Part shown: positions 1 through 64,000 of the stretch, piece by piece | How the letters are laid out: each line of letters starts with the position of its first letter | Position numbering within the stretch: position 1 is the stretch's first letter | Assembly (NCBI GenBank): GCA_029561455.1 | Contig: JAKQIY010000006.1 | Coordinates: forward strand, 142,860 to 206,859 | Direction of reading: 5' to 3' | DNA: 64,000 bases | Source of the DNA: a bacterium | GTDB taxonomy: Bacteria; Zhuqueibacterota; Zhuqueibacteria; Residuimicrobiales; Krinioviventaceae | Notes under the pieces: generated by a model | Database searches by the model: none | What the model saw: only the letters and a program-made list of their open reading frames with translations | Told to the model about the DNA's origin: nothing | Made by a program: the position numbers and the translations under genes

Positions 1-374
1 TCTTTTCCAGGAACGAATCGAGATTTATGGTAGGAATAATTTGCCCCGCCTGGTTAATGGTTTTAAAAGAAGCCGGGCAATTCATGGTAACAACATGCAA
101 AACAACATTATTATAACGTGGATCGGTGTGATGGCGATGCGCATACCAGTCGCCGGCTACCGGGTGAACCTCGATATTGCCGCGCAGCAAGCGGTTTTCG
201 ATAAAGATCAAAGCATCCAGAAAATCCGGGCCGGAGTCGTAATTACGCACCCCCTTACTGCGGATTTCAATTTTTCTACCATCAACTGTATACAGTTCCC
301 GGTTCTCAAAATTCTTGCTTTCCCACAGGTGATAAAGAAAAGCCTCTCGCGCCGGTTCCTTAACCTGGTCCATA
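1..374 (-). CDS. DUF2851 family protein. Only the N-terminal part lies in the window; the gene continues past the window start.
   Basis: Reverse-complement translation from the ATG at 372-374 gives MDQVKEPAREAFLYHLWESKNFENRELYTVDGRKIEIRSKGVRNYDSGPDFLDALIFIENRLLRGNIEVHPVAGDWYAHRHHTDPRYNNVVLHVV... with no stop before position 1. The pattern (YHLW, then G..N.DSGPDF, then G.IE.H...DW..H.H..DP.Y.NVVLHVV) matches the conserved N-terminus I recall for DUF2851 proteins. The ORF track omits it because it is open at the window edge. The plus-strand ORF at 41-415 is treated as spurious. Confidence 0.5.
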
Positions 375-429
375 GTCCCCTCCGGTTATTATTTACCACA
401 AATCAGGTATTATAAACATCAGAGTTACT

Positions 430-876
430 TTATTTATCCTCGATAATGTTGGCGTCCTCGATATCGTCGCTATTCGCTCCGGATCTGACACTGGATTTGC
501 CGGTTTGCTTTTGTTCCGATGCCGCACGCGGTTCCGGTTGTTTACGGTTTTGTTCCCGCTCCCGGCGTTCCGCCTCTTTTTGTTCCCTGACCTGTATAAT
601 CTCATTTTTCTTGCTGTCTAGTTTTACTTCCTGGGCTTGTAAATCCGCAATCATTTTCTTCACCTGGGCATCGTTGCCAACGTCGGCCTTGTCGTCTTTA
701 CTGAGCAACTCAAACGTCTGCCCGCCCAGTTCTGCAAACAATTTTTCAATATTGCGCTGGATGCCCATAATATCGACTTTAAGTTTGCCGATCTTGCCAT
801 ACTCTTCGGTTTTATCCACAACCAATTCAATACCGTCACGAATGCCGTTTTTAATATCTTCAAACAATGTACTCAT
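430..876 (-). CDS. Hypothetical charged coiled-coil protein, 148 aa, possibly phasin-like.
   Basis: The ORF is intact. The sequence is K/E/Q-rich and looks helical, with no signal peptide. I did not recognise a family. Confidence 0.45.
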   Translation of the reverse strand: MSTLFEDIKNGIRDGIELVVDKTEEYGKIGKLKVDIMGIQRNIEKLFAELGGQTFELLSKDDKADVGNDAQVKKMIADLQAQEVKLDSKKNEIIQVREQKEAERREREQNRKQPEPRAASEQKQTGKSSVRSGANSDDIEDANIIEDK

Positions 877-898
877 AAATACCTCCTTAAATTACCGG

Positions 899-3163
899 TT
901 ATAATTGTGAACCAAGGTATGTAATTTTATTTATTTTATGATATATACCAGACCTGAACTCGACAAAATAAATACCGCAGGCCAGAGAATAACCGGCATC
1001 ATCGCGGCCATCCCATTTTATTAAATAATCCTGCCCGCCAACCTTGTTTTCATTCATCAGGTTCCGCACCAGTTGGCCCAGAACATTATAAATTTTAATT
1101 TCAACATGGTGAGTGGATGTTTTAACAGGAAGCATAAATTTTATTTCGGCGCTTTCAACAAACGGGTTGGGCCAGATGTTGAATAATTTAAAATTGACCG
1201 GCAGTTCTTCGCCCGGGGTGTGCTGTAACGCGGAAAAAATATCCAGTTTTCCCCATCCCCACTCGCCGTTGGGTATTTTTTCTACCGGGTATTCCGTATC
1301 GGCTGAATTGGTTAACATATCGCGAACCTGGATGGCCGTGATATCAGGATATTTTTCAAAAATCAGCGCAACCGCGCCGGACACATGAGGCGCAGCCATA
1401 CTGGTGCCACTGGACAGGGCTTCGCGTCCACCTTCCAAAATCAGGGCATTGGGCAATCCCGAGGTTGTTTCCGAAAAAATACTGGCGCTGCTTCCCGGCG
1501 GGGCATACTGCGAATAACTGCTGGCAATGATCTCTCCGGGGGCAACAATTTCCGGTTTTATGCGTTTATCCAGCGTTGGGCCAAAGCTGGTAAAACTGGC
1601 CAATGTGCCAATTGCTATCTGCCCAAAAGGATCAAAAGTTAAATGATTACCATCCAGATCTACCCAGGATTTTTTACTGGTGTATGCGCCAACGGTTATG
1701 ACGTTACGTGCAGTTCCGGGTATGGATATTTTCCCGTCATTAACATTCCCCTCCACAAAAGCCGCCTTCATACTGGCATTGGTAACCCCGGTAATCCAGG
1801 CGTCCACGTCCCCGGCTTGGCCGGAAAATTTCATCTTCCATGTGCCGGCTACCGGAGGCTTGAGTGCGTTAGCATCATTGATATCCACATATATTTCATA
1901 ATTGCCGATCTCTTTATTATAACCGGGCAGGTAGCCGCCGACCGCTTCATAAAATCCATTCCACACATAAACTGTCCCCTCATCCGTATTTTCTTCCGTT
2001 ACTTCACCCTGCATAACCGGGCCAATTCTTTTTCCCGACGGCGTTGTGATGGTGATGCCGACTTTTTGGTTGCTTTGATACCAGATATTAAACAACACCC
2101 GGTCGTTGCCGGCGCCCGGTTTTGGCATATATTCATTTATAGTAAAAGTAACGTCCTTATAGGTAATCCCGTTGCTGAATTGCGCCCGGGCGTGTATATT
2201 GTTGCCGCCGTCATTACCGGCAACCGTTACTACCGCTTTACCGGACTTGCCGGGGCCAACCACCTGGTCGATGGCAAGCTCCACATCCGAGGTGCCGTTA
2301 TGGGCGCCGCTGTGGCCGCCAAAACTCATATTGATAACGCAGGGCATATTCAAAACTGTTGCCAGACTGTCGACGATCTTTAATGCAATGATCTGGTCGG
2401 CAGTCTGGAACTCTTGGCTCATCTCATCGCGGGTAGCTTTAATAATGATCAGACCGGCTTCAGGGGCAACCCCGGCATAAGCGCCAAACGTGCCGTCGGC
2501 GCTGCCGTCGCCGGCGGCTATTCCGGCGACATGCGTGCCATGCCCGGAATAATCCCGCTCGTAAACAAAGCCGTTGCCGTTCAGGGCGTTATTGATATCA
2601 TCTTCAGTATACATAGTGCCGCCGTAAACATTGCCGGGATCGCTCATATCCAGCAAGTATTTAATACGGGTTTTACCGGCGGCGTCAATAAAATCTTCAT
2701 TCTCCCAGTCAATTCCCGAATCAATGATCCCTATCAAAACCCCCTTGCCTGTGTAGCCGAATTGTTCCCGCACTTTAACTGCGCCGATTCTGGCGGCGCT
2801 CACATCCAGACAAGCATAATCGGGCCGTGATGCGGTAATGCGTATAACCTGTGGTAAACCGGCCACTTTATCAAGCCCGGCAACCGGGATAGTGACAACG
2901 GCCAAATTTTTATATATACATTCAATTTTCACACCATACGCTTGCAGTTCATGAACATCGCCCTGAAAAGTAACAATCGCCCTGACTTGCGCGCCCCGGG
3001 CGGTTTTCTGCAATGAATTATCCGGCTGCAAAAAATCCAGGCGCTGCGGGTAGGTAACCAGTAGCCCAAGCTGCGGATCCAGCTTGTTTATCCCTTCCAC
3101 AGCATACAACCCCGCGCTTGTAAGCAGCAATAAAACTATAATTACATACTTGTTCAAAATCAT
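899..3163 (-). CDS. S8 family (subtilisin-like) serine peptidase with a T9SS C-terminal sorting domain.
   Basis: The S8 catalytic triad motifs are present in order: Asp IIDSGIDWENEDF, His GHGTHVAGIAAG, Ser GTSMAAPHVSGAVAL. There is an N-terminal signal peptide. The C-terminus (NIWPNPFVESAEIKF...IKIYNVLGQLV...GIYFVEF...KITYL) is a T9SS CTD. Confidence 0.85.
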   Translation of the reverse strand: MILNKYVIIVLLLLTSAGLYAVEGINKLDPQLGLLVTYPQRLDFLQPDNSLQKTARGAQVRAIVTFQGDVHELQAYGVKIECIYKNLAVVTIPVAGLDKVAGLPQVIRITASRPDYACLDVSAARIGAVKVREQFGYTGKGVLIGIIDSGIDWENEDFIDAAGKTRIKYLLDMSDPGNVYGGTMYTEDDINNALNGNGFVYERDYSGHGTHVAGIAAGDGSADGTFGAYAGVAPEAGLIIIKATRDEMSQEFQTADQIIALKIVDSLATVLNMPCVINMSFGGHSGAHNGTSDVELAIDQVVGPGKSGKAVVTVAGNDGGNNIHARAQFSNGITYKDVTFTINEYMPKPGAGNDRVLFNIWYQSNQKVGITITTPSGKRIGPVMQGEVTEENTDEGTVYVWNGFYEAVGGYLPGYNKEIGNYEIYVDINDANALKPPVAGTWKMKFSGQAGDVDAWITGVTNASMKAAFVEGNVNDGKISIPGTARNVITVGAYTSKKSWVDLDGNHLTFDPFGQIAIGTLASFTSFGPTLDKRIKPEIVAPGEIIASSYSQYAPPGSSASIFSETTSGLPNALILEGGREALSSGTSMAAPHVSGAVALIFEKYPDITAIQVRDMLTNSADTEYPVEKIPNGEWGWGKLDIFSALQHTPGEELPVNFKLFNIWPNPFVESAEIKFMLPVKTSTHHVEIKIYNVLGQLVRNLMNENKVGGQDYLIKWDGRDDAGYSLACGIYFVEFRSGIYHKINKITYLGSQL

Positions 3164-3218
3164 TCACCTGTTATTGTCATTATATCTATTATACTCAAAA
3201 CCGGTTGTGCGGTTCATT

Positions 3219-6200
3219 TTAATGTAAAAGAGCATCGCGTTTTATCCGGGCGTCGCGGAATTCCGGGTCGATCAACAGCGTCCGATCCAATTCCAGGCGG
3301 GCTTTATCGAGTTGTCCTTTGCGTTCATAAGCCAGGGCCAGGTAATAATGAGCCATTGCAAAATCAATATCCTTTTCGGCGGCCGCCTGGAAATGGCGCA
3401 AAGCCTGATCAAGGTTGCCCATCTTCCAGTAACACAAACCGCTATAAAAATATGCCGCGCCGTAATCAGGGTCGAGCTTTATTGCCGCCTGTAATTCCGG
3501 CAAAGCCAGGTCCGGGCGGTTTTGCAAATAAAAACATAAACCTTTATGATGACGCGCCTGGGGGTATTTCGGGTCGAGTTGTACCGCCCGAACAAACATA
3601 TTAAACGCCGCATCCAGCCGGTTTTCTTCCAGATATATCTCACCCTGCGCCTGGTACGCCCGGGCATTGCGGGGATTCAATTTCAACAACGCCTGCAATT
3701 CGGTTTTACGGCGGTCATTTAATCCGTCCAGGTACAAAGCGTTGCGGTTTCCCGGACTCTTGTCCAATGCTTTACGGTAATAACTGCGCGCCTCATGGTA
3801 ACGGCCCAACCAGGCCATAACCTGACCTTTGGCAACCAGTGATTTGGCAGCATCCATCCGCTCCAGGTTCACCTGCACCTGCGAACTGTCCACCACATTA
3901 TATAAATACGGCCAAACCGATTTCTTCAGGTTTCCCAAACTGGTCATTACGTCCGTATTGACTGATACACTCAATTCCCGTGAAAATTCTATATAGGGCA
4001 GGTCATCGGAATTTACCGGCGCAGAAACGCCATAACGCTGCAGGTCGTCTTCAGCCATAATAAAGCAGCTCAGTAGTTCGTAAGGATCATCAAGATTCAC
4101 TTCGGCAAGATCGTTCCTGATCTCTTGTCGGTTGATGCGTTCCAAAAGTATCGCTAAATCGATTTTAAATGGCTGCGGCGTGGCCATTAACAGCATGTGC
4201 GATGGATTAACATACCACAACGAACTGTGCGGAAAGACCAGTTGAAAAGTTTTGATCAGGGACTGGTATTCCAGTTCGGTTATGGCATTAGGCGGCAGCC
4301 AGGCGATGATAATTCCATCCTCCGAAAGTACATTTTTACACATACGGTAAAAGTCCAGGGTGTACAGGTTCGGGCTGATCTTGGGATGGATGGCGTTAAA
4401 AGAGATCATATCATAACGCTTATTAGTGCCTTTGATAAATTCCCGCCCGTCGCCAATGATGAGATTAAATCGCGGATTTTGCAGCACGTTGTGGTTCTGC
4501 TTTTCGAAATACCCGGCGGTTTCTATTTCGTCTTTAACCAGTTCCACACAATCGGTCTGCATATCCGGGTAGAGCATGGAAGCCCACGAGGTGCTGCCGA
4601 AACCAAATCCAACGATCAGGGTGGTTTTGGGATCGGGATGGATCAACAAAGGCAAATGCCCCAGCAGTTTGTGAACCTGCATATCCTGGTAGATCGTAAA
4701 AGCGGTCGACTCGCCGTTAATGTTCAACTCGCGCTCATTGGTAATTTTATCCTGCAAAACCGCAATGGAAGCATCTATGCCCTCTTTATAATACAACAGG
4801 TCATAACGTTTGGACGGCCCGGTAAACTCGACGCTGGCCAGCACCACCGGCTTGCGGTTAATGGTAAAAGCCAGTATGACCAGGGCAATTCCGGCCAGGA
4901 CTAACGGATAGCTCCGGCGCTTGCGGCCCGCATCTGGGTGCAACAATAGCAGTCCGACGCCAATACCTAAATTGACCAAAACGACCAGCGCTATACTGAG
5001 TCGAATGCCGAATACCGGTAAAAGGACAAAACCGGCTAAAAATGACCCGACAATCGAGCCAACCGTATTGGCGGCGTAGACCTCGCCCACCTGACGGCCC
5101 AGTCCTTTTATATCGCGGTGATAGCATTGCACCGCCAGTGGAAATGTCGCGCCCATAAGCAACGTGGGCAGTAACATGACCAGAAAAGACAACAGGAATT
5201 TTACCCCGGTATTCATCCACCAGTTATGGTAACCCAGCGCCTGCCGCAGCGTATCGCTGATTGCATAGAACCGGGCGATGAGCGGTAGCACCGCCAGGGC
5301 GGTCAGGCCGATAAGAATTTCTATCACTGCAAACCAGGTCAGATGATCTTTGATTTTGGGAACAATATGCGAAAAGATATAACTGCCGGCAGCGATGCCG
5401 ATCAAAAACGTGGTCAAAATAGTCGTAAAAGTATAAGTGGTCAGACCAAGAAAATAAAGCAGTGAGCGCGTCCATAACAGTTCATAAGCCAGCGAAGCCA
5501 GCCCGGACAGGGCAAATCCCCACAGGATCAGCCGATAACGACGCTGCGCGGCGGAATTCTCAGGTTGCTTAATGGCGCCGTCCTGTTCTGCAACCGGCTC
5601 AGCAGCAGTATTCTTTTTACCAAGCGATATAAGGTACGCGGTCAGGCCAATAGCTATATTTATAGCTGCGGCCAGATAAATCGTCTGAACAATGCCAAAC
5701 ATCCTGACCAGGAAAAACCCCGTGCCGAAAGCGCCAAGAACCGCGCCCAGGGTATTAAATGAATAAAGATAACCGGAAATTTTACCCGTTTGCTGCCGGC
5801 CGCCGACAAAATAACGGATCAGCACCGGCAAAGTGCCGCCCATTAACACAGTGGGGATCAGAATAATTATAAACGCCAGCAAAAAGCGGATCAGGGCGAA
5901 CACATAAAATTGCGGATGAAACTGGCTATAGATCAATGTATATAAATGGTCGGCGCCTTTAAAGATCAGCGGCGTAAACACAGCGTAAATGCCAATGCCG
6001 ATTTCCAGCAACGCATACAACCTCAACTTGTTCTGACTTTTATCAACCAGGCGGCCAAAGTAATAACTGCCCAGCGATAAACCGGCCATATATGACGACA
6101 CCACTGTGCTGGCGGCAAACGCAGTTACCCCGAAAATCAGTTTTAGAATCCGAATCCAGACAATTTGATAGGCCAGCCCGCTGATACCGGATAAAAAAAA

Positions 6201-6314
6201 TAATCCAATAATTAAAAAATGAATACCGGGTTGTGCAAACAGGGGGGTATTTCGGTCCGGGTGAGGTTCTTTATTGATAACAGCTTTTACTGGTCTTTTC
6301 TTTGCTTTCGCCAC
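3219..6314 (-). CDS. Fused polytopic membrane protein with a spermidine-synthase-like (PABS fold) domain and C-terminal TPR repeats.
   Basis: The N-terminal ~480 aa contain many hydrophobic helices. The middle carries a SAM-methyltransferase/spermidine-synthase-like block (TLIVGFGFGSTSW...DMISFNAIHP...DGIIIAWLP). The C-terminal ~300 aa hold repeated TPR-like units (AYQAQGEIY..., AAYFYSGLCYWKMGNLDQA..., MAHYYLALAYERKGQLDKA). Confidence 0.7.
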   Translation of the reverse strand: MAKAKKRPVKAVINKEPHPDRNTPLFAQPGIHFLIIGLFFLSGISGLAYQIVWIRILKLIFGVTAFAASTVVSSYMAGLSLGSYYFGRLVDKSQNKLRLYALLEIGIGIYAVFTPLIFKGADHLYTLIYSQFHPQFYVFALIRFLLAFIIILIPTVLMGGTLPVLIRYFVGGRQQTGKISGYLYSFNTLGAVLGAFGTGFFLVRMFGIVQTIYLAAAINIAIGLTAYLISLGKKNTAAEPVAEQDGAIKQPENSAAQRRYRLILWGFALSGLASLAYELLWTRSLLYFLGLTTYTFTTILTTFLIGIAAGSYIFSHIVPKIKDHLTWFAVIEILIGLTALAVLPLIARFYAISDTLRQALGYHNWWMNTGVKFLLSFLVMLLPTLLMGATFPLAVQCYHRDIKGLGRQVGEVYAANTVGSIVGSFLAGFVLLPVFGIRLSIALVVLVNLGIGVGLLLLHPDAGRKRRSYPLVLAGIALVILAFTINRKPVVLASVEFTGPSKRYDLLYYKEGIDASIAVLQDKITNERELNINGESTAFTIYQDMQVHKLLGHLPLLIHPDPKTTLIVGFGFGSTSWASMLYPDMQTDCVELVKDEIETAGYFEKQNHNVLQNPRFNLIIGDGREFIKGTNKRYDMISFNAIHPKISPNLYTLDFYRMCKNVLSEDGIIIAWLPPNAITELEYQSLIKTFQLVFPHSSLWYVNPSHMLLMATPQPFKIDLAILLERINRQEIRNDLAEVNLDDPYELLSCFIMAEDDLQRYGVSAPVNSDDLPYIEFSRELSVSVNTDVMTSLGNLKKSVWPYLYNVVDSSQVQVNLERMDAAKSLVAKGQVMAWLGRYHEARSYYRKALDKSPGNRNALYLDGLNDRRKTELQALLKLNPRNARAYQAQGEIYLEENRLDAAFNMFVRAVQLDPKYPQARHHKGLCFYLQNRPDLALPELQAAIKLDPDYGAAYFYSGLCYWKMGNLDQALRHFQAAAEKDIDFAMAHYYLALAYERKGQLDKARLELDRTLLIDPEFRDARIKRDALLH

Positions 6315-6403
6315 TCACTACTCCAATGCAATAACCGGTCACTTTGCAGGCAGGGATTGTCATTTATTCTAATATAATAAATACTTTAATTATATACCAC
6401 TTT

Positions 6404-9400
6404 TTACCGAAGCAAGGTGATTTTTTTTATACCGGAATATGTACCGGCCCTGAACTGCACCAGGTATATTCCGGCGCTGACCGGACGGCCCTGCTCATCC
6501 GTGCCCTGCCAGCGGGCCCGGTATCTGCCGGGCTGCTGCGGCTCCGCTACCAGCGTTTTCACTTTTTGCCCCAGCATATTATAGACCGTCATTTCAACGA
6601 AACTGTTTTCCGGCAGTTCATAGCCGATGACCGTTTCCGCATTGAATGGATTCGGATAATTTTGCCAAAAATCAAAACGGGACGGCTTTTCGTCATGCTG
6701 GTCGGCAATGTTCACTGTGGTTTTATCAAATACAAAAAAATCGTCAATATACCAGCCGGCGTCCTCGGCTTGTCCCGTGCTGCCGAAATGAAAACGCAGC
6801 CGGATTTTTTTATCGGCCCATGGAGTCAAGTCAAACTGTACTTTCTGCCAGACGCTGATGCAGCCGCTGAACCCCGGCTGCCCTGCCAGCGCTAAATTTT
6901 CGGCGGATAATGAATCGCAGGTATAACCCTCCAGGGGATGGATAACCAGCCACAAAACCCCGCCATCATCGGAAAGCTGCACATTGCCGCCGTCATAACA
7001 GGTATTCAAATAATCCATACAATAATAGTGATAGAATTGCAGAAACGGCGCTACAAATCCCGCTAAACTGATCTCCGGGCTGTCCAGTTTATAATCTGCA
7101 AACGGCGTATAATCACCCTTTAAAACCGTGCCCCAAACACGACGGCCGGAATGGGCTTGATCCGGCGCATGATAATACAGGCCCGGCTCCGGTACGCCCC
7201 ATTGCCATAACCCGCTGCCGGTAAAATCTCCGGCATCCGTCTCGAAAGATTCATCTACCACACTAGTTCCCGGTACTAGAATAAAATTACAATCCCCGAA
7301 ATAATCGCCGTCGTTTAACACAAGCTGCCGTTTTTGCGGAACGTAACCGTCATGGCGGACGGCCAGTATCACCGTATCCGCAATAACCCCGGACAATAAA
7401 AACTCACCGCTGCCGGACGTGGTATCGGCAAGACCCTGTCCGCGTATGCCGACAACCGTGCCGGTATGGTCATTCATATCGCTCAAAAGGACAGAGCCGC
7501 CGATCATTTTCGATTGAGCCGGTTGCAGGTAAAGCGGTAGTTCGTTTTGCCCGGCGGCGAGCCACATACTATCGGCATAGGCGCTGTATCCCTGCCGGTA
7601 TACATATATAAAATAATAACCGGCGATCATCTCGGTAAAACCGAAAACGCCGTTTTTATCGCTGGTTGCCGAATATTCCTGTCCCGATAAAACATGGCGC
7701 AGGTAAACAAAAGTTTCCGCGATGGTCAGGCTGTCTGTTTGGCGGTAAACAATGCCGGACAAACCGGCGGCAGCGTTGCCTACGGTAATATCGGTTTGAT
7801 AAAGAGTATATCCTGTTGTACCCAGACTGAACGTTATTTTTCCAGCTTGTTTTGGAACAATTGTAAACGTGTAGCCGATAAAAACCGTATCGAGTCCGCA
7901 GCCACTCACAAAGATTCTTTCCGGCTCCGGGAAGGCGGCAACAGAAATTTCTCCGGGAACGCCCGGCGCCAGGGAAGAATCCAGCCCAATGAACGGTGCG
8001 GCAGCCACAATTGTTATTGCCGAAAAATCGAGAGCGCTCCGTACCGGCAGCCGCCCGGTGTAATCGGGCGCCGGGTCGGCCGGTTTACTACCATAAATAT
8101 AAAGCGGCTGCCCATAAGGACAGTTTATTTCAATATCCGCCGCGCCATCAGCGTCGGTAACAGCTTGGATTGACGAATCCAGGCCGATGCCATGAATAGA
8201 GATCAGGTAATTTGCCAGTGGCGCGCCGCTGTTATCAGCCACATCGATATGCAGTAATTGTTGAACATTCGCAGTTAACGTATCCGGAGTAAAGGTGACC
8301 CGCGGTGGTTCAGGCACGGTAAAATTATACCGGTAAAGTAAATGCCGGTTTTTACTCACCGTCAACAAGGCGTTGTCTGTGGAAAGTGGCTGCTCCAGCG
8401 CAACTACTGCATGGCCATTGTGCGTCATCGCCGCGCCGATCAACACATTGTTTTGCGATAATGCCGTTACCGCGCCGTCAACCGGGCCATGTTCATCCGT
8501 CACTTGCACTTCCAGGCGCTCCGCGCCCGCCGCCAGGGTTTCGGGATGCGCAACCTCCAATATCTCCGGCGCGCCGCGCCAGAGCGGTAACGAAGGATCG
8601 CCGAGAATATTATAGACTTCCATATAAAAATCAGAGTATGGATAGCCGCGGCTATAAAGTTGTAACAGGGCGTCAATTGCCGCCTGGCCAAAACTCTCAT
8701 ACTGTTTATCAAACGCGGCTTGAAAGAATTGCTCCTGCAAATAATAATCCTGGTGCCAGAACGACACCGCCGATGCGCCCCAAAACAACACCGCGCCGCG
8801 CTGTTCATAGCTCAGAAAACTTTCTCCCAAACATTCCATACCGCCCTGAATTTTATAGGCAAAATCCCCGGCATTGCAGCCAAAGCTCAGTGTTAGCGGA
8901 TAACGCCCTGTATTTTGCAAATAATAAAGTTCCACCAGGCTGTAATCATCCAGGTCGCTCCAATAGGTTTCCGAGCCGTGACCGGAATAAACGACCATAG
9001 CGGAGCCGCGGTCAACGGCATCGTTCAATTGCTGGCGATCATCATTGTTAAAAGTCCATATCGAATCGCCGGCGACAGCAATAGGAGTGCAATAGCGATT
9101 TATGGAATTACGGTGTCCCTTTTCCACAAATTCGTGGAAATTTTTATCCCTGGTGGCAATAAATGTGGCGTGGTCAAGCCAGGAGCGATCAGGTGCGATT
9201 AATTCTTCATAAGCTATTATCTTGTCGATCATGCTCCGCAATTGCGTGGTATCGGCAGCCGGCAGCCGCCCGACCAGTATATCCGGGAATATATCGTCAT
9301 CGCCATCCATTGTCGCATAATAGAGGTCTGTAATATGAGGGACATGCGGATTTAAAGAAAATTGCCCGTTAAAAGCCGGTATGTGGGTGATATCGCCGGC

Positions 9401-10333
9401 CAGCAGCACAAAATCAGGCGGAGTTGGCCAGGTAGTGTAAGCCTGGCGAATGTAATTGCGAATGGCACCGGCGCTGCCGCCGGTGTGACTGAGCGTGGCA
9501 ATAGTAACTTTATATCCTTTTTGCGTCTTCCACTCCGCCAGCAGCGCCGCTTGTTCTGCAAACGCATCCGGGGTAATGAGCAAATAACCGGGAGGAGTCC
9601 AGAGCTCAAGATCACCCGGTAAAGACTGTATTGTATTGCCGGTTTCGTTCAACAACCGGTTAAAAAGCGGACCAGTCGATGCCGGTTTGGCGGCGCGCGG
9701 CTGAGCTATTGCCGGGTCGGTTAACCGCAGGCGGCACTCCAGCCGGGTAATAAAGCGAATGTCGCCGCTTACCGGGTTATAGTGTACGGGCATGATCTGC
9801 AGGCGGGCTATTCTGCGCCCCCGCATAATTCCACCGGGATAAATGCGAACCGTTTCTGCAGGGTAAAATTGGTTGGTTTGATATACCCTCCCGGTTTCAG
9901 CGACAAGCGATTGGGGGGCTTCCCCCACCCTGGTATAAACCGGCGCTGGTTTAACAGTTCCGGTCATCATTGCTTCAGCCCCGGAATAATTCTGCTCCGT
10001 GACATCGATATGGTCGATAACCAGTTCCCGGCCATCCGGGATCACCAGCAGGCGGTTAATTACCGGCAATTGCGGACATTGGGGATCGACTGATACCTCG
10101 CAGCCGGGGATGCAAATTGTACTGAAAGCGGGAAACAACGAATCCTGCTCCACGGCAAAACCTGCACAGGCCACATTAACGACCAGCCGGCTTTCATCGA
10201 CCGCGCTGACAGTACAGGTAATCTCCTGCTCTGTGGACGCCATTAAACGGGAAACCCAACGACACATGGCGTCGCTGGGTATCCACAGAATCAGCAGAAA
10301 AAAATAAATGATTTTACTGCCTGGTTTCCTCAT
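6404..10333 (-). CDS. C25 family (gingipain-like) cysteine peptidase with a T9SS C-terminal sorting domain.
   Basis: There is a signal peptide. A His motif VVYSGHGSETYWSD resembles the gingipain GHGSET.W box, and a candidate catalytic Cys lies in FGCNAGDF. A block typical of the C25 N-terminal region is present (LLITPDAFAEQAALLAEWKTQKGYKV...LLAGD). The CTD reads NYPNPFNAETVIGYELP...MTVYNMLGQKVKTLV...GIYLVQF...KKITLLR. Confidence 0.65.
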   Translation of the reverse strand: MRKPGSKIIYFFLLILWIPSDAMCRWVSRLMASTEQEITCTVSAVDESRLVVNVACAGFAVEQDSLFPAFSTICIPGCEVSVDPQCPQLPVINRLLVIPDGRELVIDHIDVTEQNYSGAEAMMTGTVKPAPVYTRVGEAPQSLVAETGRVYQTNQFYPAETVRIYPGGIMRGRRIARLQIMPVHYNPVSGDIRFITRLECRLRLTDPAIAQPRAAKPASTGPLFNRLLNETGNTIQSLPGDLELWTPPGYLLITPDAFAEQAALLAEWKTQKGYKVTIATLSHTGGSAGAIRNYIRQAYTTWPTPPDFVLLAGDITHIPAFNGQFSLNPHVPHITDLYYATMDGDDDIFPDILVGRLPAADTTQLRSMIDKIIAYEELIAPDRSWLDHATFIATRDKNFHEFVEKGHRNSINRYCTPIAVAGDSIWTFNNDDRQQLNDAVDRGSAMVVYSGHGSETYWSDLDDYSLVELYYLQNTGRYPLTLSFGCNAGDFAYKIQGGMECLGESFLSYEQRGAVLFWGASAVSFWHQDYYLQEQFFQAAFDKQYESFGQAAIDALLQLYSRGYPYSDFYMEVYNILGDPSLPLWRGAPEILEVAHPETLAAGAERLEVQVTDEHGPVDGAVTALSQNNVLIGAAMTHNGHAVVALEQPLSTDNALLTVSKNRHLLYRYNFTVPEPPRVTFTPDTLTANVQQLLHIDVADNSGAPLANYLISIHGIGLDSSIQAVTDADGAADIEINCPYGQPLYIYGSKPADPAPDYTGRLPVRSALDFSAITIVAAAPFIGLDSSLAPGVPGEISVAAFPEPERIFVSGCGLDTVFIGYTFTIVPKQAGKITFSLGTTGYTLYQTDITVGNAAAGLSGIVYRQTDSLTIAETFVYLRHVLSGQEYSATSDKNGVFGFTEMIAGYYFIYVYRQGYSAYADSMWLAAGQNELPLYLQPAQSKMIGGSVLLSDMNDHTGTVVGIRGQGLADTTSGSGEFLLSGVIADTVILAVRHDGYVPQKRQLVLNDGDYFGDCNFILVPGTSVVDESFETDAGDFTGSGLWQWGVPEPGLYYHAPDQAHSGRRVWGTVLKGDYTPFADYKLDSPEISLAGFVAPFLQFYHYYCMDYLNTCYDGGNVQLSDDGGVLWLVIHPLEGYTCDSLSAENLALAGQPGFSGCISVWQKVQFDLTPWADKKIRLRFHFGSTGQAEDAGWYIDDFFVFDKTTVNIADQHDEKPSRFDFWQNYPNPFNAETVIGYELPENSFVEMTVYNMLGQKVKTLVAEPQQPGRYRARWQGTDEQGRPVSAGIYLVQFRAGTYSGIKKITLLR

Positions 10334-10354
10334 TTATGCTCAGGACATATTTCC

Positions 10355-13300
10355 TTATTTAATCAGGATCATTTTTTTCACATCGGTAAAAGACCTGGTT
10401 TTTAATTTGTAGAAATAAACGCCGCTGGAAACCTGGGCGCCGCTATCATTGCGTCCGTTCCACAGCACTTCATACCGGCCGGCGCGATGTTCGCGATTGA
10501 CCAGCGTGGCAATGCGCTCACCGAGAATACTGTATATCTCAAGGCTAACCTTGCCGTCTTCCGGTAATTCATAATGGATGGTGGTAACCGGGTTAAACGG
10601 ATTCGGGTAATTCTGCGCCAGGCTGTATTCTTTTGGCAATGCACTGCCGGTCTCATTTTCCACGCCCGTCAGCACCGTATCGGCAAAAATATACACATCG
10701 TCGATATATATACCGTCTGCTACATTGCTGTCCTCATTGCTGGCCAGCCGGAAGCGGAAGCGTACCTGTTCGCCTATTGCGCCGGTATAATCATCCAGCG
10801 ATATAATTTGTCGACTCCAGTCATACCCGGATTCGCCGCTAAAAGTCAGCATTTTTTTCCAGGTTGCCCCGTCGCCGGTGACTTCAAAAAAGACGGAATC
10901 GCCGCTGCTGAGCGAATGGATATAATAAAAAGAGACCGCAGCATTATTCTTGCCGGAAAGATCATACGAATCCAGCAGGGTCAGGGAACTCACACTGTCC
11001 GGACTATAATAGCCATCCGGGCTGTCCGTCATAGAGTTGTTTCCACTATAAGCGTAAAAATTCGGGCCCCAGCCGGCATCCAGATCCCATTTTGAATTCG
11101 CTCCTTCAAAATCGTCTACCAGCAGCGAGGTAACAATTTTAAATTCATAATTATCCGATGCCAATGAATTCGGATTTGAGGCATAGTCGAAAGCCCGGAC
11201 GGTATATTTGACCCGGTCGCCGCTGTGTAACGGGGCGTCCAAACTGATCGTGCCGCGGAATATATCGGTGCCAATATCGCGGCTCATGTCTACGGAAACC
11301 GTTTCGCCATTGTTTATTGAATAATCCAGAGTAACTTTGTCGTCGTTAATAACTATGTTATCCGTAACCTTTGCAGTTACAACAAAAGGCCCGGTCATAT
11401 TAAAGGTGTTGGGCAACTGGGTAACGTTGCTTATTTCCGGCTTGACTACATCGACGCCGGCATAAAAAGTATAAGCAGCAAAAGGCGCTTCGTACGGTAA
11501 TTTTGCCAGACGATTGTTCTGATCGTAGGCCATAAAATAATAATGAATTGCCGTTTCAGATTGCGCCGGTATTTCAGCCTGGAACATATCGCCGACCAAC
11601 GGCGTCATTTCCGATGAATACAATCGCTCTTCATTGCCAATTTGCCAATACAACATGACGGAATCCGGGTTGACCGGGGCGCTCTCGGCAATAACTTCCG
11701 CAACTACCTGGTAAGGAGTTGCAGTGTTTTCAGTATCTCTGAGCGGAGTATGTAAAATTCGAATTCCGGCCGGGGCCATGGCAAAGTATTTGTTGCCGGC
11801 AGCCTGCACATTATTACGTAAATCGTTCAGGTTGTCGCCGCCCAGCACCGCAAAGGTCACTGTTTCATTGCCGCCCGGCGCTATTGAAAACGGCCCGGCG
11901 GAAAGCACATGCGACCAGTCGTCATTTTGAGTGCTGGCGGTTGCTACAAATCCTTCACTCATAAAATCATATTTCAGGTCATCGGTGAGGGCATTATTAT
12001 AAACATACAGGTTATGATCGATAGCCCGGTACGACACCGGCTGCGGATACAACATGGATATACCATAATAAGCAGCGCCGGATGAACTCATATAACCCAG
12101 TTTTTTACCCGTATCCCAGCCGGCAAAATCGACATTATCATCGCCGTTTGAAACATCCCAATCCATATATAGACCAACATAAATATTATTCAACATCTGA
12201 CCGGTAGTATTTTTGACCTGAAATTCCAGGATAACATAATCATCATCAGGAGAACCGGACCAGGCATAACTGTTTTGGGTCACTTCCACACCCAACGGAT
12301 TTTGGGCGCGGGAATCGTTAAATATTGCTTTCCCATCCTGATCGGAAATGATTTTACCGCCAATATTGATATTACCGCCCTCGCTGGTTACCCAGTCATA
12401 ATTATCATACGCAGCATTCCCATACGAACAGTCGGATACCTGGTTCGGCCCGGATGCGACCCACAACGAACCCAGGAACAAGGCGCTGTAATTTTCTTTG
12501 GGATACCGGAACCCTGTACCGATTGAACCATCCGATTCCGCATAATCATTATAACCATAAGCGCCAAAGCTGGTGATGGTAAAGTCCACATTATTGATGT
12601 CGTGATTCATATATAAAGGCTGGATCAACATTTTAAAAAAGCGGGTGCTTGCATAACCGTTATTATCGGCTATTACCAGCTTGATCAGCGCTTCATAGCC
12701 TATCGGCGTGCTCGCATCGACAGTCAACACAATTGGCGAGGCGCTGTTATCAACCGCCTGACCTTGCAGCAAGGCCGGGAAAACCGCTGCATTGCTGGTA
12801 AAAGTAATTTTAGGATCGGATGAACTGGCCGTAACGGTAACGTTGTCCATATCTTCGGCAATACTGTTCAAAGTAATGATCAGTTGCACAGTCTCGCCGT
12901 TATCCACCACGCCGTTGCCGTTGCCGGTTACAGCATCATTGATCTCATAATCAACAAACTGGACGGGATTTTCCGTCAGGGCGCGGTAAGCGTTAACCCG
13001 GCCCGATCCAAGCCAACCGGCATAAGTGGGGTTTTTTTCATCGATATTATCCGTCGTTTCAACAATCTGGGTAACAATCCGTTCATTGCTCCAGCCGGGA
13101 TGCAACGCTTTGACCAGGCCGGCCAGTCCTGCTACAATAGGGGTAGACATCGAGGTGCCGCTCATGTACCCATAGGCGCTATTGGGCAAAGTGCTGTAAA
13201 TTTGCGTGCCCGGCGCGCACACATCAACACTGGTATGATAATTTGAAAACGATGCCTTTTTGTCCACATCATGGATGGTTGCGGCAACACATAGTACATT

Positions 13301-14440
13301 TTCATAAGAACCAGGATAGTGTGGTCCATAAGCGCCGGGATCGGAATTACCTGAACCGGATACTAGAACAACGCCATTCTCCCAGGCGTAATTAATAATA
13401 TCCTGGGCATAACTGCTATAGCGGCTGCCGCCCCAGCTCATACTGATTATATTTGCCCCGTTATCTGTGGCATACACAACCCCATTATACCCATCAATAA
13501 CATAACCGTTTCCATCCCGGCCCTGGTAACCGCAGCGTACCGGTAAAATGGAACAACTCCAACCCATACCGGCGACGCCGGTAGCATTATCGGTAACCGC
13601 CGAAGCCAGCCCGGCGCAATGGGTGCCATGCCCGTTAAAATCATTCGGATCATTATCCGGGTTGGCGCCGTCTTCACCAGGCGCAGGACGGGTATCGTCG
13701 CTGCTGTATTCATAACTATCAACAAAATCCCAGCCCCGGAAATCATCAATATAACCGTTGCCGTCGTCATCGATATTGTTTACATCAGCTGTTGTAAACT
13801 TGCCGTCATGGTTGGTATCTTCACCCAGGTTTTCCTTAATATGCGCTGCAAGGTCATCGTGATCCCAGTCCACTCCGGTATCGATTATAGAAATAATAAC
13901 ATTCGCACTGCCCTTGCTGATATCCCAGGCTTCTGCGGTTTTCATTATATTCCAGTGGGTTTGTTTATTTAATGATGGGTCATTGGGAGTGGCATTGATT
14001 TTAGAGATATAAACCGGTTCCGCATACTCTACTGCGGGGTCGGCGCCAAAAGCATTGACCACGGCCATAACATCCTCGGCGGTAGAAAATTGCAGCTTGA
14101 AAATCCGCGCCAAATTTGCGCTGCCCGGGTTCACCCTGTCAATATGTTTCGGAAAGACCGGTGAGACGCGGGTTACCTGCCATTGCTGTATTTTATTATC
14201 AATAGATTTAATACCGGTTTGGTTTGCTTGCGCTTGCCGGTAGACCTCACGACTTGAGATATTGTCTTTAAATTTGACAATCACCTGGCCTTGAAGATAA
14301 AGAACGTCGTCAGTATTTGTTTCGATGACAGGCGCAACCGGGGTGTTACCGGTTTTTACGGTATTGGCGCCCATAACCGGCCCCGTCAGGGTTATAACTA
14401 CAAACAATAATGAAAAAAGCATTAACCAATTTCTGTTCAT
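10355..14440 (-). CDS. Large S8 family serine peptidase (1361 aa) with a T9SS C-terminal sorting domain.
   Basis: The Asp/His/Ser motifs are IIDTGVDWDHDDL, NGHGTHCAGLASAVT and GTSMSTPIVAGLAGLV. A propeptide-like N-terminus (VIVKFKDN...) and a signal peptide are present. The CTD reads NYPNPFNPVTTIHYELPEDGKVSLEIYSILGERIATLV...GVYFYKL...KKMILIK. Confidence 0.85.
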   Translation of the reverse strand: MNRNWLMLFSLLFVVITLTGPVMGANTVKTGNTPVAPVIETNTDDVLYLQGQVIVKFKDNISSREVYRQAQANQTGIKSIDNKIQQWQVTRVSPVFPKHIDRVNPGSANLARIFKLQFSTAEDVMAVVNAFGADPAVEYAEPVYISKINATPNDPSLNKQTHWNIMKTAEAWDISKGSANVIISIIDTGVDWDHDDLAAHIKENLGEDTNHDGKFTTADVNNIDDDGNGYIDDFRGWDFVDSYEYSSDDTRPAPGEDGANPDNDPNDFNGHGTHCAGLASAVTDNATGVAGMGWSCSILPVRCGYQGRDGNGYVIDGYNGVVYATDNGANIISMSWGGSRYSSYAQDIINYAWENGVVLVSGSGNSDPGAYGPHYPGSYENVLCVAATIHDVDKKASFSNYHTSVDVCAPGTQIYSTLPNSAYGYMSGTSMSTPIVAGLAGLVKALHPGWSNERIVTQIVETTDNIDEKNPTYAGWLGSGRVNAYRALTENPVQFVDYEINDAVTGNGNGVVDNGETVQLIITLNSIAEDMDNVTVTASSSDPKITFTSNAAVFPALLQGQAVDNSASPIVLTVDASTPIGYEALIKLVIADNNGYASTRFFKMLIQPLYMNHDINNVDFTITSFGAYGYNDYAESDGSIGTGFRYPKENYSALFLGSLWVASGPNQVSDCSYGNAAYDNYDWVTSEGGNINIGGKIISDQDGKAIFNDSRAQNPLGVEVTQNSYAWSGSPDDDYVILEFQVKNTTGQMLNNIYVGLYMDWDVSNGDDNVDFAGWDTGKKLGYMSSSGAAYYGISMLYPQPVSYRAIDHNLYVYNNALTDDLKYDFMSEGFVATASTQNDDWSHVLSAGPFSIAPGGNETVTFAVLGGDNLNDLRNNVQAAGNKYFAMAPAGIRILHTPLRDTENTATPYQVVAEVIAESAPVNPDSVMLYWQIGNEERLYSSEMTPLVGDMFQAEIPAQSETAIHYYFMAYDQNNRLAKLPYEAPFAAYTFYAGVDVVKPEISNVTQLPNTFNMTGPFVVTAKVTDNIVINDDKVTLDYSINNGETVSVDMSRDIGTDIFRGTISLDAPLHSGDRVKYTVRAFDYASNPNSLASDNYEFKIVTSLLVDDFEGANSKWDLDAGWGPNFYAYSGNNSMTDSPDGYYSPDSVSSLTLLDSYDLSGKNNAAVSFYYIHSLSSGDSVFFEVTGDGATWKKMLTFSGESGYDWSRQIISLDDYTGAIGEQVRFRFRLASNEDSNVADGIYIDDVYIFADTVLTGVENETGSALPKEYSLAQNYPNPFNPVTTIHYELPEDGKVSLEIYSILGERIATLVNREHRAGRYEVLWNGRNDSGAQVSSGVYFYKLKTRSFTDVKKMILIK

Positions 14441-14496
14441 ATCATTTCTCCCGCACTTGATTGTTATTTTGTTGTCTGTCAGTTATACAGAATCTT

Positions 14497-17331
14497 TTAC
14501 CGGACTAGCAACATTTTGTGTATTTGACCGAAATCGCCGGCCTGTAAACGATAAAAATAAATTCCTGAAGCTACATTATTACCCATACTATCGCGGCCTT
14601 GCCAAACTACCTGGTGGTTACCGGCCTTGATCTCGTTATCAAACAGCGTAACCAGTTCGCGCCCCATAATATCGTACACTTTAACTGTGGCATGGGTTGC
14701 TTTGGGTACGTAAAAATCAATACTGGTCTGTGGATTAAAAGGATTCGGATAATTCTGATATAATACATATTGACCGGCAACCGGGAGGTTTTCATCCCGA
14801 ATTCCGGACACCGGGTTTTCTGTCCCTTGCAGCCAGTTTATAACATTACCCATCATTTGCTTGCGGGTAATATTCTTGGTGCCAAATTCATTGACGCCTT
14901 CAAAACTAAAGGCAAAATAGACCAGCCGGTAATCATCTCCACGGTATTTGATAGCAGCGGCTTTATCCATCAGACCGGTGCCAAAGTAGTTTAATAGCGG
15001 ACTGGCCAGGGTGTCCGGCGCCACTATGCTGGCTGAGGTGTTGTTGTTGGCGCCGTTGCCTTCGGTTATAAAAAAGTAGGGCCGGAAGGTTTTGCTGATC
15101 GGGTCGCCGTCAATACCGGCAACCATGACGATCGGACTGCTGGTGGCGGTATCTTCAATGTGCCGCGCATGCAGAATATTTTCGTAAAACAGCCGGCTGG
15201 CGGCATTGCCGGAGCCGATCAGATCATCGCCAATGTTTTGCCCGGTCAGGAACAGTTCGCCGCCGCTCTGCAGAAAGGTTTGAATGGTATTTTGTTCGGC
15301 GGCAGATAATGTGTTTGCCTGGGAACCGGTGAACCATACCACCGTGCCATACTTGTTTAACTGGTCGATATCCGGCGAACCTTTTTGCGCAACCCGCCAG
15401 GTATCATAATAGGTAATATTCAACTCGTCCAGGGCAGATTGATAAAAAGTAATAACCGGAATATTGTTTTCATCTGTCTCATTCCAACTGTCGTCAACCA
15501 CCAGAATATATATATTTTCCATCATAATTATAACATTCAAAGTAGTTATTACCCCCAGCTCGTCTTCCAGACGTAACCGGCAGTTAACAGGATGATAATG
15601 CGCATCCGGCAAAGCTTCAATACCAAAACCATCTGCGCCCGTGGTTGTTTCAGCATCTTCAGCCATGAAGGAATAGATTGCTGTGGAATCGGTAATTGCG
15701 ATAGTCGGATCGTCAGTACTCAACACCGCTGTTACTGTATGCAAATCAGCGCCAAAGTTATTTACTGTAATTGCAATCTGTCCGTATTCTCCGGGGTCGA
15801 GATAGCCGTTGCCATTGCCGCCGCCATCATTCAGGGTATATTCCACATAACCAATGTCACGGGCGTTACTATACAAGTCCGCATACATGGAATCTGCCGA
15901 ATCGCTGATATTATTAACGGCAATTTTGGTAACCCGATCCTGGTAATCCAGACTGTTGGGATTGGTAATACGGTTAAAAAAGCGATTCACTGTGCTGCCC
16001 GGGAATGGATCTTTATCGTCGCCGCCATTACGGCCATAATCAAGATCACGCCGGCCGTCAGCTTCCTCAAGGTCAACAAGTTTGTGATTCTCATCGTCAT
16101 TTTGATTATAACCAACTGTATTATCCACGTGCCAAATCAACAAACCGGAACCCTCAATGGTTTGATCAAAACCCTTTTGACGACGGTTTTCAACCAGGAA
16201 ATACTGCTTGCCGATATCCGCACTTAAACCCAGGTTACCTCCGGAATTATACTGGTAAGGTTCAATATTACCATTCGTCCACAATTTATAAACTACCGGG
16301 GTGTCTTCCACTGCCGGGAAAAAAGCATCAAGAGTATTTTGCTGCACGACTATGGGATCAAGCCAGCCCAACACTTCCTTGCACCAGGCGCTCATATGGC
16401 TGGGATATTGGGCGGAATTGCCGTCGCCGCCCCATGAGCCACCGGCCATCAGGCACCAGTTACCAACCCCTTCCGAAGTTTCGCCATCTTCTTCATCATC
16501 GCGGTCATACAAATCCGGCAGGCCAAGCGAGTGCCCGAACTCGTGACAAAAAACCCCAATCTCGACCATTTTGCCTTTTTCTATTGCCGGTTGAATGGTA
16601 TACTCGTCGATCTTGATAAAACCGCCATTCACAGATACATCTTGAGTGGAATAAGCCTGGCCAAAATAGGCGCTATATACAAAAGAATGCGACCAGATGC
16701 CCCTGCCGCCCTCTTCCGCGCCGCCGCCGGAATGAACGATAATCATCACATCCACATAACCGTCATCATCGCCGGAATTGGGTATTCCGTCCGGGCCATC
16801 GTCATCATACTGCCCATAATCGACCGAGTCGTCCGATATTTGAAACAATTCACGCAGCAGTAAACCGGTATGCCCGCTGTCGTCATAATAATACTCGCTG
16901 TTGCCCGACACCTGGAACCAGCCATGCACCTGGCCGGTCAGATCAAACTGACCATAAGACACCTCGTGGTAATAATCACGCATGGAGCCGGTCTTCCAGT
17001 TACCAAACAGTTTACTCTGTAATGTCTCTGTCTTCCATTCCTGTTCAACATCCGAATACTGTACGCACAGAACCGGTAGGTGAGCGTGCACAAAAGGTGG
17101 TTCATAAGGGGCAGCCGCTTTTTTGCTTGACTGTACGGCTCGTTTTTGTTCCCTGAACTGGATAATTTTACTCTTTAATCCCTTTTCCGGCATATAAAAA
17201 GCGGGATTGCTTTTAATATTTCGCAACATATACGACGGAATTTTCACATCTTGTGTGCGCGGCGGCACAATAGCCAAGCTGGCTGCCGCGCTGCACAACA
17301 ACAAAATCCATACACTTGCAAATTTTTTCAT
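14497..17331 (-). CDS. M6 family (immune inhibitor A-like) zinc metallopeptidase with a T9SS C-terminal sorting domain.
   Basis: The zinc motif HEFGHSLGLPDLYD (HExxH followed by a D-rich block, as in InhA/M6) is present, with a signal peptide. The CTD reads NYPNPFNPQTSIDFYVP...VKVYDIMGRELVTLFD...GIYFYRL...HKMLLVR. Confidence 0.7.
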   Translation of the reverse strand: MKKFASVWILLLCSAAASLAIVPPRTQDVKIPSYMLRNIKSNPAFYMPEKGLKSKIIQFREQKRAVQSSKKAAAPYEPPFVHAHLPVLCVQYSDVEQEWKTETLQSKLFGNWKTGSMRDYYHEVSYGQFDLTGQVHGWFQVSGNSEYYYDDSGHTGLLLRELFQISDDSVDYGQYDDDGPDGIPNSGDDDGYVDVMIIVHSGGGAEEGGRGIWSHSFVYSAYFGQAYSTQDVSVNGGFIKIDEYTIQPAIEKGKMVEIGVFCHEFGHSLGLPDLYDRDDEEDGETSEGVGNWCLMAGGSWGGDGNSAQYPSHMSAWCKEVLGWLDPIVVQQNTLDAFFPAVEDTPVVYKLWTNGNIEPYQYNSGGNLGLSADIGKQYFLVENRRQKGFDQTIEGSGLLIWHVDNTVGYNQNDDENHKLVDLEEADGRRDLDYGRNGGDDKDPFPGSTVNRFFNRITNPNSLDYQDRVTKIAVNNISDSADSMYADLYSNARDIGYVEYTLNDGGGNGNGYLDPGEYGQIAITVNNFGADLHTVTAVLSTDDPTIAITDSTAIYSFMAEDAETTTGADGFGIEALPDAHYHPVNCRLRLEDELGVITTLNVIIMMENIYILVVDDSWNETDENNIPVITFYQSALDELNITYYDTWRVAQKGSPDIDQLNKYGTVVWFTGSQANTLSAAEQNTIQTFLQSGGELFLTGQNIGDDLIGSGNAASRLFYENILHARHIEDTATSSPIVMVAGIDGDPISKTFRPYFFITEGNGANNNTSASIVAPDTLASPLLNYFGTGLMDKAAAIKYRGDDYRLVYFAFSFEGVNEFGTKNITRKQMMGNVINWLQGTENPVSGIRDENLPVAGQYVLYQNYPNPFNPQTSIDFYVPKATHATVKVYDIMGRELVTLFDNEIKAGNHQVVWQGRDSMGNNVASGIYFYRLQAGDFGQIHKMLLVR

Positions 17332-17441
17332 GTTATTTCCTGATATATATTAACTCTTCCGGCAATTTATTAATTACAGGGCCGGAAATTTTTTCTCCGC
17401 AGCTGCCTGAATGGACACCCGTGATTTATAAATATAATAAA

Positions 17442-20261
17442 TTATCGCAACAAAATCATCTTTTTTGTTTCACACCGGTTACCCACAGTTAATGTATAAA
17501 AATATATACCGCTTGTGGCCGGCACACCGGTTTCCGCCAGACCGTTCCAGGTGAGGCAATAAGAACCTGCCGGCTGACGCTCTTCATGCAGGGTAGCTAT
17601 TTTTTGTCCGCATACATTATATATGTACAGACTGGCCACGCCCGCTGCCGGCAAAGTATATGTAATTGTGGTTGTTGAATTGAACGGATTAGGGAAATTC
17701 ACGGCCAATTCAAACATATCCGGTATGTTTCCGGTCAGGGCATTAGTTTCTTCAACAGCGGTCTTTACGCTGCCCTGCAGCCATTCCAAAGTTTTTTCCA
17801 GCAGCTTGCGCCTGACATCATAACCGGAGTGTTTATTGTTAACCGCTTCCAGGCTGAATGCATAATAAACCAGTTTATACTTGCCGTTGTACCGGGTTGC
17901 TGCACATTGGCCGGGTATTTCCAGGTCGGTATAGGTTAAAAACGGTTCCGCCAGGGAATCGGGCGCTACCGCGCCGGGAGAAACCTGGTTGCCGGCGCCA
18001 TCGCCCCCGGCGGCATAAAAATATGGGCGAAATTCATCGGAAATAGGATCGCCTGCCAGTCCGGAAATCCTCAAGACCCCGGTAACCGGTACATTATCGG
18101 TCAATAAGCGGGCGTGCATCCAGTCTCTCAAAAAACTGCGCTGCACGTCATCGCCGTTTGCCATTTGTTTGCCGATATTCTGCCCGCATAACAACAGCTT
18201 CCAACCGCTGTACATCAAATACCGGAAATTTGCCATTTCATTAGGAGTAAAGGTCGCTTTCTGAGAACCGGTGAACCAGATAATCACGCCATAAGGGATC
18301 ATGTCATAGCGGGTGGGATTCTGTTTGTCCTTAACGCTCCACACATCATATTCAACATAATCTATGCCGTTCAGCGCATCCCGGTAATAATTCACTATCC
18401 GCTTTCCGTTTTTATCCGTCTCGTCCTGGCTGTCGTCTACCAATAATATCCGGTTGTTTTCCATATAGATGATCACATCACGGGTTATGGTATAGCCATT
18501 ATCGGCAGCCAGATGTAATTTACACAACAGCGGATGCCGGATTGTTCCCGCGGCCAAGGTTATTACAAAAGGATCGGCAACATTGGCCTGTATTTCATCT
18601 TCGCCAATACCTTTATACACAGCCTGCGCATCGGCTATATGCAGGGCAGGGTCGTCACTGCTCAATTGCGCATTTAAAGCATTGATATATCCACCATAAT
18701 TTTTTAACCTGATATACAGGTTGATTGTTTCACCAGGGTTGAGGTATTTACGCAGGGTATCCTGGTTCAGGTAATACCCGTCGCAGGCAATATCATCGGC
18801 AAACGCCTGGATATTGGCAATCATCGCAGATCCGTCACGATGAATATTTTCAACCGCTATTTTACTCGGCTTGCCGTCATAACCAAGCGAATTAGGTAGA
18901 CTGGTTCGGTTAAAATTACGGTTATTGGCGGCGCCGGGAAAGATATCACCCGCATTGCCCCGATTAAGGGCGCAATCCAGGTCGTCCTGCCCGTCCGCTT
19001 CTTCCAAATCTAAAAATTTGTGATTCTCAAAATCATTGCCAAGCAAATAGGACAGGCTATTATCAACATGCCACAATAAAAAACCTTCGCCCGGTAAATT
19101 GCTATCAAAACCGTGCTTTTGCCGGTTTTCCAGCAAAAAATATTCCCGACCCAGTTGTTCAACAAGCCCAAGATCGTTTTGATATATAAAAGGTGCAATT
19201 TGGCCTTTTGTCCATAATTTGTAAACTACCGGTTCGGTTTCACACGCCGGCACAGGCATATCGTCCAGGTTTTCGGTTAAAATCAGCGGCGTTACCCATC
19301 CCAGGGCTTGCTTACACCAGGCGCTAAAATGAACCGGCGTCTGCGGTGATTTGCCATTCCCGCCCCATGAGCCGTACCCCATTACACACCAGATTCCCAC
19401 TCCTGCTGAACTGTAATCGCGGTCATATAAATCCGGCAGACCCAAAGCATGACCAAATTCGTGACAAAAAACCCCGATGGAAACCATATCGTTCTGCTGC
19501 ATGGCCGGAACGATCATATAATCATCAATTAATATAGTTTCCCCACTAGCCCGGCTATCATTGGTCGTAAAACAATCACCGTTAAGTTTACTATATTGAG
19601 AAAAATGCGACCATATTTCCGGACCCCCGGCTTCTTCGGCGCCAACCCCGGAATGGACCAGGATAACGACGTCGACATAGCCGTCATCATCCCCGGAATT
19701 GGGAATACCGTCGCTGCCATCGTTATCATAAAGACTGAAATCAATACCGGTATCAAAAAAGGTCAATGCTTCTTTTAACAGCTCGCCTGCATTCCCCCGC
19801 TCGCGTTCATAATAAACGCTGTTGCCGGTTGCCTGGTACCAACCATACACATCACCATCCGGAATAAACCGGCTATATGATACTTCCCGGTAATAATCCT
19901 GCATGGAGCCGGTCGGCCAGGCGCCAAACAACATTTGCTGCAAATCGGCAATAGGCCATTCTTCCCTTTTTACATCCGCAAAGCGGACGCACAATACCGG
20001 CAGATCAACCGTTACGGGCGCCTGACGGTAGTCGGGGCTGGAGCCCCCGGCAAGTGTTTGGCTGCGATACATGCGCATGGTCTGCTGAAAACCGCGTTTT
20101 GCCCGGTAATAAACAGGGTCACGGGTAATGTTTTGCAGCATATCGGCTGGAATCCGAACTGTAGCTTCACGCGGAGGCGCAATTGCATAGACAAACGCTG
20201 GTAGTAAAATAATAACCAGAAATATTTTTTTCATCGTTTTATCAAGTGAACAAACCGGCAT
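17442..20261 (-). CDS. M6 family zinc metallopeptidase, a tandem paralog of the preceding gene, with a T9SS CTD.
   Basis: HEFGHALGLPDLYD is present, and the protein is collinear with 14497-17331 over its whole length, including the same GIPNSGDDDGYVDV block. The CTD reads NFPNPFNSTTTITYTLP...LYIYNVCGQKIATL...GIYFYTL...KKMILLR. An alternative start at MKKIFL (ATG 20234) would give a cleaner signal peptide. Confidence 0.7.
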   Translation of the reverse strand: MPVCSLDKTMKKIFLVIILLPAFVYAIAPPREATVRIPADMLQNITRDPVYYRAKRGFQQTMRMYRSQTLAGGSSPDYRQAPVTVDLPVLCVRFADVKREEWPIADLQQMLFGAWPTGSMQDYYREVSYSRFIPDGDVYGWYQATGNSVYYERERGNAGELLKEALTFFDTGIDFSLYDNDGSDGIPNSGDDDGYVDVVILVHSGVGAEEAGGPEIWSHFSQYSKLNGDCFTTNDSRASGETILIDDYMIVPAMQQNDMVSIGVFCHEFGHALGLPDLYDRDYSSAGVGIWCVMGYGSWGGNGKSPQTPVHFSAWCKQALGWVTPLILTENLDDMPVPACETEPVVYKLWTKGQIAPFIYQNDLGLVEQLGREYFLLENRQKHGFDSNLPGEGFLLWHVDNSLSYLLGNDFENHKFLDLEEADGQDDLDCALNRGNAGDIFPGAANNRNFNRTSLPNSLGYDGKPSKIAVENIHRDGSAMIANIQAFADDIACDGYYLNQDTLRKYLNPGETINLYIRLKNYGGYINALNAQLSSDDPALHIADAQAVYKGIGEDEIQANVADPFVITLAAGTIRHPLLCKLHLAADNGYTITRDVIIYMENNRILLVDDSQDETDKNGKRIVNYYRDALNGIDYVEYDVWSVKDKQNPTRYDMIPYGVIIWFTGSQKATFTPNEMANFRYLMYSGWKLLLCGQNIGKQMANGDDVQRSFLRDWMHARLLTDNVPVTGVLRISGLAGDPISDEFRPYFYAAGGDGAGNQVSPGAVAPDSLAEPFLTYTDLEIPGQCAATRYNGKYKLVYYAFSLEAVNNKHSGYDVRRKLLEKTLEWLQGSVKTAVEETNALTGNIPDMFELAVNFPNPFNSTTTITYTLPAAGVASLYIYNVCGQKIATLHEERQPAGSYCLTWNGLAETGVPATSGIYFYTLTVGNRCETKKMILLR

Positions 20262-20461
20262 CTTGATATAATTAGCCTGATATTGGCTTTCCTGAAAATA
20301 TGTTGTATCAATAAATTAAAAATTTTTTAATTTTGCTATTGCATTTATCAATCTTTTTTTTTATACTTCAACTAGTATAAAATACTATCCGGATTTAAAT
20401 TTTTACCTTACCAAGTTTACAAATAAAATTACTCATTTACCATAAAAAAAACGGATGAATT

Positions 20462-22951
20462 ATGAAGAAAATCTGTTTTCCGCTATTCCTGATGTGTATC
20501 CTGTCGGTTCATGCAGGGTACGCCGGTATAACCGGCACACTGGCCGGTAAAGTATTTGAGAAAGGCACCAATGAACCTTTACCCGGTACAAATATTATTT
20601 TAACAGGTACCACGCTGGGCGCTGCCGCTGATGAAAAAGGCTTTTTCCTGGTTAACAATATTCCAGCCGGCAAATATAATATACGGGTGGAAATGATCGG
20701 CTACAGAACATTGATCGTGGAAGATGTCACTATCCTCATGGATCTGCGCACGTCTTTACAGCTCGAACTGGAAGAAACCGTACTGGAAATGGAAGAGATC
20801 ACCGTTACGGCGCATTCTTCCATGATCCAGAAAGATGTTACGGCTACTACACATTTCATCAATCGCCAGGAAATAACCCGGCTGCCGGTGCTCTCTTTTA
20901 CCGATATTGTCGATATTCAGCCGGGAGTTGCCGCCGGTCATATCCGCGGCGGTCGTGAGAGCGAAGTATTATATATGGTAGACGGATTTCCAATCCAGGA
21001 AGTGATCGAAGGCAAAGTAGGTACGGAATTACCCATGACATCGATCATTGATATGACCGTACAAACCGGCGGTTTTAACGCCGAATATGGCAATGCCATG
21101 TCCGGAGTCGTGAACATTCTTACCCAGGATGGCGGCGAAAAGCTGGAAGCTATGACTGAATTCTCGATGCAAAAATTTCAGTCCATGCGTAATCCCTGGC
21201 GTGACCGGAAAAACGATGCGGACTGGATCAGTGAAATGTACCTGGGTGGTCCTCTGTTTACCCAAAAATTAAAATTTTATGTGGCCGGTGATGTGCGCGC
21301 TCCCCATACCCGCTGGAAACGAGAAGAATTCGGTCAGCGCATGATGATCTATAACTCCAAAAACGGTTGGAACATGAACCTGAACGGTAAACTGACTTGG
21401 GCGGCGTCCAATTCTTTTAAAATCAGAATTCAGGGCTTGTTGTCACTATGGGACTGGCAAGAATATGATCACAAATGGAGTAAAAATCTCGCTGTTTTGC
21501 CGGATCGGTCCAAAAAGAGCTACCGCACCAGTATAGCGCTTACCCATACACTCAGTCCTACCACTTTTTACGAATTGCGGTTGAGCCGGTACGATGTATT
21601 AAAATCCATTTATGGCGCTTCATCTATTGATATGGCAGGCGTGGAATATGAAAACAACGATCCCACCAGTTGGGTCATCGCCGGTGATTATCCCTGGTGG
21701 CTCGATCACCAGGAAATTCACAATACCGCCAAATTTGATTTCACATCACAACTGAACAATTACCACCAGCTTAAAGCCGGTCTTGAATTTGTATATTATG
21801 ACCTGTACAAAAAAAATGTACAGAGAATGGAAGTAAAAACATACGACCCGCAATTTCCACAGTATATCTCGTATGATACGGAATATCATTACTATCCCAA
21901 CCGCGGCGCCGCTTATGTACAGGACAAGATAGATTATGACGGGATGATTATAAATGTGGGCATACGCTATGACTATTTAGACCCCAGAGCACAGCGCCCT
22001 GCCCTGGAAGAAAAGGTCTATGGCCAGCGCCATACCTGGATCATTAACCAGGATAAAAAAGAACAGGCCTCCTTGAAACACCAGTTCAGCCCCCGGGTAG
22101 GTATTGCCATACCGATGGGCCCCGACCAGGAACTGCATGTTAATTATGGCTGGTTCTTCCAAATGCCGCTCTTTGATTACCTGTACACCAATTCGAACCT
22201 GAACCTGGCCGAAGGCTTTTCCCCGCTTGGCGATCCGGACCTGAAACCCTCCCGCACCATTTCTTATGAGGTCAGTTATAAAAACCAGATCAGGGAAAAA
22301 ACCCTGTTCGATTTTACCGTTTTTAATAAAGAGGTCAGCAACCTGGTCGATAATAACACTTACCTGGACAAGCAAAAAAATTCCCTCACCGGCACCGGTT
22401 ATTCCCGTTTCGTTAACCTGGAATTTGTCAATATCTGGGGCACTGAAATATATTTAAAACGGGACGTCAGCCAGTTCCTCTCCGGCAAGGTCAGCTATAC
22501 CTACATGGTCGCTAAAGGCACAGGGTCGGAAAACACTGAAAAATTCAACTGGATCACCAAAGACACCAAAGTACCGATCAGCGAATATTATCTAAGCTGG
22601 GATCAACGTCATACCCTGGTGACCAATATTGATTTTCGCAAACCCGATAACTGGGGTGTAAATTTATTGTGGCGCTGGAACAGTCCGCTGCCCTGGACCG
22701 AATACCGTGGCGTTGCCACAGAACCGAATAATAATCGCATGCATGTCATTACCAGCCTGGATATCCGGTTGAATAAAGACTTTATTATTGCAAATTATCC
22801 GGTCTCCCTGTTTGCCGAATTTATAAATGTTTTTGACCGCAAAAACCTGCTCTGGCAAGACTCTGAAGGCCGAGAAGGCGGTTATTTGAATGATCCAGGC
22901 GCCTGGGATGAACGGTATTGTTACCGCCTGGGTTTTAATGCAAAATTTTAA
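20462..22951 (+). CDS. TonB-dependent receptor family outer-membrane protein with an N-terminal carboxypeptidase-regulatory-like domain.
   Basis: There is a signal peptide. A CarboxypepD_reg-like beta-sandwich is present (GKVFEKGTNEPLPGTNIILTGTTLGAAADEKGFFLVNNIPAGKYNIRVEMIGY). A plug-like segment follows (ITVTA...IQKDVTATTHFINRQEITRLP...FTDIVDIQPGVA). The long, beta-rich C-terminus ends in ...RLGFNAKF, an OMP-style terminal Phe. Confidence 0.7.
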   Translation: MKKICFPLFLMCILSVHAGYAGITGTLAGKVFEKGTNEPLPGTNIILTGTTLGAAADEKGFFLVNNIPAGKYNIRVEMIGYRTLIVEDVTILMDLRTSLQLELEETVLEMEEITVTAHSSMIQKDVTATTHFINRQEITRLPVLSFTDIVDIQPGVAAGHIRGGRESEVLYMVDGFPIQEVIEGKVGTELPMTSIIDMTVQTGGFNAEYGNAMSGVVNILTQDGGEKLEAMTEFSMQKFQSMRNPWRDRKNDADWISEMYLGGPLFTQKLKFYVAGDVRAPHTRWKREEFGQRMMIYNSKNGWNMNLNGKLTWAASNSFKIRIQGLLSLWDWQEYDHKWSKNLAVLPDRSKKSYRTSIALTHTLSPTTFYELRLSRYDVLKSIYGASSIDMAGVEYENNDPTSWVIAGDYPWWLDHQEIHNTAKFDFTSQLNNYHQLKAGLEFVYYDLYKKNVQRMEVKTYDPQFPQYISYDTEYHYYPNRGAAYVQDKIDYDGMIINVGIRYDYLDPRAQRPALEEKVYGQRHTWIINQDKKEQASLKHQFSPRVGIAIPMGPDQELHVNYGWFFQMPLFDYLYTNSNLNLAEGFSPLGDPDLKPSRTISYEVSYKNQIREKTLFDFTVFNKEVSNLVDNNTYLDKQKNSLTGTGYSRFVNLEFVNIWGTEIYLKRDVSQFLSGKVSYTYMVAKGTGSENTEKFNWITKDTKVPISEYYLSWDQRHTLVTNIDFRKPDNWGVNLLWRWNSPLPWTEYRGVATEPNNNRMHVITSLDIRLNKDFIIANYPVSLFAEFINVFDRKNLLWQDSEGREGGYLNDPGAWDERYCYRLGFNAKF

Positions 22952-22963
22952 CATGGTAACTCT

Positions 22964-23971
22964 ATGGTAAAAACCCGTAACATGTTGTTTTTTATTCTGC
23001 TCACTACCCTTTCCTGCTGGAACAGACAAGATCATGACGTCACTCGTCCGGTTATTCCGCACTATTATTTTAATGGAACCGCGGTCGGTTATGATTCGGG
23101 GGAATCGCTGGAGGGTATTATTGTAGAACTGGCCGCCACCAAAATGTTGTATGATATCCAATTTTCTACACAGACCGATACTACGGACAGCAGCGGTCAT
23201 TTTTCATTCGACCCGGTCTATCCCGGTTATTATACCTGGAAAGTCAAAACCGACGGCTGCTGGCTTGCCAAACAAAAGCTGGAAATTGCCCATCACGACA
23301 GCTCTGCTATTATCCAGATCCCACAGCTCTTTTACGCCAGGGATTTTGGACGTCTTCCTGGTAGCGCACATCCTGCGCTGGCAATTAATGGTTCTACCGC
23401 ATGGTTAAACGAATTTTGGAGAGCAGGGGAAGATACCCCGCCATTTATAACTTCTGATCTTGTGCGGGTCTATAAACAAAAAAACCAGGTTTGGTTTTTT
23501 GAAAACTGGTATATTTCTCCTTTTTATCACAGGAATCTGACATCGATGACTTTTAGTCGGGAATTTTTATACGCCTGTGTCGCTCCGGACACATTGTACA
23601 TCGTTAACGTTTTAGATTGCCAGCTTTCCGGTAAATTCCAGCTATCGCAAAATATCACCGGGGTGGCGTTTAATCCACAGCAAAACTGTATTTATACCTG
23701 CTCAAAAAATAATTTGTACCGGCATGAAACGGAACAGCCTGTGAATATTGTGCAAAGCTGGAATTTTGACGATCAAACCCTCTCGGCTATTGCTTATTAC
23801 AAAGGTATTTACACCTATGATAACAACAGCTACCTGCTGAAAAAATATAATACCGGAATGAATATAGAATCAACATTTGCGCTTATCGATTCTGATTCGC
23901 AGAAACAAATTGCGAATATTTACGATATGAGTTTTGACGGTTACGGGCAGTTGTGGATTACTTTGCCATGA
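22964..23971 (+). CDS. Lipoprotein of an uncharacterised multi-copy family, copy 1 of the tandem array.
   Basis: A lipobox is present (LTTLSCW). A transthyretin/carboxypeptidase-regulatory-like N-domain is present (FNGTAVGYDSGESLEGIIVEL...SDSSGHFSFDPVYPGYYTWKV). The conserved C-terminal signature is YTCSKNNLYRHETEQP.NIVQSWNF...AYYKGIYTYDNNSYLLKKY...NIYDMSFDGYGQLWITLP. Confidence 0.75.
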   Translation: MVKTRNMLFFILLTTLSCWNRQDHDVTRPVIPHYYFNGTAVGYDSGESLEGIIVELAATKMLYDIQFSTQTDTTDSSGHFSFDPVYPGYYTWKVKTDGCWLAKQKLEIAHHDSSAIIQIPQLFYARDFGRLPGSAHPALAINGSTAWLNEFWRAGEDTPPFITSDLVRVYKQKNQVWFFENWYISPFYHRNLTSMTFSREFLYACVAPDTLYIVNVLDCQLSGKFQLSQNITGVAFNPQQNCIYTCSKNNLYRHETEQPVNIVQSWNFDDQTLSAIAYYKGIYTYDNNSYLLKKYNTGMNIESTFALIDSDSQKQIANIYDMSFDGYGQLWITLP

Positions 23972-24020
23972 AAGAATTATACTTTTCATAAACGCTACAT
24001 GAAATTGCAAAAGAGGGGTT

Positions 24021-25055
24021 ATGAAAGTAAAAATAAAAATTATAATCATTGTTGGTTTGTTACCCATAATACTTAATTGCTGGGATAAACAAAGTCATGA
24101 TATTACCAGGCCGCCAGTTCCACATTATATATTCAACGGAACAACAGTCGGATATAATTCGGGGGAATCGCTGGAGGGCATTATTGTAGAGCTGGAAGCC
24201 ACCAAAATGTTGTATGATATCCAATTCTCTACACAAACCGATACTTCGGACAGCAGCGGCCATTTCTCATTCGATCCGGTCTATCCCGGTTATTATACTT
24301 GGAAAGTCAAAACTGACGGCTGCTGGCTTGCCAAACAAAAGATGGAAATTACTCATCACGACAGCTCTGCTATTATCCAAATTCCACGGCTTTTTTACGC
24401 CAGGGATTTCAAAAGTCTCCCAGGCAGCGAACATCCGGCGCTGGCAATTTATGGTTCTACCGCATGGTGTAACGAATTTTGGATTGCAAAAGAAGATACT
24501 CCCCCTTTTATTACTTCTGATCTTGTGTGGGTTTATAAACAATCTAATAAAACCTGGTTTGCAGATAATTATTATATCTCCCCGTTTTACCATCGGAATT
24601 TAACTTCAATGGCTTTTGGACGCGAGGTTGTATATGCCTGTGTCGCTCCGGACACATTGTACATCGTTAACGTTTTAGATTGCCAGCTTTCCGGTAAATA
24701 CCAGCTATCGCAAAACATTACCGGGGTGGCGTATCATGCATCGCAAAACTGTATTTATACCTGCTCAAAAAATAATTTGTTCCGTCATGAAACCGAACAG
24801 CCGATAAATATTGTACAAAGCTGGAATTTTAACGATCAAACCCTCTCGGCTATTGCCTATTACAAAGGGTTTTATACTTTTGATAACAACAGTTACCTAT
24901 TAAAAAAGTATGATACCAGTATGAATATAGATTCAACTTTTGCGCTTATCGATTCTGATTCACAGAAACAAATTGCGAATATTTATGATATGAGTTTTGA
25001 CAGTTACGGGCAATTATGGTTTACTTTACCATTAAAGAATTATTCATTTCATTAA
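24021..25055 (+). CDS. Lipoprotein of the same family, copy 2.
   Basis: The signal is MKVKIKIIIIVGLLPIILNCW. Long stretches of DNA are more than 90% identical to copy 1. It has the same C-terminal signature (...NIYDMSFDSYGQLWFTLP). Confidence 0.75.
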   Translation: MKVKIKIIIIVGLLPIILNCWDKQSHDITRPPVPHYIFNGTTVGYNSGESLEGIIVELEATKMLYDIQFSTQTDTSDSSGHFSFDPVYPGYYTWKVKTDGCWLAKQKMEITHHDSSAIIQIPRLFYARDFKSLPGSEHPALAIYGSTAWCNEFWIAKEDTPPFITSDLVWVYKQSNKTWFADNYYISPFYHRNLTSMAFGREVVYACVAPDTLYIVNVLDCQLSGKYQLSQNITGVAYHASQNCIYTCSKNNLFRHETEQPINIVQSWNFNDQTLSAIAYYKGFYTFDNNSYLLKKYDTSMNIDSTFALIDSDSQKQIANIYDMSFDSYGQLWFTLPLKNYSFH

Positions 25056-25085
25056 CACAACTCCAAAAGCTGAAAAAGGGCTGTT

Positions 25086-26078
25086 ATGAAAGTAAAAATA
25101 AAACTAGTGGTCATTATTGGGCTATTGCAATTACTTAATTGCTGGAAAAAGCAAGATCACGATATAACACGTCCAATTATTCCACACTATATTTTTAATG
25201 GTACGATGGTTGATTATGATAGCGGTGAAAAACTGCCCAACATTATTATAAAATTAACAGCTTCCAGAATGCTTTATGATGTTAAATTTCCCACCCAGTC
25301 CGACACTTCCGACAGTAATGGAAATTTTTCTTTCGACCCGGTTTACCCCGGTTATTATACCTGGAGGGTGCAAAAAGAAGGGTGTTGGCTCAATGAAAAA
25401 AAACTGGAAATAGTGCATCGAGACTCTACATCTGTTATTGCGGTTCCGCACCTTTTTTATGGAAAAGTTTTTAAATTTCGCTCCAGTTATCCTGTTTTTG
25501 CTATTAATGGCACAAAGGCATGGTTCAATGTATATTCAATGACGCCTTATTTTAAAAGAGCGCAAATGTTTATCTTGTATGTTCTTACTAACGGAGTGTG
25601 GTTTGAAGAGGGTTATTACCTTTCACCTTTACGTAATAAAAAAGCTACATCTATGGCTTTTGGGAGAGATGCTTTATATGTGTGTATTGCACCGAATACA
25701 TTGTATTTAATAAATACTTTGGACGGAACCCTTATAGGTCAATACCAGATATCGCAAAATATTACAGCAGTAGCATATCACCCGCCACAAAATTGTATTT
25801 ACACCTGTTCAAAAAACAATTTATACCGGCACGAATCTGAGCAGCCCATTAATATAGTATCAAGTTGGAATTTTGAAAATCATACTTTGTCGGCTTTAGC
25901 CTATTATAAGGGTATATACACATACGATAACACAAATTACCTGTTAAGAAAATATAATACGGAAATGAATGTAGAGATCACATACGCATTTGTTGATTCA
26001 GATTTAAAAATTCAAATTCTCAATATTTACGATATGAGTTTTGACGGTTACGGGCAGTTGTGGGTTACATTGCTATGA
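25086..26078 (+). CDS. Lipoprotein of the same family, copy 3.
   Basis: The signal is MKVKIKLVVIIGLLQLLNCW. The N-domain is a variant (YTWRVQKEGCWLNEKKLEI). The C-terminus is ...NIYDMSFDGYGQLWVTLL. Confidence 0.75.
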   Translation: MKVKIKLVVIIGLLQLLNCWKKQDHDITRPIIPHYIFNGTMVDYDSGEKLPNIIIKLTASRMLYDVKFPTQSDTSDSNGNFSFDPVYPGYYTWRVQKEGCWLNEKKLEIVHRDSTSVIAVPHLFYGKVFKFRSSYPVFAINGTKAWFNVYSMTPYFKRAQMFILYVLTNGVWFEEGYYLSPLRNKKATSMAFGRDALYVCIAPNTLYLINTLDGTLIGQYQISQNITAVAYHPPQNCIYTCSKNNLYRHESEQPINIVSSWNFENHTLSALAYYKGIYTYDNTNYLLRKYNTEMNVEITYAFVDSDLKIQILNIYDMSFDGYGQLWVTLL

Positions 26079-26128
26079 TAGAGTTATTAATTTTTAAATA
26101 CAACTCCAAAAGCTGAAAAAGGACTGTT

Positions 26129-27127
26129 ATGAAAGTAAAAATAAAAATTATCGTCATTATTGGTTTGCTGTCCCTGGTATTTAATTGCTGGGACAAACAA
26201 AACCATGATATTACCAGGCCCATAGTTCCACATTACATATTTAATGGAACCGCGGTCGATTATGATTCGGGGGAATCGCTGGAGGGCATTATTGTCGAAC
26301 TGGCCGCCACCAAAATGTTATATGATATTCAATTTTTTACACAAACCGATACGACCGACAGCAGCGGTCATTTTTCATTCGACATGGTCTACCCCGGATA
26401 TTATACCTGGAGAGTGCAAAAAGAAGGGTGTTGGCTCAATGAAAAAAAACTGGAAATAAAGCATCGGGACTCTACATCTGTTATCGCTGTTCCGCACCTT
26501 TTATATGGAAAAATTTTCGATCTTCGTGGCTCCAGTCATCCTGCTTTTGCTATTAATGGCACAAAGGCCTGGTTCAGTACTTATTCCATGACGCCTTATT
26601 TTAAAAGAGCGCAAATGTTTTTCGTATATACTCTTACTAACAGAGGCTGGTTTGAAGAGGGTTATTACCTTTCACCTTTATACAAAAAAAACGTTACCTC
26701 AATGGCCTTTGGAAGAGATGCTTTATATGTATGTGTTGCGCCGGATACATTGTATTTAATAAATACTATGGACGGAAGTCTTACAGGTAAATACCAAATG
26801 AAACAAAATATTACAGCAGTAGCATATCACCCGCCACAAAATTGTATTTATACCTGTTCTAAGAATAATTTATACCGGCACGAATCAGAGCAGCCCATTA
26901 ATATAGTATCAAGTTGGAATTTTGAAAATCATACATTGTCGGCTATCGCCTATTATAAAGGTATATACACGTATGATAACACAAATTACCTGTTAAGAAA
27001 ATATTCTACGGAAATGAATGTAGAAATTACTTATGCACTTGTTGATGCAGATTCAAAAATTCAAATTCTAAATATTTATGATATGAGTTTTGATGGCTAT
27101 GGGATGTTGTGGGTTACTTTGCCTTGA
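26129..27127 (+). CDS. Lipoprotein of the same family, copy 4 (mosaic).
   Basis: The first ~90 residues are near-identical at the DNA level to copy 1 (GESLEGIIVELAATKMLYDIQF.TQTDTTDSSGHFSFD). The remainder follows copy 3 (YTWRVQKEGCWLNEKKLEI.HRDSTSVIAVPHL...). The upstream 45 bp are near-identical to those upstream of copy 3. Confidence 0.75.
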   Translation: MKVKIKIIVIIGLLSLVFNCWDKQNHDITRPIVPHYIFNGTAVDYDSGESLEGIIVELAATKMLYDIQFFTQTDTTDSSGHFSFDMVYPGYYTWRVQKEGCWLNEKKLEIKHRDSTSVIAVPHLLYGKIFDLRGSSHPAFAINGTKAWFSTYSMTPYFKRAQMFFVYTLTNRGWFEEGYYLSPLYKKNVTSMAFGRDALYVCVAPDTLYLINTMDGSLTGKYQMKQNITAVAYHPPQNCIYTCSKNNLYRHESEQPINIVSSWNFENHTLSAIAYYKGIYTYDNTNYLLRKYSTEMNVEITYALVDADSKIQILNIYDMSFDGYGMLWVTLP

Positions 27128-27174
27128 GTACATTTATTTTTATAAAAGCTACTTAAAATTGCAAAAGAGGGATT

Positions 27175-28215
27175 ATGAATGTAAAAATTAAAATTATAAT
27201 CATTATTGGGTTGTTACCCATAATATTCAATTGCTGGAAAAAACAGGGTAACGAAATAACCCGCCCTGCGGTGCCGCATTATCAGTTAAGCGGCACAACT
27301 CTTGATTATGACAGCGGAGAAATACTGCCTCACATTACAATTCAGGTAAAAGCCGTTACCATGCTTTATAGTGATGTAACTTTTACTGACGTTATAACCG
27401 AATCGGACAGCGTCGGAAAATTTATTTTTGATCCGATTTATCCCGGTAATTATGTGCTTGCTATAAATACTGAAAATGCCTGGCATTCCAGCAAAAACAT
27501 TGAAATTGCCCATTCTGACAGATCTATTGATCTTTTAATCCCGCAGGTGCAATTTGCCACCTATTTACCAAAAAGTTACCAAGCTTCAAACGATATGGAT
27601 ATTACAAAGGTAAAAAAAAATGCAGCTTTTTGTATTGATCAAAGTACCTGTTATATTAATTGTGCTCATGATCACTACCCGCTTCCACCAACTGAAATTT
27701 CAATCTTTAAAAAAGAATATATCAGGTGGGTTTATGAAAAGCCATTAAATCCGGGAATTGACTATGATTCATTTTTTAAAATGACCTGTGATTATAATAA
27801 TCTGTTAATACTGGCAAAAAACGATACTATTATACCTGTGAATAAATGGACTGGTTATGCAGGCAGAAAAATCAAACTAGCGGGGCTTGCAAGTTTGCAG
27901 GATTTAGTTTTTAACCAAACGGATAACTTTCTTTATGCATGCACTCCAACAGAAATACTGAAATTAAGTGCAACGGATTACTCAATTCTGGGTAGCTATC
28001 AGTTCCCAACCAGAAATTATGATGCAATAGCATGCAATAATACGATCTTTACTTTTGATAAAGCAGATTATTTACTCCGTCAGCACAACGCCAATATGCA
28101 AATTATAAAGACTTTTGTTATCATTAATTCTGTAGATATGAGCCAAATAACAAAGTTATATGATTTTGACTTTGATGGTCTAAAAAACCTTTGGGTTATG
28201 CCCTTGATAGAATAA
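27175..28215 (+). CDS. Lipoprotein of the same family, copy 5 (most divergent).
   Basis: The signal is MNVKIKIIIIIGLLPIIFNCW, and the signal plus upstream region are near-identical to copy 2. The body is divergent but keeps the family skeleton (PHYQLSGTTLDYDSGEILPHITIQV...IYPGNYVL...LYDFDFDGLKNLWVMPL). Confidence 0.7.
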   Translation: MNVKIKIIIIIGLLPIIFNCWKKQGNEITRPAVPHYQLSGTTLDYDSGEILPHITIQVKAVTMLYSDVTFTDVITESDSVGKFIFDPIYPGNYVLAINTENAWHSSKNIEIAHSDRSIDLLIPQVQFATYLPKSYQASNDMDITKVKKNAAFCIDQSTCYINCAHDHYPLPPTEISIFKKEYIRWVYEKPLNPGIDYDSFFKMTCDYNNLLILAKNDTIIPVNKWTGYAGRKIKLAGLASLQDLVFNQTDNFLYACTPTEILKLSATDYSILGSYQFPTRNYDAIACNNTIFTFDKADYLLRQHNANMQIIKTFVIINSVDMSQITKLYDFDFDGLKNLWVMPLIE

Positions 28216-28241
28216 AAGAAATAAATAAAGAACTCCTAATA

Positions 28242-29744
28242 TTATCGCCAATCCGCCATTTGGGCATTAGTATAAAGTTGTTTGCGGTTTTCACCGTTGC
28301 TGTCCATCACCCATACGGATGACGCTGTTGAATTATCATTTGCCACATTAGTAAAAAGGATCTTGCCGCCATCGGGAGACCACACCGGATCCAGATCGTT
28401 GGTGCCGGCCGTTTTCTTGGATGAGATATTTGTCGTATCGCCGCTGCTGATATTAACGACAATCAGCTGCGCATCCAGCATTCTGCCGCTGCTCACCTGG
28501 TGCCCGGCAACATCACGATAATAGACAATTTTGTCCCCGGCCGGTGAAAATGACGGATGCCCCATAATTCCCGGCAAATTTTCCACAACCAGGGTCAAAT
28601 CGCCGTTATCCGGATTGACCAGGTAAATTTCACTATCCCATTCCTGCTCGCCAATTGTCAAAGCAACAATTTTATTGCTGACAGAGGTCCAATCCAAATC
28701 CCGGAAATGTCGCCCATCCGGTGCGGTGGCTATTTGCTGTAACTGCCCGCCGGTGGCGTCGATCTGGTACAATTTATTATAGTTGGCGTACAAAATTTTC
28801 TGCCCGTTACCGGCCCAGCAAAATCCTCTCCCATAATTAAAATAACCATCCACGGGTGTGGTGGTAATTTTTTGCACATTTGCGCCGTCGCGGTTCATGG
28901 TATAAATATGCGTTACAATATCCCGATCAGATGTAAAAGCGATTTTATCTCTGGTGGGGCACAGTTTGGGATACCAGTCCCGGCCTACAGCCCAGGTAAG
29001 TAGAATAGAATCGGTTCCGGCTGTATTGCCGGAATATATGTTATAATCGCCATCGCTGTTGCCGGCAAATAATATCGGGTAATCCGGTAACGGGAGGGTG
29101 GTAAAACTCCAGGCCGGTCCGTTAATTTCCGTTCCGCTCAAATCGCGCGCTACGATCTGCCAGTGATACGTGGTATTGTATAAAAGCCGGTTTAACGCGT
29201 AACTTGTATCTTGCAATTGCGAGGAAATAAGTTGGAATGCCGAATTGCCATTGCCCAAATATATATCAAAGCTTAATGTATCGTCATCATCCGGGTCCCG
29301 GCTACTCCAGGTCAACGACAACGAGATCGGTTGATTGACGGCGCCGTTGGCGGGAACCGGTTTTGATGGAATTGTTGGCGCATTATTGGCGGCAGCGCTT
29401 TTCGTTAACAGGATAGTGGCGATAGCCGTCTTGTGCTGTTTTACTTCTACAGATACAGACCCGGATTTATACCCGGTTTTAACTGCTTTAACGATATATG
29501 TATTTTCGCTGATATCTGTAAGAAAAAATTTTCCATCAGCATCGGTTATCACCGCGTCGCTGGCCGGGGAGGTAGTTATACTTGCTCCTGCCACCGGTAA
29601 ATTACTCTCCGCATCCAGCACTTGCCCGTTTATAGCGCCATTAGTTTCAGGCTCTACCGGGTCTTCGGTACATGAAAACCACCCCGCCATACACACCAGT
29701 AATCCATAGCAAACTAGCTTGATTATGCCTTTTTCCAATATCAT
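28242..29744 (-). CDS. TolB-like (PD40/WD40-like beta-propeller) lipoprotein with an N-terminal carboxypeptidase-regulatory-like domain.
   Basis: A lipobox is present (MAGWFSCTED). A CarboxypepD_reg-like segment is present (INGQVLDAESNLPVAGASITTSP...DADGKFFLTDISENTYIVKAVKTGYK). Several PD40-like repeat units follow (IAFTSDRDIVTHIYTMNRDGANVQKIT; NGDLTLV...; GGKILFTN...SVWVMDSNGENRKQL). Confidence 0.55.
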   Translation of the reverse strand: MILEKGIIKLVCYGLLVCMAGWFSCTEDPVEPETNGAINGQVLDAESNLPVAGASITTSPASDAVITDADGKFFLTDISENTYIVKAVKTGYKSGSVSVEVKQHKTAIATILLTKSAAANNAPTIPSKPVPANGAVNQPISLSLTWSSRDPDDDDTLSFDIYLGNGNSAFQLISSQLQDTSYALNRLLYNTTYHWQIVARDLSGTEINGPAWSFTTLPLPDYPILFAGNSDGDYNIYSGNTAGTDSILLTWAVGRDWYPKLCPTRDKIAFTSDRDIVTHIYTMNRDGANVQKITTTPVDGYFNYGRGFCWAGNGQKILYANYNKLYQIDATGGQLQQIATAPDGRHFRDLDWTSVSNKIVALTIGEQEWDSEIYLVNPDNGDLTLVVENLPGIMGHPSFSPAGDKIVYYRDVAGHQVSSGRMLDAQLIVVNISSGDTTNISSKKTAGTNDLDPVWSPDGGKILFTNVANDNSTASSVWVMDSNGENRKQLYTNAQMADWR

Positions 29745-29835
29745 TGGCTTGCGTCCCTTCCCTCACATGTTTTTTATTGTCAAGATAATAAATTCCGGAT
29801 AATATGCAAAACATTTTTCACTTTATTAACAATTA

Positions 29836-30996
29836 TTAATGATCCGGCCCGGAAATAAATATATCGACACGCCGGTTTTTAATTCTTCCTTCCGCACTAT
29901 TATTTTCGGTCAGCGGGGCATAACAGGACTGCCCGGCTGAAAGCAAATTTCGACCATCATAACCCGAAACCGCCTGTAGCACTTTAACAACCCGGGCCGA
30001 TCTTAATGCCGACAGTTCCCAGTTACTGAATTTGTTTTTCTCCAGTTCATTAGAAAATGGAACTGCATCGGTATGTCCAACTACCATTAACTGAAAATCA
30101 CTATTTTTTGGTTTTTTCAATACTTGTGCTAAACGAAACAAGGCTTCTTCACCCCTGAGACGTAAATAGTCGCTTCCGGAAATAAATGCACTTTTCCCCG
30201 CCAAAGTATAACATAATTTATTGCCATGCCAGGATAACAACACATCGCCATTAATAATATCAATATGCAATGCGGTTTGTAATTCTTCATACAACGATTG
30301 CAATGCTGCGGATATATGTCCCTCCGGCGGGTTTGTTCCCGGAACAACTAGAGTATGATAATCAAATTCCTCTTTCCCCTGTAACGATTGCGTCAACTCC
30401 ACTAATTGTATATCCCTGGCTTTCAGTTCTGCACGTAAATTCGTTATCACCTGGTTATCCTGCGTCACCTGTTCTTCCAACTCTACTACTTTATCCTGTA
30501 GTAATTTAAAATTATCTGCAATCTGTTCCTGGGCTTGGTTTTCTGTAATATTACTAAAGGTTCCTGCCGCTATTGAACTTGTTTCCTTTGCATCAGCCGG
30601 TTTTAAAAAACCGGCGCGGATATAAACCCTGCCGGTTTGGTTTTTTCCTGTGGCCTTTAGATTAATAAATCCCTGATGTTCAATTTTTTGACCCTCAGGA
30701 ATGATAATAAATACTGTCAGCTTTTTTTTCTGACCGGCGCTTATTTCAACCCGTTTTGGGGATACCTCGAGCCAGGTAGTATCATAATCTGTTTCCACCC
30801 TGAGACCGGCTTTACCACTGTTGGTAACCTCCACCTCGCGTATCTCCAACCCACCCTCCGGCATAATAACTTCAATTTGTAAGGGCTCTATGAGTAATGC
30901 CGGTTCACAATAACTGTTAACAGCGCTAATTAACAGTATTAACGCCAGAATTATAAATATAGTATTTTTCACTTTTTCCTGCTCTGCAAATATCAA
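29836..30996 (-). CDS. OmpA/MotB-family protein with an OmpA-like C-terminal peptidoglycan-binding domain.
   Basis: The C-terminus reads VVGHTDAVPFS...SNWELSALRSARVVKVL...GQSCYAPLTENNSAEGRIKNRRVDIFI, a canonical OmpA_C-like block. There is an N-terminal signal or TM segment and a central coiled-coil. Confidence 0.7.
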   Translation of the reverse strand: MIFAEQEKVKNTIFIILALILLISAVNSYCEPALLIEPLQIEVIMPEGGLEIREVEVTNSGKAGLRVETDYDTTWLEVSPKRVEISAGQKKKLTVFIIIPEGQKIEHQGFINLKATGKNQTGRVYIRAGFLKPADAKETSSIAAGTFSNITENQAQEQIADNFKLLQDKVVELEEQVTQDNQVITNLRAELKARDIQLVELTQSLQGKEEFDYHTLVVPGTNPPEGHISAALQSLYEELQTALHIDIINGDVLLSWHGNKLCYTLAGKSAFISGSDYLRLRGEEALFRLAQVLKKPKNSDFQLMVVGHTDAVPFSNELEKNKFSNWELSALRSARVVKVLQAVSGYDGRNLLSAGQSCYAPLTENNSAEGRIKNRRVDIFISGPDH

Positions 30997-31111
30997 CTCG
31001 CGCTAGTCTAACTGATTTTTAATACCTCCCTTCCTCAGTCACACCACCAGGTCACCTGGCTCGTCTCCAGCAATTAAAATTTACTTTATGCTTTTAAATG
31101 TAACCAACCGA

Positions 31112-32416
31112 TTAATTGTTTTGGTTAACTATTGAAATATTATAATCGCCATACTGATTAATTGTCGATTGATGTAAATCACCGGTCTGGGTGGTAATAG
31201 CGCCGTTATAATCACCAATGTGGTAATTGGTTGCCTTGTTAAAATCACCGGTCTGTATGATAGTAATAGGATCCGGGTTACTATCGGAACCGCCAATGTC
31301 GAGCGTACCATTGTTATTATGCTCACCGAGCGTCAAATTAAATGCCTTGTTATTGTTGCCTGTTTGCAAAGTGAGGTGTTTGTTCTCATAATTATAACCA
31401 CCACCTACCCGTGATTCCGAATAATTGGAATTGCCGGTTTGTTCCACAACGGATGAATTGTTGCCACCCCAAAAATATAGTTTGGATACATTATCATCAC
31501 CAATTTGCTGAACAAAGCCATAATTGGCATCATCATATCGCTGGTCAAAACGGGCGTCGTTACGGTTGCCGGTTTGAATGATCTTGCCTTCGTTATCATC
31601 ACTGTCGCCATCCAGCCCTTGCTGCAGAATATTGGTGTTATCGCTACCGGTTTGTACTGATGCAGCCAGGTTGTTACTTTGGGCCTGGGAGATGGTTGAT
31701 TTATTTCTACCGGCTGTACCGGTCGCCAGGGGCGCGATGCTTTGTGAAGCGGTGTTATTATCTCCAATCTGGCTGATTAACCCTTTATTGTTGTGATCCA
31801 GAAAAGTGAACCCGGATGCGTTCATTGTCTGGGTCGATTTATTCATACTACCGTTTTGCAGAGATTCAAAATAGTTACCACTACCGGCCGGAATGCCGCC
31901 CACACCGAGGTTCTGAAAAGCATCGTTAGCTGTGCCGGTTTGAGAAATTTTTACTTCACTACCACCGGCGTGTACGCGGGTACTAGCAATATTAAGAGCT
32001 CCCTGCTGAAACACATTCGAGGTATTGCTGTTACGCTCATGGCGTACAGTAGCCTGGTTTTCAGTGCCTTCCTGTATAACCGTAGAGTTGTGATTGTCGT
32101 GATGCATCATATAAACATCTGCATCATTACCATCACCTGTCTGGTTTACCTGGGCATGCATACCACCCCAGGGACTGGAAACCTGTTCAACCTTGGTTTC
32201 ATTTGCATTGCCGGACTGGGTTATGTCAACCGAATTATAATTGGAATTTGCCGGGACGTCTTTGGATTGAATGACAGACACCTGGTTTCCGGAACCAGCC
32301 TGATCAACAGTTGCGGCATTATTTGCCCCGGTCTGATCCAGAGATGTATTGTTCCCGGCCGCCAGGGTTAGCGTAATCATTAAAAACAGACAAACGGGTA
32401 TAAAAAGACCTTTCAT
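31112..32416 (-). CDS. Curlin-repeat (CsgA/CsgB-like) secreted protein, 434 aa.
   Basis: A signal peptide is present. The body is N/Q/G/T-rich with degenerate repeats of the curlin type, Q.G..N.A...Q (VDQAGSGNQVSVIQ, ITQSGNANETKVEQ, VNQTGDGNDADV, ISQTGTANDAFQ, IIQTGNRNDARFDQ, VEQTGNSNYSE, IIQTGDFNKATNY). It lies in the same operon as csgEFG. Confidence 0.65.
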   Translation of the reverse strand: MKGLFIPVCLFLMITLTLAAGNNTSLDQTGANNAATVDQAGSGNQVSVIQSKDVPANSNYNSVDITQSGNANETKVEQVSSPWGGMHAQVNQTGDGNDADVYMMHHDNHNSTVIQEGTENQATVRHERNSNTSNVFQQGALNIASTRVHAGGSEVKISQTGTANDAFQNLGVGGIPAGSGNYFESLQNGSMNKSTQTMNASGFTFLDHNNKGLISQIGDNNTASQSIAPLATGTAGRNKSTISQAQSNNLAASVQTGSDNTNILQQGLDGDSDDNEGKIIQTGNRNDARFDQRYDDANYGFVQQIGDDNVSKLYFWGGNNSSVVEQTGNSNYSESRVGGGYNYENKHLTLQTGNNNKAFNLTLGEHNNNGTLDIGGSDSNPDPITIIQTGDFNKATNYHIGDYNGAITTQTGDLHQSTINQYGDYNISIVNQNN

Positions 32417-32450
32417 TATTTAACTCCTTGAAAAATTATAATATCAGTCC

Positions 32451-33395
32451 TTAATTTGTGCGTGTTACCTTGACAATACTGCCGTTACCGGTTTGGGTGA
32501 TAATTCCACCTAACCCGCTGCCAAAAACATTCAATTCGCCATAATGGTTGGCGCCATACTGGTTTATTTGTAACCGGTCGGCGTCTCCATCCTGGTTAAT
32601 ATCGCTTTTACCGTTATTTAATCCGATAGAGGTAATATAGGCTGTATTATTTCCTCCGTTTTCCTGGGATATTTTAGCATTGCTGCCGGTATCGCTATTA
32701 CTATTTAATGGATTGACCAGGTTTATCGCTGCCGTATTATTGCTGATCATTCCCTCACGACCCTGTTCGATGGTGGCGGAATGATTATCGCCAACCAACA
32801 AAATACTTACCGGCTGGGTATTGCTACCATTATAACTGCCATTGCTGATAATTGTGGCTTTATCTTCCTGCGAACGGCTTTGGTTACCGGCAATCAAGAT
32901 CAGAGAATTATTATGGTTGCCATCCTGACTGATTGTAGCTTCACCCCGATTCGATGGCCAGAGAATTTTTTCCTCGGCATTATTATAATTACCGGCCTGG
33001 GAAATAATTGCCGAGGAGGCATCGGCCGTTGTTACCTGGGAAGCCAGGTTCCAGTTCCCGGTTTGGGTAATTTTTTGCATGCCCAAATTGTTGCCGGCAA
33101 GATGGTTTTGGCTTGCTTCATTCCTGTAACCCTTTTGTGTGATCTGCTGTTTGTAGGCATTATAAACATCAAATGAAGAATTTAACTGAAATGCTTCATT
33201 GCGGGAACCGTTCTGTTCAATAAGCGATACCGAATTGCTGACTTTTTGAATAACATTAACAGCATTCTCAAATCCGATTTGCTCGATCATCACCTGGTTA
33301 TTATTACCGATCTGATCAATTGTGGCGGTTTGCTGAGCATTCCCGGGTGGACAAAAAAACAAGATCAGGATCGCAGGATAGCATAATTTCTTCAT
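32451..33395 (-). CDS. Curlin-repeat (CsgA/CsgB-like) secreted protein, 314 aa.
   Basis: Clear curlin repeats are present: ATIDQIGNNNQVMIEQIGFENAVNVIQ; IEQNGSRNEAFQ; ITQKGYRNEASQ; ITQTGNWNLASQ; ISQAGNYNNAE; ISQDGNHNNS; INQDGDADRLQINQYGANH. A signal peptide is present. Confidence 0.75.
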   Translation of the reverse strand: MKKLCYPAILILFFCPPGNAQQTATIDQIGNNNQVMIEQIGFENAVNVIQKVSNSVSLIEQNGSRNEAFQLNSSFDVYNAYKQQITQKGYRNEASQNHLAGNNLGMQKITQTGNWNLASQVTTADASSAIISQAGNYNNAEEKILWPSNRGEATISQDGNHNNSLILIAGNQSRSQEDKATIISNGSYNGSNTQPVSILLVGDNHSATIEQGREGMISNNTAAINLVNPLNSNSDTGSNAKISQENGGNNTAYITSIGLNNGKSDINQDGDADRLQINQYGANHYGELNVFGSGLGGIITQTGNGSIVKVTRTN

Positions 33396-33561
33396 TTCAT
33401 CCTCGAAATATTTACCAGCTTTTTAATTCATAATTGTTTTTATTGACTCAGTCAATGTAATTAGCATATTATTATGATAATGTGATTTTTGGTTTATTTA
33501 AACACGGCAGCAACACAAGCTGCCGTGTTCACTATTTGTGCCTTATATCTGCTTGTCGATT

Positions 33562-34587
33562 CTATGGATTCTGTGTTACGATTGCCTGATTGTTATTACC
33601 GGTTTGGGTAATTGTTCCGGTATGACCTGTACCAGTGGACAGAATTGAGGCAATATTGTTATCGCCGATTTGGGATATAGAACCCTTGTTCAAATCGCCG
33701 GTCTGGCTGATATCGGCAATATTATTGTTGCCGCCAATAAACTCGGTAGCATCGTTTTTATACCCATCCTGGGCAATTGTAGCGGTATTAAAATCACCAT
33801 AATATGTCGATGGCAAGTGCTGAAATGCTTTATTCGAACCGGTTCCGTATTGTTCCACTTTAGCCAGGTTATTATCACCGTTTATCCATTGTGTCACATT
33901 ATTACTGTTACTGGATGATAGCGCTGTGCCCTGAACAATAATAGTCTCATTAAAGGAACCAACTACCGCGGTGCTCGCTTTATTGGCCGTACCAAATTGT
34001 TCCATTGAACCTTCATTTTCGGAGCCTCTTTGGTTTAACCCTGCGGTATTGTTTGACCCTTCCTGATCTATATAAGCGCTATTCAGATAACCGCCATACT
34101 GTACCAGTTCGGTTACCTGGTTATTGTCGCCATTGATTTGGTTGATAATTGCGGAATGCCCTTCGCCATTTTGCTTGACAGCCGGGTTATAGGCATAGAC
34201 AAAATCGCCAACCTTATTATTATTACCAACCTGCGTAATAACTGTTGAATTGGCATTACCATTTTGCTGAACCGCTTCGGTTACACCGGTGGCGGTACGA
34301 AACTGGCTGACTTTATTTCCCGTGCCGTTTTGCTGAATATCGACCATATTTGCCGAACCAACCTGATTCACACCCAGGGCTGCCGGTTCGGAAGGAGTGC
34401 CGACGATATTGCCATCTCCGCCGCCCTGGTCGATCGCCGATATATTATCAGTTCCGCTTTGATTGACTTTAGCATAATTTGAACCAGATGCCTGATTTAC
34501 TGTTGAGCTATTTCCGGCAGCTAAAACAAAACTGGCCAGGACCATTACAAGTAATATAATAAATCTTGTTTTCATCATCATCCTCAC
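33562..34587 (-). CDS. Curlin-repeat (CsgA/CsgB-like) secreted protein, 341 aa.
   Basis: A signal peptide is present. The repeats include VNQASGSNYAKVNQSGTDNISAIDQ, VNQVGSANMVDIQQNGTGNKVSQ, VQQNGNANSTVITQVGNNNKV, IDQEGSNNTAGLNQRGSENEGSMEQFGTANKA, ISQTGDLNKGSISQIGDNNIASI and ITQTGNNNQAIVTQNP. Confidence 0.7.
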   Translation of the reverse strand: MRMMMKTRFIILLVMVLASFVLAAGNSSTVNQASGSNYAKVNQSGTDNISAIDQGGGDGNIVGTPSEPAALGVNQVGSANMVDIQQNGTGNKVSQFRTATGVTEAVQQNGNANSTVITQVGNNNKVGDFVYAYNPAVKQNGEGHSAIINQINGDNNQVTELVQYGGYLNSAYIDQEGSNNTAGLNQRGSENEGSMEQFGTANKASTAVVGSFNETIIVQGTALSSSNSNNVTQWINGDNNLAKVEQYGTGSNKAFQHLPSTYYGDFNTATIAQDGYKNDATEFIGGNNNIADISQTGDLNKGSISQIGDNNIASILSTGTGHTGTITQTGNNNQAIVTQNP

Positions 34588-34662
34588 TTGAACATTCTTC
34601 CAAAAGTATCAATTTAATTCAAATTTAACGAGCGGGAACCTCCATGTTCCCGCTTGCCATTA

Positions 34663-36522
34663 TTATGGCTGTTGAATGATTTGACTGAAATTGTTGACAC
34701 CGTTAACCATAATAGTGCCCGACTGGCCAATACCGGTTTGCTGAATTGCCGCAATATTAGTATCGCTGGAACCTAGCAGATCAATATCCGCAATGTGATT
34801 ATCGCCGGCCTGGCTTGTGGCAATGACGTTTCCTGAACCACTTACATTAATAAATGAATCATTGCTTTCACCATGCTGACCCTGAATCGAAGCGTTATCA
34901 TTACCAACAATTCCCAAAGTCGCTTCATTGGCGCCGCTGGTACTCCATACGGTGTATTGTTGCGCCTGGGTGGTTTTATTGCCATCGCCGGCAACATCTA
35001 TTACAGCTTTGCTGTAACGTCCATCCTGGAACTGAGAATAAACTCCATTGGTAACATCGGCCGCCTGAGGGCCAGTCCAGGAAAGTGCAAGCGGACTGGC
35101 AAGACCGGTAGCGGCAACATCAACAGATGCTGCCCCGGTATTATTATTACCGACATGTTTGACATTAATTTCCGAAGCCATGCCGCCTTTGCTTAACTGA
35201 TTGGCATTATTAAGATTACCTTCCTGGAAGACCAGCATTTTCTGAATACCATAGCTGCCAAAACTGGCTAATGTTTTTTGATCGGCAACGTTCTCATTGC
35301 CAATCTGCTTGATCTCAATGGCCATATAGCCTTTGTTTGCATTGGTGCGATGATAGGTAGAATTCAATTCCTGAGAGCCCTGGTTCAAATCGCCGGTTTG
35401 GAAAATTCCGGCTTCCCCGTTATTGCTGTTCATATCTATCAAAGCATCATTAGTATTGCCGGTTTGTACAACATAAGCTCCTTCCTTCCAGTCCGAAGCA
35501 TAACCCGGTTGATAATAGTTATTAACGGGAGCGCCGGATGCGCCTTGTGCAACGACTGCTTTATTACCGTTACCGCCATTCTGATCCACATCGGCATAGT
35601 TACGGCCATATTGCTGCACAGAAGCATTATGACTGTTACCTACCTGATCTACGGTGGCGATATTCTGGTTGCCAATCTGGTCAACATCAGCAAAATCACT
35701 GTTCCCGGTCATTGTAGTTGTTGCCAGGTTCATATCACCCAGTTGATAAGTATTGGCGATATTATCTGCTCCGGCGCTGATTTGTGATGCATTGTTCAGA
35801 TTACCATCCTGTAGTATATCCCCTTTCTGGTTATGGCCCAGGCCACTGCCGGAAAAGGTTTGACCAGCGGTATTATCATCGCCAAACTGATCAATATTTA
35901 TACCGCCGCTGTATCCATGATTGCTGCCGGTTATATTCTGGGTAGCGGCGTTACGGTCGCCAACAGTATAAATATACCCATGACTGTGGTTTGCCGACAT
36001 GGTTTGCGTGGCAGTATTATCATCGCCGATCTGGTCAACCTCAAAAGAATTGGTATAACCGGCAGAAATTGTTTGTGTGGACAAATTGCCGGCGCCTTGT
36101 TGATAAGCATTTACGGTCTGACCACTGTTGTATCCCGGAGCATAGGTGCTTTGTATTGCGGTATTGGTGGTTCCATCCTGTTCAATCGTCGCCCGGTTAG
36201 TGGAGTGACCACCGCCGCCGGTTTCAGTTTGATCGACATCAGCTACATTGCCTGTGCCGGTTTGTTTGACGTTGGCAATTTGCTGCCCGACCGGGGTATT
36301 TGATGCTGTTTCTACCTGGTCGACTGTAGCCGTATTAGCGCCATCCTGTTGCACGGTTATCTGGCCATTATCACCGGTTTGGTTGGTTGTGGTTACATTA
36401 GAACCGACCTGTGTTACATTAGTAGTATTATTATTGCCGTTCTGATTGTTGGTGTTGGTATTGGCGGCGTAGCTAAAGCCGACGAACGATAAACAAATTA
36501 TTAGAATAATAAATTTTTTCAT
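34663..36522 (-). CDS. Giant curlin-repeat protein, 619 aa.
   Basis: A signal peptide is followed by dozens of curlin-type units (VTQVGSNVTTTNQTGDNGQITVQQDGANTATVDQ; VDQIGDDNTATQ; IDQFGDDNTAGQ; VDQIGNQNIATVDQVGNSHNASVQQYGRNYADVDQNGGNGNKA; IFQTGDLNQGSQ; IKQIGNENVADQ). E. coli CsgA is 151 aa. Confidence 0.7.
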   Translation of the reverse strand: MKKFIILIICLSFVGFSYAANTNTNNQNGNNNTTNVTQVGSNVTTTNQTGDNGQITVQQDGANTATVDQVETASNTPVGQQIANVKQTGTGNVADVDQTETGGGGHSTNRATIEQDGTTNTAIQSTYAPGYNSGQTVNAYQQGAGNLSTQTISAGYTNSFEVDQIGDDNTATQTMSANHSHGYIYTVGDRNAATQNITGSNHGYSGGINIDQFGDDNTAGQTFSGSGLGHNQKGDILQDGNLNNASQISAGADNIANTYQLGDMNLATTTMTGNSDFADVDQIGNQNIATVDQVGNSHNASVQQYGRNYADVDQNGGNGNKAVVAQGASGAPVNNYYQPGYASDWKEGAYVVQTGNTNDALIDMNSNNGEAGIFQTGDLNQGSQELNSTYHRTNANKGYMAIEIKQIGNENVADQKTLASFGSYGIQKMLVFQEGNLNNANQLSKGGMASEINVKHVGNNNTGAASVDVAATGLASPLALSWTGPQAADVTNGVYSQFQDGRYSKAVIDVAGDGNKTTQAQQYTVWSTSGANEATLGIVGNDNASIQGQHGESNDSFINVSGSGNVIATSQAGDNHIADIDLLGSSDTNIAAIQQTGIGQSGTIMVNGVNNFSQIIQQP

Positions 36523-36623
36523 TTCTTTTCCCTCTTTCTTCCAATTTTAAATTACCATCCATGGCATCATTTATCTTTCTCGAATCCTGAAAAAGGTTGT
36601 ATAAAACATCAAACCGGGTTTAT

Positions 36624-37499
36624 TTAATTCGTTTGTTTAATAACCGCATTATTATTATTGCCGGTTTGTGTTGTCGACGCATTATGGGCATTGCCATACT
36701 GAAATGATTGTGCCGTATTCCAGTCGCCGGTTTGAGTTATTATTGAATAATTATTTTCCGATCCGGGCGTAGTTGCCGATTTATCCATATATTCCTCTGC
36801 AGTATTATTATTTCCGGATTGCACTACAAAACCCTGGTTACCACCGGTATGGCTCCAACCCCATTGTCCGCCAGCCATAATTTGATTGGAATAATTTTCA
36901 ATGCCAGTTTGGGTAGCGCTCAAGCTGGAATGGTCATTCACAGTTCCGCTTCCCAAAACCTGCCACGCTTCATTACCCATGCCGTTATCGCCGCCGCCGC
37001 CATTACCACTTTGAATTATGGTCGCGCCAAGCACGCTGCCATTGATGTGCTGGTTAGCGTAATGGTCGTCGCCGGTTTGGGTAATAGTACCGGTCGATTG
37101 ATTACGTAATTGGTTAATATAAGCTTCATTAAACGAACCGGTTTGGCCTACATTCGCCAGAGCATAATCATTCACATTTTGATTGATATCTGAAATATTC
37201 ATATCACCAAGTTGATTGACTACTGCCTGGGAAGGAGTGCTGCCGCCATAAGCCCCACGATATTGATCTACATCGGACCAGTTATTATTCCCGGTCTGCT
37301 GCACCGTGGCGGTAATGCCGGAAGAATAATACGTATAATCCGTTTTGGTCTGATCAACCGTACTGGTATTACTGGAACCAGTTTGTGTAGTAGTAGCTTG
37401 ATGGTTTTTGCCGGTTTGATTGATGCTCGATGAATTGCTGGCAGCAAGGACAAAACCGGCGAAAACAAGAACAAACAATAAAAGTATTAACTTTTTCAT
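36624..37499 (-). CDS. Curlin-repeat (CsgA/CsgB-like) secreted protein, 291 aa.
   Basis: A signal peptide is present. Repeats include INQTGKNHQATTTQTGSSNTSTVDQ, VQQTGNNNWSDVDQ, VNQLGDMNISDINQ, INQL...ITQTGDDHYANQ, VVQSGNNNTAEE, ITQTGDWNTAQSFQYGNAHNASTTQTGNNNNAVIKQTN. Confidence 0.65.
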   Translation of the reverse strand: MKKLILLLFVLVFAGFVLAASNSSSINQTGKNHQATTTQTGSSNTSTVDQTKTDYTYYSSGITATVQQTGNNNWSDVDQYRGAYGGSTPSQAVVNQLGDMNISDINQNVNDYALANVGQTGSFNEAYINQLRNQSTGTITQTGDDHYANQHINGSVLGATIIQSGNGGGGDNGMGNEAWQVLGSGTVNDHSSLSATQTGIENYSNQIMAGGQWGWSHTGGNQGFVVQSGNNNTAEEYMDKSATTPGSENNYSIITQTGDWNTAQSFQYGNAHNASTTQTGNNNNAVIKQTN

Positions 37500-37689
37500 A
37501 ATGACTACCTCTGTACTTTTACTCTTACCCGGTTTAAAGAATTATTGGTTTTGAATCACAATCGTAATATTAGTGATTCCGGTTTGAATAGCATTACCGG
37601 AATTATTGGTTGTAAATTCAAACCCGGTAAGATAAAATTGATACATAAAAATTTTCATTATTACACTATCCTGTAGAATTATTAAATAA

Positions 37690-38610
37690 TTATGGATAGG
37701 TTTGGTTAACTGTGGCGTTGTTGCCGGTGCCATTCTGCATAACAGTGGCTTTATTAACAAAGTCGCCATAATCGCCAAATAAACCGGTGCCGCCGTTTTG
37801 CACGACAGAAGCTGTATTGGAATCGCCAAGTTGATCAACATCGGACTTGTTAACATTCAGATTTTGGGTTACAGAGGCAGTGTTGTAATTACCGGCCTGG
37901 TAAATACCAAAATCATGATTACTGAACAGTCCTTTGCCGGTTTTATTATCATCGCCGGTTTGAGTTACTTCAGCATAGTTTCCTTGTGCGTTTTTGGCCC
38001 CGCCAGTACCATATTGTACTATGGTAGCAGTATTCCATCTTCCAGTTTGGGTTTCAATAGCCGTATTGCCAACTACCCAGCCGCCGCCGCCCTGTTCATC
38101 GACAACCGCAATATTTGCAGTTCCATCCTGAACTTGCCGTACATACCCGTTAAAACCGGTTTGATAAGAATTAGCTTCATTAGAGTTACCAATTTGATCC
38201 TGGTCAACTGTAGAGGAAACAGTGTGCTGCCAGGCAGTCACTTTATTGGTATTTCCTTCCTGGTATTGAGTGCCGGTGTTGCCACCGTTGCCGCCATCAG
38301 CTAATTGCCATAAAGTGGCCTGGTTATTGTTGCCATGTTGTTCCTGGGCGCCGGTCTCGCCAACAACTGTTGACCCAGCCGGCCAGCCGCCTTTTTGATC
38401 CAGATCGGCCACGTTGCCGGATCCATCCTGAATTTGGGTTGCAGTGCTGGTATTGGCTATTTGTTCAATAGTAGCCGCATTGCTTGAACCGGTCTGTGAA
38501 GCAGAGGCGGTGTTGCCCGAACCGGTTGTCGATATTGTTGCAGAATTGCTGGCCGCAAATACAAATCCGGCCATTGCTAAACAGAGTATAAAGGTAAACA
38601 GGGTTTTCAT
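37690..38610 (-). CDS. Curlin-repeat (CsgA/CsgB-like) secreted protein, 306 aa.
   Basis: A signal peptide is present. Repeats include ASQTGSSNAATIEQ, IQDGSGNVADLDQ, QEQHGNNNQATLWQ, VDQDQIGNSNEANSYQTGFNG, IVQYGTG...VTQTGDDNK, VDQLGDSNTASVVQNG. It is a close paralog of the next gene, with the same N- and C-termini (...ATVMQNGTGNNATVNQTYP). Confidence 0.7.
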   Translation of the reverse strand: MKTLFTFILCLAMAGFVFAASNSATISTTGSGNTASASQTGSSNAATIEQIANTSTATQIQDGSGNVADLDQKGGWPAGSTVVGETGAQEQHGNNNQATLWQLADGGNGGNTGTQYQEGNTNKVTAWQHTVSSTVDQDQIGNSNEANSYQTGFNGYVRQVQDGTANIAVVDEQGGGGWVVGNTAIETQTGRWNTATIVQYGTGGAKNAQGNYAEVTQTGDDNKTGKGLFSNHDFGIYQAGNYNTASVTQNLNVNKSDVDQLGDSNTASVVQNGGTGLFGDYGDFVNKATVMQNGTGNNATVNQTYP

Positions 38611-38642
38611 GATAAACCTCTCTTTTTGTTTAATTTATGTTT

Positions 38643-39545
38643 TTATGGATAGGTCTGGTTTACATTGGCAGAATTGCCATTGCCGTTTTGCATAACTGTG
38701 GCGCTGTTTACAAATGCGCTGAATGCGCCGGTATCGCCGGTTTGATTAATAACTGCATTGTTGGAATCGCCAATTTGATCGACATCGGAAAGGTTGGCAT
38801 TTAAATTCTGGTTAACAAAAGCAGTATTAAAATTTCCTTGCTGATAAATACCCCAGTCGTATTGATTATAATAGCCATCTCCGGTTTTATTGTTATCACC
38901 GGCTTGATTTATTTCCGCCGAGTTGCCTAAAGCAGTTTTTGCAGCGCCTGTTCCATACTGTACAATATTGGCTTTATTGTTTACACCGGTTTGTTTTTCA
39001 ATTGCGGAATTTCCATCGCCGCCGCCCTGTTCATCGACAAAGGCGCTGTTTCCAGTTCCAGTCTGATATTGTTGAACATAACCATTATAACCAACCTGGA
39101 AAGAATTAGCGACATTGGAATTACCAATCTGATCCTGATATGTTTTACTGCTGCCGGTATATTGCCAGGCAGTCGCTTTGTTGCTGTTACCCTCCTGGTA
39201 TTGCCGGGCGTCGTTGCCGCCTTCATTTTCGTTGGCTAATTGTAACAATGTGGCCTGGTTGCTATTGCCATGCTGTTCCTGGGCGCCGGTCTCCCCTACG
39301 ACTGTTGATCCGGCTGGCCAGCCGCCTTTTTGATCCAGATCGGCAACGTTGCCGGTCCCATCCTGTATCTGGTATGCCGAACTGGTGTTGGCAATTTGTT
39401 CAATACTGGCGCCATTGCCGGAGCCGGTTTGCGAGGCCGAAGCGCTGTTCGCGTTCCCGGTGGTCGATATAGTGGCGGTATTGCTGGCGGCATACATAAA
39501 TCCAGCCACTGCCAGACAGATGATAATAGTGAAGAATGTTTTCAT
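38643..39545 (-). CDS. Curlin-repeat (CsgA/CsgB-like) secreted protein, 300 aa. It is the first curlin subunit gene after csgG.
   Basis: It is a paralog of 37690-38610. The repeats include SASQTGSGNGASIEQ, QEQHGNSNQATLLQ, VDQIGDSNNAVINQTGD and ATVMQNGNGNSANVNQTYP. A signal peptide is present. Confidence 0.7.
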   Translation of the reverse strand: MKTFFTIIICLAVAGFMYAASNTATISTTGNANSASASQTGSGNGASIEQIANTSSAYQIQDGTGNVADLDQKGGWPAGSTVVGETGAQEQHGNSNQATLLQLANENEGGNDARQYQEGNSNKATAWQYTGSSKTYQDQIGNSNVANSFQVGYNGYVQQYQTGTGNSAFVDEQGGGDGNSAIEKQTGVNNKANIVQYGTGAAKTALGNSAEINQAGDNNKTGDGYYNQYDWGIYQQGNFNTAFVNQNLNANLSDVDQIGDSNNAVINQTGDTGAFSAFVNSATVMQNGNGNSANVNQTYP

Positions 39546-39666
39546 GGTACTACCCCTTTCTTAAAAATTTTACAGCGTTTTGGTTAAACTGTTGGTTATT
39601 ACTGTTAAAATGCTTACTCCCACAACCCTCCTTTCACGTGTTGATAATTACTAGTATTGTTGATTG

Positions 39667-41091
39667 CTAATAATATTTGATTCCAAACTTGAAACTCCAA
39701 AAATAATCATCCAGTTTGCCATGCAGTATTCCGTCCATGTAATCCGTAAAAGTATACTGGTTTTCAAATAAAAAATTGAAACTGACCTGGCGGGAAACAA
39801 AGCATTCCAGTCCGGCGCCGCCGGCAATAACAGGTTCCCAGCCATTAAAGCGTTTCTCCCTGCTTATTTGTTCTCCTGCTTTATCTCTGACTTTAAAATT
39901 CATAACACCGCCGCCGGCATACACAAATGGCCTTAAACTGCTTTTAGGCCACATATTATAAAATCCCTGTAACTGGGCTAATGCCAGGTCGGTATAAAAG
40001 TTATCACGATTTGCCAGCCGGCCGGCGCTGGCATTGAGCGCCAAAGCGAAGCGGGGATGTAAACCATAACTAATCGTAACATCGCCGCCGGGTCGCAGCC
40101 GGGGATTGGCATAATCACCCTGGTATAACTGGCTGCTGAAGTTGAGCGAAAATGCCAGGCCCTTGTCGTAACCAAACGCCGGAGCTTCGTTAAATGCGGT
40201 TTGTTCCTGACCAAACGCAGAATACCGCTCGCTGTTTTCTTTCTCTACCAGGTAATTTTGGATAATAGGTGATTTGATGTCTTCAGGATTTTTTAATTCC
40301 CAGTTTTTGGTAATAATTCCTTCGCAAATCAAACTCAAAACGCCTTTTTCAATCGCTTCTAAAACACACATCTGCGGGGGTTCATTGGTGCTGTAACCGC
40401 TTTCAATCTCAAGCAAGCGTTTTTCCCGGATAAACCGGTACAGACTGAAATCTACGGCTTTGGATAGGATAGTTTTAGTGGTTGTTACATTATTTAAAAT
40501 CCGTCCCGTTTTTGTGGCAACGGTGCGCAGGTAGATATTAACCTGGTCGCTGCGGAATTCTGTATGACCGCCCAAACCAAAATAGCGGGCGCCAAATCCG
40601 CCGGTTAATGTATTGGTTTCGTAGGAAATGATCCCGCCTTCAAGGGTAACGCCGGCGTAAAGCAGCGGCGGTAATGGGGGAAGTTTATTTCCCTGGTCAT
40701 CGGTATAATTATCGCGGGTGGCGGTGATTATTTTTCGTTCATTTAAAAGATTGGAAATACCTTCGCGTTCAACTACAATGAACCAGCCGGAATCCTCAAG
40801 CGATTTTAACAACATAGACGTGGCGCCCTGGGTGACGGCTGTCGACCAGGTCATGCCGGTAGCAGAGGCTTTGTATTGACCGGTTTGATCGCGGAATTTG
40901 TAAACTGCTATGACGATTTTTTCTTTGGGCTCGGGTAAAGAAATCAACTCTTTATGTACTGATGTAACATAAGTAATGGCTGCCGGTGTACTATGTACCG
41001 GGTTCATATTGCGAAATTGTGGCGAGCAACCAACAGTTAATATTATTAATGCTGTGAGCAGGAAAAAGCCTTTAGCTCTTTTATTATTCAT
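39667..41091 (-). CDS. csgG: Curli production assembly/transport lipoprotein CsgG with an extra C-terminal beta-barrel-like domain.
   Basis: A lipobox is present (LTVGCSP). Residues ~55-290 align with E. coli CsgG by eye: YKFRDQTGQYK.../IQDETGQFK; GATSMLLKSLEDSGWFIVVEREGISNLLNERKII / SATAMLVTALKDSRWFIPLERQGLQNLLNERKII; GGFGARYFGLGGHTEF / GGVGARYFGIGADTQY; ESGYSTNEPPQMCVLEAIEKGVLSLI / EVGYTSNEPVMLCLMSAIETGVIFLI. A further ~190 aa follow that E. coli lacks. They end ...FKFGIKYY, which looks like a small OMP beta-barrel. Confidence 0.85.
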   Translation of the reverse strand: MNNKRAKGFFLLTALIILTVGCSPQFRNMNPVHSTPAAITYVTSVHKELISLPEPKEKIVIAVYKFRDQTGQYKASATGMTWSTAVTQGATSMLLKSLEDSGWFIVVEREGISNLLNERKIITATRDNYTDDQGNKLPPLPPLLYAGVTLEGGIISYETNTLTGGFGARYFGLGGHTEFRSDQVNIYLRTVATKTGRILNNVTTTKTILSKAVDFSLYRFIREKRLLEIESGYSTNEPPQMCVLEAIEKGVLSLICEGIITKNWELKNPEDIKSPIIQNYLVEKENSERYSAFGQEQTAFNEAPAFGYDKGLAFSLNFSSQLYQGDYANPRLRPGGDVTISYGLHPRFALALNASAGRLANRDNFYTDLALAQLQGFYNMWPKSSLRPFVYAGGGVMNFKVRDKAGEQISREKRFNGWEPVIAGGAGLECFVSRQVSFNFLFENQYTFTDYMDGILHGKLDDYFWSFKFGIKYY

Positions 41092-41531
41092 TACAGACCC
41101 TCGCCATTGTAGTATGGTAATTCGATAGTTGTGGTGCCGCCGGTGGAAGGATCGCTGATCTCTATACGCAGCCCCTGTTCAGCGGGAATGACATCAATAG
41201 TATAATCGCCAATTTCATAATGCCCTTCTTCCAATTCCGATTCACCGAATATCTGCGTAACCAGTTTACTGGAAAGCCGGCTCAGAATTTGCCGGTTTAT
41301 ACTGTCGGTAAAATCTTCCAGGGGGTCGCTGGCCTGATAGGAATAAGAACTGGCTTTATCCCCGGTCTTGTCCTGCAGTTGTGCAGAACTTAACAGCCAC
41401 GAAGCATTATATGGATTTCCGCCAAAATTAGGGTTTACAAAGGTATGGACTAATTCTGTGGTGTAACCGGGTAAAACAGAAAACAGAATCAAGCCTAGAA
41501 CGCAAAAAACACCAAAACAGCTCTTGTTCAT
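41091..41531 (-). CDS. csgF: Curli assembly protein CsgF.
   Basis: A signal peptide is followed by [29 protein letters not shown], which matches E. coli CsgF [27 protein letters not shown]. Also [11 protein letters not shown] matches NFTQAIQSQIL, and [29 protein letters not shown] matches [29 protein letters not shown]. The ATGA start/stop overlap with csgG indicates translational coupling. Confidence 0.8.
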   Translation of the reverse strand: [146 protein letters not shown]

Positions 41532-41542
41532 AGTTATTCTCC

Positions 41543-42115
41543 CTAATAAATACCTGTTCCAGCCATATCGTCGCCGGCCATTTGTTTTTGATCCTGAGTG
41601 TAATTAACCAGATAATTGCCGGTAAAACCAGTTGCCTGCCTGGCAGCCTCTTCGATTTCGTCGGATCTTGGCGTTAATCGGTTTTGGTAAATAGAAATAT
41701 CGTTAATATTTATGAAAACCCAGCTGCCGGATTGCCCGGTCGGCATTTCTGAAATATAAATTGTATAATCATAAACCCCGGCAGGAGGCTCCCAGAGGGT
41801 ATAAAAATACTCATAAAATTCCTGACCGATTTTGGTTTTGGTATCGTTAATTATCAGTCCATCAATTTCCAATACATCGCCCGGACGAGTATTTTTTACA
41901 GTCTCAGTTTGTTCTGTTTCTTTAACAGTATCAGCCTGCTGCTGGACTTCCTGCCGGGCTTCCTGCAGTAATTTTTCCAGCAACGCTTTGGTGTTCTGTG
42001 ACTTTTTTTCTTTATCGCTGACTGTTGTACTATCGTTTGTTTGCGTATAAAGGGGTACAGTCATCATAAAAACACACAGCATCGTAACTAAAGTACTGGT
42101 TACACATTTTTTCAT
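41543..42115 (-). CDS. csgE: Curli production assembly/transport component CsgE-like protein.
   Basis: A signal peptide is present. LEIDGLIINDTKTKIGQEFYEYFYTLWE matches E. coli CsgE [28 protein letters not shown], and GSWVFININDISIYQNRL matches GSWITITVNQDVIFQTFL. It is the first gene of the E-F-G order and lies 12 bp upstream of csgF. Confidence 0.65.
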   Translation of the reverse strand: MKKCVTSTLVTMLCVFMMTVPLYTQTNDSTTVSDKEKKSQNTKALLEKLLQEARQEVQQQADTVKETEQTETVKNTRPGDVLEIDGLIINDTKTKIGQEFYEYFYTLWEPPAGVYDYTIYISEMPTGQSGSWVFININDISIYQNRLTPRSDEIEEAARQATGFTGNYLVNYTQDQKQMAGDDMAGTGIY

Positions 42116-42751
42116 AAATTTTTCAGGTGCAGCGAATTAATAAAAGGAACAAGTAATCCCCTTTTTCATCCCACACCCGACTCGCCCTTAATATGATATG
42201 AACCAGGAAATTAACATTATTATATGTCTAGTTTTTTTATTAATTCAAGCACTATGCCAGGTAGAAATTCAGATCTATTGGACAATAACCCCTATGTTGA
42301 TATTTTTCAAATATTTGTAAATGTTCTTATTTCGTAAATATCTTCGAGGAATGGAATTTGTGTTTCCTGACTGAAACAGGTTGATGACAATAATGCTATA
42401 ACATCATAAAAAACATAAATCAAGCAATTGTACTAAAAATGACACAAAAAAGCATCATTCGTGTAATTCGGAAAAATTTGTAATTATACCTGTAATAAAA
42501 AAAAACAAACAATTAAAACAAAAATGATCATTAAAAATACTCAACTTTAGATTGCCAGGTAAGTTATTTGAAAATTAAAGATGATGAGGTTTTAGAGCGG
42601 GACCTTGACAGTACGATTCACTCTTTTTTAACCAGAAGCATAAATTTTTAAAATTATAGCTTCTGGTTCACAATCTCCCGATTGGGAACCCGCTTGTACA
42701 AAATCTCTGATTTGATATGCAAAAATTATATAAAAAAATAACTGCTTTAAA

Positions 42752-42801
42752 GGAATCGGAGATTCCTGACCACTTTCGTTCCTGAACGGGAAATCAGGAA
42801 C
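42752..42801 (-). terminator. Candidate intrinsic terminator of two tandem hairpins for the minus-strand operon 44765->42882.
   Basis: Two perfect hairpins are present: GTTCCTGA-ACGGGAAA-TCAGGAAC (42778-42801) and GGAATC-GGA-GATTCC (42752-42766). Read on the minus strand, they are followed by a T-rich run (the reverse complement of 42721-42750). Confidence 0.3.
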
Positions 42802-42881
42802 TAAGAAACAATGATTGTAAATTACTTGCTTATTGAAATGAACTCTTTAATCACGCCGTTTCCCGGTGTCATTAATACTAT

Positions 42882-43055
42882 CTAAAAGGACAACAGCGAA
42901 TCCGTCTCGTTCTCCACCCGTTTGCGCGTTACATACACTACAAAGCCATCCACCCCGGAGCCGTCATAATCCACTTCCAGAGATACCTTGCTGCGACTCT
43001 GGATGATCTTGTGCAGCAGCCGGATGATCTGCGGTATACTCAACTTGCCGCTCAT
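42882..43055 (-). CDS. Hypothetical small protein, 57 aa.
   Basis: It reads MSGKLSIPQIIRLLHKIIQSRSKVSLEVDYDGSGVDGFVVYVTRKRVENETDSLLSF. Its ATG overlaps the TGA of the upstream small gene (ATGA), which indicates translational coupling. It is not in the ORF track, and I did not recognise a family (it faintly resembles DUF2283). Confidence 0.35.
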   Translation of the reverse strand: MSGKLSIPQIIRLLHKIIQSRSKVSLEVDYDGSGVDGFVVYVTRKRVENETDSLLSF

Positions 43056-43291
43056 GCTGTTTTCACTCCTTCAAATCCTGCCTCGGCAAACCGTTTTTCG
43101 GTAATTTTCCCGCTCACCAAGCCAATGCTTTCCACCCGCCCGGACTTTTCCCGGCATTCCCGGCAATCTTGCGCTAAACAACGGGTGCAATAATGGCATT
43201 TTTCTGTATTGTCTTGCATTTTTTCTCCACTATTTTTTCCAAAACCCCAATTAGGCCTTAATAGTTGCAATACCTTGTCCCCTTTGTCCAT
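43052..43291 (-). CDS. Hypothetical small Cys-rich protein, zinc-ribbon-like, ~79 aa from ATG 43291.
   Basis: It reads MDKGDKVLQ...EKCHYCTRCLAQDCRECREKSG..., with a GGTGGA Shine-Dalgarno 5 nt upstream of the ATG. It contains a C-x2-C...C-x2-C cluster. The track lists a GTG-initiated version starting at 43300. Confidence 0.4.
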   Translation of the reverse strand: MDKGDKVLQLLRPNWGFGKNSGEKMQDNTEKCHYCTRCLAQDCRECREKSGRVESIGLVSGKITEKRFAEAGFEGVKTA

Positions 43292-43400
43292 GCCGTCCAC
43301 CGGTTACCGGGTGAAGCATTCTGTCCAGGACTTGTTACAGTTTAAATTTCATTTGGAACGAATGCTTCACCCCTACTCAACTAGACAAAAATCCCGGCCA

Positions 43401-44765
43401 TCAATTCTCCACCCCCAACAACCTTCTTGCCCCCCGCACCGCGCCGTTGCGGCCATCCCCATCGGCGATAACCTGCAACAATCCCGCCGCACGGTTGATA
43501 CCCTTGATCCGCTTTTTCGGCAAAAATCCCCCATTACGCACCAGGTGGACAAACTCTTCTTCATCGATCATCCCCATTTCAAACATGCGCTGGTAAGCGT
43601 TCAACTCCTTGTCCAGCGCCGTGGCGTTCAGCAGCCGCGCCCGCGCCTGTTCCGTCTTGTCGAGCAGATTAACCTCTTTCCATTCCAGCTTCCAGTTCGC
43701 CCCGGCCTCGCCGCGCAGGATCAAAAACGTATCCACCACGCGACGTATAATCGGGTCGATTTTCGTCCGGTACGAGTTGATATTCGCAACGATCATATCG
43801 TTCTGGTTATTGCTCATCCGCTCGGTCGTCGTCCACTTGTACAGACCGAACATAAACGGCGGCAGTCCCGTTTTGGTTATGATTTCCTCCTGCGCCGTAT
43901 GCACCGGCACTTGCAGGTTCAATATGGTATCCTGTCCGCCGAGTATTTTCACGTCGATACTGGCCCCCTCCGGCACGGCCGCGGCTACATCCCGCACACT
44001 CCCCCTGCGCCGAGCCCGGAACACCTCGGTAATATCATTCTGCAAATCCTCCGCCGCTTTTTTTACGCGCCCGAAATCGCCCCCGCGGCCCCCTTGCACC
44101 GTCACCAGGAAGGTCGGGTCCCCCACCCGCCATACCTGGTTTTCGATAGCCTGCTGGATGCGTAAAAAGATTTTCACCACAAACGGCAGCGAATAAAACA
44201 GACTGTATCCCTGCGGATGCCCGTCCCGCTGATCAAAACTGAGATAATAGATGAAATCCTGGTTGGCAAACGGCAGCACATTAAACACCCCCTCGCGCGC
44301 CTGACCCAGCAGCAAACAACCGTTGCGCTCCACAAAGCGGAAATCGTTGGCACGGGCGATCTTGAGCTGCTCCACATCATCCAGCATTTCGGACGGCACC
44401 AGTTCCCCAAAACCCATGCCTTTAGCCAGCGCCGAATCGCACAACTGGTCCACCCACGTATTCAGGCCCGAACTGAAATGGTTCACCCGTACGCCGGACT
44501 TGAACGCGTTCAGCAACTGCTGCACGCGCGGATCTTGCGCGGTCAACTCAAAATCGCCGATCAGCCGCACCAGCTTGATTACCGCCACATCCAAAAGCGG
44601 CACCGCCTCGCGCATCAGGTCGTACAAGTCCAGGTTGAACTTTAATGGCTGATAACCTTGCAGCGCCAGCGCAAAAGGATTCTCCCACGCATCGCGCGTC
44701 TGTGTCCGACTGCTTTTGGCGGACTCTTCCCGCCCCGCAAACCACCTGCTAAAAGGATTTCGCAT
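43401..44765 (-). CDS. Hypothetical soluble protein, 454 aa, family not recognised. It has a vague phage-portal-like feel.
   Basis: The ORF is intact with no signal or TM segment. It has a Gly-rich loop (VQGGRGGDFGRV). It is the first gene of a three-gene minus-strand operon. Confidence 0.6.
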   Translation of the reverse strand: MRNPFSRWFAGREESAKSSRTQTRDAWENPFALALQGYQPLKFNLDLYDLMREAVPLLDVAVIKLVRLIGDFELTAQDPRVQQLLNAFKSGVRVNHFSSGLNTWVDQLCDSALAKGMGFGELVPSEMLDDVEQLKIARANDFRFVERNGCLLLGQAREGVFNVLPFANQDFIYYLSFDQRDGHPQGYSLFYSLPFVVKIFLRIQQAIENQVWRVGDPTFLVTVQGGRGGDFGRVKKAAEDLQNDITEVFRARRRGSVRDVAAAVPEGASIDVKILGGQDTILNLQVPVHTAQEEIITKTGLPPFMFGLYKWTTTERMSNNQNDMIVANINSYRTKIDPIIRRVVDTFLILRGEAGANWKLEWKEVNLLDKTEQARARLLNATALDKELNAYQRMFEMGMIDEEEFVHLVRNGGFLPKKRIKGINRAAGLLQVIADGDGRNGAVRGARRLLGVEN

Positions 44766-44933
44766 CTTTTCTCCCCTCTTTAATCACGACTACAAGATAC
44801 ACAAATAATTCTTTTTTCCAAGCAAGATTGGGTAATTTACACAGAGGGGGGAAAGAAATTATTTTTTATGCTTGTTCAACTCTTCAACCAGTTTGAAAAT
44901 AATGTTACATTTAAAAATATTCAAGAAAAACAA

Positions 44934-44962
44934 TTGACAAAACGCTTTAAATATATTAGATT
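44934..44962 (+). promoter_or_regulatory. Candidate sigma70-like promoter (TTGACA-N17-TAGATT) for the nucleotidyltransferase gene, possibly giving a leaderless mRNA.
   Basis: TTGACA is at 44934-39, a 17-nt spacer follows, TAGATT is at 44957-62, and the ATG is at 44969 with no SD. Confidence 0.25.
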
Positions 44963-44968
44963 TAAAGC

Positions 44969-45238
44969 ATGATATCAACTCAAGACAAACAACAAATAAT
45001 TGAAATTGCCCAAAAATACCAGGCAGCGCGCGTTTTTCTGTTTGGTTCCAGTATCGATCCGCACAGAACTCCAAAAGATATTGATCTAGCTGTGGAAGGC
45101 CTGCCCGATAACCTGTTCTTCAAATTCTGGGGCGAACTTATCTTTGCCCTCTCCAAGCCGGTTGATCTGATTGATCTGAAAAGAGAAACCCGCTTTACAG
45201 AAATAATCCGCGCTGAAGGTCTTTTATTATTTGGATAA
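44969..45238 (+). CDS. Minimal nucleotidyltransferase (MNT) domain protein, the antitoxin-type partner of HEPN/MNT pairs.
   Basis: The motif LFGSSIDPHRTPKDIDLAVEG matches the G[SG]...D.D nucleotidyltransferase fold signature. It is 89 aa. No HEPN partner ORF is evident next to it. Confidence 0.7.
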   Translation: MISTQDKQQIIEIAQKYQAARVFLFGSSIDPHRTPKDIDLAVEGLPDNLFFKFWGELIFALSKPVDLIDLKRETRFTEIIRAEGLLLFG

Positions 45239-45272
45239 TATACTGTATCCATAATCAACTACTCACCTTAAC

Positions 45273-45320
45273 AAATCGTCCATTCAATGGCTGAATTTCA
45301 ACCACTGAGTGGACGATTTG
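45273..45320 (+). other. Strong stem-loop immediately downstream of the MNT gene, a possible terminator or attenuator.
   Basis: A 15-bp stem with one G-U pair (CAAATCGTCCATTCA / TGAGTGGACGATTTG) encloses an 18-nt loop. It is not followed by a clear U-tract. Confidence 0.3.
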
Positions 45321-45490
45321 CATAATTTAACTCCTTAATAATCAATAAAACTACCACTAAAAATCAAACAAAACTTTAAAAACATTTTTGCACATCTTTA
45401 ATTACAAAAAATCCTTGAATATCACCGGATTTTTCCTTAATATCACCATACAATCGGGTTGTACATCTTACTATATACGACCGGGTAACT

Positions 45491-46120
45491 ATGCAAAACT
45501 CAAATAAATATATTGCCATCATCGGCGATCTGGTCAACTCCCGCGCCATGACCAACCGCAACGAGGTGCAAAATGCGTTGATCAATACCCTGAACACTAT
45601 CAACTCCAGCGATCTCAAACAACATATCGCCGCCAAATTCGTTATTACCCTCGGTGATGAATTCCAGGGACTGGTAACGCGTAATTTCCCCCTTCACCCT
45701 TTTCTCGAATTATATCATTCCGGCCTGCCCGCCAATGTCGCTACCCGCTTTGGTATCGGCCTGGGAGAATTGGCCACCGAATTAAAAAGCGAAACCATCG
45801 GTATGGACGGCCCCTGCTTTCACAACGCCCGCTCTGCAATTACCAGGGCTAAAAACGAAAATATCAACCTTATCTTTCAGGGTTTCGAAATGAATACCGC
45901 TCTCAATGCCTTGTATCATAACATTAACAATATTACCCAAAACTGGAAAGCCAGACAACTGCAAGTTATCTCGCTTTATAAAGATACGGAAGATCAAACG
46001 AATGTTGCAAAAAAAATGAAAATATCAAGACAAGCGGTTCATCGTATTTTAAAAGCAGCAAAATATGACCTGGTGCAAACCGGCTGGGATGGTGTACAAG
46101 AACTATTCTCCTTTATTTGA
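45491..46120 (+). CDS. SatD-like protein with a C-terminal helix-turn-helix, a putative regulator.
   Basis: The N-terminal YIAIIGDLVNSRAM resembles the signature I recall for SatD-family proteins. The C-terminal KMKISRQAVHRILKAAK is HTH-like, sigma-70 region-4 style. Confidence 0.45.
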   Translation: MQNSNKYIAIIGDLVNSRAMTNRNEVQNALINTLNTINSSDLKQHIAAKFVITLGDEFQGLVTRNFPLHPFLELYHSGLPANVATRFGIGLGELATELKSETIGMDGPCFHNARSAITRAKNENINLIFQGFEMNTALNALYHNINNITQNWKARQLQVISLYKDTEDQTNVAKKMKISRQAVHRILKAAKYDLVQTGWDGVQELFSFI

Positions 46121-46132
46121 GAATAATAACTT

Positions 46133-46242
46133 TTGTCAACCATTTTTGGTTGACAAAGCCATTGTCAACCATTTTTGGTTGACTACAGCCCAGTCAATTA
46201 AATTTGATTGACTGAAGCCTAGTCAATCAAATTTGATTGACT
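46133..46242. promoter_or_regulatory. Array of four palindromic sites, two of each of two types, immediately downstream of the SatD-like gene.
   Basis: TTGTCAACC-ATTTTT-GGTTGACAA is at 46133-46156 and repeats at 46162-46184 with one mismatch. CAGTCAAT-N8-ATTGACTG is at 46191-46214. AGTCAATCAAATTTGATTGACT, a perfect 22-bp palindrome, is at 46221-46242 and is followed by TTTTATTAT. Confidence 0.5.
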
Positions 46243-46453
46243 TTTATTATACTACACTCCTGCAAATTTCCTGTTAATAAAAAAATCCCCTTACAAACAC
46301 TGAAAAAATCACTGTATTGACCTCTAATCAAGGTCAACGAAATACGAAATTATTAAGATGGATATTTTCCCTGGGAAAAAAAATCTGTTGCATTCTAGCC
46401 AAATTCCTGTTATTTTTTCTTAAATAAACCGTTTATAATATTGCAGGTGAAAA

Positions 46454-46795
46454 ATGCACACAAAATTCTATCCCCTTGTCATTCTGATCGCAGTTATCCT
46501 TCTCTCCCTGGCGGGTTGTTCCAAAGACGAACCCACCAAAAGCAAAGCCCCGGCCAACGTGGTCGGCACCTGGCGTATCGAGTGGACCGCCCAGCCGAAT
46601 CATGGCTCGTTTACCATTACTTTTAAATCCGATTTTACTTACACCTCAACGGCTGCCGCCGAACCCGGCACATTCGATTCTAACGGCAAAAAAATCTCCT
46701 GGATGATGAATAATATTTATTACTCTGCAACAGTCGGCGGCACATCCATGAGCGGCACCCTCGCTGATGGTAATTTTATCGGCGCCAAACAATAA
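46454..46795 (+). CDS. Small hypothetical lipoprotein, 113 aa.
   Basis: A lipobox is present (SLAGCSKD). The sequence is beta-rich and I did not recognise a family. Confidence 0.5.
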   Translation: MHTKFYPLVILIAVILLSLAGCSKDEPTKSKAPANVVGTWRIEWTAQPNHGSFTITFKSDFTYTSTAAAEPGTFDSNGKKISWMMNNIYYSATVGGTSMSGTLADGNFIGAKQ

Positions 46796-46993
46796 CCAGG
46801 CAGCTTCTGTTGTTTATAGAGTACCTCTTTTATATTGTGCTTGCAATCGGTAGGATAGGGTCTTGCCCTATGTAAAAATTTTCATTTATTGTAATCAGGA
46901 TTTTCCAAGAGTACATGATCAGAATTAAGCAATGACAGGGCAAGCCCCCATCGAACCCTTAATTACCAAATTAAAAAGCAAAGCATTTACTCT

Positions 46994-47968
46994 TTAATAC
47001 CCGCTTATCCACAGGTTGCCGTAAGCATCAAAATCCATATCTGTTAATTTTTCAATCTGCCGCCCGGTTTTGCTGTCAATCAGGGCATAAGTGGCAATAA
47101 CGTTCATATTATTATCATACCGCTTTAATACCTGTTCGGAATTGTCATAAGAATAGAGTCCTTCTTTCCAGGCCAACGCTTCCAGTTGCACCACCGGGGG
47201 CGTCCAGGTTTCTGCAAACCCGCCAATAGTTACATCGTGCCGGAAAATTGCGGTCCGCGAACAGGAGAACAACCGCTCGCCGGCCTTGTCGTAGGCCAAT
47301 CCGGTCAGATTGGCGCTCACCGCATATCCCCCTGCCCGCGAGCCGTCAAAGCGATTCAATACTATAATTGAATCCGGCGCCTGGGTAACATAAAAGTTAT
47401 TTCCGATAATCGTACAGGCTTTAATATTTTTATCTTTTAAAATATTGGGCAAATATTTTTCAACTACCCATTTACTGTTCTCATACTTGAATTGTATTAT
47501 ATCAGTTGAAAAAAACCAGCAGGTTGTATTATGGATGGCCATCGGTTTGCCGGAATAAACCATATCGTCTAGTCGTAACCGCGAAGTTAAATAAATTTTG
47601 GGAACCCTATAATCCCGGTTTATATCACTATAATCGACCTGAAAATTCCGGTCGCCAATCGGATAGCCATCCCTTTCAAAATGTAAAAAATATTTGCCGG
47701 GGTAAACCGGGGTAATTAAAAAATTCCCGAGGCTATCGCTTACACCTCGGAAAAAGACCGAATCCACATCATATACTAACACCGCAGCGGTTAATACTAC
47801 TTTTACTCCCGCCAAAGTACTATCACTATCCCAATCTGTGATCTTGCCACTAAAGCTGTAGAATGGTATATCCGGCCGCGTAACGTGATGATCTTGTTTG
47901 TTCCAGCACCCGGCGAAAAAAATCATTAAAATACAGGTTACGCAATGCAACTTTTTAAACCTTGTCAT
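46994..47968 (-). CDS. Lipoprotein of the same multi-copy family as 22964-28215; this is a sixth, dispersed copy.
   Basis: The lipobox is FFAGCWNKQDHHVTRPDIP. The N-domain reads KITDWDSDSTLAGVKVVLTAA...SDSLGNFLITPVYPGKYFLHFERDGY. The C-terminal signature is ...YALIDSKTGRQIEKLTDMDFDAYGNLWISGY. Confidence 0.75.
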   Translation of the reverse strand: MTRFKKLHCVTCILMIFFAGCWNKQDHHVTRPDIPFYSFSGKITDWDSDSTLAGVKVVLTAAVLVYDVDSVFFRGVSDSLGNFLITPVYPGKYFLHFERDGYPIGDRNFQVDYSDINRDYRVPKIYLTSRLRLDDMVYSGKPMAIHNTTCWFFSTDIIQFKYENSKWVVEKYLPNILKDKNIKACTIIGNNFYVTQAPDSIIVLNRFDGSRAGGYAVSANLTGLAYDKAGERLFSCSRTAIFRHDVTIGGFAETWTPPVVQLEALAWKEGLYSYDNSEQVLKRYDNNMNVIATYALIDSKTGRQIEKLTDMDFDAYGNLWISGY

Positions 47969-48204
47969 AGTACAACCTCTGTCAGAAAAAAACTTGTAAA
48001 TTTTTACAAACTTTATAAAATATTAGTATTAAGATTGTTCGTTAACCAGACAATTGTATAACAACTCTGCGAAAAATGCAATTCATTTTTTAACTAAAAT
48101 TCAAAAATTTACAATTGCATTTGTAATAATGAGCTTTGATTAATGCAACCAATTTTCTAAATTCATTATATTATCATTAAACCATATAACAATCGCGGAA
48201 CCAG

Positions 48205-49860
48205 GTGACTATGAAAACCTTACTAAAAACCATCTGTTTTATTTTGTGTTTGTTTATTCCGGTTTTAACTTTATCCACAACGCCGCCTCCTCCCTCGATA
48301 CAGATCAACGACGCGATGGAATTCACCTCCTCCAATTTGCCGATTGTCGTCATCAATACCAACGGTATGCAAATCCGCGATGATCCGCGTATAATAGTGG
48401 ACATGGGCATTATCGATAACGGCAATGGCCAGCGGAATAATTTAACCGATCCCTTCAACGATTACAACGGTAAAATCGGCATCGAATATCGCGGCAGCGC
48501 CACCAGCGCTTATCCCAAAAGACAGTACCGCATCGAAACCGTCGATTCCCTCGGCGAAAACCTCAATGTCTCCCTCATGGGCCTGCCCAAAGAAAATGAC
48601 TGGATTTTATATGGGCCCTATACCGACGATATTTCCCTCATTCGCCATGTTCTCGCCTACCGGCTGTCCAATGAAATTGGCCGCTATGCCAGCCGCACCC
48701 GGCTCTGCGAACTGGTGATGAATGATGATTACCGCGGTTTGTATGTGCTTATGGAAAAAATTAAACAGGATAAAAATCGCGTCGATATTGCTAAACTACT
48801 CTCTACCGATATTACCGGCGACGAGATCACCGGCGGTTATATAATCAAGGTCGATAAATCTGCCGGAGAAAACGTCGCCGGCTGGCAATCTGAAAACCGC
48901 GTCAATTATCAGTACCATGATCCCCAGGCTGATGAACTGGTTACCCAGCAAAAACAATACATCAAAGATTACATCAATAGTTTTGAATCCTGCATGGCGA
49001 ACCTGGATGATAACGAACAGAACGACATTCCGGAGTATGCCGCTTTTATCGACGTACCTTCATTTGTCGACCATTTTCTACTCAATGAATTCTGCAAAAA
49101 CGTGGACGCTTACCGAATCAGCGCTTATTTATATAAAGAAAAGGACAGCAAAGGCGGTAAACTTTATGCCGGGCCGGTGTGGGATTTCAACCTCAGTTTT
49201 GGTAACGCCTGGTATGCTGAAGATTACATGGTTACCAATACCTGGCAGGTGGATTATACCACTATCATTCGTCCCTGGGATGGTTATAAAGTCCCATTCT
49301 GGTGGCCAATTTTGGCGCGCGATCGGGCTTTTGTTGAATTACTCTTGCAGCGCTGGAATGAACTCAAAAACCTCAATTTCAGCAAAGATCATCTTTATAC
49401 GGTTATTGATAATCTCGTTATTGTCATGACTGAAGCCCGGCTACGCAATGCAGCGCGCTGGCCGGAAATGGCAGATAATGATTACGAGGCGGAAATAACC
49501 ACTATGAAACACTGGCTCAGCGACCGCTGGGACTGGATGAATATCAATCTTGGTTTATTGCCCTCCGGCACTAGCGGTTCGGCAGATGTGGCTAATCAGT
49601 TCGCTTTACAACAAAATTTCCCCAATCCGTTCAATCCCGCTACTACCATAACCCTCAAGATATTATCAAAAGCGCAGGTCGAATTAAAAGTCTACAACAC
49701 CCTCGGCCAGGAAGTAACCACCCTGGTCAATGATGTTATTTCACCAACACTAAGCTATCCTGTTGAATTCAACGCTGCCGGATTACCATGCGGAGTATAT
49801 ATTTATCAACTCAAAGCCAATAATTATGTCACGTGCAAAAAAATGGTACTGATCCGATAA
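48205..49860 (+). CDS. CotH kinase family protein with a T9SS C-terminal sorting domain.
   Basis: CotH-like blocks are present (EYRGSATSAYPKRQYRIE; YRLSNEIGRYASRTRLCELVMNDDYRGLYVLMEKIKQDKNRVDI; LNEFCKNVDAYR). A signal peptide is present. The CTD reads NFPNPFNPATTITLKIL...LKVYNTLGQEVTTLV...GVYIYQL...KKMVLIR. Confidence 0.8.
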   Translation: MTMKTLLKTICFILCLFIPVLTLSTTPPPPSIQINDAMEFTSSNLPIVVINTNGMQIRDDPRIIVDMGIIDNGNGQRNNLTDPFNDYNGKIGIEYRGSATSAYPKRQYRIETVDSLGENLNVSLMGLPKENDWILYGPYTDDISLIRHVLAYRLSNEIGRYASRTRLCELVMNDDYRGLYVLMEKIKQDKNRVDIAKLLSTDITGDEITGGYIIKVDKSAGENVAGWQSENRVNYQYHDPQADELVTQQKQYIKDYINSFESCMANLDDNEQNDIPEYAAFIDVPSFVDHFLLNEFCKNVDAYRISAYLYKEKDSKGGKLYAGPVWDFNLSFGNAWYAEDYMVTNTWQVDYTTIIRPWDGYKVPFWWPILARDRAFVELLLQRWNELKNLNFSKDHLYTVIDNLVIVMTEARLRNAARWPEMADNDYEAEITTMKHWLSDRWDWMNINLGLLPSGTSGSADVANQFALQQNFPNPFNPATTITLKILSKAQVELKVYNTLGQEVTTLVNDVISPTLSYPVEFNAAGLPCGVYIYQLKANNYVTCKKMVLIR

Positions 49861-50153
49861 AAAAATTCTTCTCTTCGGGTTTGAATAAATGGGGGAATTA
49901 ATTTATTTAAAAAAAAGTTATTTATATATATTTTTGAAGATCGGATATTCTATAAATCCCTGCCCGGTATAATTTTTCTATTCTCCTAGAGTTTAATACT
50001 CAATGAAGAAAAGTGATTAATTCGATCTTGTACAAATCTCAGGTCTGCCACGAAATAAACGCCACCACTCTCCGGTATTATGAATCTGTAATTTTACTTT
50101 TAGGTGTAGAGTAATTTCCTTATCTAAAATTTCTCATTATCAGGAGAGAGCTT

Positions 50154-53100
50154 ATGAAAATGCATAATTTTTTACTCTGTATGATAGGCTTTATTTTGTT
50201 TTCCGGAATTTCATTAGCTACCGCTCCCTCTAGCGGGTTAAAACCAGATTTTCCAAATTTGTTATACACACAATACATACCTTCACTATTAACTATACCA
50301 ACTGCATCACAATTAACCAAAATTGCCGATATTGGCGGACGAACCAACACAATTATATTCAAGGATTATTACGTTTGCGCCAATGAAGGCAGAAACCTGG
50401 TCATTATCGATTTATCCGACCCAACTACACCGCAACTAATGAGTAAGCTCCAGCTAGGTGAGAGCTTTATCACCAATCTCTTTGTTTCCGGTGAAAAGGC
50501 GCTGGCCTGCACAGAATTTTCCGGCACATATATTATTGATCTGACCAATCCATACACACCTGTCATTATCGGTCATATTCCGGCGATTGGCATCGTTTAT
50601 GAAACTTATTTTGCAGGTAATTATGCATATCTTGCAGAAGGGAAAAATGGCTTTAACATTTATGATATTACGAATCCTGAACAGCCGCAAACTGTTTACC
50701 ATAACGCCGATTCCACCTATAATATTCGGATTAATGGTGCATTTTGTTATACCTGCAGCGGCTCAAAAATTACAGAATTGAATGTAAACAACCCGGCTTC
50801 ACCGCAAATAATTACGGAATTCAAACTTGGTTTTGATAATGCCAGGATGCTATATCTACACAATAATTAGATTTATGTACAGGATTACCATGAATTGCGC
50901 ATTTACGACATCAGCAATCCAGCAACATTACATCAAACTGGTTCTTATTCCTTCCCATCAGATCCCTGGGATTTAAAAGTGAATGGGAATCTCGCCTATA
51001 TTGTCTGATCCAGGTATTTTAGTATCCTGAATATCAGTAATCCTGCCACTCCACAATTAGTTAGCCAACAAGTGAACTTTTATCGGCCCTTACAGCTAGC
51101 AGTGTCAGGCGATTTGGCCTTGCTAGCCTGTTGGGAAAATAATATTCAGGTCCATAATTGCAGTGATCCTGCCAATCCAGCGCTAATATCCACCTGGGTA
51201 GGAGTGGCGCCAGTTGCACAATCAATAACAATAGATAAAAACAAAGCATTTATTGCCGAAAGGATGGGGGGAATGGCTATTGTGGATATTTCCAATCCGG
51301 CAGTTCCGCAATTAATACAAAAATATACAAACAACCTTAAAAGCTGTGATGCCGTCGCCGTTAAAGATAACATTGTACTGCTGGCCGAAACTGATATATT
51401 GCATATTTTTGATTATTCAAATCCGGCAGGGCTTTTACCCCTTGCCGATTTTTCTGTTCCGGAAGGTACAATAAAGAGTATATTAATTGACGGCTCGACA
51501 GCCTGGCTGGCTGCAAGTAATGAGGGTTTGATCGCACTGGATATCAGCGATCCGGCTCATCCTGCTAAAATCAGCCAGGTGGACAATTCTCAATATGTAG
51601 GAAATTTGGCAATATCCGGCAATTATATATGGGTTACCGAATACCTGTGTGGTTTGAGAGGATATAATATTTCAACCCCTTCAAATCCTCAGGAGATTGC
51701 ATTCATCCCAACTCTTTCCAAATCCAGAGATATTGTCATTAGTGGTAACTATGCTTATATCATCCAGGATGATAATTCAAAAATTTACATTGTGGATATT
51801 AGCGCTCCGCTATCGCCAGGTGTTGTGGATAGTGTGAATACCGAGATTTTTGACCCTTATTCTGTTCACATACAAAATAATATACTTTTTATTGCCGGAT
51901 TTAGAGGAATTCAGGGCTTTGATATCAGCAATCCAACGCAACCTGTCGAGGCCATCGCTTATTGTAAAGTATCTACCAATATTAATCATATAAAGGGAAA
52001 CAATGAATTTCTGTATGCCGCAAATGAAGGTATGGGCCTTGAAATCTACAAACTGCCAGGCTCACCTGTTGTTTCAGGAATAATCGTTACAAACACCAAT
52101 GACCTGGGGGAAGGCTCGCTGCGCCAGGCGCTGGATCAGGCCAACAGTGAAACAGGCCCCGATACCATCCGGTTTAATATTCCTGTCACCGACCCGAATT
52201 ACAATGCCGCCTCAGGTGTGTGGACAATTAAACCGGTTTCACAGTTACCATCCTTTAATGAGCAGACAGTTATTGAAGGTAATTCCCAGGCTGATTTTAT
52301 CGCCGAAGACACCAATCCCAACGGCCCGGAAATTCAAATCGACGGCAGCCTGTTATCATCCTGTCCGGGTTTAATTGTCAACGCCGATAATTGTGAAATC
52401 AGCGGCCTGGCTATTATCAATTTCCAGAGAGCGGCCATAAACGCCTCTCATGTTAACGGCCTTAAAGTCTGGGGCTGTTACCTGGGTCTCGATGCCACAG
52501 GCGCTACCGCCGGCCCCAACCTGTACGGCATTTTCTTATTCAACAATTGTAGCAACTCCATCATTGGTCCCATTGATGATTCCATGTCCCCCAATGTTAT
52601 CTCCGGAAATAGCGAAGTCGGTATTTACCTGGTACAAAACTCGTCAAATAATACTGTATATCGAAACATAATCGGTCTTGATCCGCAAGCGACTGTAAAG
52701 ATCGGCAATGCCGTTGCCGGTATTGCTATTGGGGATCAGTCCATAAATAATATGATTGCGGAAAATATTATTGCCGGTAATAAAGATGGTATTAGCATTG
52801 CTGATTGCATTGAAAATCAAATTCAGAACAACTCTATTGGCGCCAATCCCGAGTTCATTGCCAATCTTGGCAACACCGAATATGGTATCTACATAACGGG
52901 CTCCTCGGAACGTAATATGATTTGTGAAAATTCCATCTGGTATAACGGTTTGTACGGTATACTTGTTATAGGTCAGAATTGTGTTACAAACACTATCAGC
53001 CGCAACAGCATTGCCTTTAATTCGGAAGCGGGCATCGACCTGCGCTACGGCGGCAATAACGACATGCAGCCACCCGGACAGTTGCATAAAACCGGCGCAA

Positions 53101-53609
53101 CCCTCAGCGGCGTAACCGTGCCCAAAGCAGTTGTAGAATTGTTCAGCGACCAGCATGATCAGGGCCAAACTTTCCTGATAGATACCTTTGCCGATAACAA
53201 CGGCGTTTTCTCCTTTTCCCTGCCTGCTGAGCCACTTTTACCCAATTACACCCTGACGGCTACAGATACATTAGGCAATACCTCGGCATTTACCGCGCCT
53301 ATCTCTACAGTAATTATGGAACAGGAACAAGCAAAAATCCCTTCTCAATTTACACTGGAACAAAACTACCCCAATCCCTTCAATCCGGTTACCTCAATTC
53401 GCTACGGCTTGCCAACTGCCGACCTGGTTACTGTTAAGGTATTTGATATTCTTGGTAAAGAAACAATGACCCTGATAAATGCGGAAAAACAAGCAGCCGG
53501 CTGGCATAACCTCAAATTCGACGCCTCAACACTCACAACCGGTCTCTATTTCTACAAGGTTATTACTACCCGTTCAAAAGGGAGTGGCAAAATGATACTT
53601 GTCAGGTAA
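50154..53609 (+). pseudogene. LVIVD-repeat / right-handed beta-helix T9SS cargo protein interrupted by two in-frame stop codons. It is a paralog of 53993-57454.
   Basis: A single reading frame is collinear with the 1153-aa paralog throughout. It contains an in-frame TAG at 50868-50870 (LYLHNN*IYVQDYHELRIYDISNPATL, versus LYLHNDLLFVANNNILHIYNVSNPAT in the paralog) and an in-frame TGA at 51006-51008 (NLAYIV*SRYFSILNISNPATP, versus NLAYIADYYHIILLDLSNPANP). The track splits it into 50154-50870 and 51072-53609. It ends with an intact T9SS CTD. Confidence 0.6.
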
Positions 53610-53992
53610 ACGAGTTGGGTAATACATAGCCCTGTCGTCAATATACTGCCTCCAGAACTCTGACTCGCATTTTCCCCAACAGTATTCGGTATGTCTGGTC
53701 TTTTAACCTGGTTTAATGCATGAGAGGCATCAGTCCTGAACCTATCTGGGAGTTATTACTGGCATTCGTGTAACTCACTTTAGAGCTATACCGGTTTTCT
53801 CTTTATCTTCTCAATCGGTATGTTTTTTCAAAAATCCTAAAAAAAGTAATATTGTATTAAAATTTTATGTATATTTCATCTCAGATTAAAAAATTCAACT
53901 CTTTTAAAGCTCGTTTTTTCAATATTCCAATTCGATGAGTAAAATTAGAAAATTATAATTGCCCAATTTATCTCATAATCGGGAGAGTTGTC

Positions 53993-56900
53993 ATGAATAA
54001 ACATTACACCCTGTTCTTTATGTGTGGATTGTTGCTGCTAGCCTGCTTTGCTTCTGCAGTTCCATTCTCACCCGGCGTTCCTGCGCAGGCTGCCTCCGCT
54101 TTACTCACCCGGCCAAATCCCCTCTTGTACACTGAAAACACTGCCAGTTCAGGTTTAACCAAAATTGCCGATATTGGCGGGCAAAGCAGGGATATTGCCT
54201 TAAATGGTTATTATGCTTATACCGGCGAGGGCAATAAACTGGTCATTCTCGATGTCTCCAATCCCGCTGCCCCGCAATTACTCAGCAGATTGAAACTGGG
54301 AGAAAGCGAAATCTATAATATTACTGCTTCGAATGATCTGGTTTTCGTCTGTACTGAATATTCAGGTTCTTTTATTATCGATGTCGCTAATCCCCATACG
54401 CCGGCTATTGCCGCCCATCTACCGTATACGGGCTGGTCATTCAAATCCTGTCTCGCCGGAAATTATGCTATTTTGGCCAGGGGAACCAACGGCTATATCA
54501 TTTTTTATATCGTCGACCCCTATCAACCACAGGTTGTATATACCGGTTCCGTTATTGCCAATGCAGTAGAGGTAGTTGGTAATTACTGCTTCCTGGCCGA
54601 TTATACCAAACTGACAGTTCTCGACATCAGCGCACCCGCGGCGCCTCTGTTGGCCGCCGAATACCCGTTTGCCTACAACGACGCCTCGATGTTGTATTTA
54701 CACAATGACTTGCTGTTTGTTGCCAACAATAACATTTTGCATATCTATAACGTCAGCAATCCGGCGACCATTGCAGAGCTCAGTTCCTATACGTTCACTG
54801 CGGGCTATCCCTACGATGTAAAGATGGTCGGCAATCTTGCTTATATTGCTGATTATTATCATATTATTCTTCTTGATCTCAGCAACCCGGCGAACCCGCT
54901 TTTGCTTGGTCAGGAAGACATTGGCTGCCTTCCCTACCAGTTAGCCGTTTCAGGAAATTTTGCTTATTTCGCCTGTTTTTATAAAAACGTCCAGGTCTAT
55001 AATTGCAGCGATCCTGCAGACCCATTTTGGTTTTCCGAATGGACCGGCCCGGTTCCCACCGCACGGGAATGCGTTCTTGACCAAAACAAATTATATGTCG
55101 CCAACCGTGAAGCCGGTATGAGTATTCTGGATATCTCTGTTCCCCAATCACCTTTTTTACTGGGCAAATATACTGACATTTTCTACAGTTGCAATGCCCT
55201 GGCGGTTAAAGATAATTATGTTCTGCTTGGCGACCTGGATACGCTGCGTATTATTAATTGCTCAAATCCCCAGGCGCTCGTGCAGGTTGCCACGTTAACC
55301 TTATTAAACGGCTATATAAGCGATATTAAAGTGCGAAATTCGTATGCCTGGGTAACGGATAATTATAACGGCCTGATCGGGGTAGATATCAGCAATCCCG
55401 CCAACCCGGTCATTACCGGTAACTATGATACTCCGGGCGATGCGTGTCATTTGGCATTATCCGGTAATTATGCCTGGGTTGCCGATGGGTCTTCCGGTTT
55501 ACGCTGTATGAATATTGCATCTCCTGCCAATCCGTTCGAAATCGCTGTGGTGTCCTCTTTAAAAAATGCTTATGATGTTGAAATTTCCGGTAATTATGCC
55601 TGGGTCGTAAAAAGGTGGAATCCCTATATTTATCAGGTAGATATCAGTACGCCCTTGCTGCCGATCATTACCGACAGTATTAATACACAAATTTTTGACC
55701 CGTTCTCCGTACTTATTCAGGATAATCTTGTATTAATTGCCGGGGTTCAGGGTATTCAGGGTTTTGATATCAGCAATCCGGCTCAACCCGTCGAGGCAGT
55801 TCCATTTTATCAGGTTTCCTCATGGGTATCCGGCATGGACGGCAGCGCTGAATATCTCTTTACCGCCAATGACGGCATGGGCGTCGAAATTTTTAAACTG
55901 CCAACGCCTTCTCCGTTTACCGGACTGCTGGTAACCACTACCGCCGATAGCGGCGCCGGCTCCCTTCGTCACGCCATTGAACAAGCGAACATTAAAGCAG
56001 GGCCGGATACGATACGCTTCAATATACCTGATAGCGACCCCAATTTTAATATTATTGACGGCGTGTGGCACATTCGCCCGGCGTCCCCGCTGCCCTCGAT
56101 TACCGACGCTCTAATCATTGAAGGCTATTCTCAAACCGATTTTATTGCTGCCGATACCAATCCCGCCGGACCGGAAATTCAAATCGACGGCAGCCAGGTT
56201 TTTTCCGGCTCCGGTCTGAACGTTAATGACTATAACTGTGAAATCAGCGTTCTGGCGATCATTAACTTTCCCCATGCGGGTATTATGGTCTCCATTGCCG
56301 ATGGTATAAAAATCTGGGGTTGCTACCTGGGAATCAATGCCACAGGCAGTGCCGCCGGGCCCAATCGCTATGGATTATATTTATGGGGTGGCTGTGAAAA
56401 TTCAATTATCGGCCCCCAGGGTGCCTCACAAACTGCCAATGTAATTTCCGGTAACAGCGAAACCGGCATATTCATTGATGAAGACTCGCGCAATAATAAT
56501 ATAACCGGGAACATTATCGGTTTGAATTACAACTCTAATCTAAAACTGGGGAATGGTTATGCCGGGATCGCCCTGCAGGAGCAATGCAACGATAACCGGA
56601 TCGCTGAAAATATTATTAGCGGTAACGGCAATGGCGTAATCATAACCGAATGTGCCGGTAACCTGCTTGAAAATAACATCATCGGTACAAATAACAGTCT
56701 TGCTCCCGAACTAGGTAATACGGAATATGGCGTTATCATTATGACCAAAGCATTTCAAAACAAGCTATCCGAAAATATTATCTGGTACAACGGTAAAAGC
56801 GGTGTGCTTGTCAATGGTCAAACCAGTTATGCCAATACTATTTCCCGCAACAGTATTGCTTTTAACACCGACGCCGGTATAAAGCTGGTCAATAACAGTA

Positions 56901-57454
56901 ATGATAATATCGATCCTCCCGCCCAGTTACACAAAACCTGGACCACCCTCAGCGGCGTCACCCGGCCATTAGCAACAGTAGAACTGTTCAGCGATCAGGA
57001 CAGTCAGGGTCAGAATTACCTGGGAGACACTATTGCCGATAATAGCGGCGCCTTTTCATTTACCTTGCCGGTTAATCCGTCTTTATCGTATTACACCCTG
57101 ACGGCTACGGACACCTCCGGCAACACCTCGGCGTTTTCCATGTCCCTGCCTACCGACATCGAGGAACAACAGCAGCAAAAACTGCCGGAACATTTCACCC
57201 TTGATCAAAACTATCCCAATCCCTTCAACCCGGTAACCACCATACGTTATGGCCTGCCCGTCGCCGAGGTTGTCACCCTTAAGGTATTCGATGTACTTGG
57301 CCGCGAAATGCTGACCCTCATCGACGCCGAAAAACAATCCGCCGGCTGGCACACCTGTACATTCGAAGCCTCCCGCCTCGCCAGCGGACTCTATTTCTAC
57401 CGGCTGCAAACCCCGCATCAAACGCTTTGGGGTAAAATGACGCTGGTGAAATAA
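53993..57454 (+). CDS. LVIVD-repeat / right-handed beta-helix protein with a T9SS C-terminal sorting domain, 1153 aa.
   Basis: A signal peptide is present. Repeated LVIVD-type units are present (KLVILDVSNPAAPQLL; LTVLDISAPAAPLL; HIILLDLSNPANPLLLG; MSILDISVPQSP; IGVDISNPANPVI...). The middle has a parallel beta-helix-like run (N.I.GN.......I...). The CTD reads NYPNPFNPVTTIRYGLP...LKVFDVLGREMLTLID...GLYFYRL...GKMTLVK. Confidence 0.8.
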   Translation: MNKHYTLFFMCGLLLLACFASAVPFSPGVPAQAASALLTRPNPLLYTENTASSGLTKIADIGGQSRDIALNGYYAYTGEGNKLVILDVSNPAAPQLLSRLKLGESEIYNITASNDLVFVCTEYSGSFIIDVANPHTPAIAAHLPYTGWSFKSCLAGNYAILARGTNGYIIFYIVDPYQPQVVYTGSVIANAVEVVGNYCFLADYTKLTVLDISAPAAPLLAAEYPFAYNDASMLYLHNDLLFVANNNILHIYNVSNPATIAELSSYTFTAGYPYDVKMVGNLAYIADYYHIILLDLSNPANPLLLGQEDIGCLPYQLAVSGNFAYFACFYKNVQVYNCSDPADPFWFSEWTGPVPTARECVLDQNKLYVANREAGMSILDISVPQSPFLLGKYTDIFYSCNALAVKDNYVLLGDLDTLRIINCSNPQALVQVATLTLLNGYISDIKVRNSYAWVTDNYNGLIGVDISNPANPVITGNYDTPGDACHLALSGNYAWVADGSSGLRCMNIASPANPFEIAVVSSLKNAYDVEISGNYAWVVKRWNPYIYQVDISTPLLPIITDSINTQIFDPFSVLIQDNLVLIAGVQGIQGFDISNPAQPVEAVPFYQVSSWVSGMDGSAEYLFTANDGMGVEIFKLPTPSPFTGLLVTTTADSGAGSLRHAIEQANIKAGPDTIRFNIPDSDPNFNIIDGVWHIRPASPLPSITDALIIEGYSQTDFIAADTNPAGPEIQIDGSQVFSGSGLNVNDYNCEISVLAIINFPHAGIMVSIADGIKIWGCYLGINATGSAAGPNRYGLYLWGGCENSIIGPQGASQTANVISGNSETGIFIDEDSRNNNITGNIIGLNYNSNLKLGNGYAGIALQEQCNDNRIAENIISGNGNGVIITECAGNLLENNIIGTNNSLAPELGNTEYGVIIMTKAFQNKLSENIIWYNGKSGVLVNGQTSYANTISRNSIAFNTDAGIKLVNNSNDNIDPPAQLHKTWTTLSGVTRPLATVELFSDQDSQGQNYLGDTIADNSGAFSFTLPVNPSLSYYTLTATDTSGNTSAFSMSLPTDIEEQQQQKLPEHFTLDQNYPNPFNPVTTIRYGLPVAEVVTLKVFDVLGREMLTLIDAEKQSAGWHTCTFEASRLASGLYFYRLQTPHQTLWGKMTLVK

Positions 57455-57485
57455 AATACCGGGTACAAATATTTCGTTTTTTCTC

Positions 57486-57513
57486 AGAGCAAGGGGCAAA
57501 AGCCCCTTGCTCT
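57486..57513 (+). terminator. Candidate intrinsic terminator hairpin downstream of the 1153-aa gene.
   Basis: A perfect 12-bp stem (AGAGCAAGGGGC / GCCCCTTGCTCT) closes a 4-nt AAAA loop, 32 nt after the TAA stop. It is flanked by T-rich sequence on both sides. Confidence 0.5.
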
Positions 57514-57539
57514 AAATTCTTTCAAATTCTATATTCATC

Positions 57540-57905
57540 TAGTCAACACTGTCCATGCCGTCCACCCCCTGAAAAACAAGCTCTTTCACCAACGTCATTT
57601 GCAGATCGCGCCGGGATTCATATCCCGGTGCGGGAAATAAACCAGGGTTTCTAACCCTGGATAATGATGTTAATACTCTGCATTACCAAACTGCATTTCT
57701 GGTTCCAGGCCTCCCGGCTTGGAACCCCTTTACCCCGGCTCTGCCGGTAAAAATATGAATACTTTTACAGGGCGTCCCCCCGAACGCCCCATCGCTCAAT
57801 CTCGCTCAGGGAGTCCGTCCCAGAGCGCATAATAATGTAGAACATCCGTCCTGTAGTAAAATTTATAGTTCTGTATCAAGGGCAAAAGTCCCTTGTTTAA
57901 TATTT
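57540..57905 (+). ncRNA. Candidate structured small RNA, unassigned; the strand is uncertain.
   Basis: The segment is gene-free and carries at least five perfect GC-rich hairpins within ~250 nt: CCGGGAT-TCAT-ATCCCGG (57611-28), CCAGGGTT-TCT-AACCCTGG (57642-60), GGTTCC-N14-GGAACC (57701-26), GGGCGT-N7-ACGCCC (57770-88), and CAAGGG-CAAAAGT-CCCTTG (57877-95). The last is followed by TTTAATATTT, which looks like a terminator. It did not match RNase P, tmRNA or other motifs I know. Confidence 0.2.
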
Positions 57906-58422
57906 ATTATCCAACCTCACCCCTTTTCCCATCATACCAATTGCAATTCCTATCTGCTCTTGAAAACTATTTTATTTGAGCTGAATTCATCTGACGGATA
58001 ATGTATGTTATTTTATTATAATTCTTTAGGCTTGTCTAAAATTTTTTCACCTAAAAAATGAATAATGGTTTTTTTACTTGCTACAAGCATCGAAAATTTA
58101 TATATTGCATCGTGAATGGAGTGGGCCTTTTTTAATCGGGGGGCCTCAAGCTGGACCTCAAATTCGGGATTTATTTAAATTTCCAAAAGCGCAAAAACAC
58201 TATCAAAAGTTATTTTTTACCAGGTGTTATTTTTTACACATTTAATTGTGTTTTTTACAACAGTATGAATTATCAGGGCTTTTAGACCCTGATTTACATT
58301 CATAGCAGGCGTTTAAGAACTATTTAAATTTTTACCTGAAACAAACCTGTAATTAATATTTACTAATTACTACTTATTCAATTATGGGTAATGTTATGGG
58401 TAATTAAGAGGAGGAGGAACAG

Positions 58423-59859
58423 ATGGGTAAATTTTGTAGTAAAATTTTATGGGGAGCGCTGATCACTCTCACTTTCTCAACACTGGTACGTGGTCAAACG
58501 CATTTCTTGTTCACCCCAACTGAAGACTATTATAGTATCATCGTCAGCCAGGCAACAATTGCCGGTCAACCCCTGCAAAACGGCGATGAAATCGGAGTCT
58601 TTTATGATAATGGCAGCGCCATGGTTTGCGCCGGAGCAGTTGTCTGGCCTAACAACGGCATTAGCGCCTGGGGTGATGATTCACAAACTACTGCTAAGGA
58701 TGGCTTTGCTACCGGTGATTTGCTGGTTTTCAAAATCTGGGAGTCAGGATCAGCATCTAATTATGACGATGTAAACGCTACATTCTCAACAGGCAACGGT
58801 ACCTGGGGCAATGGTATTTATGCTCAGGTGAGTCTTGATGCTGTACCATATATCCCTATCGGCCCGGATCTGGATGTACAGGATAATGTTCATTCTTTTA
58901 ATTTCGGGAATATCACTGTCGGATTAAATTCATCGCATACTTTTGTTATTCAGAATGAAGGCGATGCAAGTCTGGATATCTCTTCTATCGATATTGGTGG
59001 AACCAATGCAACTGATTTCAGCATTTCCAGCGGAGGCGGAACTTTCTCTGTTGCTGCCGGCAGCGATCATAATTTGGGTGTACAATTTACTCCAGCGGCA
59101 GCAGGAGCCAAAACTGCAACACTAACCATTTACAGCAACGACCCGGATGAAAACCCCTGGCAAATAATTCTTTCCGGTTCAGGTGAAACAGTCCTGCCGC
59201 ATTATAACTTTGCAGCCACTGAAGACTATTATAGCATTGTAATCAATAATGTGACAATAAATGACCTGCCTTTGCAAAATGGCGATGAAATTGGCGTCTT
59301 TTTTGATAATGGCAGCACCCTGGTTTGCGCAGGCGCAGTTATTTGGCCTGATTATGGTTTGAATGCCTGGGGTGACGACTCCCAAACCAACGACAAAGAT
59401 GGATTTATTGCAGGTGAATACCTGGTTTTTAAAATTTGGGATGCCAGCGCTTCAACCGAGTATACTAATATCAATGCCCTTTATCTGTACGGTGACGGCA
59501 CCTGGGGCAACGGTGTGTTTGCTCAGGTTAATTTGCATAATGTTCCTGTTGCTATTAACACAACAAACGATACAAGACCGATCCAGTTCGATCTGCTACA
59601 AAATTATCCTAATCCATTCAATCCGCAAACAACAATAGAGTATTCCCTGCCGGAAACTGCAGATGTACAGGTCGAGGTTTTTAATATAACTGGACAAAAA
59701 ATATGTACCCTGGTCAATGAAAAATTACAACCGGGGTATTATCGAGTGGTTTGGGATGGTACAAATGACCGTTCCGAAACGGTTAGCGCCGGTATTTATT
59801 ATTTAATCCTTAAAGCCGGAAATTATACCCAAACAAAAAAAATGGCCTTTATTAAATAA
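58423..59859 (+). CDS. T9SS cargo protein with two copies of an uncharacterised ~110-aa domain, 478 aa.
   Basis: There is a strong SD (AAGAGGAGGAGG) and a signal peptide. The internal duplication is FTPTEDYYSIIVSQATIAGQPLQNGDEIGVFYDNGSAMVCAGAVVWPNNGISAWGDDSQTTAKDGFATGDLLVFKIWESGSA, then FAATEDYYSIVINNVTINDLPLQNGDEIGVFFDNGSTLVCAGAVIWPDYGLNAWGDDSQTNDKDGFIAGEYLVFKIWDASAS. The CTD reads NYPNPFNPQTTIEYSLP...VEVFNITGQKICTLV...GIYYLIL...KKMAFIK. Confidence 0.75.
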   Translation: MGKFCSKILWGALITLTFSTLVRGQTHFLFTPTEDYYSIIVSQATIAGQPLQNGDEIGVFYDNGSAMVCAGAVVWPNNGISAWGDDSQTTAKDGFATGDLLVFKIWESGSASNYDDVNATFSTGNGTWGNGIYAQVSLDAVPYIPIGPDLDVQDNVHSFNFGNITVGLNSSHTFVIQNEGDASLDISSIDIGGTNATDFSISSGGGTFSVAAGSDHNLGVQFTPAAAGAKTATLTIYSNDPDENPWQIILSGSGETVLPHYNFAATEDYYSIVINNVTINDLPLQNGDEIGVFFDNGSTLVCAGAVIWPDYGLNAWGDDSQTNDKDGFIAGEYLVFKIWDASASTEYTNINALYLYGDGTWGNGVFAQVNLHNVPVAINTTNDTRPIQFDLLQNYPNPFNPQTTIEYSLPETADVQVEVFNITGQKICTLVNEKLQPGYYRVVWDGTNDRSETVSAGIYYLILKAGNYTQTKKMAFIK

Positions 59860-59885
59860 AAAAATATCTCAATTGTTTTTACTAA

Positions 59886-62800
59886 TTGGAGGGTGAAATG
59901 AATCATTTAAAAAATACAGTTCTTGCCCTGAATATAATGTTTTTCCTATTCCTTATGGGATCATTTTCATTTACGTATTCTGAACCAGAAGCAAAAGCAA
60001 ACGACCGTTTAAAACAATCTGATCAAAACAGGGATGACGGTAAAATTTCAATAATCAGAAAAAAACTGGATGGCTCATTGCTGGGAAAAATTGATTTTTC
60101 CAAAGAAACTGGCAGGATATCAAATACTGAAATACCTGAACCGCCATCTCCACCCACAACGGATGGGTGGCAAACAATCAAATCTGAAACATTTGAAGGT
60201 TCTTTTCCAAACGATTGGCAACTATTAGGAACAGGATGGGGTAAAAGTAATTATCGCAAAAATAATGGCACCTATAGTGGTTGGTGTGCCCAAGGTACGA
60301 ATCCAGGCGGTCATACCTATACATATAACATGAATACCTGGATGATTTATGGTCCTTTTGACTTGTCCGACCCTAACATTACTAATGCAAAACTGTCTTT
60401 CTGGCACTGGACTATATCCGAATATCAATATGATTATTTCATGGTAGGGGTTTCCAGAACCAGTTATAATTCCGGTTACAGTGTTTATGGTTATACCGGT
60501 AACTTTACAACTCTATCCGGAAATGTCAATGGCTGGAATTTCCTGGAGTTTGACTTGAATGATTGGGATGGCGAAGGCGACAGTTATCTTGACGATAATC
60601 AGGTATGGATTGCCTTTGGCTTTGGCAGTGATAATGTTGTAAATTATGAAGGTTCTTATGTGGATGATATATCAATAACCAAAGAAGCATCAGATCCTTT
60701 CACATTAACATCTCCCAATGGCGGGGAAACCTGGTACACGGGAAGTAATCAAAACATCACCTGGAATTCTACCGGCAACAGTGGTAATATTAAAATTGAA
60801 TATACTACCAATGGCACAAGTTGGACAACAATTGTTGCCAGCACTCCGGACGATGGATCTCATCCCTGGACTGTGCCGGATACTCCTTCTACCACCTGTA
60901 AGGTTAAAATTACGGATTCTGATGGAACGCCTACAGATCAAAGTAATAACAACTTTACAATTAAAGCGCCCTTTATTACCGTAGCTTCTCCTAATGGGGG
61001 TGAAAGTTGGGAATCTGGCACTAATCATAATATTACCTGGACTTCCGGGGGAACCAGTGGTAATGTAAAAATTGAATTTACGACCGATGGCTCTAACTGG
61101 ATTTCTATTATTGAAAGCACACCTGATGATGGCGCTCATTCATGGGCTATTCCTGAATCTCCATCAACCAATTGTCGGGTCAGAGTTACCGATGTTGACG
61201 GGAATCCAACGGATACAAGTAATAACTCTTTTACAATTACTGCCCCCAATATCATCATTACTTCTCCTAATGGTGGAGAAAGTTGGCTGCCTGATTCAAG
61301 TCATCCTATTACCTGGACTTCTTACAGAACAAGTGGTAATTTGAATATTGACCTTTCCACTAATAATGGGGTAAGCTGGACGAGAATTCTGTCCAATGTT
61401 ACAGATGATGGCTCAAAATCTTGGACAGTGTCAAATACACCATCATCACAATGTTTGATTGCTATCACCGATGCCGACGGAGCTCCTAGTGATACAAGCG
61501 ATAATGTATTTACAATACAAGGTGATAATATCACTATAACCTCACCCAACGGCGGCGAGAGTTGGGAAGTTGGCAGCGCCCATAACATAACCTGGACGAC
61601 ACTCGGTACTATTCCCAATGTTAAAATCGAATATTCCATTAATAATGGAACAAACTGGAACACAATCAACGCCAATACACCTAACAATAATACACTATCC
61701 TGGACTATACCCGATAACCAATCAACTAATTGTCTTATAAGGGTCGCAGACATCGACGGTACACCCACAGATCAAAGTGACAATGTCTTTACTATAACAA
61801 CACCTCCTTGTCCCCCCCACTTTGCATTTACGGTTACTGAAGACTATTATCCCATTTTATTATATACAGTGACACTCGATGATATCCCGGCAAATACCTG
61901 CGACGAAGTAGGCGTTTTTGCTTCGGATGGTCAGGGTGGGCTGGTATGCGCCGGTGCGGTAACCATTAACGGGGCGCCTCCTTATTCCTTACAAGCATGG
62001 AGCGATGATTCACAAACCGGGGTAAAGGACGGTTTCTCTTCTGGCGAAGCTTTGCATTACCGCTTCTGGGATAGTGAAACACAAACTGAATATGGACCGG
62101 AATTCAACGCGACCTATACTACCGGTAACGGTAACTGGGGAAATGGCGCTATGGCGGAAATCAATCCTCTTCAGTTCAAGGCTGGATGTAATCTGACAAT
62201 AAATCTCCTCGCTGGTTGGAACTGGATTTCCAGCAATGTTGCCCCTGATTCCCCGGATATGGAAACAGTGTGGGCTGGCATCCCCGGCTTGAATATTGTT
62301 AAAGGACAAAGCGGTTTTTATATTCCCGGCGTCATTAACACTATTGGCGATTGGGATGTAAAAAAAATGTACATGGTTAATGTACAATCAGCTTGCCAGT
62401 TAGTAATTACCGGCTCCTGCATTGCCGCCGACATGCCCATTCCCTTACAGCAGAATTGGAACTGGGTAGGTTACTTACCCAATTCCCCGATCAATGCCGA
62501 AACTGCTCTGGCCAGCATTGTCTCACATCTTTCTATTGCAAAATCCCGTAACGGCTTCTATATCCCGGGTACAATCAATAACATTGGTAATATGACCACC
62601 GGCTCCGGTTACCGGATATACCTGGATCAGGCAGCAACTCTCATATACCCCGCTGCTACAGCCAGCCCGGAGCAAAATTTAGCACCCGAATTACATAAAA
62701 CTGCACCACAAAGGCAACATTTTGCAACCAGGCCGCAAAGTGACGATTACCATGCTATAGTCATTGAAAATGTTCAGGGTCTACAACCTGGCGCAGAAAT

Positions 62801-63341
62801 TGCGATATATTCTGAGAATGGTTTATACGCCGGCTCTGTTGTATACACAGGTCAAACTCCCATAGCTCTTTTGGCTTGGGCCGATAACGATGAAACCGAT
62901 CTTGTTGAAGGATTAAAGTCGGGCGAAAAAATGTACTTTAAATATTGGAATGAACAAAATAATAATGCTGTTGAAATGAATTGCCTGGTCAACAAGGGTT
63001 CAGAATTTTTCGGGGCATCACCATATTCATTTGTAACCCTGGAAACCGTAGAGTCCTTACCAACCCGGTTCAGTTTGCAGCAAAATTATCCCAATCCGTT
63101 TAACCCGACCACCACAATTCAATATGAATTACCGGTGGCCTCAAGGGTTGAACTGGCCATTTACAATATTAATGGCGAGTTGATCAAACTCCTGACCAAT
63201 GAATTACATGAAGCAGGCCGGTATACGGCTATTTGGGATGGTACTAATCAAGACAACACTCCAGTATCGTCAGGTATCTATTTTTATCAGCTCGACACCC
63301 AAAAGGAAAAATTTATTAAAAAGTTGACCCTGGTCAAATAA
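59886..63341 (+). CDS. Large T9SS cargo protein, 1151 aa, with five Kre9/KNH-like tandem repeats and two copies of the same ~110-aa domain found in 58423-59859.
   Basis: Five ~80-aa repeats of the form TSPNGGE.W..G..HNITW...GTSGNVKIE.T..G..W..I...TPDDG...W.IP..PST.C.V.VTD.DG.PTD.S.N.FTI lie between residues ~280 and 640. Two domain copies follow (FAFTVTEDYYPILLYTVTLDDIPANTCDEVGVFASDGQGGLVCAGAV...AWSDDSQTGVKDGFSSGEALHYRFWD, and SDDYHAIVIENVQGLQPGAEIAIYSENGLYAGSVV...AWADNDETDLVEGLKSGEKMYFKYWN). The CTD reads NYPNPFNPTTTIQYELP...LAIYNINGELIKLL...GIYFYQL...KKLTLVK. Confidence 0.75.
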   Translation: MEGEMNHLKNTVLALNIMFFLFLMGSFSFTYSEPEAKANDRLKQSDQNRDDGKISIIRKKLDGSLLGKIDFSKETGRISNTEIPEPPSPPTTDGWQTIKSETFEGSFPNDWQLLGTGWGKSNYRKNNGTYSGWCAQGTNPGGHTYTYNMNTWMIYGPFDLSDPNITNAKLSFWHWTISEYQYDYFMVGVSRTSYNSGYSVYGYTGNFTTLSGNVNGWNFLEFDLNDWDGEGDSYLDDNQVWIAFGFGSDNVVNYEGSYVDDISITKEASDPFTLTSPNGGETWYTGSNQNITWNSTGNSGNIKIEYTTNGTSWTTIVASTPDDGSHPWTVPDTPSTTCKVKITDSDGTPTDQSNNNFTIKAPFITVASPNGGESWESGTNHNITWTSGGTSGNVKIEFTTDGSNWISIIESTPDDGAHSWAIPESPSTNCRVRVTDVDGNPTDTSNNSFTITAPNIIITSPNGGESWLPDSSHPITWTSYRTSGNLNIDLSTNNGVSWTRILSNVTDDGSKSWTVSNTPSSQCLIAITDADGAPSDTSDNVFTIQGDNITITSPNGGESWEVGSAHNITWTTLGTIPNVKIEYSINNGTNWNTINANTPNNNTLSWTIPDNQSTNCLIRVADIDGTPTDQSDNVFTITTPPCPPHFAFTVTEDYYPILLYTVTLDDIPANTCDEVGVFASDGQGGLVCAGAVTINGAPPYSLQAWSDDSQTGVKDGFSSGEALHYRFWDSETQTEYGPEFNATYTTGNGNWGNGAMAEINPLQFKAGCNLTINLLAGWNWISSNVAPDSPDMETVWAGIPGLNIVKGQSGFYIPGVINTIGDWDVKKMYMVNVQSACQLVITGSCIAADMPIPLQQNWNWVGYLPNSPINAETALASIVSHLSIAKSRNGFYIPGTINNIGNMTTGSGYRIYLDQAATLIYPAATASPEQNLAPELHKTAPQRQHFATRPQSDDYHAIVIENVQGLQPGAEIAIYSENGLYAGSVVYTGQTPIALLAWADNDETDLVEGLKSGEKMYFKYWNEQNNNAVEMNCLVNKGSEFFGASPYSFVTLETVESLPTRFSLQQNYPNPFNPTTTIQYELPVASRVELAIYNINGELIKLLTNELHEAGRYTAIWDGTNQDNTPVSSGIYFYQLDTQKEKFIKKLTLVK

Positions 63342-63466
63342 TTTAACCGCGAGTAAAGTATATTTGTGTAGAACCGTTAAAGCCAGGTATGGACACAATA
63401 TCTGGCTTTAACATTTTATATTTACCAAGATTTCAGCACAACATAAGCAATGGAGTCGGAAAAATG

Positions 63467-64000
63467 AGGAATATATTATTCTTTCTAGTGATTATTTTAG
63501 GAGCGCAATTGCTTTTTGCCCAGAGCATTACCTTGAATAAACGAATAATGACTGATCAGGAGTTCAATCGTATAAAAGCAAAAATCGGTGTTTATCAGGA
63601 TGGAAAAAATTATAACATTAAAGTCAATGGTCATGGCACCGGTCTAAAACCTCCAACTGAAGCCGAATGGCAGCAAGTTCGCAATTTACCCATACTCGTC
63701 GATAAAATTAATAAAATTGGCGGGGGACTCAAAGCTGCCCCTAATCATGATAATTCAGCTACGAACTGGTTCCCCCCTATCGGTAATCAGGATGGCGAAG
63801 GTTCCTGCGTTGCCTGGGCTGAGGGTTATTATGTGAAAACCTTTCAGGAAGCCCGTGAACATAACTGGAATCTGTCCGGCGCCAGGTGGGAGGGCGGATA
63901 CGATGGAGAACCAAGTTCCGCTTATCAAAATAAAATATTCAGCCCCGATTTCATCTATCATCAAATTAATGATGGCGTAGATGAAGGCGCCTATTTTAGC
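63467..64000 (+). CDS. Secreted papain-like (C1 family-like) cysteine peptidase, N-terminal part only; it is truncated by the window end.
   Basis: A GGAG SD lies 9 nt upstream of the ATG at 63467. A signal peptide is present (MRNILFFLVIILGAQLLFAQ). The block NWFPPIGNQDGEGSCVAWAEGYY resembles the C1 active-site region (Q...G.C..WA), with the Cys in an S-C-V-A-W context. There is no stop before position 64000. Confidence 0.4.

What the first reader, a model, noticed from the sequence alone, without database searches (positions are those of the whole stretch)
899..20261. 19-kb same-strand island of five giant secreted peptidases, all T9SS cargo
Five consecutive minus-strand genes encode 750-1360-aa peptidases of three catalytic classes: S8 (twice), a C25 gingipain-like enzyme, and tandem M6 InhA-like paralogs. 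Each has a signal peptide and a T9SS C-terminal domain. A spermidine-synthase-like/TPR membrane protein is embedded among them. Such a dense, class-diverse protease cluster suggests a dedicated extracellular proteolytic or predatory lifestyle module. The tandem M6 pair (14497-17331 and 17442-20261) are collinear paralogs.
Basis: partly seen in the sequence, partly recalled or inferred. Interest (0 to 1): 0.5.

Follow-up and report, generated by a model that had tools for sequence, protein, structure and literature searches.

The report
Conserved secreted-protease gene cluster with transporter
An uncultured KSB1-like bacterium keeps five intact secreted proteases of three catalytic types next to an outer-membrane transporter, most likely a kit for feeding on outside protein: a sound annotation of known enzyme families, not a new mechanism.

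Summary
Six minus-strand ORFs (899-20261) encode a CspB-like S8 subtilase, a fused MFS/spermidine-synthase-like/TPR membrane protein, a gingipain-like C25 peptidase, a thermitase-like S8 subtilase and two M6 InhA-like paralogs (44% identical, collinear). All five peptidases pass TIGR04183, the type-A T9SS sorting-domain model. All keep their catalytic residues, which are also invariant in orthologs.

It is not a mobile island. It is a chromosomal locus with conserved gene order in at least five related uncultured genomes; the nearest named one is candidate division KSB1. The conserved unit extends beyond the finding:
- The protease genes are transcribed divergently from a highly conserved TonB-dependent receptor.
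- That receptor is followed by 1-5 tandem lipoprotein paralogs (20462-28215).
- The embedded membrane protein is a fixed member and more conserved than any peptidase, yet its spermidine-synthase-like domain lacks the catalytic aspartates.

Best reading: a protein-utilisation locus in which T9SS endopeptidases feed a TonB-dependent uptake system. This is inferred, not shown. The T9SS machinery could not be checked, and "predatory" is untested. I rate it a new variant of a known kind, of moderate interest.

The parts
430..876 (-). Small 148-aa coiled-coil-like protein with no family. It lies immediately downstream of the last protease gene and is conserved at this position in relatives.
   Evidence: ORF. 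There is no Pfam or NCBIfam hit. Orthologs of 59-77% identity sit at the same position in L003, L004, L006, L011 and L013. The + strand ORF 446-904 is its shadow.
899..3163 (-). S8 subtilase, CspB-like (754 aa). It has a signal peptide, a CspB-type prodomain, a catalytic domain with an inserted beta domain between the oxyanion Asn and the Ser, and a T9SS type-A CTD. Catalytic residues are D148, H208, N317 and S588.
   Evidence: Pfam: PF00082 160.5 bits, PF18425 28.8, PF18962 28.3. TIGR04183 scores 26.8 vs cutoff 23. It aligns to the Csp proteases 9sj6 and 4i0w through the catalytic motifs. The motifs are invariant in 4 orthologs.
3219..6314 (-). Fused MFS-like membrane domain (12+1 predicted helices, residues 29-484), spermidine-synthase-fold domain (about 500-790) and TPR domain (810-1030). 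The aminopropyltransferase catalytic residues are absent: GGGDG becomes GFGFGS, and D-S-T-D-P becomes F-N-A-I-H-P.
   Evidence: NF037959 scores 127.6 vs cutoff 40 and PF01564 scores 61.3. Alignment to T. maritima SpeE 1INL is. The motifs are invariant in 6 orthologs, and the same degenerate pattern appears in 120 family members. AlphaFold2 gives pLDDT 88.6 and pTM 0.85. Foldseek matches spermidine synthases at TMt 0.66-0.77. The gene sits at the same place in the cluster in L003, L004, L005, L006 and L011, and stays in the rearranged cluster of L007.
6404..10333 (-). C25 gingipain-like cysteine peptidase (1309 aa). It has a signal peptide, a C25 propeptide, a catalytic domain (H452, C486), an Ig-like domain, CarboxypepD_reg-like domains, a MAM-like domain and a T9SS CTD.
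   Evidence: Pfam: PF01364 226 bits, PF08126 45, PF03785 36.7, PF13620 55.7. TIGR04183 scores 33.9. It aligns to RgpB (4ief, 1cvr) with GHGSE and C-x-x-GDF matched. H452 and C486 are invariant in 8 orthologs.
10355..14440 (-). S8 subtilase, thermitase-like (1361 aa). It has a signal peptide, a fervidolysin-type N-prodomain, a catalytic domain (D187, H271, N365, S430), about 750 aa of uncharacterised beta-rich domains, a MAM-like domain and a T9SS CTD.
   Evidence: PF00082 scores 176.2 and PF22148 scores 29.9. TIGR04183 scores 33.8. Thermitase 1thm matches at E = 2e-53, aligned through the D, H, N and S motifs. The motifs are kept in 7 orthologs and paralogs.
14497..17331 (-). M6 InhA-like metallopeptidase M6a (944 aa). 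It has a signal peptide, a catalytic domain with H263-E264-x-x-H267...D273, a middle Ig-like domain shared with the long S8, a weakly DUF4350/DUF4159-like region and a T9SS CTD.
   Evidence: TIGR03296 scores 195.7 vs cutoff 110.8, PF05547 scores 105.9 and TIGR04183 scores 39.1. It aligns to InhA 4yu5 across the zinc site. The motif FCHEFGHxLGLPDLYD is invariant in 7 sequences.
17442..20261 (-). M6 InhA-like metallopeptidase M6b, a collinear paralog of M6a. The likely true start is the ATG at 20234, giving 930 aa. The zinc site is H267-E268-x-x-H271...D277 in 939-aa numbering.
   Evidence: M6b is 44% identical to M6a over its full length, with the alignment starting at residue 10. TIGR03296 scores 196.2 and TIGR04183 scores 37.5. 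A 930-aa gene call exists in the JGI contig.
20262..20461 (.). A/T-rich 200-bp divergent intergenic region between M6b and the TonB-dependent receptor. It is the presumed site of the two divergent promoters.
   Evidence: The sequence was read. The same divergent arrangement occurs in L169, L170 and L172. Aligning four such regions gave no conserved motif.
20462..22951 (+). TonB-dependent receptor (829 aa) with an N-terminal CarboxypepD_reg domain and a Plug domain. It is the most conserved gene of the locus.
   Evidence: PF13715 scores 69.1 and PF07715 scores 30.3. Orthologs are 93, 79, 69, 65 and 55% identical. It lies adjacent and divergent to the protease genes in L169, L170 and L172, lies inside the cluster in L007, and sits at the contig end in L171. 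It is not SusC/RagA by TIGR04056, at 42 vs cutoff 368.
22964..28215 (+). Five tandem paralogous lipoprotein genes of about 335 aa each. Each has a lipobox Cys18, an N-terminal beta-sandwich and a beta-propeller. They follow the receptor gene directly.
   Evidence: ORFs are. The alignment shows the invariant Cys. DNA repeats have a period of about 1050 nt. AlphaFold2 gives pLDDT 83, with only generic beta-propeller matches. Relatives carry 1-4 copies after the receptor gene.

Best explanation
Region 430-28215 is a conserved chromosomal locus of an uncultured bacterium related to candidate division KSB1 (FCB superphylum).

**Minus-strand arm.** It is probably one operon: the gaps are 21-110 bp and no intergenic terminator-like site was found. 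It encodes five endopeptidase zymogens of three catalytic classes: two M6, one thermitase-like S8, one gingipain-like C25 and one CspB-like S8. Each has an N-terminal Sec signal peptide and a type-A T9SS C-terminal sorting domain. The two S8 enzymes and the C25 enzyme also have a detected prodomain. This arm also encodes an inner-membrane MFS-like/spermidine-synthase-fold/TPR protein.

**Plus-strand arm.** It encodes a TonB-dependent outer-membrane receptor followed by an array of beta-sandwich/beta-propeller lipoproteins.

**Proposed mechanism.**
1. The peptidases cross the inner membrane by Sec and fold in the periplasm.
2. The T9SS recognises them through the CTD.
3. They are released or anchored at the cell surface and activated by prodomain removal.
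4. There they cut extracellular proteins with complementary specificities.
5. The products, peptides or protein-bound nutrients, are captured by the lipoproteins and imported through the TonB-dependent receptor.
6. The MFS-like protein acts at the inner membrane, either as an importer or as a periplasm-facing partner of the cargo.

**What is shown.** Domain identities, intact catalytic sites, the CTDs, paralogy, conserved gene order, and the degenerate spermidine-synthase site.

**What is inferred.** Co-transcription, secretion by the T9SS, the substrate of the receptor, and any role of the membrane protein.
For: **Domains and cutoffs.**

**Catalytic residues.** They align to InhA, RgpB, thermitase and CspB-like structures. 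They are invariant in orthologs.

**Sorting domains.** All five CTDs, and five further CTDs in the window, share the N-Y-P-N-P-F-N ... G-I-Y-F-Y ... K-K-M-x-L motifs.

**Gene order.** M6-M6-S8-C25-MFS-S8-148aa is identical in GCA_964399735.1 and KSB1 GCA_016934825.1. With an extra S8 paralog, it is also found in CAXXMD01 and OY843751.1. The core M6-S8-C25-MFS is kept in L005, where the flanks differ.

**Receptor arm.** The receptor and lipoprotein arm is divergent from the protease arm in L169, L170 and L172. In L007 the receptor and one lipoprotein gene have moved inside the cluster, between the S8 and MFS genes. Linkage therefore survives rearrangement.

**Selection.** The receptor (93/79/69/65/55% identity) and the MFS protein (84/70/65/61/50%) are more conserved than the peptidases (C25 61/43/38/38%). 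This fits core machinery combined with fast-evolving extracellular enzymes.

**Terminators.** No minus-strand terminator-like site falls in an intergenic gap.

**Precedent.** P. gingivalis grows on protease-generated peptides imported by the TonB-dependent RagAB system (bioRxiv 10.1101/755678, abstract).
Against: - No T9SS machinery gene (porK/L/M/N, sprA, porU, porV) is in the 64-kb window among the ORFs scanned. The rest of the genome could not be searched.
- The receptor is not a SusC/RagA family member (42 vs 368 bits). Its best, sub-threshold similarity is to heme/hemoglobin/transferrin receptors (92 vs 324), so its substrate could be heme or iron rather than peptides.
- No SusD/RagB-like gene is present.
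- Outside this clade the links vanish. A 38%-identical MFS homolog (L008) and a 55%-identical receptor homolog in Gemmatimonadota (L173) have no protease neighbours. Of 80 distant M6 loci, only L089, itself a close relative of the cluster, repeats the M6-S8 pair, and six more have a single distant S8- or C25-like neighbour. Part of the conservation may therefore be shared ancestry rather than functional coupling.
- In the closest relatives the housekeeping flanks are syntenic too.
- The promoter and terminator scans are uninformative for this lineage.
Confidence: 0.6

Rival explanations
1. Antagonism or predation module. The secreted proteases are weapons that lyse or damage neighbouring cells or host tissue. 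The receptor arm is an unrelated neighbour.
For: The enzymes are diverse endopeptidases with surface or extracellular targeting. InhA and gingipains are virulence factors in their model organisms (established knowledge). The window is rich in other surface and secreted proteins and carries a large curli locus.
Against: The window holds no toxin, immunity, contact-dependent or lytic-enzyme genes. Conserved linkage to a TonB-dependent uptake system, including after rearrangement, is better explained by nutrient acquisition. Published genome analyses of KSB1 describe heterotrophs or mixotrophs, and neither paper mentions peptidases or secretion.
Confidence: 0.12
2. There is no functional unit. 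The genes are independently acting secreted proteins that sit together because this genome region accumulates T9SS cargo genes through tandem duplication, and relatives keep the order by descent.
For: Ten CTD proteins occur in 64 kb, so cargo genes are dense here generally. Duplications are evident: M6a/M6b, an extra S8 paralog in some relatives, and 1-5 lipoprotein copies. In the closest relatives the housekeeping flanks are syntenic as well. Distant homologs of the M6, MFS and receptor genes lack these neighbours.
Against: The core order persists where the flanks have changed (L005). Linkage of M6, S8, MFS, receptor and lipoprotein persists after internal rearrangement (L007). It holds at 38-50% protein identity, a divergence at which unselected gene order is usually lost (established knowledge). 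The intergenic gaps of 21-110 bp on one strand fit an operon.
Confidence: 0.2
3. Secretion or maturation machinery. The C25 protein is a PorU-type sortase and the other peptidases process T9SS or curli substrates, so the cluster serves cell-surface biogenesis rather than feeding.
For: The C25 protein has a partial hit to the PorU model (127.8 bits) and to the PorU structure 6za2 (E = 1e-5). A curli locus and many CTD proteins lie nearby.
Against: The PorU model cutoff is 420 and the PorU2 cutoff is 450; neither is met. The best structural relatives are the gingipains RgpB and Kgp (E = 5e-29). The protein has a gingipain-type propeptide and Ig-like domain.
Confidence: 0.05

Closest known systems
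Gingipains (RgpA/RgpB/Kgp) plus the RagAB oligopeptide importer of Porphyromonas gingivalis
   Same: Both have a C25 catalytic domain with a His/Cys dyad, an N-terminal propeptide, an Ig-like domain and a T9SS CTD. In both, secreted endopeptidases would supply a TonB-dependent outer-membrane importer whose barrel carries an N-terminal CarboxypepD_reg-like domain.
   Different: Here the proteases and the receptor are in one conserved locus. The receptor fails the SusC/RagA model. There is no RagB/SusD-like lid; instead there are beta-sandwich/beta-propeller lipoproteins. The C25 enzyme carries CarboxypepD_reg and MAM-like modules instead of hemagglutinin/adhesin domains. The organism lies outside Bacteroidota.
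T9SS-secreted peptidases of Flavobacterium and other Bacteroidota (for example F. columnare secreted peptidases, Bergeyella KP-43 subtilases)
   Same: They are multi-domain S8 and metallopeptidases with a signal peptide, prodomain and type-A CTD, thought to act in protein degradation (titles and abstracts).
   Different: Different phylum. The five enzymes of three classes sit in one conserved gene cluster that includes a non-protease membrane protein.
Immune inhibitor A (InhA, MEROPS M6) of Bacillus
   Same: The catalytic domain and the zinc site HEXXHXXGXXD are shared.
   Different: Only about 200 residues align to the InhA structure. The C-terminal domains differ: an Ig-like domain shared with the long S8 and a region with weak DUF4350/DUF4159 similarity. 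A T9SS CTD is added.
CspB germination protease of Clostridia (S8 with retained prodomain and inserted jelly-roll)
   Same: The 754-aa S8 has its best structural-sequence matches to Csp proteases, including the region between the oxyanion Asn and the catalytic Ser and a CspB-type prodomain.
   Different: It is far below the CspBA and CspC equivalog cutoffs (148 vs 1250; 114 vs 675). It carries a signal peptide and a T9SS CTD. The organism is Gram-negative with no sporulation context.
Polysaccharide utilisation loci (SusC/SusD-type PULs) of Bacteroidota
   Same: The logic is the same: secreted or surface hydrolases sit beside a TonB-dependent transporter, surface lipoproteins and an inner-membrane MFS-type protein.
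   Different: There is no SusD, and the receptor is not in the SusC/RagA family. The enzymes are peptidases. The MFS-like protein is fused to a degenerate spermidine-synthase fold and to TPRs.
Fused MFS/spermidine synthase family (NCBIfam NF037959)
   Same: The embedded protein is a member (127.6 vs cutoff 40). It shares the family-wide motifs GFG[MF]G..T, E591, D622-G-R and Y-D-x-I-S..I-H-P.
   Different: Only in this clade is the gene embedded in a protease cluster. I found no published function for the family.

Membership tests
T9SS type-A cargo (TIGR04183 / PF18962 C-terminal sorting domain) | C-terminal sorting domain scoring above the curated cutoff | tested here: met
   TIGR04183 scores 26.8, 33.9, 33.8, 39.1 and 37.5 vs cutoff 23 for the five peptidases. 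Pfam PF18962 passes its cutoff of 27 in three; C25 (23.7) and M6b (20.9) fall below it. The shared motifs are shown.
T9SS type-A cargo | N-terminal Sec signal peptide | tested here: met
   Direct reading shows a basic n-region followed by a hydrophobic core in all five. For M6b this holds from the second Met. No signal-peptide predictor was available.
T9SS type-A cargo | T9SS machinery (PorK/L/M/N, SprA/Sov, PorU, PorV) encoded in the same genome | not testable with these tools
   None was found among the window's ORFs. The rest of the genome could not be fetched. The ten CTD proteins in the window are indirect support only.
T9SS type-A cargo | Secretion and CTD removal demonstrated | not testable with these tools
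   This needs proteomics or a genetic system.
Subtilases (MEROPS S8 / PF00082) | Family HMM above cutoff, and the Asp-His-Ser triad plus oxyanion Asn in the right order | tested here: met
   PF00082 scores 160.5 and 176.2 vs cutoff 21.8. Residues D148/H208/N317/S588 and D187/H271/N365/S430 align to Csp proteases and thermitase and are invariant in orthologs.
Csp germination proteases (NF040809 CspBA, NF040808 CspC) | Equivalog-level score | tested here: not met
   Scores are 148.5 vs cutoff 1250 and 114.2 vs cutoff 675. The protein resembles CspB in fold and insertion only.
Gingipain-type C25 peptidases (PF01364, PF08126, PF03785) | Catalytic domain, propeptide and Ig-like domain above cutoffs, with the His/Cys dyad aligned to RgpB | tested here: met
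   Scores are 226, 45 and 36.7 bits vs cutoffs 23, 22 and 25. H452 and C486 align to the GHGSE and C-x-x-GDF motifs of RgpB and are invariant in 8 orthologs.
PorU T9SS sortase (NF033707) / PorU2 (NF052324) | Equivalog-domain score | tested here: not met
   Scores are 127.8 vs cutoff 420 and 85 vs cutoff 450. The PorU structure matches at E = 1e-5, against 5e-29 for RgpB.
M6 metallopeptidases (TIGR03296 / PF05547, InhA-like) | Domain HMM above cutoff, and the HEXXHXXGXXD zinc site | tested here: met
   TIGR03296 scores 195.7 and 196.2 vs cutoff 110.8. HEFGH(S/A)LGLPD aligns to InhA 4yu5 and is invariant in 7 sequences.
T9SS-dependent M6-like inactivated metalloprotease (NF052323) | Equivalog score and a degenerate active site | tested here: not met
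   Scores are 61.7 and 45.1 vs cutoff 600. The zinc site is intact.
Spermidine synthase / polyamine aminopropyltransferase (TIGR00417, PRK00811) | Spermidine synthase fold | tested here: met
   PF01564 scores 61.3 vs cutoff 22.9. Foldseek matches SpeE structures at TMt 0.66-0.77 using the AlphaFold2 model with pLDDT 88.6.
Spermidine synthase / polyamine aminopropyltransferase | Gatekeeper Asp of GGGDG and the two catalytic Asp of the D-S-x-D-P motif; equivalog score | tested here: not met
   GGGDG becomes GFGFGS, and D-S-T-D-P becomes F-N-A-I-H-P, on alignment to 1INL. These changes are invariant in orthologs and family-wide. TIGR00417 scores 63.8 vs cutoff 249.55.
Fused MFS/spermidine synthase (NF037959) | Subfamily HMM above cutoff | tested here: met
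   The score is 127.6 vs cutoff 40.
SusC/RagA TonB-linked outer membrane proteins (TIGR04056) and SusC/SusD-type utilisation loci | Receptor above the TIGR04056 cutoff, and an adjacent SusD/RagB-like lipoprotein | tested here: not met
   The receptor scores 42 vs cutoff 368.25. The adjacent lipoproteins have no SusD or RagB hit, and their model is a beta-sandwich plus a beta-propeller.

The most novel reading that the evidence does not exclude
The MFS-like/spermidine-synthase-fold/TPR protein could be a dedicated inner-membrane partner of T9SS protease cargo in this lineage. In this reading its catalytically degenerate spermidine-synthase fold and TPR array face the periplasm. That topology rests on 12 MFS-like helices plus a 13th, and on a K/R-rich N-terminus and cytoplasmic loops. 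From there the protein would hold, sort or sense the zymogens, or their peptide products, before export. This would give a first function to a very large, uncharacterised protein family (more than 3,400 members at E <= 1e-20) and add a new accessory layer to type IX secretion outside Bacteroidota.
Probability: 0.12. Interest if true: 0.7.

Novelty: new variant of a known kind. Interest (0 to 1): 0.38.

Why it matters
Candidate division KSB1 (Zhuqueibacterota) has no cultured member. The two genome surveys I checked do not mention peptidases, secretion systems or curli.

A conserved locus that joins five active-looking endopeptidases of three classes to a TonB-dependent uptake system predicts that protein degradation is a core trait of this clade. 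It also gives a concrete marker set for reading metatranscriptomes from sediments and digesters.

The locus shows a utilisation-locus logic (secreted hydrolases, outer-membrane receptor, surface lipoproteins, inner-membrane MFS-type protein) outside Bacteroidota and without SusD. That is relevant to how such loci evolved in the FCB superphylum.

It also provides the first genomic-context clue for the large family of fused MFS/spermidine-synthase-like/TPR proteins, whose 'synthase' domain I show has lost the catalytic aspartates family-wide.

None of this overturns current understanding. The enzymes themselves are ordinary members of well-known families.

Tried and rejected
1. **Single-protein genome scan.** Scanning one genome per species with the C25 protein found nothing. 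An alignment-based scan then found five orthologous loci.
2. **PorU hypothesis for the C25 protein.** Rejected on model cutoffs and on much stronger gingipain similarity.
3. **Inactivated-M6 hypothesis (NF052323).** Rejected: the score is low and the zinc site is intact.
4. **Canonical spermidine synthase for the embedded gene.** Rejected: the catalytic and gatekeeper Asp residues are missing.
5. **SusC/RagA membership of the receptor.** Rejected.
6. **Mobile or foreign island.** There is no tRNA and no integrase or transposase family among the ORFs scanned with Pfam. GC is only slightly above the window mean, and the flanks are syntenic in relatives.
7. **Promoter and terminator scan.** Promoter-like sites lie mostly inside genes. 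Terminator-like sites are no more frequent than in shuffles, and none is in a minus-strand intergenic gap. This is weakly compatible with an operon but not informative for this lineage.
8. **Alignment of the divergent intergenic region from four genomes.** No conserved motif.
9. **Wide context test.** Of 80 metagenome loci carrying distant M6 homologs, one close relative repeats the M6-S8 pair and six have a single distant S8- or C25-like neighbour. Distant MFS and receptor homologs also lack protease neighbours. The association is therefore clade-specific, not a family property.
10. **Fold search of the lipoprotein model.** Only generic WD40/beta-propeller matches (TM about 0.4), so no functional assignment.
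11. **Permissive Pfam search of the unassigned M6 and S8 regions.** Only sub-threshold DUF4350/DUF4159 and MAM/Reelin-B hints.
12. **Literature.** I found no paper on this cluster, on T9SS proteases in KSB1, or on the fused MFS/spermidine synthase family.

Full report
**1.

The six minus-strand ORFs are at exactly the stated coordinates:
- 899-3163 (754 aa)
- 3219-6314 (1031 aa)
- 6404-10333 (1309 aa)
- 10355-14440 (1361 aa)
- 14497-17331 (944 aa)
- 17442-20261 (939 aa)

Pfam and NCBIfam assign them as follows.

| ORF | Assignment |
|---|---|
| 899-3163 | S8 subtilase with a CspB-type prodomain |
| 3219-6314 | Fused MFS/spermidine-synthase/TPR protein (NF037959, 127.6 vs cutoff 40) |
| 6404-10333 | C25 peptidase with C25 propeptide and C-terminal Ig-like domain |
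| 10355-14440 | S8 subtilase with a fervidolysin-type prodomain |
| 14497-17331 and 17442-20261 | M6 peptidases (TIGR03296, 195.7 and 196.2 vs cutoff 110.8) |

The N-termini read as Sec signal peptides. For M6b this is true from the second Met. That is also where the alignment with M6a starts and where one public gene call begins, so its start is probably 20234.

**2. The enzymes look active**

- The M6 pair aligns to the InhA structure through HEFGH(S/A)LGLPD.
- The C25 protein aligns to RgpB, with GHGSE (H452) and C-x-x-GDF (C486) matched.
- The long S8 aligns to thermitase at E = 2e-53 through the Asp, His, Asn and Ser motifs.
- The short S8 aligns best to clostridial Csp proteases, including their insertion between the oxyanion Asn and the catalytic Ser.
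- In orthologs taken from related genomes, every one of these residues is kept.
- The M6 paralogs are 44% identical and collinear over their whole length.
- The C25 protein is not a PorU sortase: it scores 127.8 against a cutoff of 420 and is far closer to gingipains than to PorU.
- The M6 proteins are not the 'inactivated M6' family.

**3. Origin**

The exact proteins occur on metagenome contigs and in an NCBI MAG labelled only 'bacterium'. The nearest named relatives are candidate division KSB1 MAGs.

Only five species-representative genomes carry a full-length ortholog of the C25 protein.

Two genome surveys of KSB1/Zhuqueibacterota do not mention peptidases, secretion or curli.

**4. The cluster is a conserved locus, larger than the finding**

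*Protease arm.* The order M6b-M6a-S8-C25-MFS-S8-148aa is identical in GCA_964399735.1 and in KSB1 GCA_016934825.1. CAXXMD01 and OY843751.1 have the same order with a second long-S8 paralog inserted. A JGI contig with different flanks keeps M6-S8-C25-MFS.

*Receptor arm.* In the window this arm runs divergently from M6b. It consists of a TonB-dependent receptor (20462-22951) followed by five tandem paralogs of about 335 aa (22964-28215).
- The same divergent arrangement, with 1-4 paralogs, occurs in GCA_964399735.1, CAXXMD01 and an 850-kb contig of another genome.
- In the KSB1 MAG the receptor lies at a contig end and the M6 gene at the start of another contig.
- In a more distant relative the receptor and one paralog have moved inside the cluster, between the long S8 and the MFS gene.

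*Conservation ranking across these genomes.*

| Protein | % identity in relatives |
|---|---|
| TonB-dependent receptor | 93 / 79 / 69 / 65 / 55 |
| MFS protein | 84 / 70 / 65 / 61 / 50 |
| C25 peptidase | 61 / 43 / 38 / 38 |

The other peptidases fall between the MFS protein and C25.

*Limits of the association.* It is clade-specific:
- A 38%-identical MFS homolog has no protease neighbours.
- A 55%-identical receptor homolog in Gemmatimonadota has none either.
- Of 80 metagenome loci with distant M6 homologs, only one close relative repeats the M6-S8 pair and six more have a single distant S8- or C25-like neighbour.

*Other points.* There is no tRNA, integrase or transposase, so 'island' is only a description. 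The gaps between the minus-strand genes are 21-110 bp, and no terminator-like site falls in them. This is compatible with one operon but is not proof.

**5. The non-protease members**

*Membrane protein.*
- It has a high-confidence AlphaFold2 model (pLDDT 88.6, pTM 0.85).
- The model shows two six-helix halves (29-232 and 254-457), a thirteenth helix (464-484), a complete spermidine-synthase fold and a TPR solenoid.
- Foldseek matches SpeE structures at TMt 0.66-0.77.
- On alignment to T. maritima SpeE, the gatekeeper Asp of GGGDG is Phe and the two catalytic Asp residues are Asn and His.
- This state is invariant in the orthologs and general in 120 family members.
- The protein is therefore not a canonical aminopropyltransferase.
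- The K/R distribution and the odd helix count suggest the C-terminal domains face the periplasm. This is an inference; I could not inspect coordinates.

*Tandem paralogs after the receptor.*
- They are lipoproteins with an invariant lipobox Cys.
- Each has an N-terminal beta-sandwich and a beta-propeller.
- They have no specific structural relative.

*Receptor.*
- It fails the SusC/RagA model (42 vs 368).
- Its best similarity, sub-threshold, is to heme/transferrin-type receptors.

**6. Mechanism**

My best-supported reading, at about 0.6 confidence, is a protein-utilisation locus.
1. Sec export, then T9SS recognition of the CTD.
2. Surface display or release, and zymogen activation.
3. Attack on extracellular protein by three catalytic classes.
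4. Capture of the products by the lipoproteins and uptake through the TonB-dependent receptor.
5. The MFS-like protein acts at the inner membrane.

The precedent is P. gingivalis, which grows on protease-generated peptides taken up by RagAB (bioRxiv 10.1101/755678).

- Shown: domains, active sites, CTDs and conserved linkage.
- Inferred: co-transcription, secretion, the receptor's substrate, and any role of the MFS-like protein.

Rival readings:
- Clustering without coupling, kept by descent (about 0.2).
- An antagonism or predation module (about 0.12).
- A surface-biogenesis or sortase role (about 0.05).

**7. Novelty**

The enzymes are ordinary members of S8, C25 and M6. T9SS-secreted proteases are well known in Bacteroidota.

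What differs:
- The lineage is KSB1-like.
- Five enzymes of three classes are fixed in one conserved locus.
- They are linked to a non-SusC receptor with beta-propeller lipoproteins instead of SusD/RagB.
- A degenerate MFS/spermidine-synthase-fold/TPR protein is a constant member.

I rate this a new variant of a known kind, with moderate interest (0.38).

The main untested point is whether these genomes encode the T9SS machinery at all. The window holds none, and I had no way to search the rest of the genome.

Noticed in passing
window 29836-42115 (minus strand): A very large curli-type locus. It runs CsgE (41543-42115), CsgF (41091-41531) and an unusually long CsgG (474 aa, 39667-41091), then seven consecutive Curlin_rpt proteins of 291-619 aa (38643-39545, 37690-38610, 36624-37499, 34663-36522, 33562-34587, 32451-33395, 31112-32416), then an OmpA-like protein (29836-30996). 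Seven curlin paralogs in one operon outside Proteobacteria and Bacteroidota may deserve its own look.
   Followed up: no
window 22964-28215 (+) and 46994-47968 (-): Five tandem lipoprotein paralogs of about 335 aa follow the TonB-dependent receptor (31-83% identical; DNA repeat period about 1050 nt; GC 0.35-0.37). A sixth, diverged copy sits 19 kb away. Copy number varies from 1 to 5 among relatives. The model is a beta-sandwich plus a beta-propeller with no specific structural match.
   Followed up: partly
window 48205-63341 (+): Five further T9SS type-A CTD proteins: a CotH kinase-like protein (48205-49860), two LVIVD/NosD beta-helix proteins (51072-53609, 53993-57454), an ASH/DUF1573 Ig protein (58423-59859) and a 1151-aa MAM-like protein (59886-63341). 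That makes ten CTD proteins in 64 kb. A short LVIVD protein without a CTD is at 50154-50870.
   Followed up: partly
window 28242-29744 (-) and 29836-30996 (-): Adjacent genes encode a CarboxypepD_reg domain plus a TolB/PD40-like beta-propeller, and a coiled-coil plus OmpA domain. From memory, this domain set resembles the T9SS component PorE (TPR, beta-propeller, CRD, OmpA_C) split into two genes. I did not test this.
   Followed up: no
window 3219-6314 and homologs P0121-P0240: In the 120 best-scoring homologs of this protein (more than 3,400 at E <= 1e-20), the fused MFS/spermidine-synthase family has G-F-G-[MF]-G in place of GGGDG. A conserved His replaces the second catalytic Asp (109 of 121 sequences; the other 11 keep Asp). 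The first catalytic Asp position is Gly, Asn or Asp. The name 'spermidine synthase' is therefore probably wrong for most of the family.
   Followed up: partly
window M6a residues 493-609, M6b 510-594, long S8 residues 493-611: A domain of about 115 residues with no Pfam assignment is shared between the M6 paralogs and the long S8 (27-34% identity). The C25 and long S8 also share a MAM-like module just before the CTD (31% over 169 residues). This points to domain shuffling among the cluster's enzymes.
   Followed up: partly
L004/L010 (KSB1 GCA_016934825.1), C25 ortholog: The KSB1 ortholog of the C25 peptidase is 1011 aa instead of about 1300. Its alignment to the window protein stops at residue 931 of the window protein, and Pfam finds no MAM-like module in it.
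   Followed up: no
window 45491-46120 (+) and 43401-44765 (-): A SatD-family protein (114.8 bits) lies near a 454-aa ORF that has no family assignment, only a weak GvpG-like stretch.
   Followed up: no
window 446-904 (+): This 152-aa ORF is a shadow of the conserved 148-aa minus-strand gene at 430-876. It has no family hit, and public gene calls use the minus-strand frame.
   Followed up: yes
L171 5813-8338 (KSB1 GCA_016934825.1): In the KSB1 relative, a sigma-54-dependent response regulator and a histidine kinase lie directly after the receptor and lipoprotein array. They are a candidate regulator of the locus. No such pair is at the corresponding place in the window.
   Followed up: no

Follow-up and report, generated by a model that had tools for sequence, protein, structure and literature searches.

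The Window Carries a Transporter Gene Followed by Five Paralogous Genes for Probable Lipoproteins

We analyzed a 64,000-nucleotide stretch of bacterial DNA (GCA_029561455.1, JAKQIY010000006.1:142860-206859), hereafter the window, in which a gene encoding a TonB-dependent transporter (TBDT) is followed by a tandem array of paralogs. The TBDT gene (20462-22951, + strand) encodes an 829-residue protein with a signal peptide, a CarboxypepD_reg-like N-terminal extension (residues 26-115), a plug (123-216), and a β-barrel. Downstream on the same strand lie c1 (22964-23971, 335 residues), c2 (24021-25055, 344 residues), c3 (25086-26078, 330 residues), c4 (26129-27127, 332 residues), and c5 (27175-28215, 346 residues). 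A sixth copy, c6 (46994-47968, - strand, 324 residues), is a solitary paralog: no transporter adjoins it, and its neighbor is a type IX secretion system (T9SS) CotH protein. A first-pass annotation of this DNA had already described a TBDT with five same-strand paralogs and a distant sixth, and we recovered every ORF at exactly the same positions.

The array is compact. c1 starts 12 bp past the TBDT stop codon, and the gaps between successive copies measure 49 (c1-c2), 30 (c2-c3), 50 (c3-c4), and 47 bp (c4-c5). Every array copy has a start codon and also its own ribosome-binding site, save c1, which has no Shine-Dalgarno-like sequence of its own. GC3 declines along the operon (TBDT 0.52, c1 0.45, c2 0.38, c3 0.32, c4 0.35, and c5 0.31, with flanking genes near 0.50), and the same trend is seen in two related loci, L003 and L010. 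Amino acid identity to c1 is 83% for c2, 60% for c3, 65% for c4, 32% for c5, and 31% for c6, which defines four close paralogs (c1 to c4) and two distant ones (c5 and c6). On the tree, c1 is orthologous to the single copy of the nearest relatives (L005/L006), c3 is sister to c4, as it is by DNA identity, and c5 is an older paralog, whose ortholog is the middle copy at the KSB1 locus L003 (43% identity to L003 a2 by tblastn).

Upstream, four genes encoding type IX-secreted proteases (6404-20261, - strand) are transcribed divergently from the TBDT gene. They encode a C25 protease (6404-10333), an S8 protease (10355-14440), and two M6 proteases (14497-17331 and 17442-20261), all four with Pfam/NCBIfam matches and a Por_Secre_tail; a further S8 gene lies at 899-3163. 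The AT-rich intergenic region between the second M6 gene and the TBDT gene (20262-20461) is presumed to be a shared control region. An Rfam search of this region returned no match, and promoter-like matches within it were no commoner than chance.

The Transporter Resembles Classical TBDTs

The transporter matches PF13715 (69 bits), PF13620 (46 bits), and the Plug family PF07715 (30.3 bits against a cut-off of 23.9, over residues 123-216). When its AF2 model (pLDDT 81, pTM 0.81) was searched with Foldseek, the top matches were the classical TBDTs PfeA (E 2e-28), FepA, BtuB, and FecA, with E values from 2e-28 to 1e-22. The protein has more than 4,000 homologs, and its plug and barrel motifs are invariant (plug motifs across 50 homologs). 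Judged by sequence and model, it is a bona fide TBDT. Membership in the SusC/RagA subfamily was considered and rejected, since the TIGR04056 match stays at 42 bits, below the cut-off of 368, and extends over the N-terminal half only, and since the predicted partner is a sandwich plus propeller rather than a TPR protein. RagA is the only PDB sequence match of the transporter, confined to the CarboxypepD_reg domain (E 2.8e-4). No ExbB, ExbD, or TonB gene was found among the ORFs examined in the window. A close homolog of the transporter in Gemmatimonadota has no neighbor from the lipoprotein family.

The Paralogs Form an Unnamed Family of Probable Lipoproteins with a Conserved N-Terminal Peptide

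The six copies belong to a previously unnamed family, as the first-pass annotation had claimed. Searches of Pfam gave only sub-threshold matches to the N-terminal domain of the copies and none for the propeller, and a search of NCBIfam with the copies gave nothing. The family is rare: in a set of 1.84 billion proteins, it has about 90 cluster representatives of full length. Models and sequence together predict the order lipobox-like signal peptide, conserved peptide starting at the lipid Cys (post-Cys peptide), transthyretin/CarboxypepD_reg-like β-sandwich, and small β-propeller, probably with five blades.

The signal peptides are of the lipoprotein type and end in a lipobox-like [SGNA]-C. Across 67 family members, the Cys always directly follows the hydrophobic stretch (67/67), and the residue at -1 is S, G, N, or A in 61/67; c2 to c5 have an atypical Asn at this position. 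Conservation across the whole family is highest in the post-Cys peptide of ~17 residues, C-W-x-[KR]-Q-x-[HN]-[DE]-[IV]-x-x-P-x-x-P-x-Y, which in the copies reads C-W-x-[KR]-Q-x-H-[DE]-I-x-x-P-x-x-P-x-Y. All 67 members have C, Q+5, and P+12; W+2 occurs in 55, K/R+4 in 57, P+15 in 64, and Y+17 in 63. Of the putative lipobox motif noted in the first pass, CW(D/K/N)(K/R)Q is found at the Cys of all six copies.

Structure prediction, which the first-pass annotation had suggested, gave for c1 an AF2 model with pLDDT 88 and pTM 0.81, consisting of a β-sandwich (residues 34-119) and a propeller (121-333). Confidence is low at the conserved residues 21-30 of this monomer model, as expected if the peptide orders only on a partner. 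The sandwich agrees with the transthyretin-like N-domain proposed earlier, and so do PF13620 matches, which for the window copies stay below threshold (17.7-30.5 bits against a cut-off of 32.3) and reach E<0.01 in 57/67 family members. Roughly 215 residues in 19 strands make up the propeller, whose closest counterparts in structure have five blades. Among the 67 members, no polar residue of the propeller is kept above about 80% (the best being D286 at 79% and D325 at 75%), which speaks for binding and against catalysis. Divergence peaks at residues 121-215, where c1 and c3 are 44% identical, versus 72% in blades 3-5. A C-terminal signature described earlier for all copies holds for c1 to c4, whereas c5 and c6 fit it only loosely.

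The Copies Are Mosaics, but the Exchanges Are Old and Few

The copies had been described as mosaics, and we found two junctions that are significant by permutation. The first lies in c4, which tracks c3 (85-97% DNA identity) save for an old conversion tract at 26248-26389 (+ strand), corresponding to 23077-23218 in c1 and located within the transthyretin-like domain. There, c4 agrees with c1 at 131/142 positions (92.3%) versus 93/142 (65.5%) with c3 (maximal-segment permutation, p<1e-4). A c1-like tract therefore exists in c4, but it spans roughly codons 40-87, not the first ~90 codons as had been reported. Neither is it near-identical to c1, considering its 92% identity and a longest exact c1/c4 run of 27 bp, and the coordinate pair given for it (23095-23215 and 26262-26382) is 4 bp out of register. 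The second junction makes c2 a hybrid of an interior-type 5' end and a c1-like body. Its 5' module (23983-24144, + strand), which covers the intergenic region and about 41 codons and takes in the ribosome-binding site, the signal peptide, and the post-Cys motif, is c5/c4-like rather than c1-like (p<2e-4). In the 125 bp around the start codon, c2/c5 and c3/c4 are each 82% identical, which bears out the upstream pairing noted earlier, while c1 is only 45-49% identical to all others. Likewise, the signal peptides of c2 and c5 are 84% identical at the amino acid level, versus 17-42% for bodies. Recombination between copies has thus occurred. The array has grown by tandem duplication and unequal crossing-over, which left two clear hybrid junctions, and the exchanges between copies look like by-products of this growth.

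dS is 0.61 for c1-c2, 0.59 for c3-c4, and 0.59 for c1 and its L005 ortholog, so that the closest paralogs differ as much as do c1 and the ortholog in the nearest other genome. Every pair has a dN/dS of 0.14-0.18, conversion tract included, and the longest exact repeat shared by copies, which are 65-84% identical at the DNA level, is 64 bp. The array structure was recovered in at least nine contigs. Two of these, in independent assemblies from different samples (ENA ERZ27257428 and JGI 3300009783), were compared with the window over 13 kb and agree at 12999/12999 and 12998/12999 bases (100% and 99.99% identity). Purifying selection maintains the copies, and the array is invariant from sample to sample. 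With dS of ~0.6, no exact repeat above 64 bp, and an array that is constant between assemblies, the exchanges must be old and few.

These findings run counter to the first-pass interpretation of the array as an antigenic-variation or diversification cassette with ongoing gene conversion. Although that interpretation could draw on the two statistically clear mosaic junctions and on a copy number that differs between related genomes, it is hard to reconcile with the dS of the closest copies, the uniformly low dN/dS, the short exact runs, and an identical 13 kb array in independent assemblies. Since there is also no invertible, expression-site, or silent-copy architecture at the array, we consider it largely refuted and barely tenable; the locus has no bearing on antigenic variation. 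Assembly error through collapsed repeats or chimeras, which had been named as a possible source of the mosaicism, deserves thought because tandem paralogs on metagenome-assembled contigs are a classic source of chimeras. However, the low identity of the copies, the absence of long exact runs, and the recovery of the same structure in at least nine contigs, with near-perfect agreement in the two compared, leave it virtually no likelihood.

The Pairing with the Transporter Recurs Across Phyla

We surveyed related genomes for the same pairing of receptor and lipoproteins. The same TBDT family is directly adjacent in 13 of the 21 loci carrying a family member. The TBDT gene precedes the copies in the window and in L001, L003, L005/6, L010, L011, L016, L018, L020, and L022, and follows them in L026, L027, and L028. 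The number of copies per locus is 1, 3, 3, 4, or 5, with at least 2 in L026, and the linked loci come from MAGs labeled KSB1, Calditrichota, and Marinimicrobia, plus unclassified MAGs. The other 8/21 loci (c6, L008, L012-L015, L017, and L019) have solo copies or arrays with no TBDT within the DNA examined. The pairing is kept across the three phyla in both gene orders, which is the best available evidence of a functional partnership and strengthens the earlier reading, made from position, of the lipoproteins as transporter partners.

Secreted proteases are recurrent neighbors as well. Closer loci also have type IX-secreted M6, S8, and C25 proteases: the same protease neighbors occur at L001, L005/L006, L010, and L011; at L016 and L018, S8 proteases lie on the flanks. 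Which T9SS cargo genes are present differs from locus to locus. The solo copies c6 and that of L008 are near T9SS CotH proteins.

Discussion

The balance of evidence tips, modestly, toward the six genes encoding an unnamed family of outer-membrane lipoproteins that most likely capture substrate as TBDT partners (lids or accessory binders), probably for peptide uptake. The post-Cys peptide would tether or dock every paralog alike; it may follow the barrel wall, like the BtuG linker on BtuB, or serve as a surface-sorting signal. The propeller would bind cargo, with the linker and blades 1-2 as its most variable part. Position and codon usage suggest that c1 might be the ancestral, primary partner, with c2 to c5 broadening or tuning the cargo range. 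The cargo would probably be oligopeptides freed by the adjoining type IX-secreted M6, S8, and C25 proteases, a scheme that would resemble RagAB and the gingipains in Porphyromonas. It is synteny alone that points to peptides, since the transporter has a fold like that of classical siderophore/B12 receptors, not one that is specifically RagA/SusC-like. A fuller version of this model is speculative, and we put it forward tentatively: one TBDT might be served by up to five interchangeable small-propeller lids, docked via the shared C-W-x-K-Q-x-H-D-I-x-x-P-x-x-P-x-Y and differing mainly in linker and blades 1-2, and so take in more than one class of peptide made by the proteases, a "multi-lid" route to a wider substrate range. 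In KSB1, Calditrichota, and Marinimicrobia, unequal crossing-over would make this repertoire grow and shrink, and the sorting or docking signal would be distinct from the export signal of Bacteroidota.

Where the lipoproteins face is pertinent here. They could sit in the inner leaflet of the outer membrane, facing the periplasm, and take cargo from the TBDT or bind its CarboxypepD_reg extension. The transporter indeed has such a periplasmic domain and the lipoproteins a domain of the same fold, and we know of no surface lipoprotein export shown for these phyla. In Bacteroidota, an acidic lipoprotein export signal is known, and the post-Cys motif is unlike it, so that the surface position of the copies is putative. 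Nevertheless, BtuG and XusB, i.e., all structurally characterized TBDT-adjacent propeller lipoproteins, are extracellular lids, and the adjoining proteases are secreted, which favors capture outside the cell; we thus find a periplasmic orientation unlikely. Alternatively, the proteins might serve type IX secretion or the surface protease system, by anchoring, chaperoning, or regulating the proteases, with the TBDT linkage being secondary. T9SS cargo genes surround the arrays, the solo copies c6 and of L008 are near CotH proteins, and eight loci have no TBDT. However, the TBDT is the sole neighbor that is still directly adjacent across a gene-order inversion and across phyla, while cargo genes vary between loci, which makes this role distinctly improbable.

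Finally, the propeller could be a membrane-tethered enzyme acting on peptides, e.g., a plant/bacterial-type glutaminyl cyclase or a lyase. The likeness to bacterial/plant-type glutaminyl cyclase and YjiK (five-bladed; 3mbr, 3nok, and 3qqz) is one of fold only, at 8-11% identity. No copy matches the Pfam glutaminyl cyclase family (Glu_cyclase_2) at E<=1, no acidic or other polar propeller residue is invariant in the 67 members, and the adjoining proteases have no Gln start after their predicted signal peptides. An enzymatic role is therefore very improbable, and identity as a type I glutaminyl cyclase, whose catalytic acids are not conserved here, was rejected.

Partnership with the transporter, which we favor, would matter for several reasons. 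To our knowledge, lipoprotein-assisted TonB-dependent uptake has been structurally solved only in Bacteroidota (SusCD, RagAB, BtuBG, and XusAB) and a few Proteobacteria. This locus suggests that uncultured lineages of the FCB group, abundant both in sediments and in digesters, have an unrelated partner family that is as yet without a name. The family is unusual in joining a sandwich to a small propeller, in its highly conserved post-Cys peptide, and in its recurrent tandem arrays beside one TBDT and secreted proteases. If our reading is correct, it would open a way to study how these organisms acquire nutrients derived from protein, provide a candidate signal for the docking or sorting of surface lipoproteins beyond Bacteroidota, and supply an example from nature of one barrel with several alternative partners.

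Several known systems resemble this one. TbpB, LbpB, and HpuA of Neisseria are SLAM-dependent surface lipoproteins with barrel and handle lobes that are under strong diversifying selection. They are similar in proposed role, each being a cargo-capturing lipoprotein encoded beside its TBDT, but the fold is unrelated, and dN/dS here is ~0.16. In Bacteroidota, SusC-SusD imports glycans and RagA-RagB (PDB 6sli) reportedly imports peptides. Shared with both are a CarboxypepD_reg extension on the TBDT and a lipoprotein partner encoded next door. As with RagA-RagB, T9SS proteases occur at our locus, including a C25 gingipain-like enzyme, which suggests peptide import. In contrast, RagB and SusD are α-helical TPR proteins, which the predicted partner here is not, and our TBDT differs from SusC/RagA in being of classical size and fold (829 residues; closest to PfeA and FepA).

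The family also resembles the propeller lipoproteins that act as lids in gut Bacteroides. In vitamin B12 uptake by Bacteroides thetaiotaomicron, BtuG caps the TBDT BtuB, and its post-Cys linker is pinned alongside a loop of the barrel (PMC10404256), which offers a possible role for the conserved post-Cys peptide here. In both systems, a TBDT gene lies beside a gene for a lipoprotein with a propeller, which in BtuG is the ligand-binding part. When the family profile was compared with the PDB, BtuG1 (8ptd/8ptf) was the best propeller match (whole-sequence E 1.2e-7). The first-pass claim of no sequence resemblance to known transporter lipoproteins was thus too strong, yet the match is weak per domain (i-E ~0.002), with virginiamycin B lyase and other unrelated propellers close behind in score, and there is no Pfam match. 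Unlike the family here, with its sandwich and about five blades, BtuG is seven-bladed and lacks a transthyretin-like domain; there is one BtuG per BtuB but up to five copies here, in other phyla, and this locus has no B12 riboswitch and no btu context. In xenosiderophore piracy by Bacteroides, the propeller surface lipoprotein XusB hands cargo to the TBDT XusA, and homologs bind different ligands via variable loops on a conserved scaffold (PMC13142918). XusB is a seven-bladed DUF4374 protein, in contrast to our family, in which no DUF4374 match was found, and the window has no iron-related context. Membership in either the BtuG (YncE-like) or DUF4374 sequence family was thus rejected, considering the ~215 residues and 19 strands of the propeller, its five-bladed matches, and the missing Pfam match. 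By sequence and model, our family nonetheless has the trait that unites BtuG and XusB, a propeller lipoprotein encoded beside a TBDT, and by analogy with them, it is most likely a new transporter-partner lipoprotein.

Organization of the Lipoprotein Array and Its Transporter

The window carries a gene for an 829-aa TonB-dependent transporter (TBDT; 20462-22951, + strand), with five tandem lipoprotein paralogs downstream in the same orientation, c1 (22964-23971), c2 (24021-25055), c3 (25086-26078), c4 (26129-27127), and c5 (27175-28215). Successive gaps, starting with the one between the TBDT gene and c1, are 12, 49, 30, 50, and 47 bp. The sixth copy, c6, stands alone on the - strand (46994-47968). 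Our open reading frame (ORF) map agrees exactly with the gene coordinates of the first-pass annotation, which was made from sequence without database searches. All six proteins can be aligned over their full length, with c1-c4 forming a close group (60-83% protein identity) from which c5 and c6 are distant (about 31-32%). The C-terminal signature that the first-pass annotation had ascribed to every copy is indeed found in c1-c4, but only there. Rfam gave no match within the window or upstream of the TBDT gene, hence no RNA clue to substrate or regulation, and a promoter and terminator scan returned counts no higher than in shuffled sequence, with none in the intergenic gaps.

The product of 20462-22951 is a genuine TBDT. 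It displays CarboxypepD_reg-like and Plug domains, both above Pfam cut-offs, and in its AF2 model (pLDDT 81) a sandwich at the N terminus precedes a plug and a barrel. The nearest solved folds are those of the classical TBDTs PfeA, FepA, and BtuB (E values of 2e-28 and weaker, 12-16% identity), and the sole PDB sequence match is to RagA, in its N-terminal extension (E 2.8e-4). We rejected a SusC/RagA-like assignment on the basis of these folds and of the TIGR04056 score, which is 42 bits vs. a cut-off of 368. Homologs of this TBDT number more than 4000 and are spread over the FCB group and neighboring phyla.

A Lipoprotein-Type Family with a Conserved Post-Cysteine Peptide

Pfam detected just a sub-threshold CarboxypepD_reg domain in the lipoproteins, from which alone the NCBI protein names of the family are taken, and NCBIfam gave no match. 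A word-seeded homology search with c1 returned 9 proteins only, and the family came to light only when 1.84 billion cluster representatives were searched exhaustively with a profile. It comprises roughly 90 full-length proteins, 320-365 aa long; the other matches were to the common sandwich domain within giant proteins. We found no description of this family in the literature on TonB, proteases, or type IX secretion (T9SS) in KSB1/Calditrichota, or on five-bladed propeller lipoproteins with TBDTs. The organism is assigned to KSB1 from the labels carried by its nearest MAGs.

The AF2 model of c1 is confident (pLDDT 88, pTM 0.81) and was built from an alignment of just 11 sequences. It comprises, in order, a signal helix, a stretch of low confidence (residues 21-30), a beta-sandwich (34-119), and 19 strands across 121-333 that are best read as a five-bladed propeller. 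A Foldseek search of the PDB with the lipoprotein yielded generic WD40 matches only (TM <0.4). With a profile of 67 family members, whose extremes are about 20% identical, the best PDB propeller sequence match was BtuG1 of Bacteroides thetaiotaomicron (8ptd/8ptf, E 1.2e-7), the per-domain E value being only about 0.002 and other propellers following close behind.

Only three positions are invariant among the 67 members: the presumed lipid-bearing Cys, a Gln 5 residues on, and a Pro 12 residues on. They fall within the consensus C-W-x-[KR]-Q-x-[HN]-[DE]-[IV]-x-x-P-x-x-P-x-Y-x-[LF]-[SNT]-G. The residue preceding the Cys is S/G/N/A in 61 of the 67, which would fit a lipobox, Asn being an atypical residue at that position. 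In the propeller, by contrast, no polar residue is invariant among the 67 members (D286 and D325 come closest, at 79% and 75%), so that a binding scaffold fits better than an enzyme. Variation is concentrated at residues 121-215: identity between c1 and c3 is 44% there and 72% in the later blades.

Conserved Genomic Association with the TBDT

The strongest evidence on function comes from genomic context. Among 21 distinct loci bearing a family member, 13 have the same TBDT family directly adjoining. The copies follow the TBDT in loci L001, L016, and L018 (one copy each), L003 and L011 (three each), and L010 (four), and likewise in the nearest relatives (L005/L006) and in the Marinimicrobia loci L020 and L022. 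They precede it in three further loci, L026 (at least two copies), L027 (one), and L028 (three). Since this adjacency is kept despite inversion of gene order and across several phyla, functional coupling is indicated. The association is frequent rather than obligatory because the remaining 8 loci, that of c6 included, have solo copies or arrays with the TBDT absent from the DNA examined, and a Gemmatimonadota TBDT homolog is without a lipoprotein altogether. Closer loci also keep divergent protease genes of the M6, S8, and C25 families with T9SS tails, which in the window occupy 6404-20261; a further S8 gene lies at 899-3163.

Two of these loci have peculiarities of their own. In the Neomarinimicrobiota locus L020, the member 3' of the TBDT (7938-8742) consists of two overlapping frames, each of them matching the N-terminal portion of the profile, which suggests a frameshifted copy or one that was duplicated and has decayed. 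In L027 (421-3292), on a contig from a distant relative, the gene for prolipoprotein diacylglyceryl transferase, lgt, precedes the lipoprotein and TBDT pair by about 1 kb, probably by coincidence.

Ancient Exchange between Array Copies

Sliding-window identity and informative-site strings located two clear junctions, which bears out the earlier proposal that the copies are mosaics. Throughout its length c4 is c3-like, except at 26248-26389, where identity is 92.3% to c1 (23077-23218) and 65.5% to c3 (p<1e-4). Similarly, c2 resembles c1 apart from an initial segment of ~160 bp (23983-24144), which is c5/c4-like and spans the intergenic region, ribosome-binding site, signal peptide, and motif. 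Unequal crossover between c1 and an interior copy would yield a gene of this kind, with a 5' end of the interior type and a body of the c1 type. The tree lends support to this course of events: the single copy in the nearest relatives (L005/L006) is orthologous to c1, the middle copy of the KSB1 locus L003 is orthologous to c5, and c1-c4 represent a lineage-specific expansion.

The first-pass annotation went further, reading the mosaics as ongoing gene conversion or domain shuffling, as in cassettes for antigenic variation or substrate diversification. Such a variation cassette is contradicted by direct tests, and we consider it highly improbable. Synonymous divergence (dS) is 0.61 for c1-c2, 0.59 for c3-c4, and 0.59 for c1 vs. 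its L005 ortholog, and it is still about 0.3-0.5 inside the c1-like tract of c4. The dN/dS ratio is 0.14-0.18 for every pair, never exceeding 1 in 30-codon windows, which shows that all copies are under purifying selection, and the longest exact run common to any two copies is 64 bp. The exchange events are therefore not recent. Moreover, the c4 protein is present on at least nine contigs. Two of these, which come from separate samples and were built by different assemblers, agree with the window at 12999/12999 and 12998/12999 bases over the entire array. Such sameness between samples argues against switching or ongoing homogenization, and the agreement of two independent contigs excludes an assembly artefact as the source of the mosaicism, an explanation to which we give virtually no credence.

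GC3 declines down the operon (TBDT 0.52, c1 0.45, c2 0.38, c3 0.32, c4 0.35, and c5 0.31, with flanks at ~0.50), and L003 and L010 likewise have lower values in the downstream copies than in the TBDT gene. This gradient might stem from weaker expression of the distal copies, or the genes might differ in origin. Together with the 12-bp spacing between c1 and the TBDT gene, it hints that c1 may be the main partner and the others lower-expressed alternatives.

A Possible Partner of the Transporter

We favor, by a modest degree of confidence, the reading that the family is the lipoprotein partner of the TBDT. The lipoproteins would sit in the outer membrane and serve the transporter by capturing cargo, which the propeller would bind. 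The ~17-residue post-Cys peptide, the most conserved part of the family yet of low confidence in the monomer model, may serve for docking, as a strap that runs along the barrel, or for sorting. Loops of the barrel hold the corresponding linker in place in BtuBG (PMC10404256). The cargo may be peptides made by the neighboring secreted proteases. Behind this idea lies the analogy with RagAB and the gingipains. Both a peptide substrate and a surface-lid orientation are less certain than partnership itself.

Were the lipoproteins to face the periplasm instead, which we deem unlikely, the lid would have to be abandoned. A service to the T9SS/protease system rather than to the TBDT would account for solo copies adjoining T9SS CotH proteins, but the TBDT is the only constant direct neighbor, and we regard this alternative as distinctly less plausible still. 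An enzymatic propeller, for example a glutaminyl cyclase, is suggested by fold likeness only; it lacks conserved catalytic residues, for which reason we rejected glutaminyl cyclase and hold an enzyme of any kind to be very improbable.

Other Loci in the Window

Most large genes examined in the window encode secreted or cell-surface products. Convergent with the c1-c5 array are two genes (28242-30996, - strand). The product of one (500 aa) combines CarboxypepD_reg and fn3 domains with a TolB/PD40-type propeller, and that of the other (386 aa) a coiled coil with a C-terminal OmpA domain; the combined set is reminiscent of the T9SS component PorE. A large curli-type locus (31112-42115, - strand) contains the second tandem paralog array of the window, seven curlin-repeat genes (31112-32416, 32451-33395, 33562-34587, 34663-36522, 36624-37499, 37690-38610, and 38643-39545), followed by CsgG (39667-41091) and CsgE (41543-42115). 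The region 43209-44765 may be a mobile or defense islet. It includes a 454-aa ORF (43401-44765, - strand) with no Pfam match, overlain on the opposite strand by long ORFs of 318, 195, 142, and 109 aa and adjoined by an 89-aa ORF (44969-45238) and a SatD-family gene (45491-46120); GC skew across 42-46 kb is strongly negative (-0.20 to -0.22). Divergently adjacent to c6 is a T9SS-tailed CotH protein (48205-49860), and the solo copy of locus L008 (2504-9011) has a T9SS CotH protein 2.9 kb off. This proximity may be fortuitous or may point to another type of association. More large T9SS-secreted proteins are encoded in succession at 51072-63341 (+ strand): two LVIVD-repeat/NosD-like proteins (51072-53609 and 53993-57454), an ASH/DUF1573 Ig-like protein (58423-59859), and an InhA-like MAM protein (59886-63341).

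Comparison with Known Systems

The proposed pair has its working principle, a propeller lipoprotein with a TBDT, in common with BtuBG and XusAB, and it resembles RagAB in genomic context. The family is a member of none of these. The BtuBG and XusAB lids are seven-bladed and without an extra sandwich domain, whereas the family has such a domain and a propeller best read as five-bladed. Neither a DUF4374 nor a SusD signature is found in the family, and its TBDT differs from SusC/RagA. Features of its own are the conserved post-Cys peptide, recurrent tandem arrays beside a single barrel, and occurrence outside Bacteroidota.

Follow-up and report, generated by a model that had tools for sequence, protein, structure and literature searches.

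In this study, we asked whether a gene cluster in a 64-kb stretch of DNA from an uncultured FCB-group bacterium (the whole stretch analysed, called here the window) is a genuine curli (type VIII secretion) locus, and how far the machine that it would encode resembles that of E. coli. An initial annotation had proposed csgE, csgF and csgG, in this order, followed by seven secreted curlin-repeat proteins and an OmpA-family gene, and all 11 ORFs were found at the positions it had given on the minus strand. Pfam HMM searches placed all ten core proteins (CsgE, CsgF, CsgG and the seven subunits) above the gathering score, and the identities and order of CsgE, CsgF and CsgG are also borne out by matches to solved E. 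coli chains. The 12 ORFs of the block as we now define it are all intact, every gene lies on one strand, and the intergenic gaps range from -1 to 190 bp. The NCBIfam CsgA, CsgB, CsgE, CsgF and CsgG models match as well, but below their equivalog cut-offs, and the locus proteins are therefore distant homologues and not E. coli-type equivalogs. By homology, the region is a genuine curli gene cluster. The homology, together with the domain architecture and synteny described below, makes us regard as very probable the proposal as a whole, namely a functional-looking curli locus that would combine E. coli-like export and fibre formation with sigma54-type control, a CsgB-like nucleator and a role for accessory genes.

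At least ten window proteins carry Por_Secre_tail domains, which is in agreement with the earlier assignment of the host to the T9SS-bearing FCB group. Named relatives of its CsgG come from candidate division KSB1, Calditrichia and Ignavibacteria, with KSB1 and Calditrichia the nearest. The order csgE-csgF-csgG (long form) with between zero and eight curlin genes was seen in about 80 FCB genome loci, and csgEFG-plus-curlins layouts occur in Flavobacterium, Hymenobacter, Draconibacterium, Saprospiraceae and Ignavibacteria loci.

With the csgBAC-csgDEFG system of E. coli and Salmonella, the locus has in common homologous CsgE, CsgF and CsgG, the NPNFGGNP segment of CsgF, and secreted subunits built from ~22-aa Q-x-G-x-x-N curlin repeats. 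However, whereas the E. coli and Salmonella genes form two divergent operons with two subunits of ~150 aa and the LuxR-type regulator CsgD, the locus is one co-oriented cluster with seven subunits of 291-619 aa and a likely sigma54-type two-component system; it is without CsgC and CsgD, and its CsgG has an additional eight-stranded barrel and does not keep Y51 and N55. As had been noted before, CsgC, CsgD and CsgH are absent, with no match in the locus ORFs or in any other scanned window ORF; the absence of CsgC and CsgH is typical of Bacteroidetes loci (PMC3521004). Loci of the Bacteroidetes type likewise lack csgC and csgD, and have several dissimilar csgA/B homologues, with no division into A and B types possible, and large and variable repeat numbers (PMC3521004, PMC10192328), although the present host lies outside Bacteroidota proper. 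Neither of these two surveys mentions the PapD-like/OmpA gene, the propeller gene, the sigma54-type regulator pair or the CsgG barrel described below.

CsgE, CsgF and the CsgG channel

The genes for the predicted secretion apparatus are as follows.

41543..42115, minus strand: csgE, 190 aa (PF10627, E=1.3e-24)
41091..41531, minus strand: csgF, 146 aa (PF10614, E=2.6e-41)
39667..41091, minus strand: long-form csgG, 474 aa (PF03783, E=2.3e-61)
39670..40158, minus strand: C-terminal domain of CsgG, residues 312-474, an eight-stranded OmpA/NspA-like outer-membrane beta-barrel

CsgE consists of a signal peptide, a K/E/Q-rich spacer and a CsgE domain (residues 84-185), and in a PDB sequence search it matched the CsgE entry 2na4 with E=1.2e-8. 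In the same type of search CsgF matched E. coli CsgF (E=4.7e-14). Aligned to the CsgF chain of 6l7a, it keeps the N-terminal NPNFGGNP segment, and the position of E. coli N17 is occupied by Y. CsgG matched E. coli CsgG with E=2.6e-64 and 38% identity over residues 9-280. It starts with a lipoprotein-type leader with Cys22, a residue kept in at least 90% of 32 homologues, and continues with the CsgG domain to about residue 280, a linker helix (275-298) and the C-terminal barrel. This two-domain build had not been part of the initial annotation. The E. coli constriction residues Y51, N55 and F56 align to S, T and W, so that the aromatic position alone is kept; in this comparison the Y51/N55/F56 constriction is a mark of the E. 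coli subtype and not of the curli family.

The barrel has eight antiparallel strands, short periplasmic turns and a C-terminal aromatic residue, as expected for an eight-stranded outer-membrane protein of the OmpA-like type (PF13505). Nearly all of the best 120 CsgG homologues are 420-490 aa long, many of them with PF13505, and a long CsgG with a barrel is the norm across the FCB group; in an earlier survey it was stated that CsgG does not vary in size (Dueholm, PMC3521004). The most conserved barrel residues, D326, D450, D453 and D462, fall into the predicted extracellular loops 1 and 4 if the standard topology is assumed. Conserved loop residues are unusual compared with other eight-stranded barrels of this fold, and, unlike the N-domains of OmpA and OprF, NspA, OmpW and the T9SS protein PorG, the barrel described here is fused to a secretion-channel subunit. 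One such barrel on each CsgG protomer would provide an extra membrane anchor.

The Caulobacter holdfast anchor HfaA/HfaB/HfaD also includes a CsgG-family protein, HfaB, to which the locus CsgG gives a weak match (E=1e-10). A holdfast locus was rejected, as the HfaB score of 41 bits is far below the 237 bits for CsgG and the locus also encodes CsgE, CsgF and true curlin-repeat proteins.

By analogy with E. coli, the seven subunits would be exported unfolded by Sec and captured under a CsgE cap, from which they would enter an oligomeric CsgG channel with a lumen narrowed by the NPNFGGNP segment of CsgF. Outside the cell they would then fold into stacked beta-solenoid amyloid fibres.

The curlin subunit array

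The subunit genes, given here in gene order, and the elements between them are the following.

38643..39545, minus strand: curlin subunit 1, 300 aa (PF07012, E=1.4e-21, eight stretches; 11 Q-x-G-x-x-N motifs)
37690..38610, minus strand: curlin subunit 2, 306 aa (PF07012, E=2.4e-21)
37542..37658, minus strand: 38-codon ORF ending NNSGNAIQTGITNITIVIQNQ
36624..37499, minus strand: curlin subunit 3, 291 aa (PF07012, E=5.6e-18)
34663..36522, minus strand: curlin subunit 4, the longest, 619 aa (PF07012, E=7.7e-14)
34631..34654, minus strand: GC-rich hairpin 3' of subunit 4, terminator- or attenuator-like
33562..34587, minus strand: curlin subunit 5, 341 aa from a GTG start and 337-339 aa in other calls (PF07012, E=5.8e-30)
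33501..33529, minus strand: hairpin with a 13-bp stem 3' of subunit 5, terminator- or attenuator-like
32451..33395, minus strand: curlin subunit 6, 314 aa (PF07012, E=1e-13)
31112..32416, minus strand: curlin subunit 7, 434 aa (PF07012, E=6.9e-21; 16 Q-x-G-x-x-N motifs)

That seven secreted curlin-repeat proteins follow csgG was upheld, each exceeding the gathering score of PF07012 (Curlin_rpt) with E=1e-13 to 6e-30 and two to eight separate repeat stretches. The CsgA and CsgB models both match all seven below cut-off. Every subunit has a signal-peptide-like N-terminal leader and 7-16 Q-x-G-x-x-N motifs, spaced mostly 22-25 aa apart, which together fit the published curlin repeat of 23 ± 5 aa (PMC10192328). 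The array had been described as an unusually large and diversified repertoire, and this is overstated. In Bacteroidetes, loci without csgC and csgD have up to six csgA/B homologues per genus with up to 22 repeats (Dueholm 2012, PMC3521004), and in a later survey the number of curlin copies per genome tails off towards 14 (maximum 30), and proteins have 4-62 repeats (Sleutel 2023, PMC10192328). Among the ~80 tabulated FCB loci, three have at least seven curlin genes, which puts seven at the high end, but it is below the published maxima. As seven subunit genes fall within the published range, we consider the locus a good example of an ordinary kind, with some accessory features on which little has been published.

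Apart from one pair, the paralogues are 28-43% identical, and their terminal repeats are no better conserved than the remainder. Judged by its 72% protein and 73% DNA identity to subunit 1, subunit 2 is a recent tandem duplicate of it. The 38-codon ORF has a tail in agreement with the consensus of the curlin repeat and similar to the C-terminal ends of subunits 5 and 7, and it probably represents what is left of the 3' part of a curlin gene since lost. Subunit 4, whose repeats degenerate past about residue 450, has 42% identity to the fourth subunit (813 aa) of the closest relative. Among close genomes the copy number is 6, 7 or 8 with weak orthology, whereas CsgG stays 69% identical. From these comparisons, the subunits are old, fast-diverging paralogues, apart from the one recent duplicate pair, with quick gene turnover. 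Subunit 6 is the least acidic (net charge -8) and ends in a basic strand, VKVTRTN; with the last subunit of the relative it shares 45% identity, and both related genomes also have the basic C-terminus. These features are suggestive and make subunit 6 the best candidate for a CsgB-like nucleator.

The hairpins 3' of subunits 4 and 5 point away from a single simple transcript for the block, and they would fit a model in which the paralogues are alternative major subunits, expressed separately according to condition or by phase or antigen variation, so that the fibre surface changes while one secretion machine is kept. The low identity among paralogues, the lack of extra conservation in the terminal repeats, the variable copy number and weak orthology next to a well-conserved CsgG, and the gene remnant inside the array all speak for this model, and it has been suggested that extra copies modulate fibre properties (Dueholm 2012, PMC3521004). 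However, no internal promoters were identified in the array, nor were invertible elements or recombination repeats beyond the subunit 1/2 duplication, and the short gaps on a single strand fit co-transcription. Curlin cross-seeding between species has been described (PMC10192328), which makes co-polymerisation plausible and counts against separate expression. We rate separately expressed, alternative subunits as possible rather than probable.

The region upstream of csgE

Two elements were recognized upstream of csgE.

42244..42259, minus strand: sigma54-like -24/-12 element TGGCATAGTGCTTGAA, 129 nt before the csgE ATG
42428..42439, minus strand: box TTTTTAGTACAA, unchanged where the csgE upstream region is aligned with that of the closest relative

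Genes for a histidine kinase and a sigma54-type response regulator lie directly upstream of csgE in the sister contigs L002 and L003 and in relatives (L005, the closest relative; L008, L011, L015 and L021). In the 64-kb window there is no copy of either gene, and phage-derived DNA stands in their place: identity with L002 and L003 ends at window position 42783, 56 bp beyond the regulator stop codon, and a phage portal gene (phrog_30703, E=2.5e-68) lies past this point. Named from the sister contigs, the kinase and the response regulator, which would be of the NtrC type, are the likely replacement for CsgD and would probably drive a sigma54-type promoter. The candidate element reads TGGCAT-N5-TTGA, with the -24 element and the correct spacing, and has TTGA in its -12 part where the canonical sequence is TTGC (GA where GC is expected). 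The pattern TGGCAY-N5-TTGR, defined post hoc from the same data, is found in each of the six regulator-linked loci, between the regulator gene and csgE; three of these loci are close relatives of one another, and the background is 24 occurrences across 2.8 Mb of loci. Within the window, the canonical sigma54 pattern shows no enrichment. The TTTTTAGTACAA box may be an activator binding site.

The junction at 42783 with the portal gene beyond it, the missing regulator genes and the curlin gene remnant could also point to a decaying or silent locus in this strain, the rearrangement with phage-derived DNA having split off the regulator pair. Yet no ORF of the block is interrupted, the promoter-like motif is still there, as is the upstream box, and the regulator genes could sit elsewhere in the genome or the junction be an assembly variant. 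In addition, over 13.1 kb the locus and the regulator-linked version share 99.9% identity, so any separation would be recent. We therefore consider decay quite unlikely and retain the reading of a functional-looking locus.

Accessory genes and a possible variant of type VIII secretion

Two further genes follow the subunit array.

29836..30996, minus strand: accessory protein, 386 or 378 aa (OmpA domain PF00691, E=2e-11, residues 271-375)
28242..29744, minus strand: lipoprotein, 500 aa, last gene of the conserved block (CarboxypepD_reg, fn3 and a PD40/Tricorn-type beta-propeller)

The initial annotation had an OmpA-family gene close the locus; the gene is present, but the conserved block runs one gene past it, to 28242. 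The lipoprotein encoded there, which is probably surface-exposed, has the same position in two related genomes, with 51% identity and the Cys-TEDP motif kept. The 386-aa protein has an N-terminal hydrophobic helix, a PapD/MSP/ASH-like beta-sandwich (~34-129), a coiled coil (~152-204) and a MotB/PomB-like peptidoglycan-binding domain (227-381), and this C-terminal domain matches PomB, MotB and TssL with E down to 1.6e-13. In a low-confidence model (pLDDT 58, three-sequence alignment) the sandwich is similar to MSP, ASH and PapD-like domains, among them the chaperones Caf1M and CsuC. Compared with MotB/PomB/TssL anchors and PapD-like chaperones, the locus differs in having no MotA partner and no usher. 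Among 5.8 billion proteins this domain combination has two full-length homologues only, both encoded directly after curlin arrays and before a propeller lipoprotein, and the gene pair was found in three genomes only. The block ends with two lineage-specific genes, one for a peptidoglycan-binding protein with a PapD-like domain and one for a beta-propeller lipoprotein.

ASH/PapD-like domains occur elsewhere in the window too, in a T9SS cargo protein that is unrelated, which weakens a chaperone-specific reading. T9SS cargo genes abound in the window and the repeat sequences are of low complexity, but a reading of the repeat proteins as generic beta-solenoid adhesins or as T9SS cargo beside a CsgEFG module is highly improbable and effectively refuted, as all seven match the curlin model over multiple stretches and the CsgA and CsgB models too, none has a Por_Secre_tail match even at E<=0.1 while neighbouring proteases and LVIVD proteins do, and curlin genes flank csgEFG in most of the ~80 related loci.

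Starting from a curli locus of this kind, the observations can be joined into a wider reading, which we offer tentatively and which is doubtful as a whole: FCB curli may be a distinct architectural variant of type VIII secretion with four parts, namely barrel-ring docking, PapD-like anti-aggregation, sigma54-type control and mixed or switchable fibres. One OmpA-like barrel per protomer would ring CsgG, and the acidic loops with D326, D450, D453 and D462 would dock the basic C-terminus of a nucleator, for example subunit 6. The peptidoglycan-tethered PapD-like protein would fill the periplasmic anti-aggregation role of CsgC or CsgH, a sigma54-type two-component system would act in place of CsgD, and fibres built from the fast-turnover array would be mixed or switchable. 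If this were true, the FCB curli machine would not be merely a divergent copy of the E. coli one.

Identity of the locus and its genomic setting

The block that begins with csgE is a true curli locus. Eleven successive open reading frames, all on the minus strand, were found in the ORF table with coordinates exactly as in the initial annotation, which had read them as csgE, csgF and csgG followed by seven curlin-repeat subunit genes and an OmpA-family gene. The curli identification was right: when the Pfam check suggested for the ten proteins was run, CsgE, CsgF, CsgG and Curlin_rpt were all matched above gathering scores, and since a lack of significant matches was what would have counted against it, the observation is confirmed.

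Secretion and subunit genes of the curli block with their Pfam matches, all above gathering scores
41543-42115, minus strand: CsgE, E=1.3e-24
41091-41531, minus strand: CsgF, E=2.6e-41
39667-41091, minus strand: CsgG, E=2.3e-61
seven ORFs after csgG, minus strand: Curlin_rpt, E=1e-13 to 6e-30, in 2-8 separate stretches apiece

The NCBIfam models for CsgA, CsgB, CsgE, CsgF and CsgG, which are E. coli-trained, also match proteins of the locus but under their equivalog cut-offs, and therefore these proteins are distant homologues. In a sequence search against solved structures, E. coli CsgG was matched at 2.6e-64 over residues 9-280, CsgF at 4.7e-14 and CsgE at 1.2e-8. Each curlin subunit starts with a signal-peptide-like leader and contains 7-16 strict Q-x-G-x-x-N motifs at a spacing of mostly 22-25 residues, which agrees with the published curlin repeat length of 23 +/- 5 (PMC10192328). 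According to Pfam, a T9SS sorting domain is absent from all seven subunits. A reading of CsgG as the holdfast protein HfaB was ruled out on score.

Curli systems have been reported in Bacteroidetes, where csgC is missing in all genera and csgD in all but Spirosoma, where up to six dissimilar csgA/B homologues occur in some genera, and curlin repeat numbers of up to 22 have been given; A and B types are indistinguishable outside the Gammaproteobacteria (Dueholm et al., 2012; PMC3521004). In a screen of 201,210 genomes, CsgA-like copy numbers tapered towards 14, the maximum being 30, and proteins had 4-62 repeats each (Sleutel et al., 2023; PMC10192328). A 2025 review describes curli operons as widespread in Bacteroidota. 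Among about 80 FCB loci compared here, at least seven curlin genes within 10 kb were present in three, namely the window, its closest relative and a Calditrichaeota MAG. The repertoire had been described as unusually large, a description that we do not uphold: seven subunits, one of them of 619 aa, are at the high end among these loci and inside the published range. Neither the size of the locus nor the absence of CsgC, CsgD and CsgH is new, both having been documented for FCB-type curli systems. Two of the other loci, L042 and L077 (a Cyclobacteriaceae MAG), apparently carry two csgE-csgF-csgG sets, or an extra csgE-csgF pair, within 20 kb.

CsgG is identical to NCBI HPN45153, annotated "MAG TPA: CsgG/HfaB family protein [bacterium]", and an ENA metagenome contig is identical to the window. 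The nearest CsgG homologues, 69-70% identical, come from unclassified MAGs, and the nearest named ones from candidate division KSB1, Calditrichia and Ignavibacteria; the host probably lies outside Bacteroidota proper. Its placement in a T9SS-bearing FCB group is correct, as at least ten window proteins have Por_Secre_tail domains, including S8, C25 and M6 peptidases, a CotH protein and LVIVD/beta-helix proteins. The window as a whole is an island of cell-surface genes. As T9SS cargo genes lie on either side, the curli locus is embedded in a surface-protein island that relies on another secretion system.

T9SS cargo genes on either side of the curli locus
within 899-20261, minus strand: large cargo proteases, two S8 subtilases, one C25 gingipain-like and two M6 InhA-like
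within 48205-63341, plus strand: CotH kinase-like, LVIVD-repeat/NosD beta-helix and InhA-MAM proteins
58423-59859, plus strand: ASH/HYDIN-like Ig protein

FlgD_ig plus Por_Secre_tail C-termini are found in four of the five proteases, and FlgD_ig only in the fifth; an MFS/spermidine-synthase/TPR fusion protein (3219-6314) is encoded among them. After a gene for an 829-aa TonB-dependent-receptor-like protein (CarboxypepD_reg and Plug domains) come five tandem paralogues, 330-346 aa long (20462-28215, plus strand). A lipoprotein-like leader and a single CarboxypepD_reg domain are found in each, and a sixth CarboxypepD_reg paralogue lies on the other side of the curli locus (46994-47968, minus strand).

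The C-terminal domain of CsgG and the accessory gene pair

CsgG is here a two-domain protein of 474 aa. In published work, CsgG size has been described as invariant (Dueholm et al., 2012; PMC3521004). About 190 residues extend beyond the CsgG domain, and the lipobox cysteine is kept. The isolated C-terminal domain gave no Pfam match, and its fold was taken from a structure model instead. In this AlphaFold model (32 homologues), residues 312-473 form eight strands with pLDDT near 90, and the predicted barrel has short periplasmic turns and longer alternate loops. The long form is not peculiar to the window but widespread in databases: the best 120 database homologues are nearly all of 420-490 aa, many with PF13505. 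Of the 596 loci that the scan confirmed, 80 genome loci were retained, and in nearly all of these, including Flavobacterium, Hymenobacter, Draconibacterium, Saprospiraceae and Ignavibacteria, the match runs through residue 474. Within the barrel domain (39670-40158, minus strand; residues 312-474), D326, D450, D453 and D462 are invariant and Y323, G325 and Y327 nearly invariant across the 32 homologues, and all seven map to predicted extracellular loops 1 and 4 if standard outer-membrane protein topology applies. In barrels of this type it is usually the loops that vary, and these conserved residues hint at a surface-exposed functional site. The literature searched contained no description of a CsgG-barrel fusion, a weak negative as most subscription journals lay outside the search.

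An OmpA-family gene (29836-30996) does follow the curlin array, as had been proposed; however, it does not close the locus, as the syntenic gene 28242-29744 comes next. Only two full-length homologues of the 386-aa OmpA-like protein were found among 5.8 billion sequences; they come from two related genomes, where each gene directly follows a curlin array, one of eight genes and the other of six. In both genomes, the next gene encodes a protein of 496 aa that has CarboxypepD_reg, fn3 and PD40-propeller domains; the 28242-29744 product is 51% identical to it, with a Cys-TEDP lipoprotein start common to both. Based on this synteny, the conserved unit spans csgE to 28242. A metagenome scan for relatives of the OmpA-like protein gave 297 pattern matches and confirmed none, so that its association with curli rests on three genomes. 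Its C-terminal 155 residues match the peptidoglycan-binding domains of PomB, MotB and TssL and are preceded by a long helix. At its N-terminus, a beta-sandwich shows similarity to MSP, ASH and PapD-like domains, among them those of the pilus chaperones Caf1M and CsuC, and a weak Pfam Cep192_D6 match agrees with this likeness; no PDB sequence match to this domain was obtained at E<=10. We propose only as a hypothesis that the OmpA-like protein might hold subunits in the periplasm, replacing CsgC/CsgH, because confidence in its model is low (pLDDT 58) and an unrelated ASH-domain T9SS cargo protein is also encoded in the window.

Divergence of the subunit genes

Subunits 1 and 2, with 72% protein and 73% DNA identity, are a recent tandem duplicate, while the remaining pairs are 28-43% identical. 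CsgG is 69% identical to that of the closest genome, where only three subunits have recognizable counterparts: subunit 4 (42% identical to the 813-aa product of the fourth gene), subunit 6 (45% identical to that of the last gene) and subunit 5 (36%). Curlin copy number is 6, 7 and 8 across three related genomes, the window having 7. The genes of subunits 2 and 3 are separated by 190 bp, in which a short reading frame probably represents what is left of an eighth subunit gene.

Short reading frame in the subunit array
37542-37658, minus strand: 38-codon ORF, ending in the curlin-type terminal repeat NNSGNAIQTGITNITIVIQNQ

Among the paralogues, first and last repeats are not more conserved than interior ones, which gives no sign of common docking ends. 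Subunit 6 is the least acidic subunit, and its basic C-terminal strand (VKVTRTN) is kept in all three genomes. As the last repeat of E. coli CsgB is likewise basic, subunit 6 would be the best nucleator candidate. Subunit 4 is followed by a GC-rich hairpin at 34631 and subunit 5 by another at 33501, so that expression may be graded, or split, from one end of the array to the other.

The region upstream of csgE

Over 13.1 kb, the window is 99.9% identical to L002 and L003, sister contigs that come from other samples. In both, csgE is directly preceded by the genes for a PAS histidine kinase and an NtrC-type response regulator (receiver, Sigma54_activat, HTH_8). The closest relative and four Ignavibacteria-type loci also have this gene pair ahead of csgE. 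The stretch from the regulator gene to csgE contains the motif TGGCAY-N5-TTGR in six of six distinct loci, three of which are closely related to one another, and in five of the six the motif is 60-150 nt upstream of csgE. The motif was defined after inspection; in the 2.8 Mb of loci collected, it has only 24 occurrences. Its -12 element is TTGA or TTGG, not TTGC.

Putative promoter-region elements
42244-42259: sigma54-like motif TGGCATAGTGCTTGAA, the window instance of TGGCAY-N5-TTGR
42428-42439: box TTTTTAGTACAA, common to the window and its closest relative

The canonical sigma54 pattern is uninformative alone, as 32 matches were observed in the window and 35 expected; the signal comes only from the cross-locus comparison, which suggests that the curli locus is likely under putative sigma54 control. 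No report of such control of curli was found in the literature searched, again a weak negative with most subscription journals outside the search. In the closest relative genome (L085), a Response_reg + GerE (LuxR-type) regulator is encoded about 1.2 kb downstream of the curli block (13839-14492), with no counterpart in the window. CsgD is a member of the same broad family, which is so large that the likeness means little.

The match to L002 and L003 ends at window position 42783/42784, 56 bp past the regulator stop codon, and the kinase and regulator genes are absent throughout the 64-kb window. The promoter region is left intact by this junction, at which small inverted repeats are present; beyond it lie two small ORFs and then a lone phage portal gene.

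Genes beyond the junction
43401-44765, minus strand: phage portal gene, phrog_30703, E=2.5e-68
44969-45238: Polbeta nucleotidyltransferase, beyond the phage portal gene
45491-46120: SatD gene, after the nucleotidyltransferase

No tRNA genes, sought at the junction, were found in the window. The junction may be a real strain-level rearrangement or an assembly alternative.

The barrel-fused CsgG, the accessory gene pair, whose conservation is likewise undescribed in the literature searched, and the sigma54-type regulator link are under-described; the basic picture of the locus is unchanged by them. These three features are of interest to curli researchers and to users of CsgG as a nanopore. The locus provides a view of curli systems in deep-branching FCB lineages near KSB1 and Calditrichia, and a compact case in which subunit genes duplicate, diverge and get lost while the secretion machine is conserved.

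Follow-up and report, generated by a model that had tools for sequence, protein, structure and literature searches.

A CsgG-type curli channel protein with a predicted C-terminal eight-stranded OmpA-like β-barrel, the usual form of CsgG in the FCB group

The DNA analysed here, a stretch of 64 kb that is called the window in the following, contains a curli locus on the minus strand (Table 1). The csgE-like gene, csgF and the csgG::barrel gene form a tight unit, which is followed by seven curlin-repeat genes, an OmpA-family gene and a TolB-like gene. The TAA stop codon of csgF and the ATG start codon of csgG share one base (TAATG). The curlin-repeat genes lie in tandem between positions 31112 and 39545, their Curlin_rpt matches range from 1e-13 to 6e-30, and they take the place of the csgB/csgA pair of E. 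coli. Presumably, the seven curlin-repeat proteins are the export substrates of CsgG::barrel. The AT-rich region upstream of csgE is probably the promoter or regulatory region of the operon. Neither csgC nor csgD was recognised in the locus genes that we scanned. Among the other products of the window are several large proteases whose C-terminal T9SS sorting domains reach or exceed the Pfam threshold, which fits the FCB group.

Table 1. Positions of the curli genes and of the segments of the CsgG::barrel protein in the window.
Feature	Position	Strand	Size or residues	Basis or remark
AT-rich non-coding region upstream of csgE, putative regulatory region	42116..42885	minus	~770 bp	without ORF of ≥60 aa
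csgE-like gene	41543..42115	minus	190 aa	Pfam CsgE 1.3e-24, residues 84-185
csgF	41091..41531	minus	146 aa	Pfam CsgF 2.6e-41
csgG::barrel gene	39667..41091	minus	474 aa	ATG start, one unbroken ORF
Signal peptide and lipobox (...ILTVG-C22)	41026..41091	minus	residues 1-22	read from sequence
CsgG channel domain	40252..41025	minus	residues 23-280	Pfam, E. coli CsgG alignment, Foldseek
Linker	40159..40251	minus	residues 281-311	helix to ~298, then low-confidence flexible stretch
Predicted 8-stranded outer-membrane β-barrel	39670..40158	minus	residues 312-474	AlphaFold2, Foldseek; relatives carry PF13505
Predicted extracellular loop L4	39706..39750	minus	residues 448-462	motif D450-x-x-D453-G-x3-G458-x3-D462
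Curlin-repeat gene 1	38643-39545	minus		Pfam Curlin_rpt
Curlin-repeat gene 2	37690-38610	minus		Pfam Curlin_rpt
Curlin-repeat gene 3	36624-37499	minus		Pfam Curlin_rpt
Curlin-repeat gene 4	34663-36522	minus		Pfam Curlin_rpt
Curlin-repeat gene 5	33562-34587	minus		Pfam Curlin_rpt
Curlin-repeat gene 6	32451-33395	minus		Pfam Curlin_rpt
Curlin-repeat gene 7	31112-32416	minus		Pfam Curlin_rpt

The original prediction described a CsgG homolog that ends with FKFGIKYY and continues for about 190 residues past the end of E. coli CsgG. Its coordinates, length and ending agree exactly with the translated ORF (...FWSFKFGIKYY), and because E. coli CsgG chains align only up to query residue 280, the additional part indeed amounts to about 185-190 residues. 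Around the junction of both parts (residues 260-330) the csgG frame is open while the two other frames are closed, a long homopolymer is absent at the CsgG/barrel junction, and the GC and GC3 values are alike in the two halves of the gene. Furthermore, 10 or more contigs of independent ENA, JGI, NCBI and Logan assemblies encode the identical 474-aa protein, with the same neighbours.

The first half of the protein has all the features of CsgG for which we looked. The lipobox (...LIILTVG-C22-SPQ) contains a cysteine that ≥90% of the 100 aligned homologs possess as well, and 70 of the 95 homologs having a complete N-terminus show the strict lipobox pattern. Pfam CsgG (PF03783) matches residues 52-266 with 207 bits compared to a gathering score of 20.8 and is the sole Pfam match of the protein. 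The E. coli CsgG chains 6lqh, 3x2r and 4uv3 cover query residues 9-280, corresponding to residues 4-268 of the 277-residue chain (E ~3e-64), with an identity of approximately 44% over residues ~45-280, both transmembrane hairpin regions included. A tryptophan of the query aligns with F56, the constriction residue of E. coli CsgG. For structural comparisons an AlphaFold2 monomer model was made from a 100-sequence alignment (mean pLDDT 79). Foldseek matched its CsgG half to 4uv2, 4uv3, 6l7a and 6si7 at E values of 1e-20 to 1e-14, with TM scores of 0.77-0.80 for 4uv2, while the membrane form (4uv3/6l7a) gave 0.65-0.68; the transmembrane hairpin segments of the monomer were modelled with low pLDDT. 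The enterobacterial-type CsgG equivalog of NCBIfam (PRK15184) scores 237 bits, below its cut-off of 505 bits, which is in line with the generic NCBI name "CsgG/HfaB family protein". An assignment as the holdfast anchor HfaB (NCBIfam NF037935) was rejected, with 41 bits against a cut-off of 300 bits and a gene that lies within a curli operon. Hence, the N-terminal part is a lipoprotein-type CsgG, which shares the lipoprotein cysteine, the CsgG fold and the csgE, csgF and curlin neighbours with the E. coli protein (4UV3, 3X2R, 6SI7, 6L7A). It is followed by a linker that is rich in E, K, R and D and comprises 20-36 residues among the homologs (median 23); AlphaFold2 predicts a helix for residues 275-298 and pLDDT values below 50 for residues 293-304.

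The approximately 185 C-terminal residues that E. coli CsgG does not possess are predicted to form eight strands (residues 312-324, 333-345, 348-361, 365-379, 386-403, 418-431, 436-447 and 463-473), a block with pLDDT values of 92-98 that speaks against a disordered extension. When the barrel half was compared with the PDB by Foldseek, the transmembrane domain of OmpA (9fzc/1bxw/1qjp), NspA (1p4t), the N-terminal domain of OprF (4rlc), Ail, OmpX and OmpW were found, with a probability of 1.0 for OmpA, NspA, OprF, Ail and OmpX and the best superposition on NspA (TM 0.82, rmsd 2.9 Å). The earlier suggestion of a small outer-membrane β-barrel or OmpA-like N-domain was thus borne out, and the extension is confidently predicted to fold as a closed, antiparallel eight-stranded barrel resembling the OmpA transmembrane domain. 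Strand 1 of OmpA starts from the periplasm. If the same applies here, the model would have turns of 2-6 residues at the periplasmic side and outer loops of 8, 3, 14 and 15 residues; such a predicted combination of short periplasmic turns and longer outer loops is the usual pattern of outer-membrane proteins. Moreover, the protein ends in a β-signal-like sequence (F-K-F-G470-I-K-Y-Y474), in which G470 and Y474 are conserved in 97% and 96% of 100 homologs, respectively, and a glycine followed after two residues by a hydrophobic and an aromatic residue is found within the last 20 residues of 115 among 119 homologs.

The family assignment of the barrel is less direct than that of the CsgG half. 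A comparison of the extension with Pfam outer-membrane families had been proposed along with the original prediction, and it yielded nothing at E≤10. Therefore, the barrel was assigned via its orthologs, an exhaustive sequence search and the fold comparison. The ortholog P0005 matches PF13505 (OMP_b-brl) with 40.6 bits compared to a gathering score of 28.7, many orthologs have precomputed matches to it, and the query barrel is a divergent PF13505 relative that is linked to this family through them. A structure of the two domains together was not found: no PDB chain spans CsgG and the barrel according to Foldseek (best query-normalised TM 0.42), and the PDB sequence search returned only CsgG chains of 262-285 residues, none of them with a barrel. 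The known eight-stranded barrels of OmpA, NspA, OprF, Ail, OmpX and OmpW share with the extension the eight antiparallel strands and the terminal aromatic residue (target-normalised TM 0.65-0.82), whereas the sequence identity to such proteins (1BXW/1QJP, 1P4T, 4RLC) is only 9-16%. They also differ in their context, because these barrels are N-terminal on a peptidoglycan-binding protein or stand alone, whereas the barrel described here is C-terminal on a pore-forming lipoprotein.

The exhaustive search (phmmer with residues 285-474 against 1.84 billion representative sequences) retrieved just 174 matches at E≤1e-3, in which the barrel was C-terminal in fusions of ~460-480 aa, N-terminal in proteins of 310-500 aa, or part of short proteins and fragments. 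The proteins with an N-terminal barrel belong to the OmpA family, i.e. a PF13505 or DUF6089-like barrel is followed by PF00691, and they represent the nearest non-CsgG relatives in sequence (E 1e-15 to 1e-7). OmpA-family proteins of the FCB group (such as P0127, P0133 and P0179) share P388, G393, G425, G427, the loop-4 motif and G470 with the fused barrels; their domain order is reversed and they fall into a separate similarity group. Many of the short, apparently stand-alone matches are pieces of fused genes, as P0130 and P0148, which begin within the C-terminal helix of CsgG. A second copy of the barrel was sought across the 64-kb window and not found, and the neighbouring OmpA-family gene (29836-30996) could be dismissed as source or paralog of the barrel, to which it shows no similarity. 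In the all-against-all comparison, the best match of a fused barrel was another fused barrel in 140 of 156 cases, and the OmpA-type barrels likewise found each other in 37 of 43. Hence, the fused barrels form a coherent subfamily. This points to long co-inheritance with CsgG, as would be expected if the fusion arose once or a few times long ago.

We also compared the conservation of single residues in the fused homologs with 98 non-CsgG relatives, a set that includes pieces of fused genes and thus blurs the contrast between fused and unfused barrels. Residues P388, G393, G425, G427, D450, D453, G458, D462 and G470 are conserved to 87-100% in fused and to 81-99% in non-CsgG barrels, while F365, Y430 and W465 reach 84-92% in the fused and only 34-47% in the non-CsgG proteins. 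A difference was also found for Y323 and Y327 of the YxGDY sequence in the predicted outer loop 1 (92-94% versus 23%). The acidic residues D450, D453 and D462 of loop 4 are invariant in 100 fused homologs. The loop-4 motif could be ruled out as specific for the fusion, since these residues are kept in 87-95% of the 98 non-CsgG relatives as well and therefore represent a trait of the whole barrel family.

The combination of CsgG and barrel is by no means restricted to the window. Among the 120 nearest protein clusters at 90% identity, 119 contain both domains; P0005 (662 aa) even carries two barrels in tandem, and P0040 (324 aa) has none. More than 560 stretches with relatives were found in the GTDB species representatives, and the architecture was examined in the best 80 of them. 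In 79 of these 80 the barrel directly follows the CsgG domain in one unbroken ORF, so that the extension is present in the orthologs as well. The lone exception is a Thermodesulfobacteriota MAG (L029) with an unfused CsgG, whose CsgG domain shows 64% identity to residues 11-284 of the query. CsgF and CsgE are encoded directly upstream in 77 and 74 of the best 80 loci, respectively, and 54 have a curlin gene within the flank. The fused form is present in Ignavibacteria, Melioribacteraceae, Calditrichia, KSB1 and many Bacteroidota, including cultured carriers, type strains among them, such as Pontibacter arcticus, Marinifilum flexuosum DSM 21950, Hymenobacter spp., Solirubrum, Flavobacterium frigoris PS1, F. 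xanthum DSM 3661, Prolixibacter denitrificans DSM 27267 and Draconibacterium. A few MAGs with the fusion are titled Saccharibacteria, Actinomycetota or Porticoccaceae, which is probably due to binning or labelling noise. Hence, bacteria of the FCB group usually have their CsgG in this fused form, and the present gene is nothing exceptional within a large clade.

How could the barrel act together with the channel? E. coli CsgG forms a nine-fold oligomer in which each subunit provides two hairpins to a 36-strand pore. We propose, with moderate confidence, that the protein is the FCB form of the CsgG channel and that its barrel is a BAM-inserted integral anchor and assembly aid beside the 36-strand pore. 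By homology to E. coli CsgG, the CsgG domain would oligomerise, and the pore would act with CsgE and CsgF to export curlin subunits in the unfolded state. The charged linker, which is presumably periplasmic, would connect the barrel to the C-terminal end of CsgG, which lies in the periplasm, and, with its 20-36 residues, may be long enough for the barrel to reach the membrane plane. As both predicted ends of the barrel are periplasmic, like the C-terminus of CsgG, the topology fits. BAM would then fold the barrel into the outer membrane by means of the β-signal-like G470-x-x-Y-Y; the barrel may fix each lipidated subunit beside its neighbours and thereby aid or stabilise the assembly, which would leave a ring of satellite barrels around the completed pore. 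By simple geometry, and with the dimensions published for the CsgG barrel, we estimate that nine barrels of ~25 Å fit around it. Given that the lipobox cysteine is retained, the barrel supplements the lipid anchor and does not substitute for it.

The proposal as a whole is supported by the upstream csgE and csgF genes, by the curlin genes alongside and by the conservation of both domains in one ORF. As to the barrel, its closest non-CsgG relatives are the N-terminal membrane-anchor barrels of OmpA-family proteins, with which it has the core residues in common, and this supports a putative role as generic anchor module. Unfused CsgG is functional in Proteobacteria. This fact and the close unfused relatives L029 and P0040 imply that a CsgG pore as such does not depend on the barrel. 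Multimeric pores such as the secretins GspD/PulD with their pilotins and Wza rely on an accessory anchoring element for targeting (PMC13067283). However, they are helped either by a lipoprotein of its own or by an amphipathic segment, whereas here every subunit carries a whole BAM-type barrel in covalent linkage. Section 1.2 of the same article, citing Dunstan et al. 2015, also reports E. coli CsgG, like Wza and GspD, as BamA-independent.

The residues enriched in the fused barrels (Y323, Y327, F365, Y430 and W465) hint at a possible fusion-specific role beyond anchoring. An extended version of the anchor proposal, which we put forward only tentatively, is a composite of the 36-strand pore and nine tethered eight-stranded barrels around it (~108 strands in total). 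Here, the folding of the barrels by BAM would nucleate or template the assembly of the pore, so that the same pore would be BAM-independent in E. coli and BAM-dependent in the FCB lineage, and the YxGDY sequences would belong to a surface crown. A role of the barrel as functional surface module and not simply as anchor, in which the loops crown the pore exit and dock CsgF/CsgB or nascent curli or bind LPS or divalent cations, appears unlikely to us. It has candidate loops in YxGDY (loop 1) and in the acidic D-x-x-D-G-x3-G-x3-D sequence (loop 4), it could explain why the three aspartates of the predicted outer loop are invariant, and it agrees with the enrichment of Y323 and Y327 in fused barrels, a contrast that is blurred by the fused-gene pieces in the comparison set. 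But, the acidic motif is conserved to an equal degree in OmpA-type and other non-CsgG barrels and, hence, not curli-specific.

Lipoprotein sorting in Bacteroidota differs from that in E. coli. It is therefore conceivable, though in our opinion rather improbable, that the barrel serves topology or sorting, i.e. that it retains CsgG at the outer membrane on its periplasmic side, or directs it to this place in cases where Lol-type sorting does not suffice. The restriction of the fusion to FCB-group lineages among the genomes seen and the T9SS-type cargo proteins typical of this group in the window are in accordance with such a function. However, the lipobox cysteine in at least 90% of the homologs indicates that lipidation is still used, and Alphaproteobacteria, which have an unfused CsgG, are likewise not known to possess a classical LolB.

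Two further explanations have very little in their favour. PorG is an eight-stranded protein that goes along with a large secretion apparatus of this group of bacteria. This small barrel protein, named as type IX component by NCBIfam, gives a weak profile match to the fused barrel (NF052316, 29 bits, residues 385-461), and one may ask whether the extension is a PorG ortholog or, alternatively, an OmpA-type periplasmic peptidoglycan-binding domain. Both are highly improbable: 29 bits are far under the cut-off of 130 bits and the gene is part of a curli operon, while PF00691 was matched neither by the whole protein nor by the extension, and the fold resembles the transmembrane barrel of OmpA and not its C-terminal domain. 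PorG is a separate polypeptide from another operon and system, which makes it an analogy and not a family member. Finally, a csgG gene and a small outer-membrane protein gene merged by a sequencing or assembly error near position 40250, the caveat attached to the original prediction, can practically be dismissed, because nothing supports it, the unfused close relatives are limited to L029 and P0040, and the homopolymer-free junction with only one open frame, the similar base composition of both halves, the independent assemblies and the almost complete conservation of the fusion in species representatives and protein clusters argue against a missed stop or frameshift. The locus thus harbours a single gene for CsgG with a C-terminal eight-stranded OmpA-like barrel, for which conservation rules out an artefact.

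The original prediction expected a new secretion-channel architecture. This holds only in part: the architecture is not special to the window but represents the normal CsgG of the FCB group, yet neither a description in the searchable literature nor a solved structure of the two domains was found. Public protein collections already show precomputed Pfam CsgG and OMP_b-brl matches on the fused proteins. In contrast, no description of a CsgG-barrel fusion was found in the searchable literature, with subscription-only papers and patents outside the scope of this search. The main surveys of curli systems are silent on it. According to Dueholm 2012 (PMC3521004), the size of CsgG is unaffected across curli systems, and Sleutel 2023 (PMC10192328) and a 2025 review (PMC12822426) count CsgG genes and leave their architecture unremarked. 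Hence, the fusion is visible in databases but seems to be undescribed in the searchable literature and structurally uncharacterised.

CsgG is the model pore of type VIII secretion and belongs to the few outer-membrane β-barrel pores that have been reported as BAM-independent. In addition, commercial nanopore sequencing employs CsgG as its protein pore. Cultured and sequenced hosts of the fused form exist for experiments, among them Pontibacter, Hymenobacter, Flavobacterium, Marinifilum and Prolixibacter. A lineage-wide variant with a BAM-type barrel on each subunit would provide a handle on the targeting, orientation and insertion of multimeric pores, and it means that Bacteroidota, Ignavibacteria and Calditrichia have a curli machinery that departs structurally from the E. 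coli paradigm of the reviews.

In P0005, a 662-aa homolog, two C-terminal barrels follow the CsgG domain in tandem (residues 305-474 and 492-660), hence the barrel module can undergo duplication. Unfused csgG genes, in the related locus L029 (6001-6888) and in the protein-cluster homolog P0040, are found among the closest CsgG-domain relatives (64-67% identity). One of them, preceded by csgE/csgF and followed by a curlin gene, comes from a MAG that carries the label Thermodesulfobacteriota. Either the barrel was lost secondarily in these genes or a pre-fusion form was transferred. According to their record titles, three fused loci (L002, L017, L033) belong to MAGs labelled Saccharibacteria, Actinomycetota and Porticoccaceae, which are unexpected hosts for an FCB-type outer-membrane curli system; these contigs may be mis-binned.

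Features of the window around the fused csgG
Feature	Position	Strand	Remark
Large secreted protease cluster (five)	899-20261	-	
S8 protease	899-3163	-	
TPR/spermine-synthase/MFS fusion protein	3219-6314	-	within protease cluster
C25 gingipain-like protease	6404-10333	-	
S8 protease	10355-14440	-	
M6 protease	14497-17331	-	
M6 protease	17442-20261	-	only a weak T9SS C-terminal sorting domain match
TonB-dependent-receptor-like gene	20462-22951		upstream of tandem paralogs
Five tandem paralogs, 330-346 aa	22964-28215	+	
OmpA-family and TolB-like proteins	28242-30996	-	end of curli gene string
Seven tandem curlin-repeat genes	31112-39545	-	downstream of csgG
AT-rich stretch, ~770 bp	42116-42885		upstream of csgE; no ORF of at least 60 aa
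Lone phage portal-like gene	43401-44765	-	phrog_30703, E 2.5e-68
SatD-family gene	45491-46120		near portal-like gene

The curlin-repeat genes encode products of 300, 306, 291, 619, 341, 314 and 434 aa and, as CsgA/B-like paralogs, make up a larger set than is usual; up to six were described in some genera (Dueholm 2012; PMC3521004). The string is closed by a 386-aa OmpA-family protein, with PF00691 at its C-terminus and a coiled-coil match, and a 500-aa TolB-like protein (CarboxypepD_reg and PD40). Comparison of the N-terminus of the former with the CsgG-fused barrel revealed no relationship. At the other end, the AT-rich stretch is likely a regulatory region of the curli operon. None of the scanned genes was recognised as a csgD-like regulator.

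The portal-like gene directly adjoins the curli locus on its upstream side. It is overlapped by long antisense ORFs and lies in a segment of strongly negative GC skew; no further phage structural genes were identified nearby.

Regarding the remaining genes, a weak N-terminal CarboxypepD_reg-like domain was found in four of the five tandem paralogs. The T9SS C-terminal sorting domain (Por_Secre_tail) was detected in 4/5 of the secreted proteases, with scores barely over Pfam's threshold. The protease cluster points to an FCB-group affiliation and a type IX secretion system for the organism behind the window.
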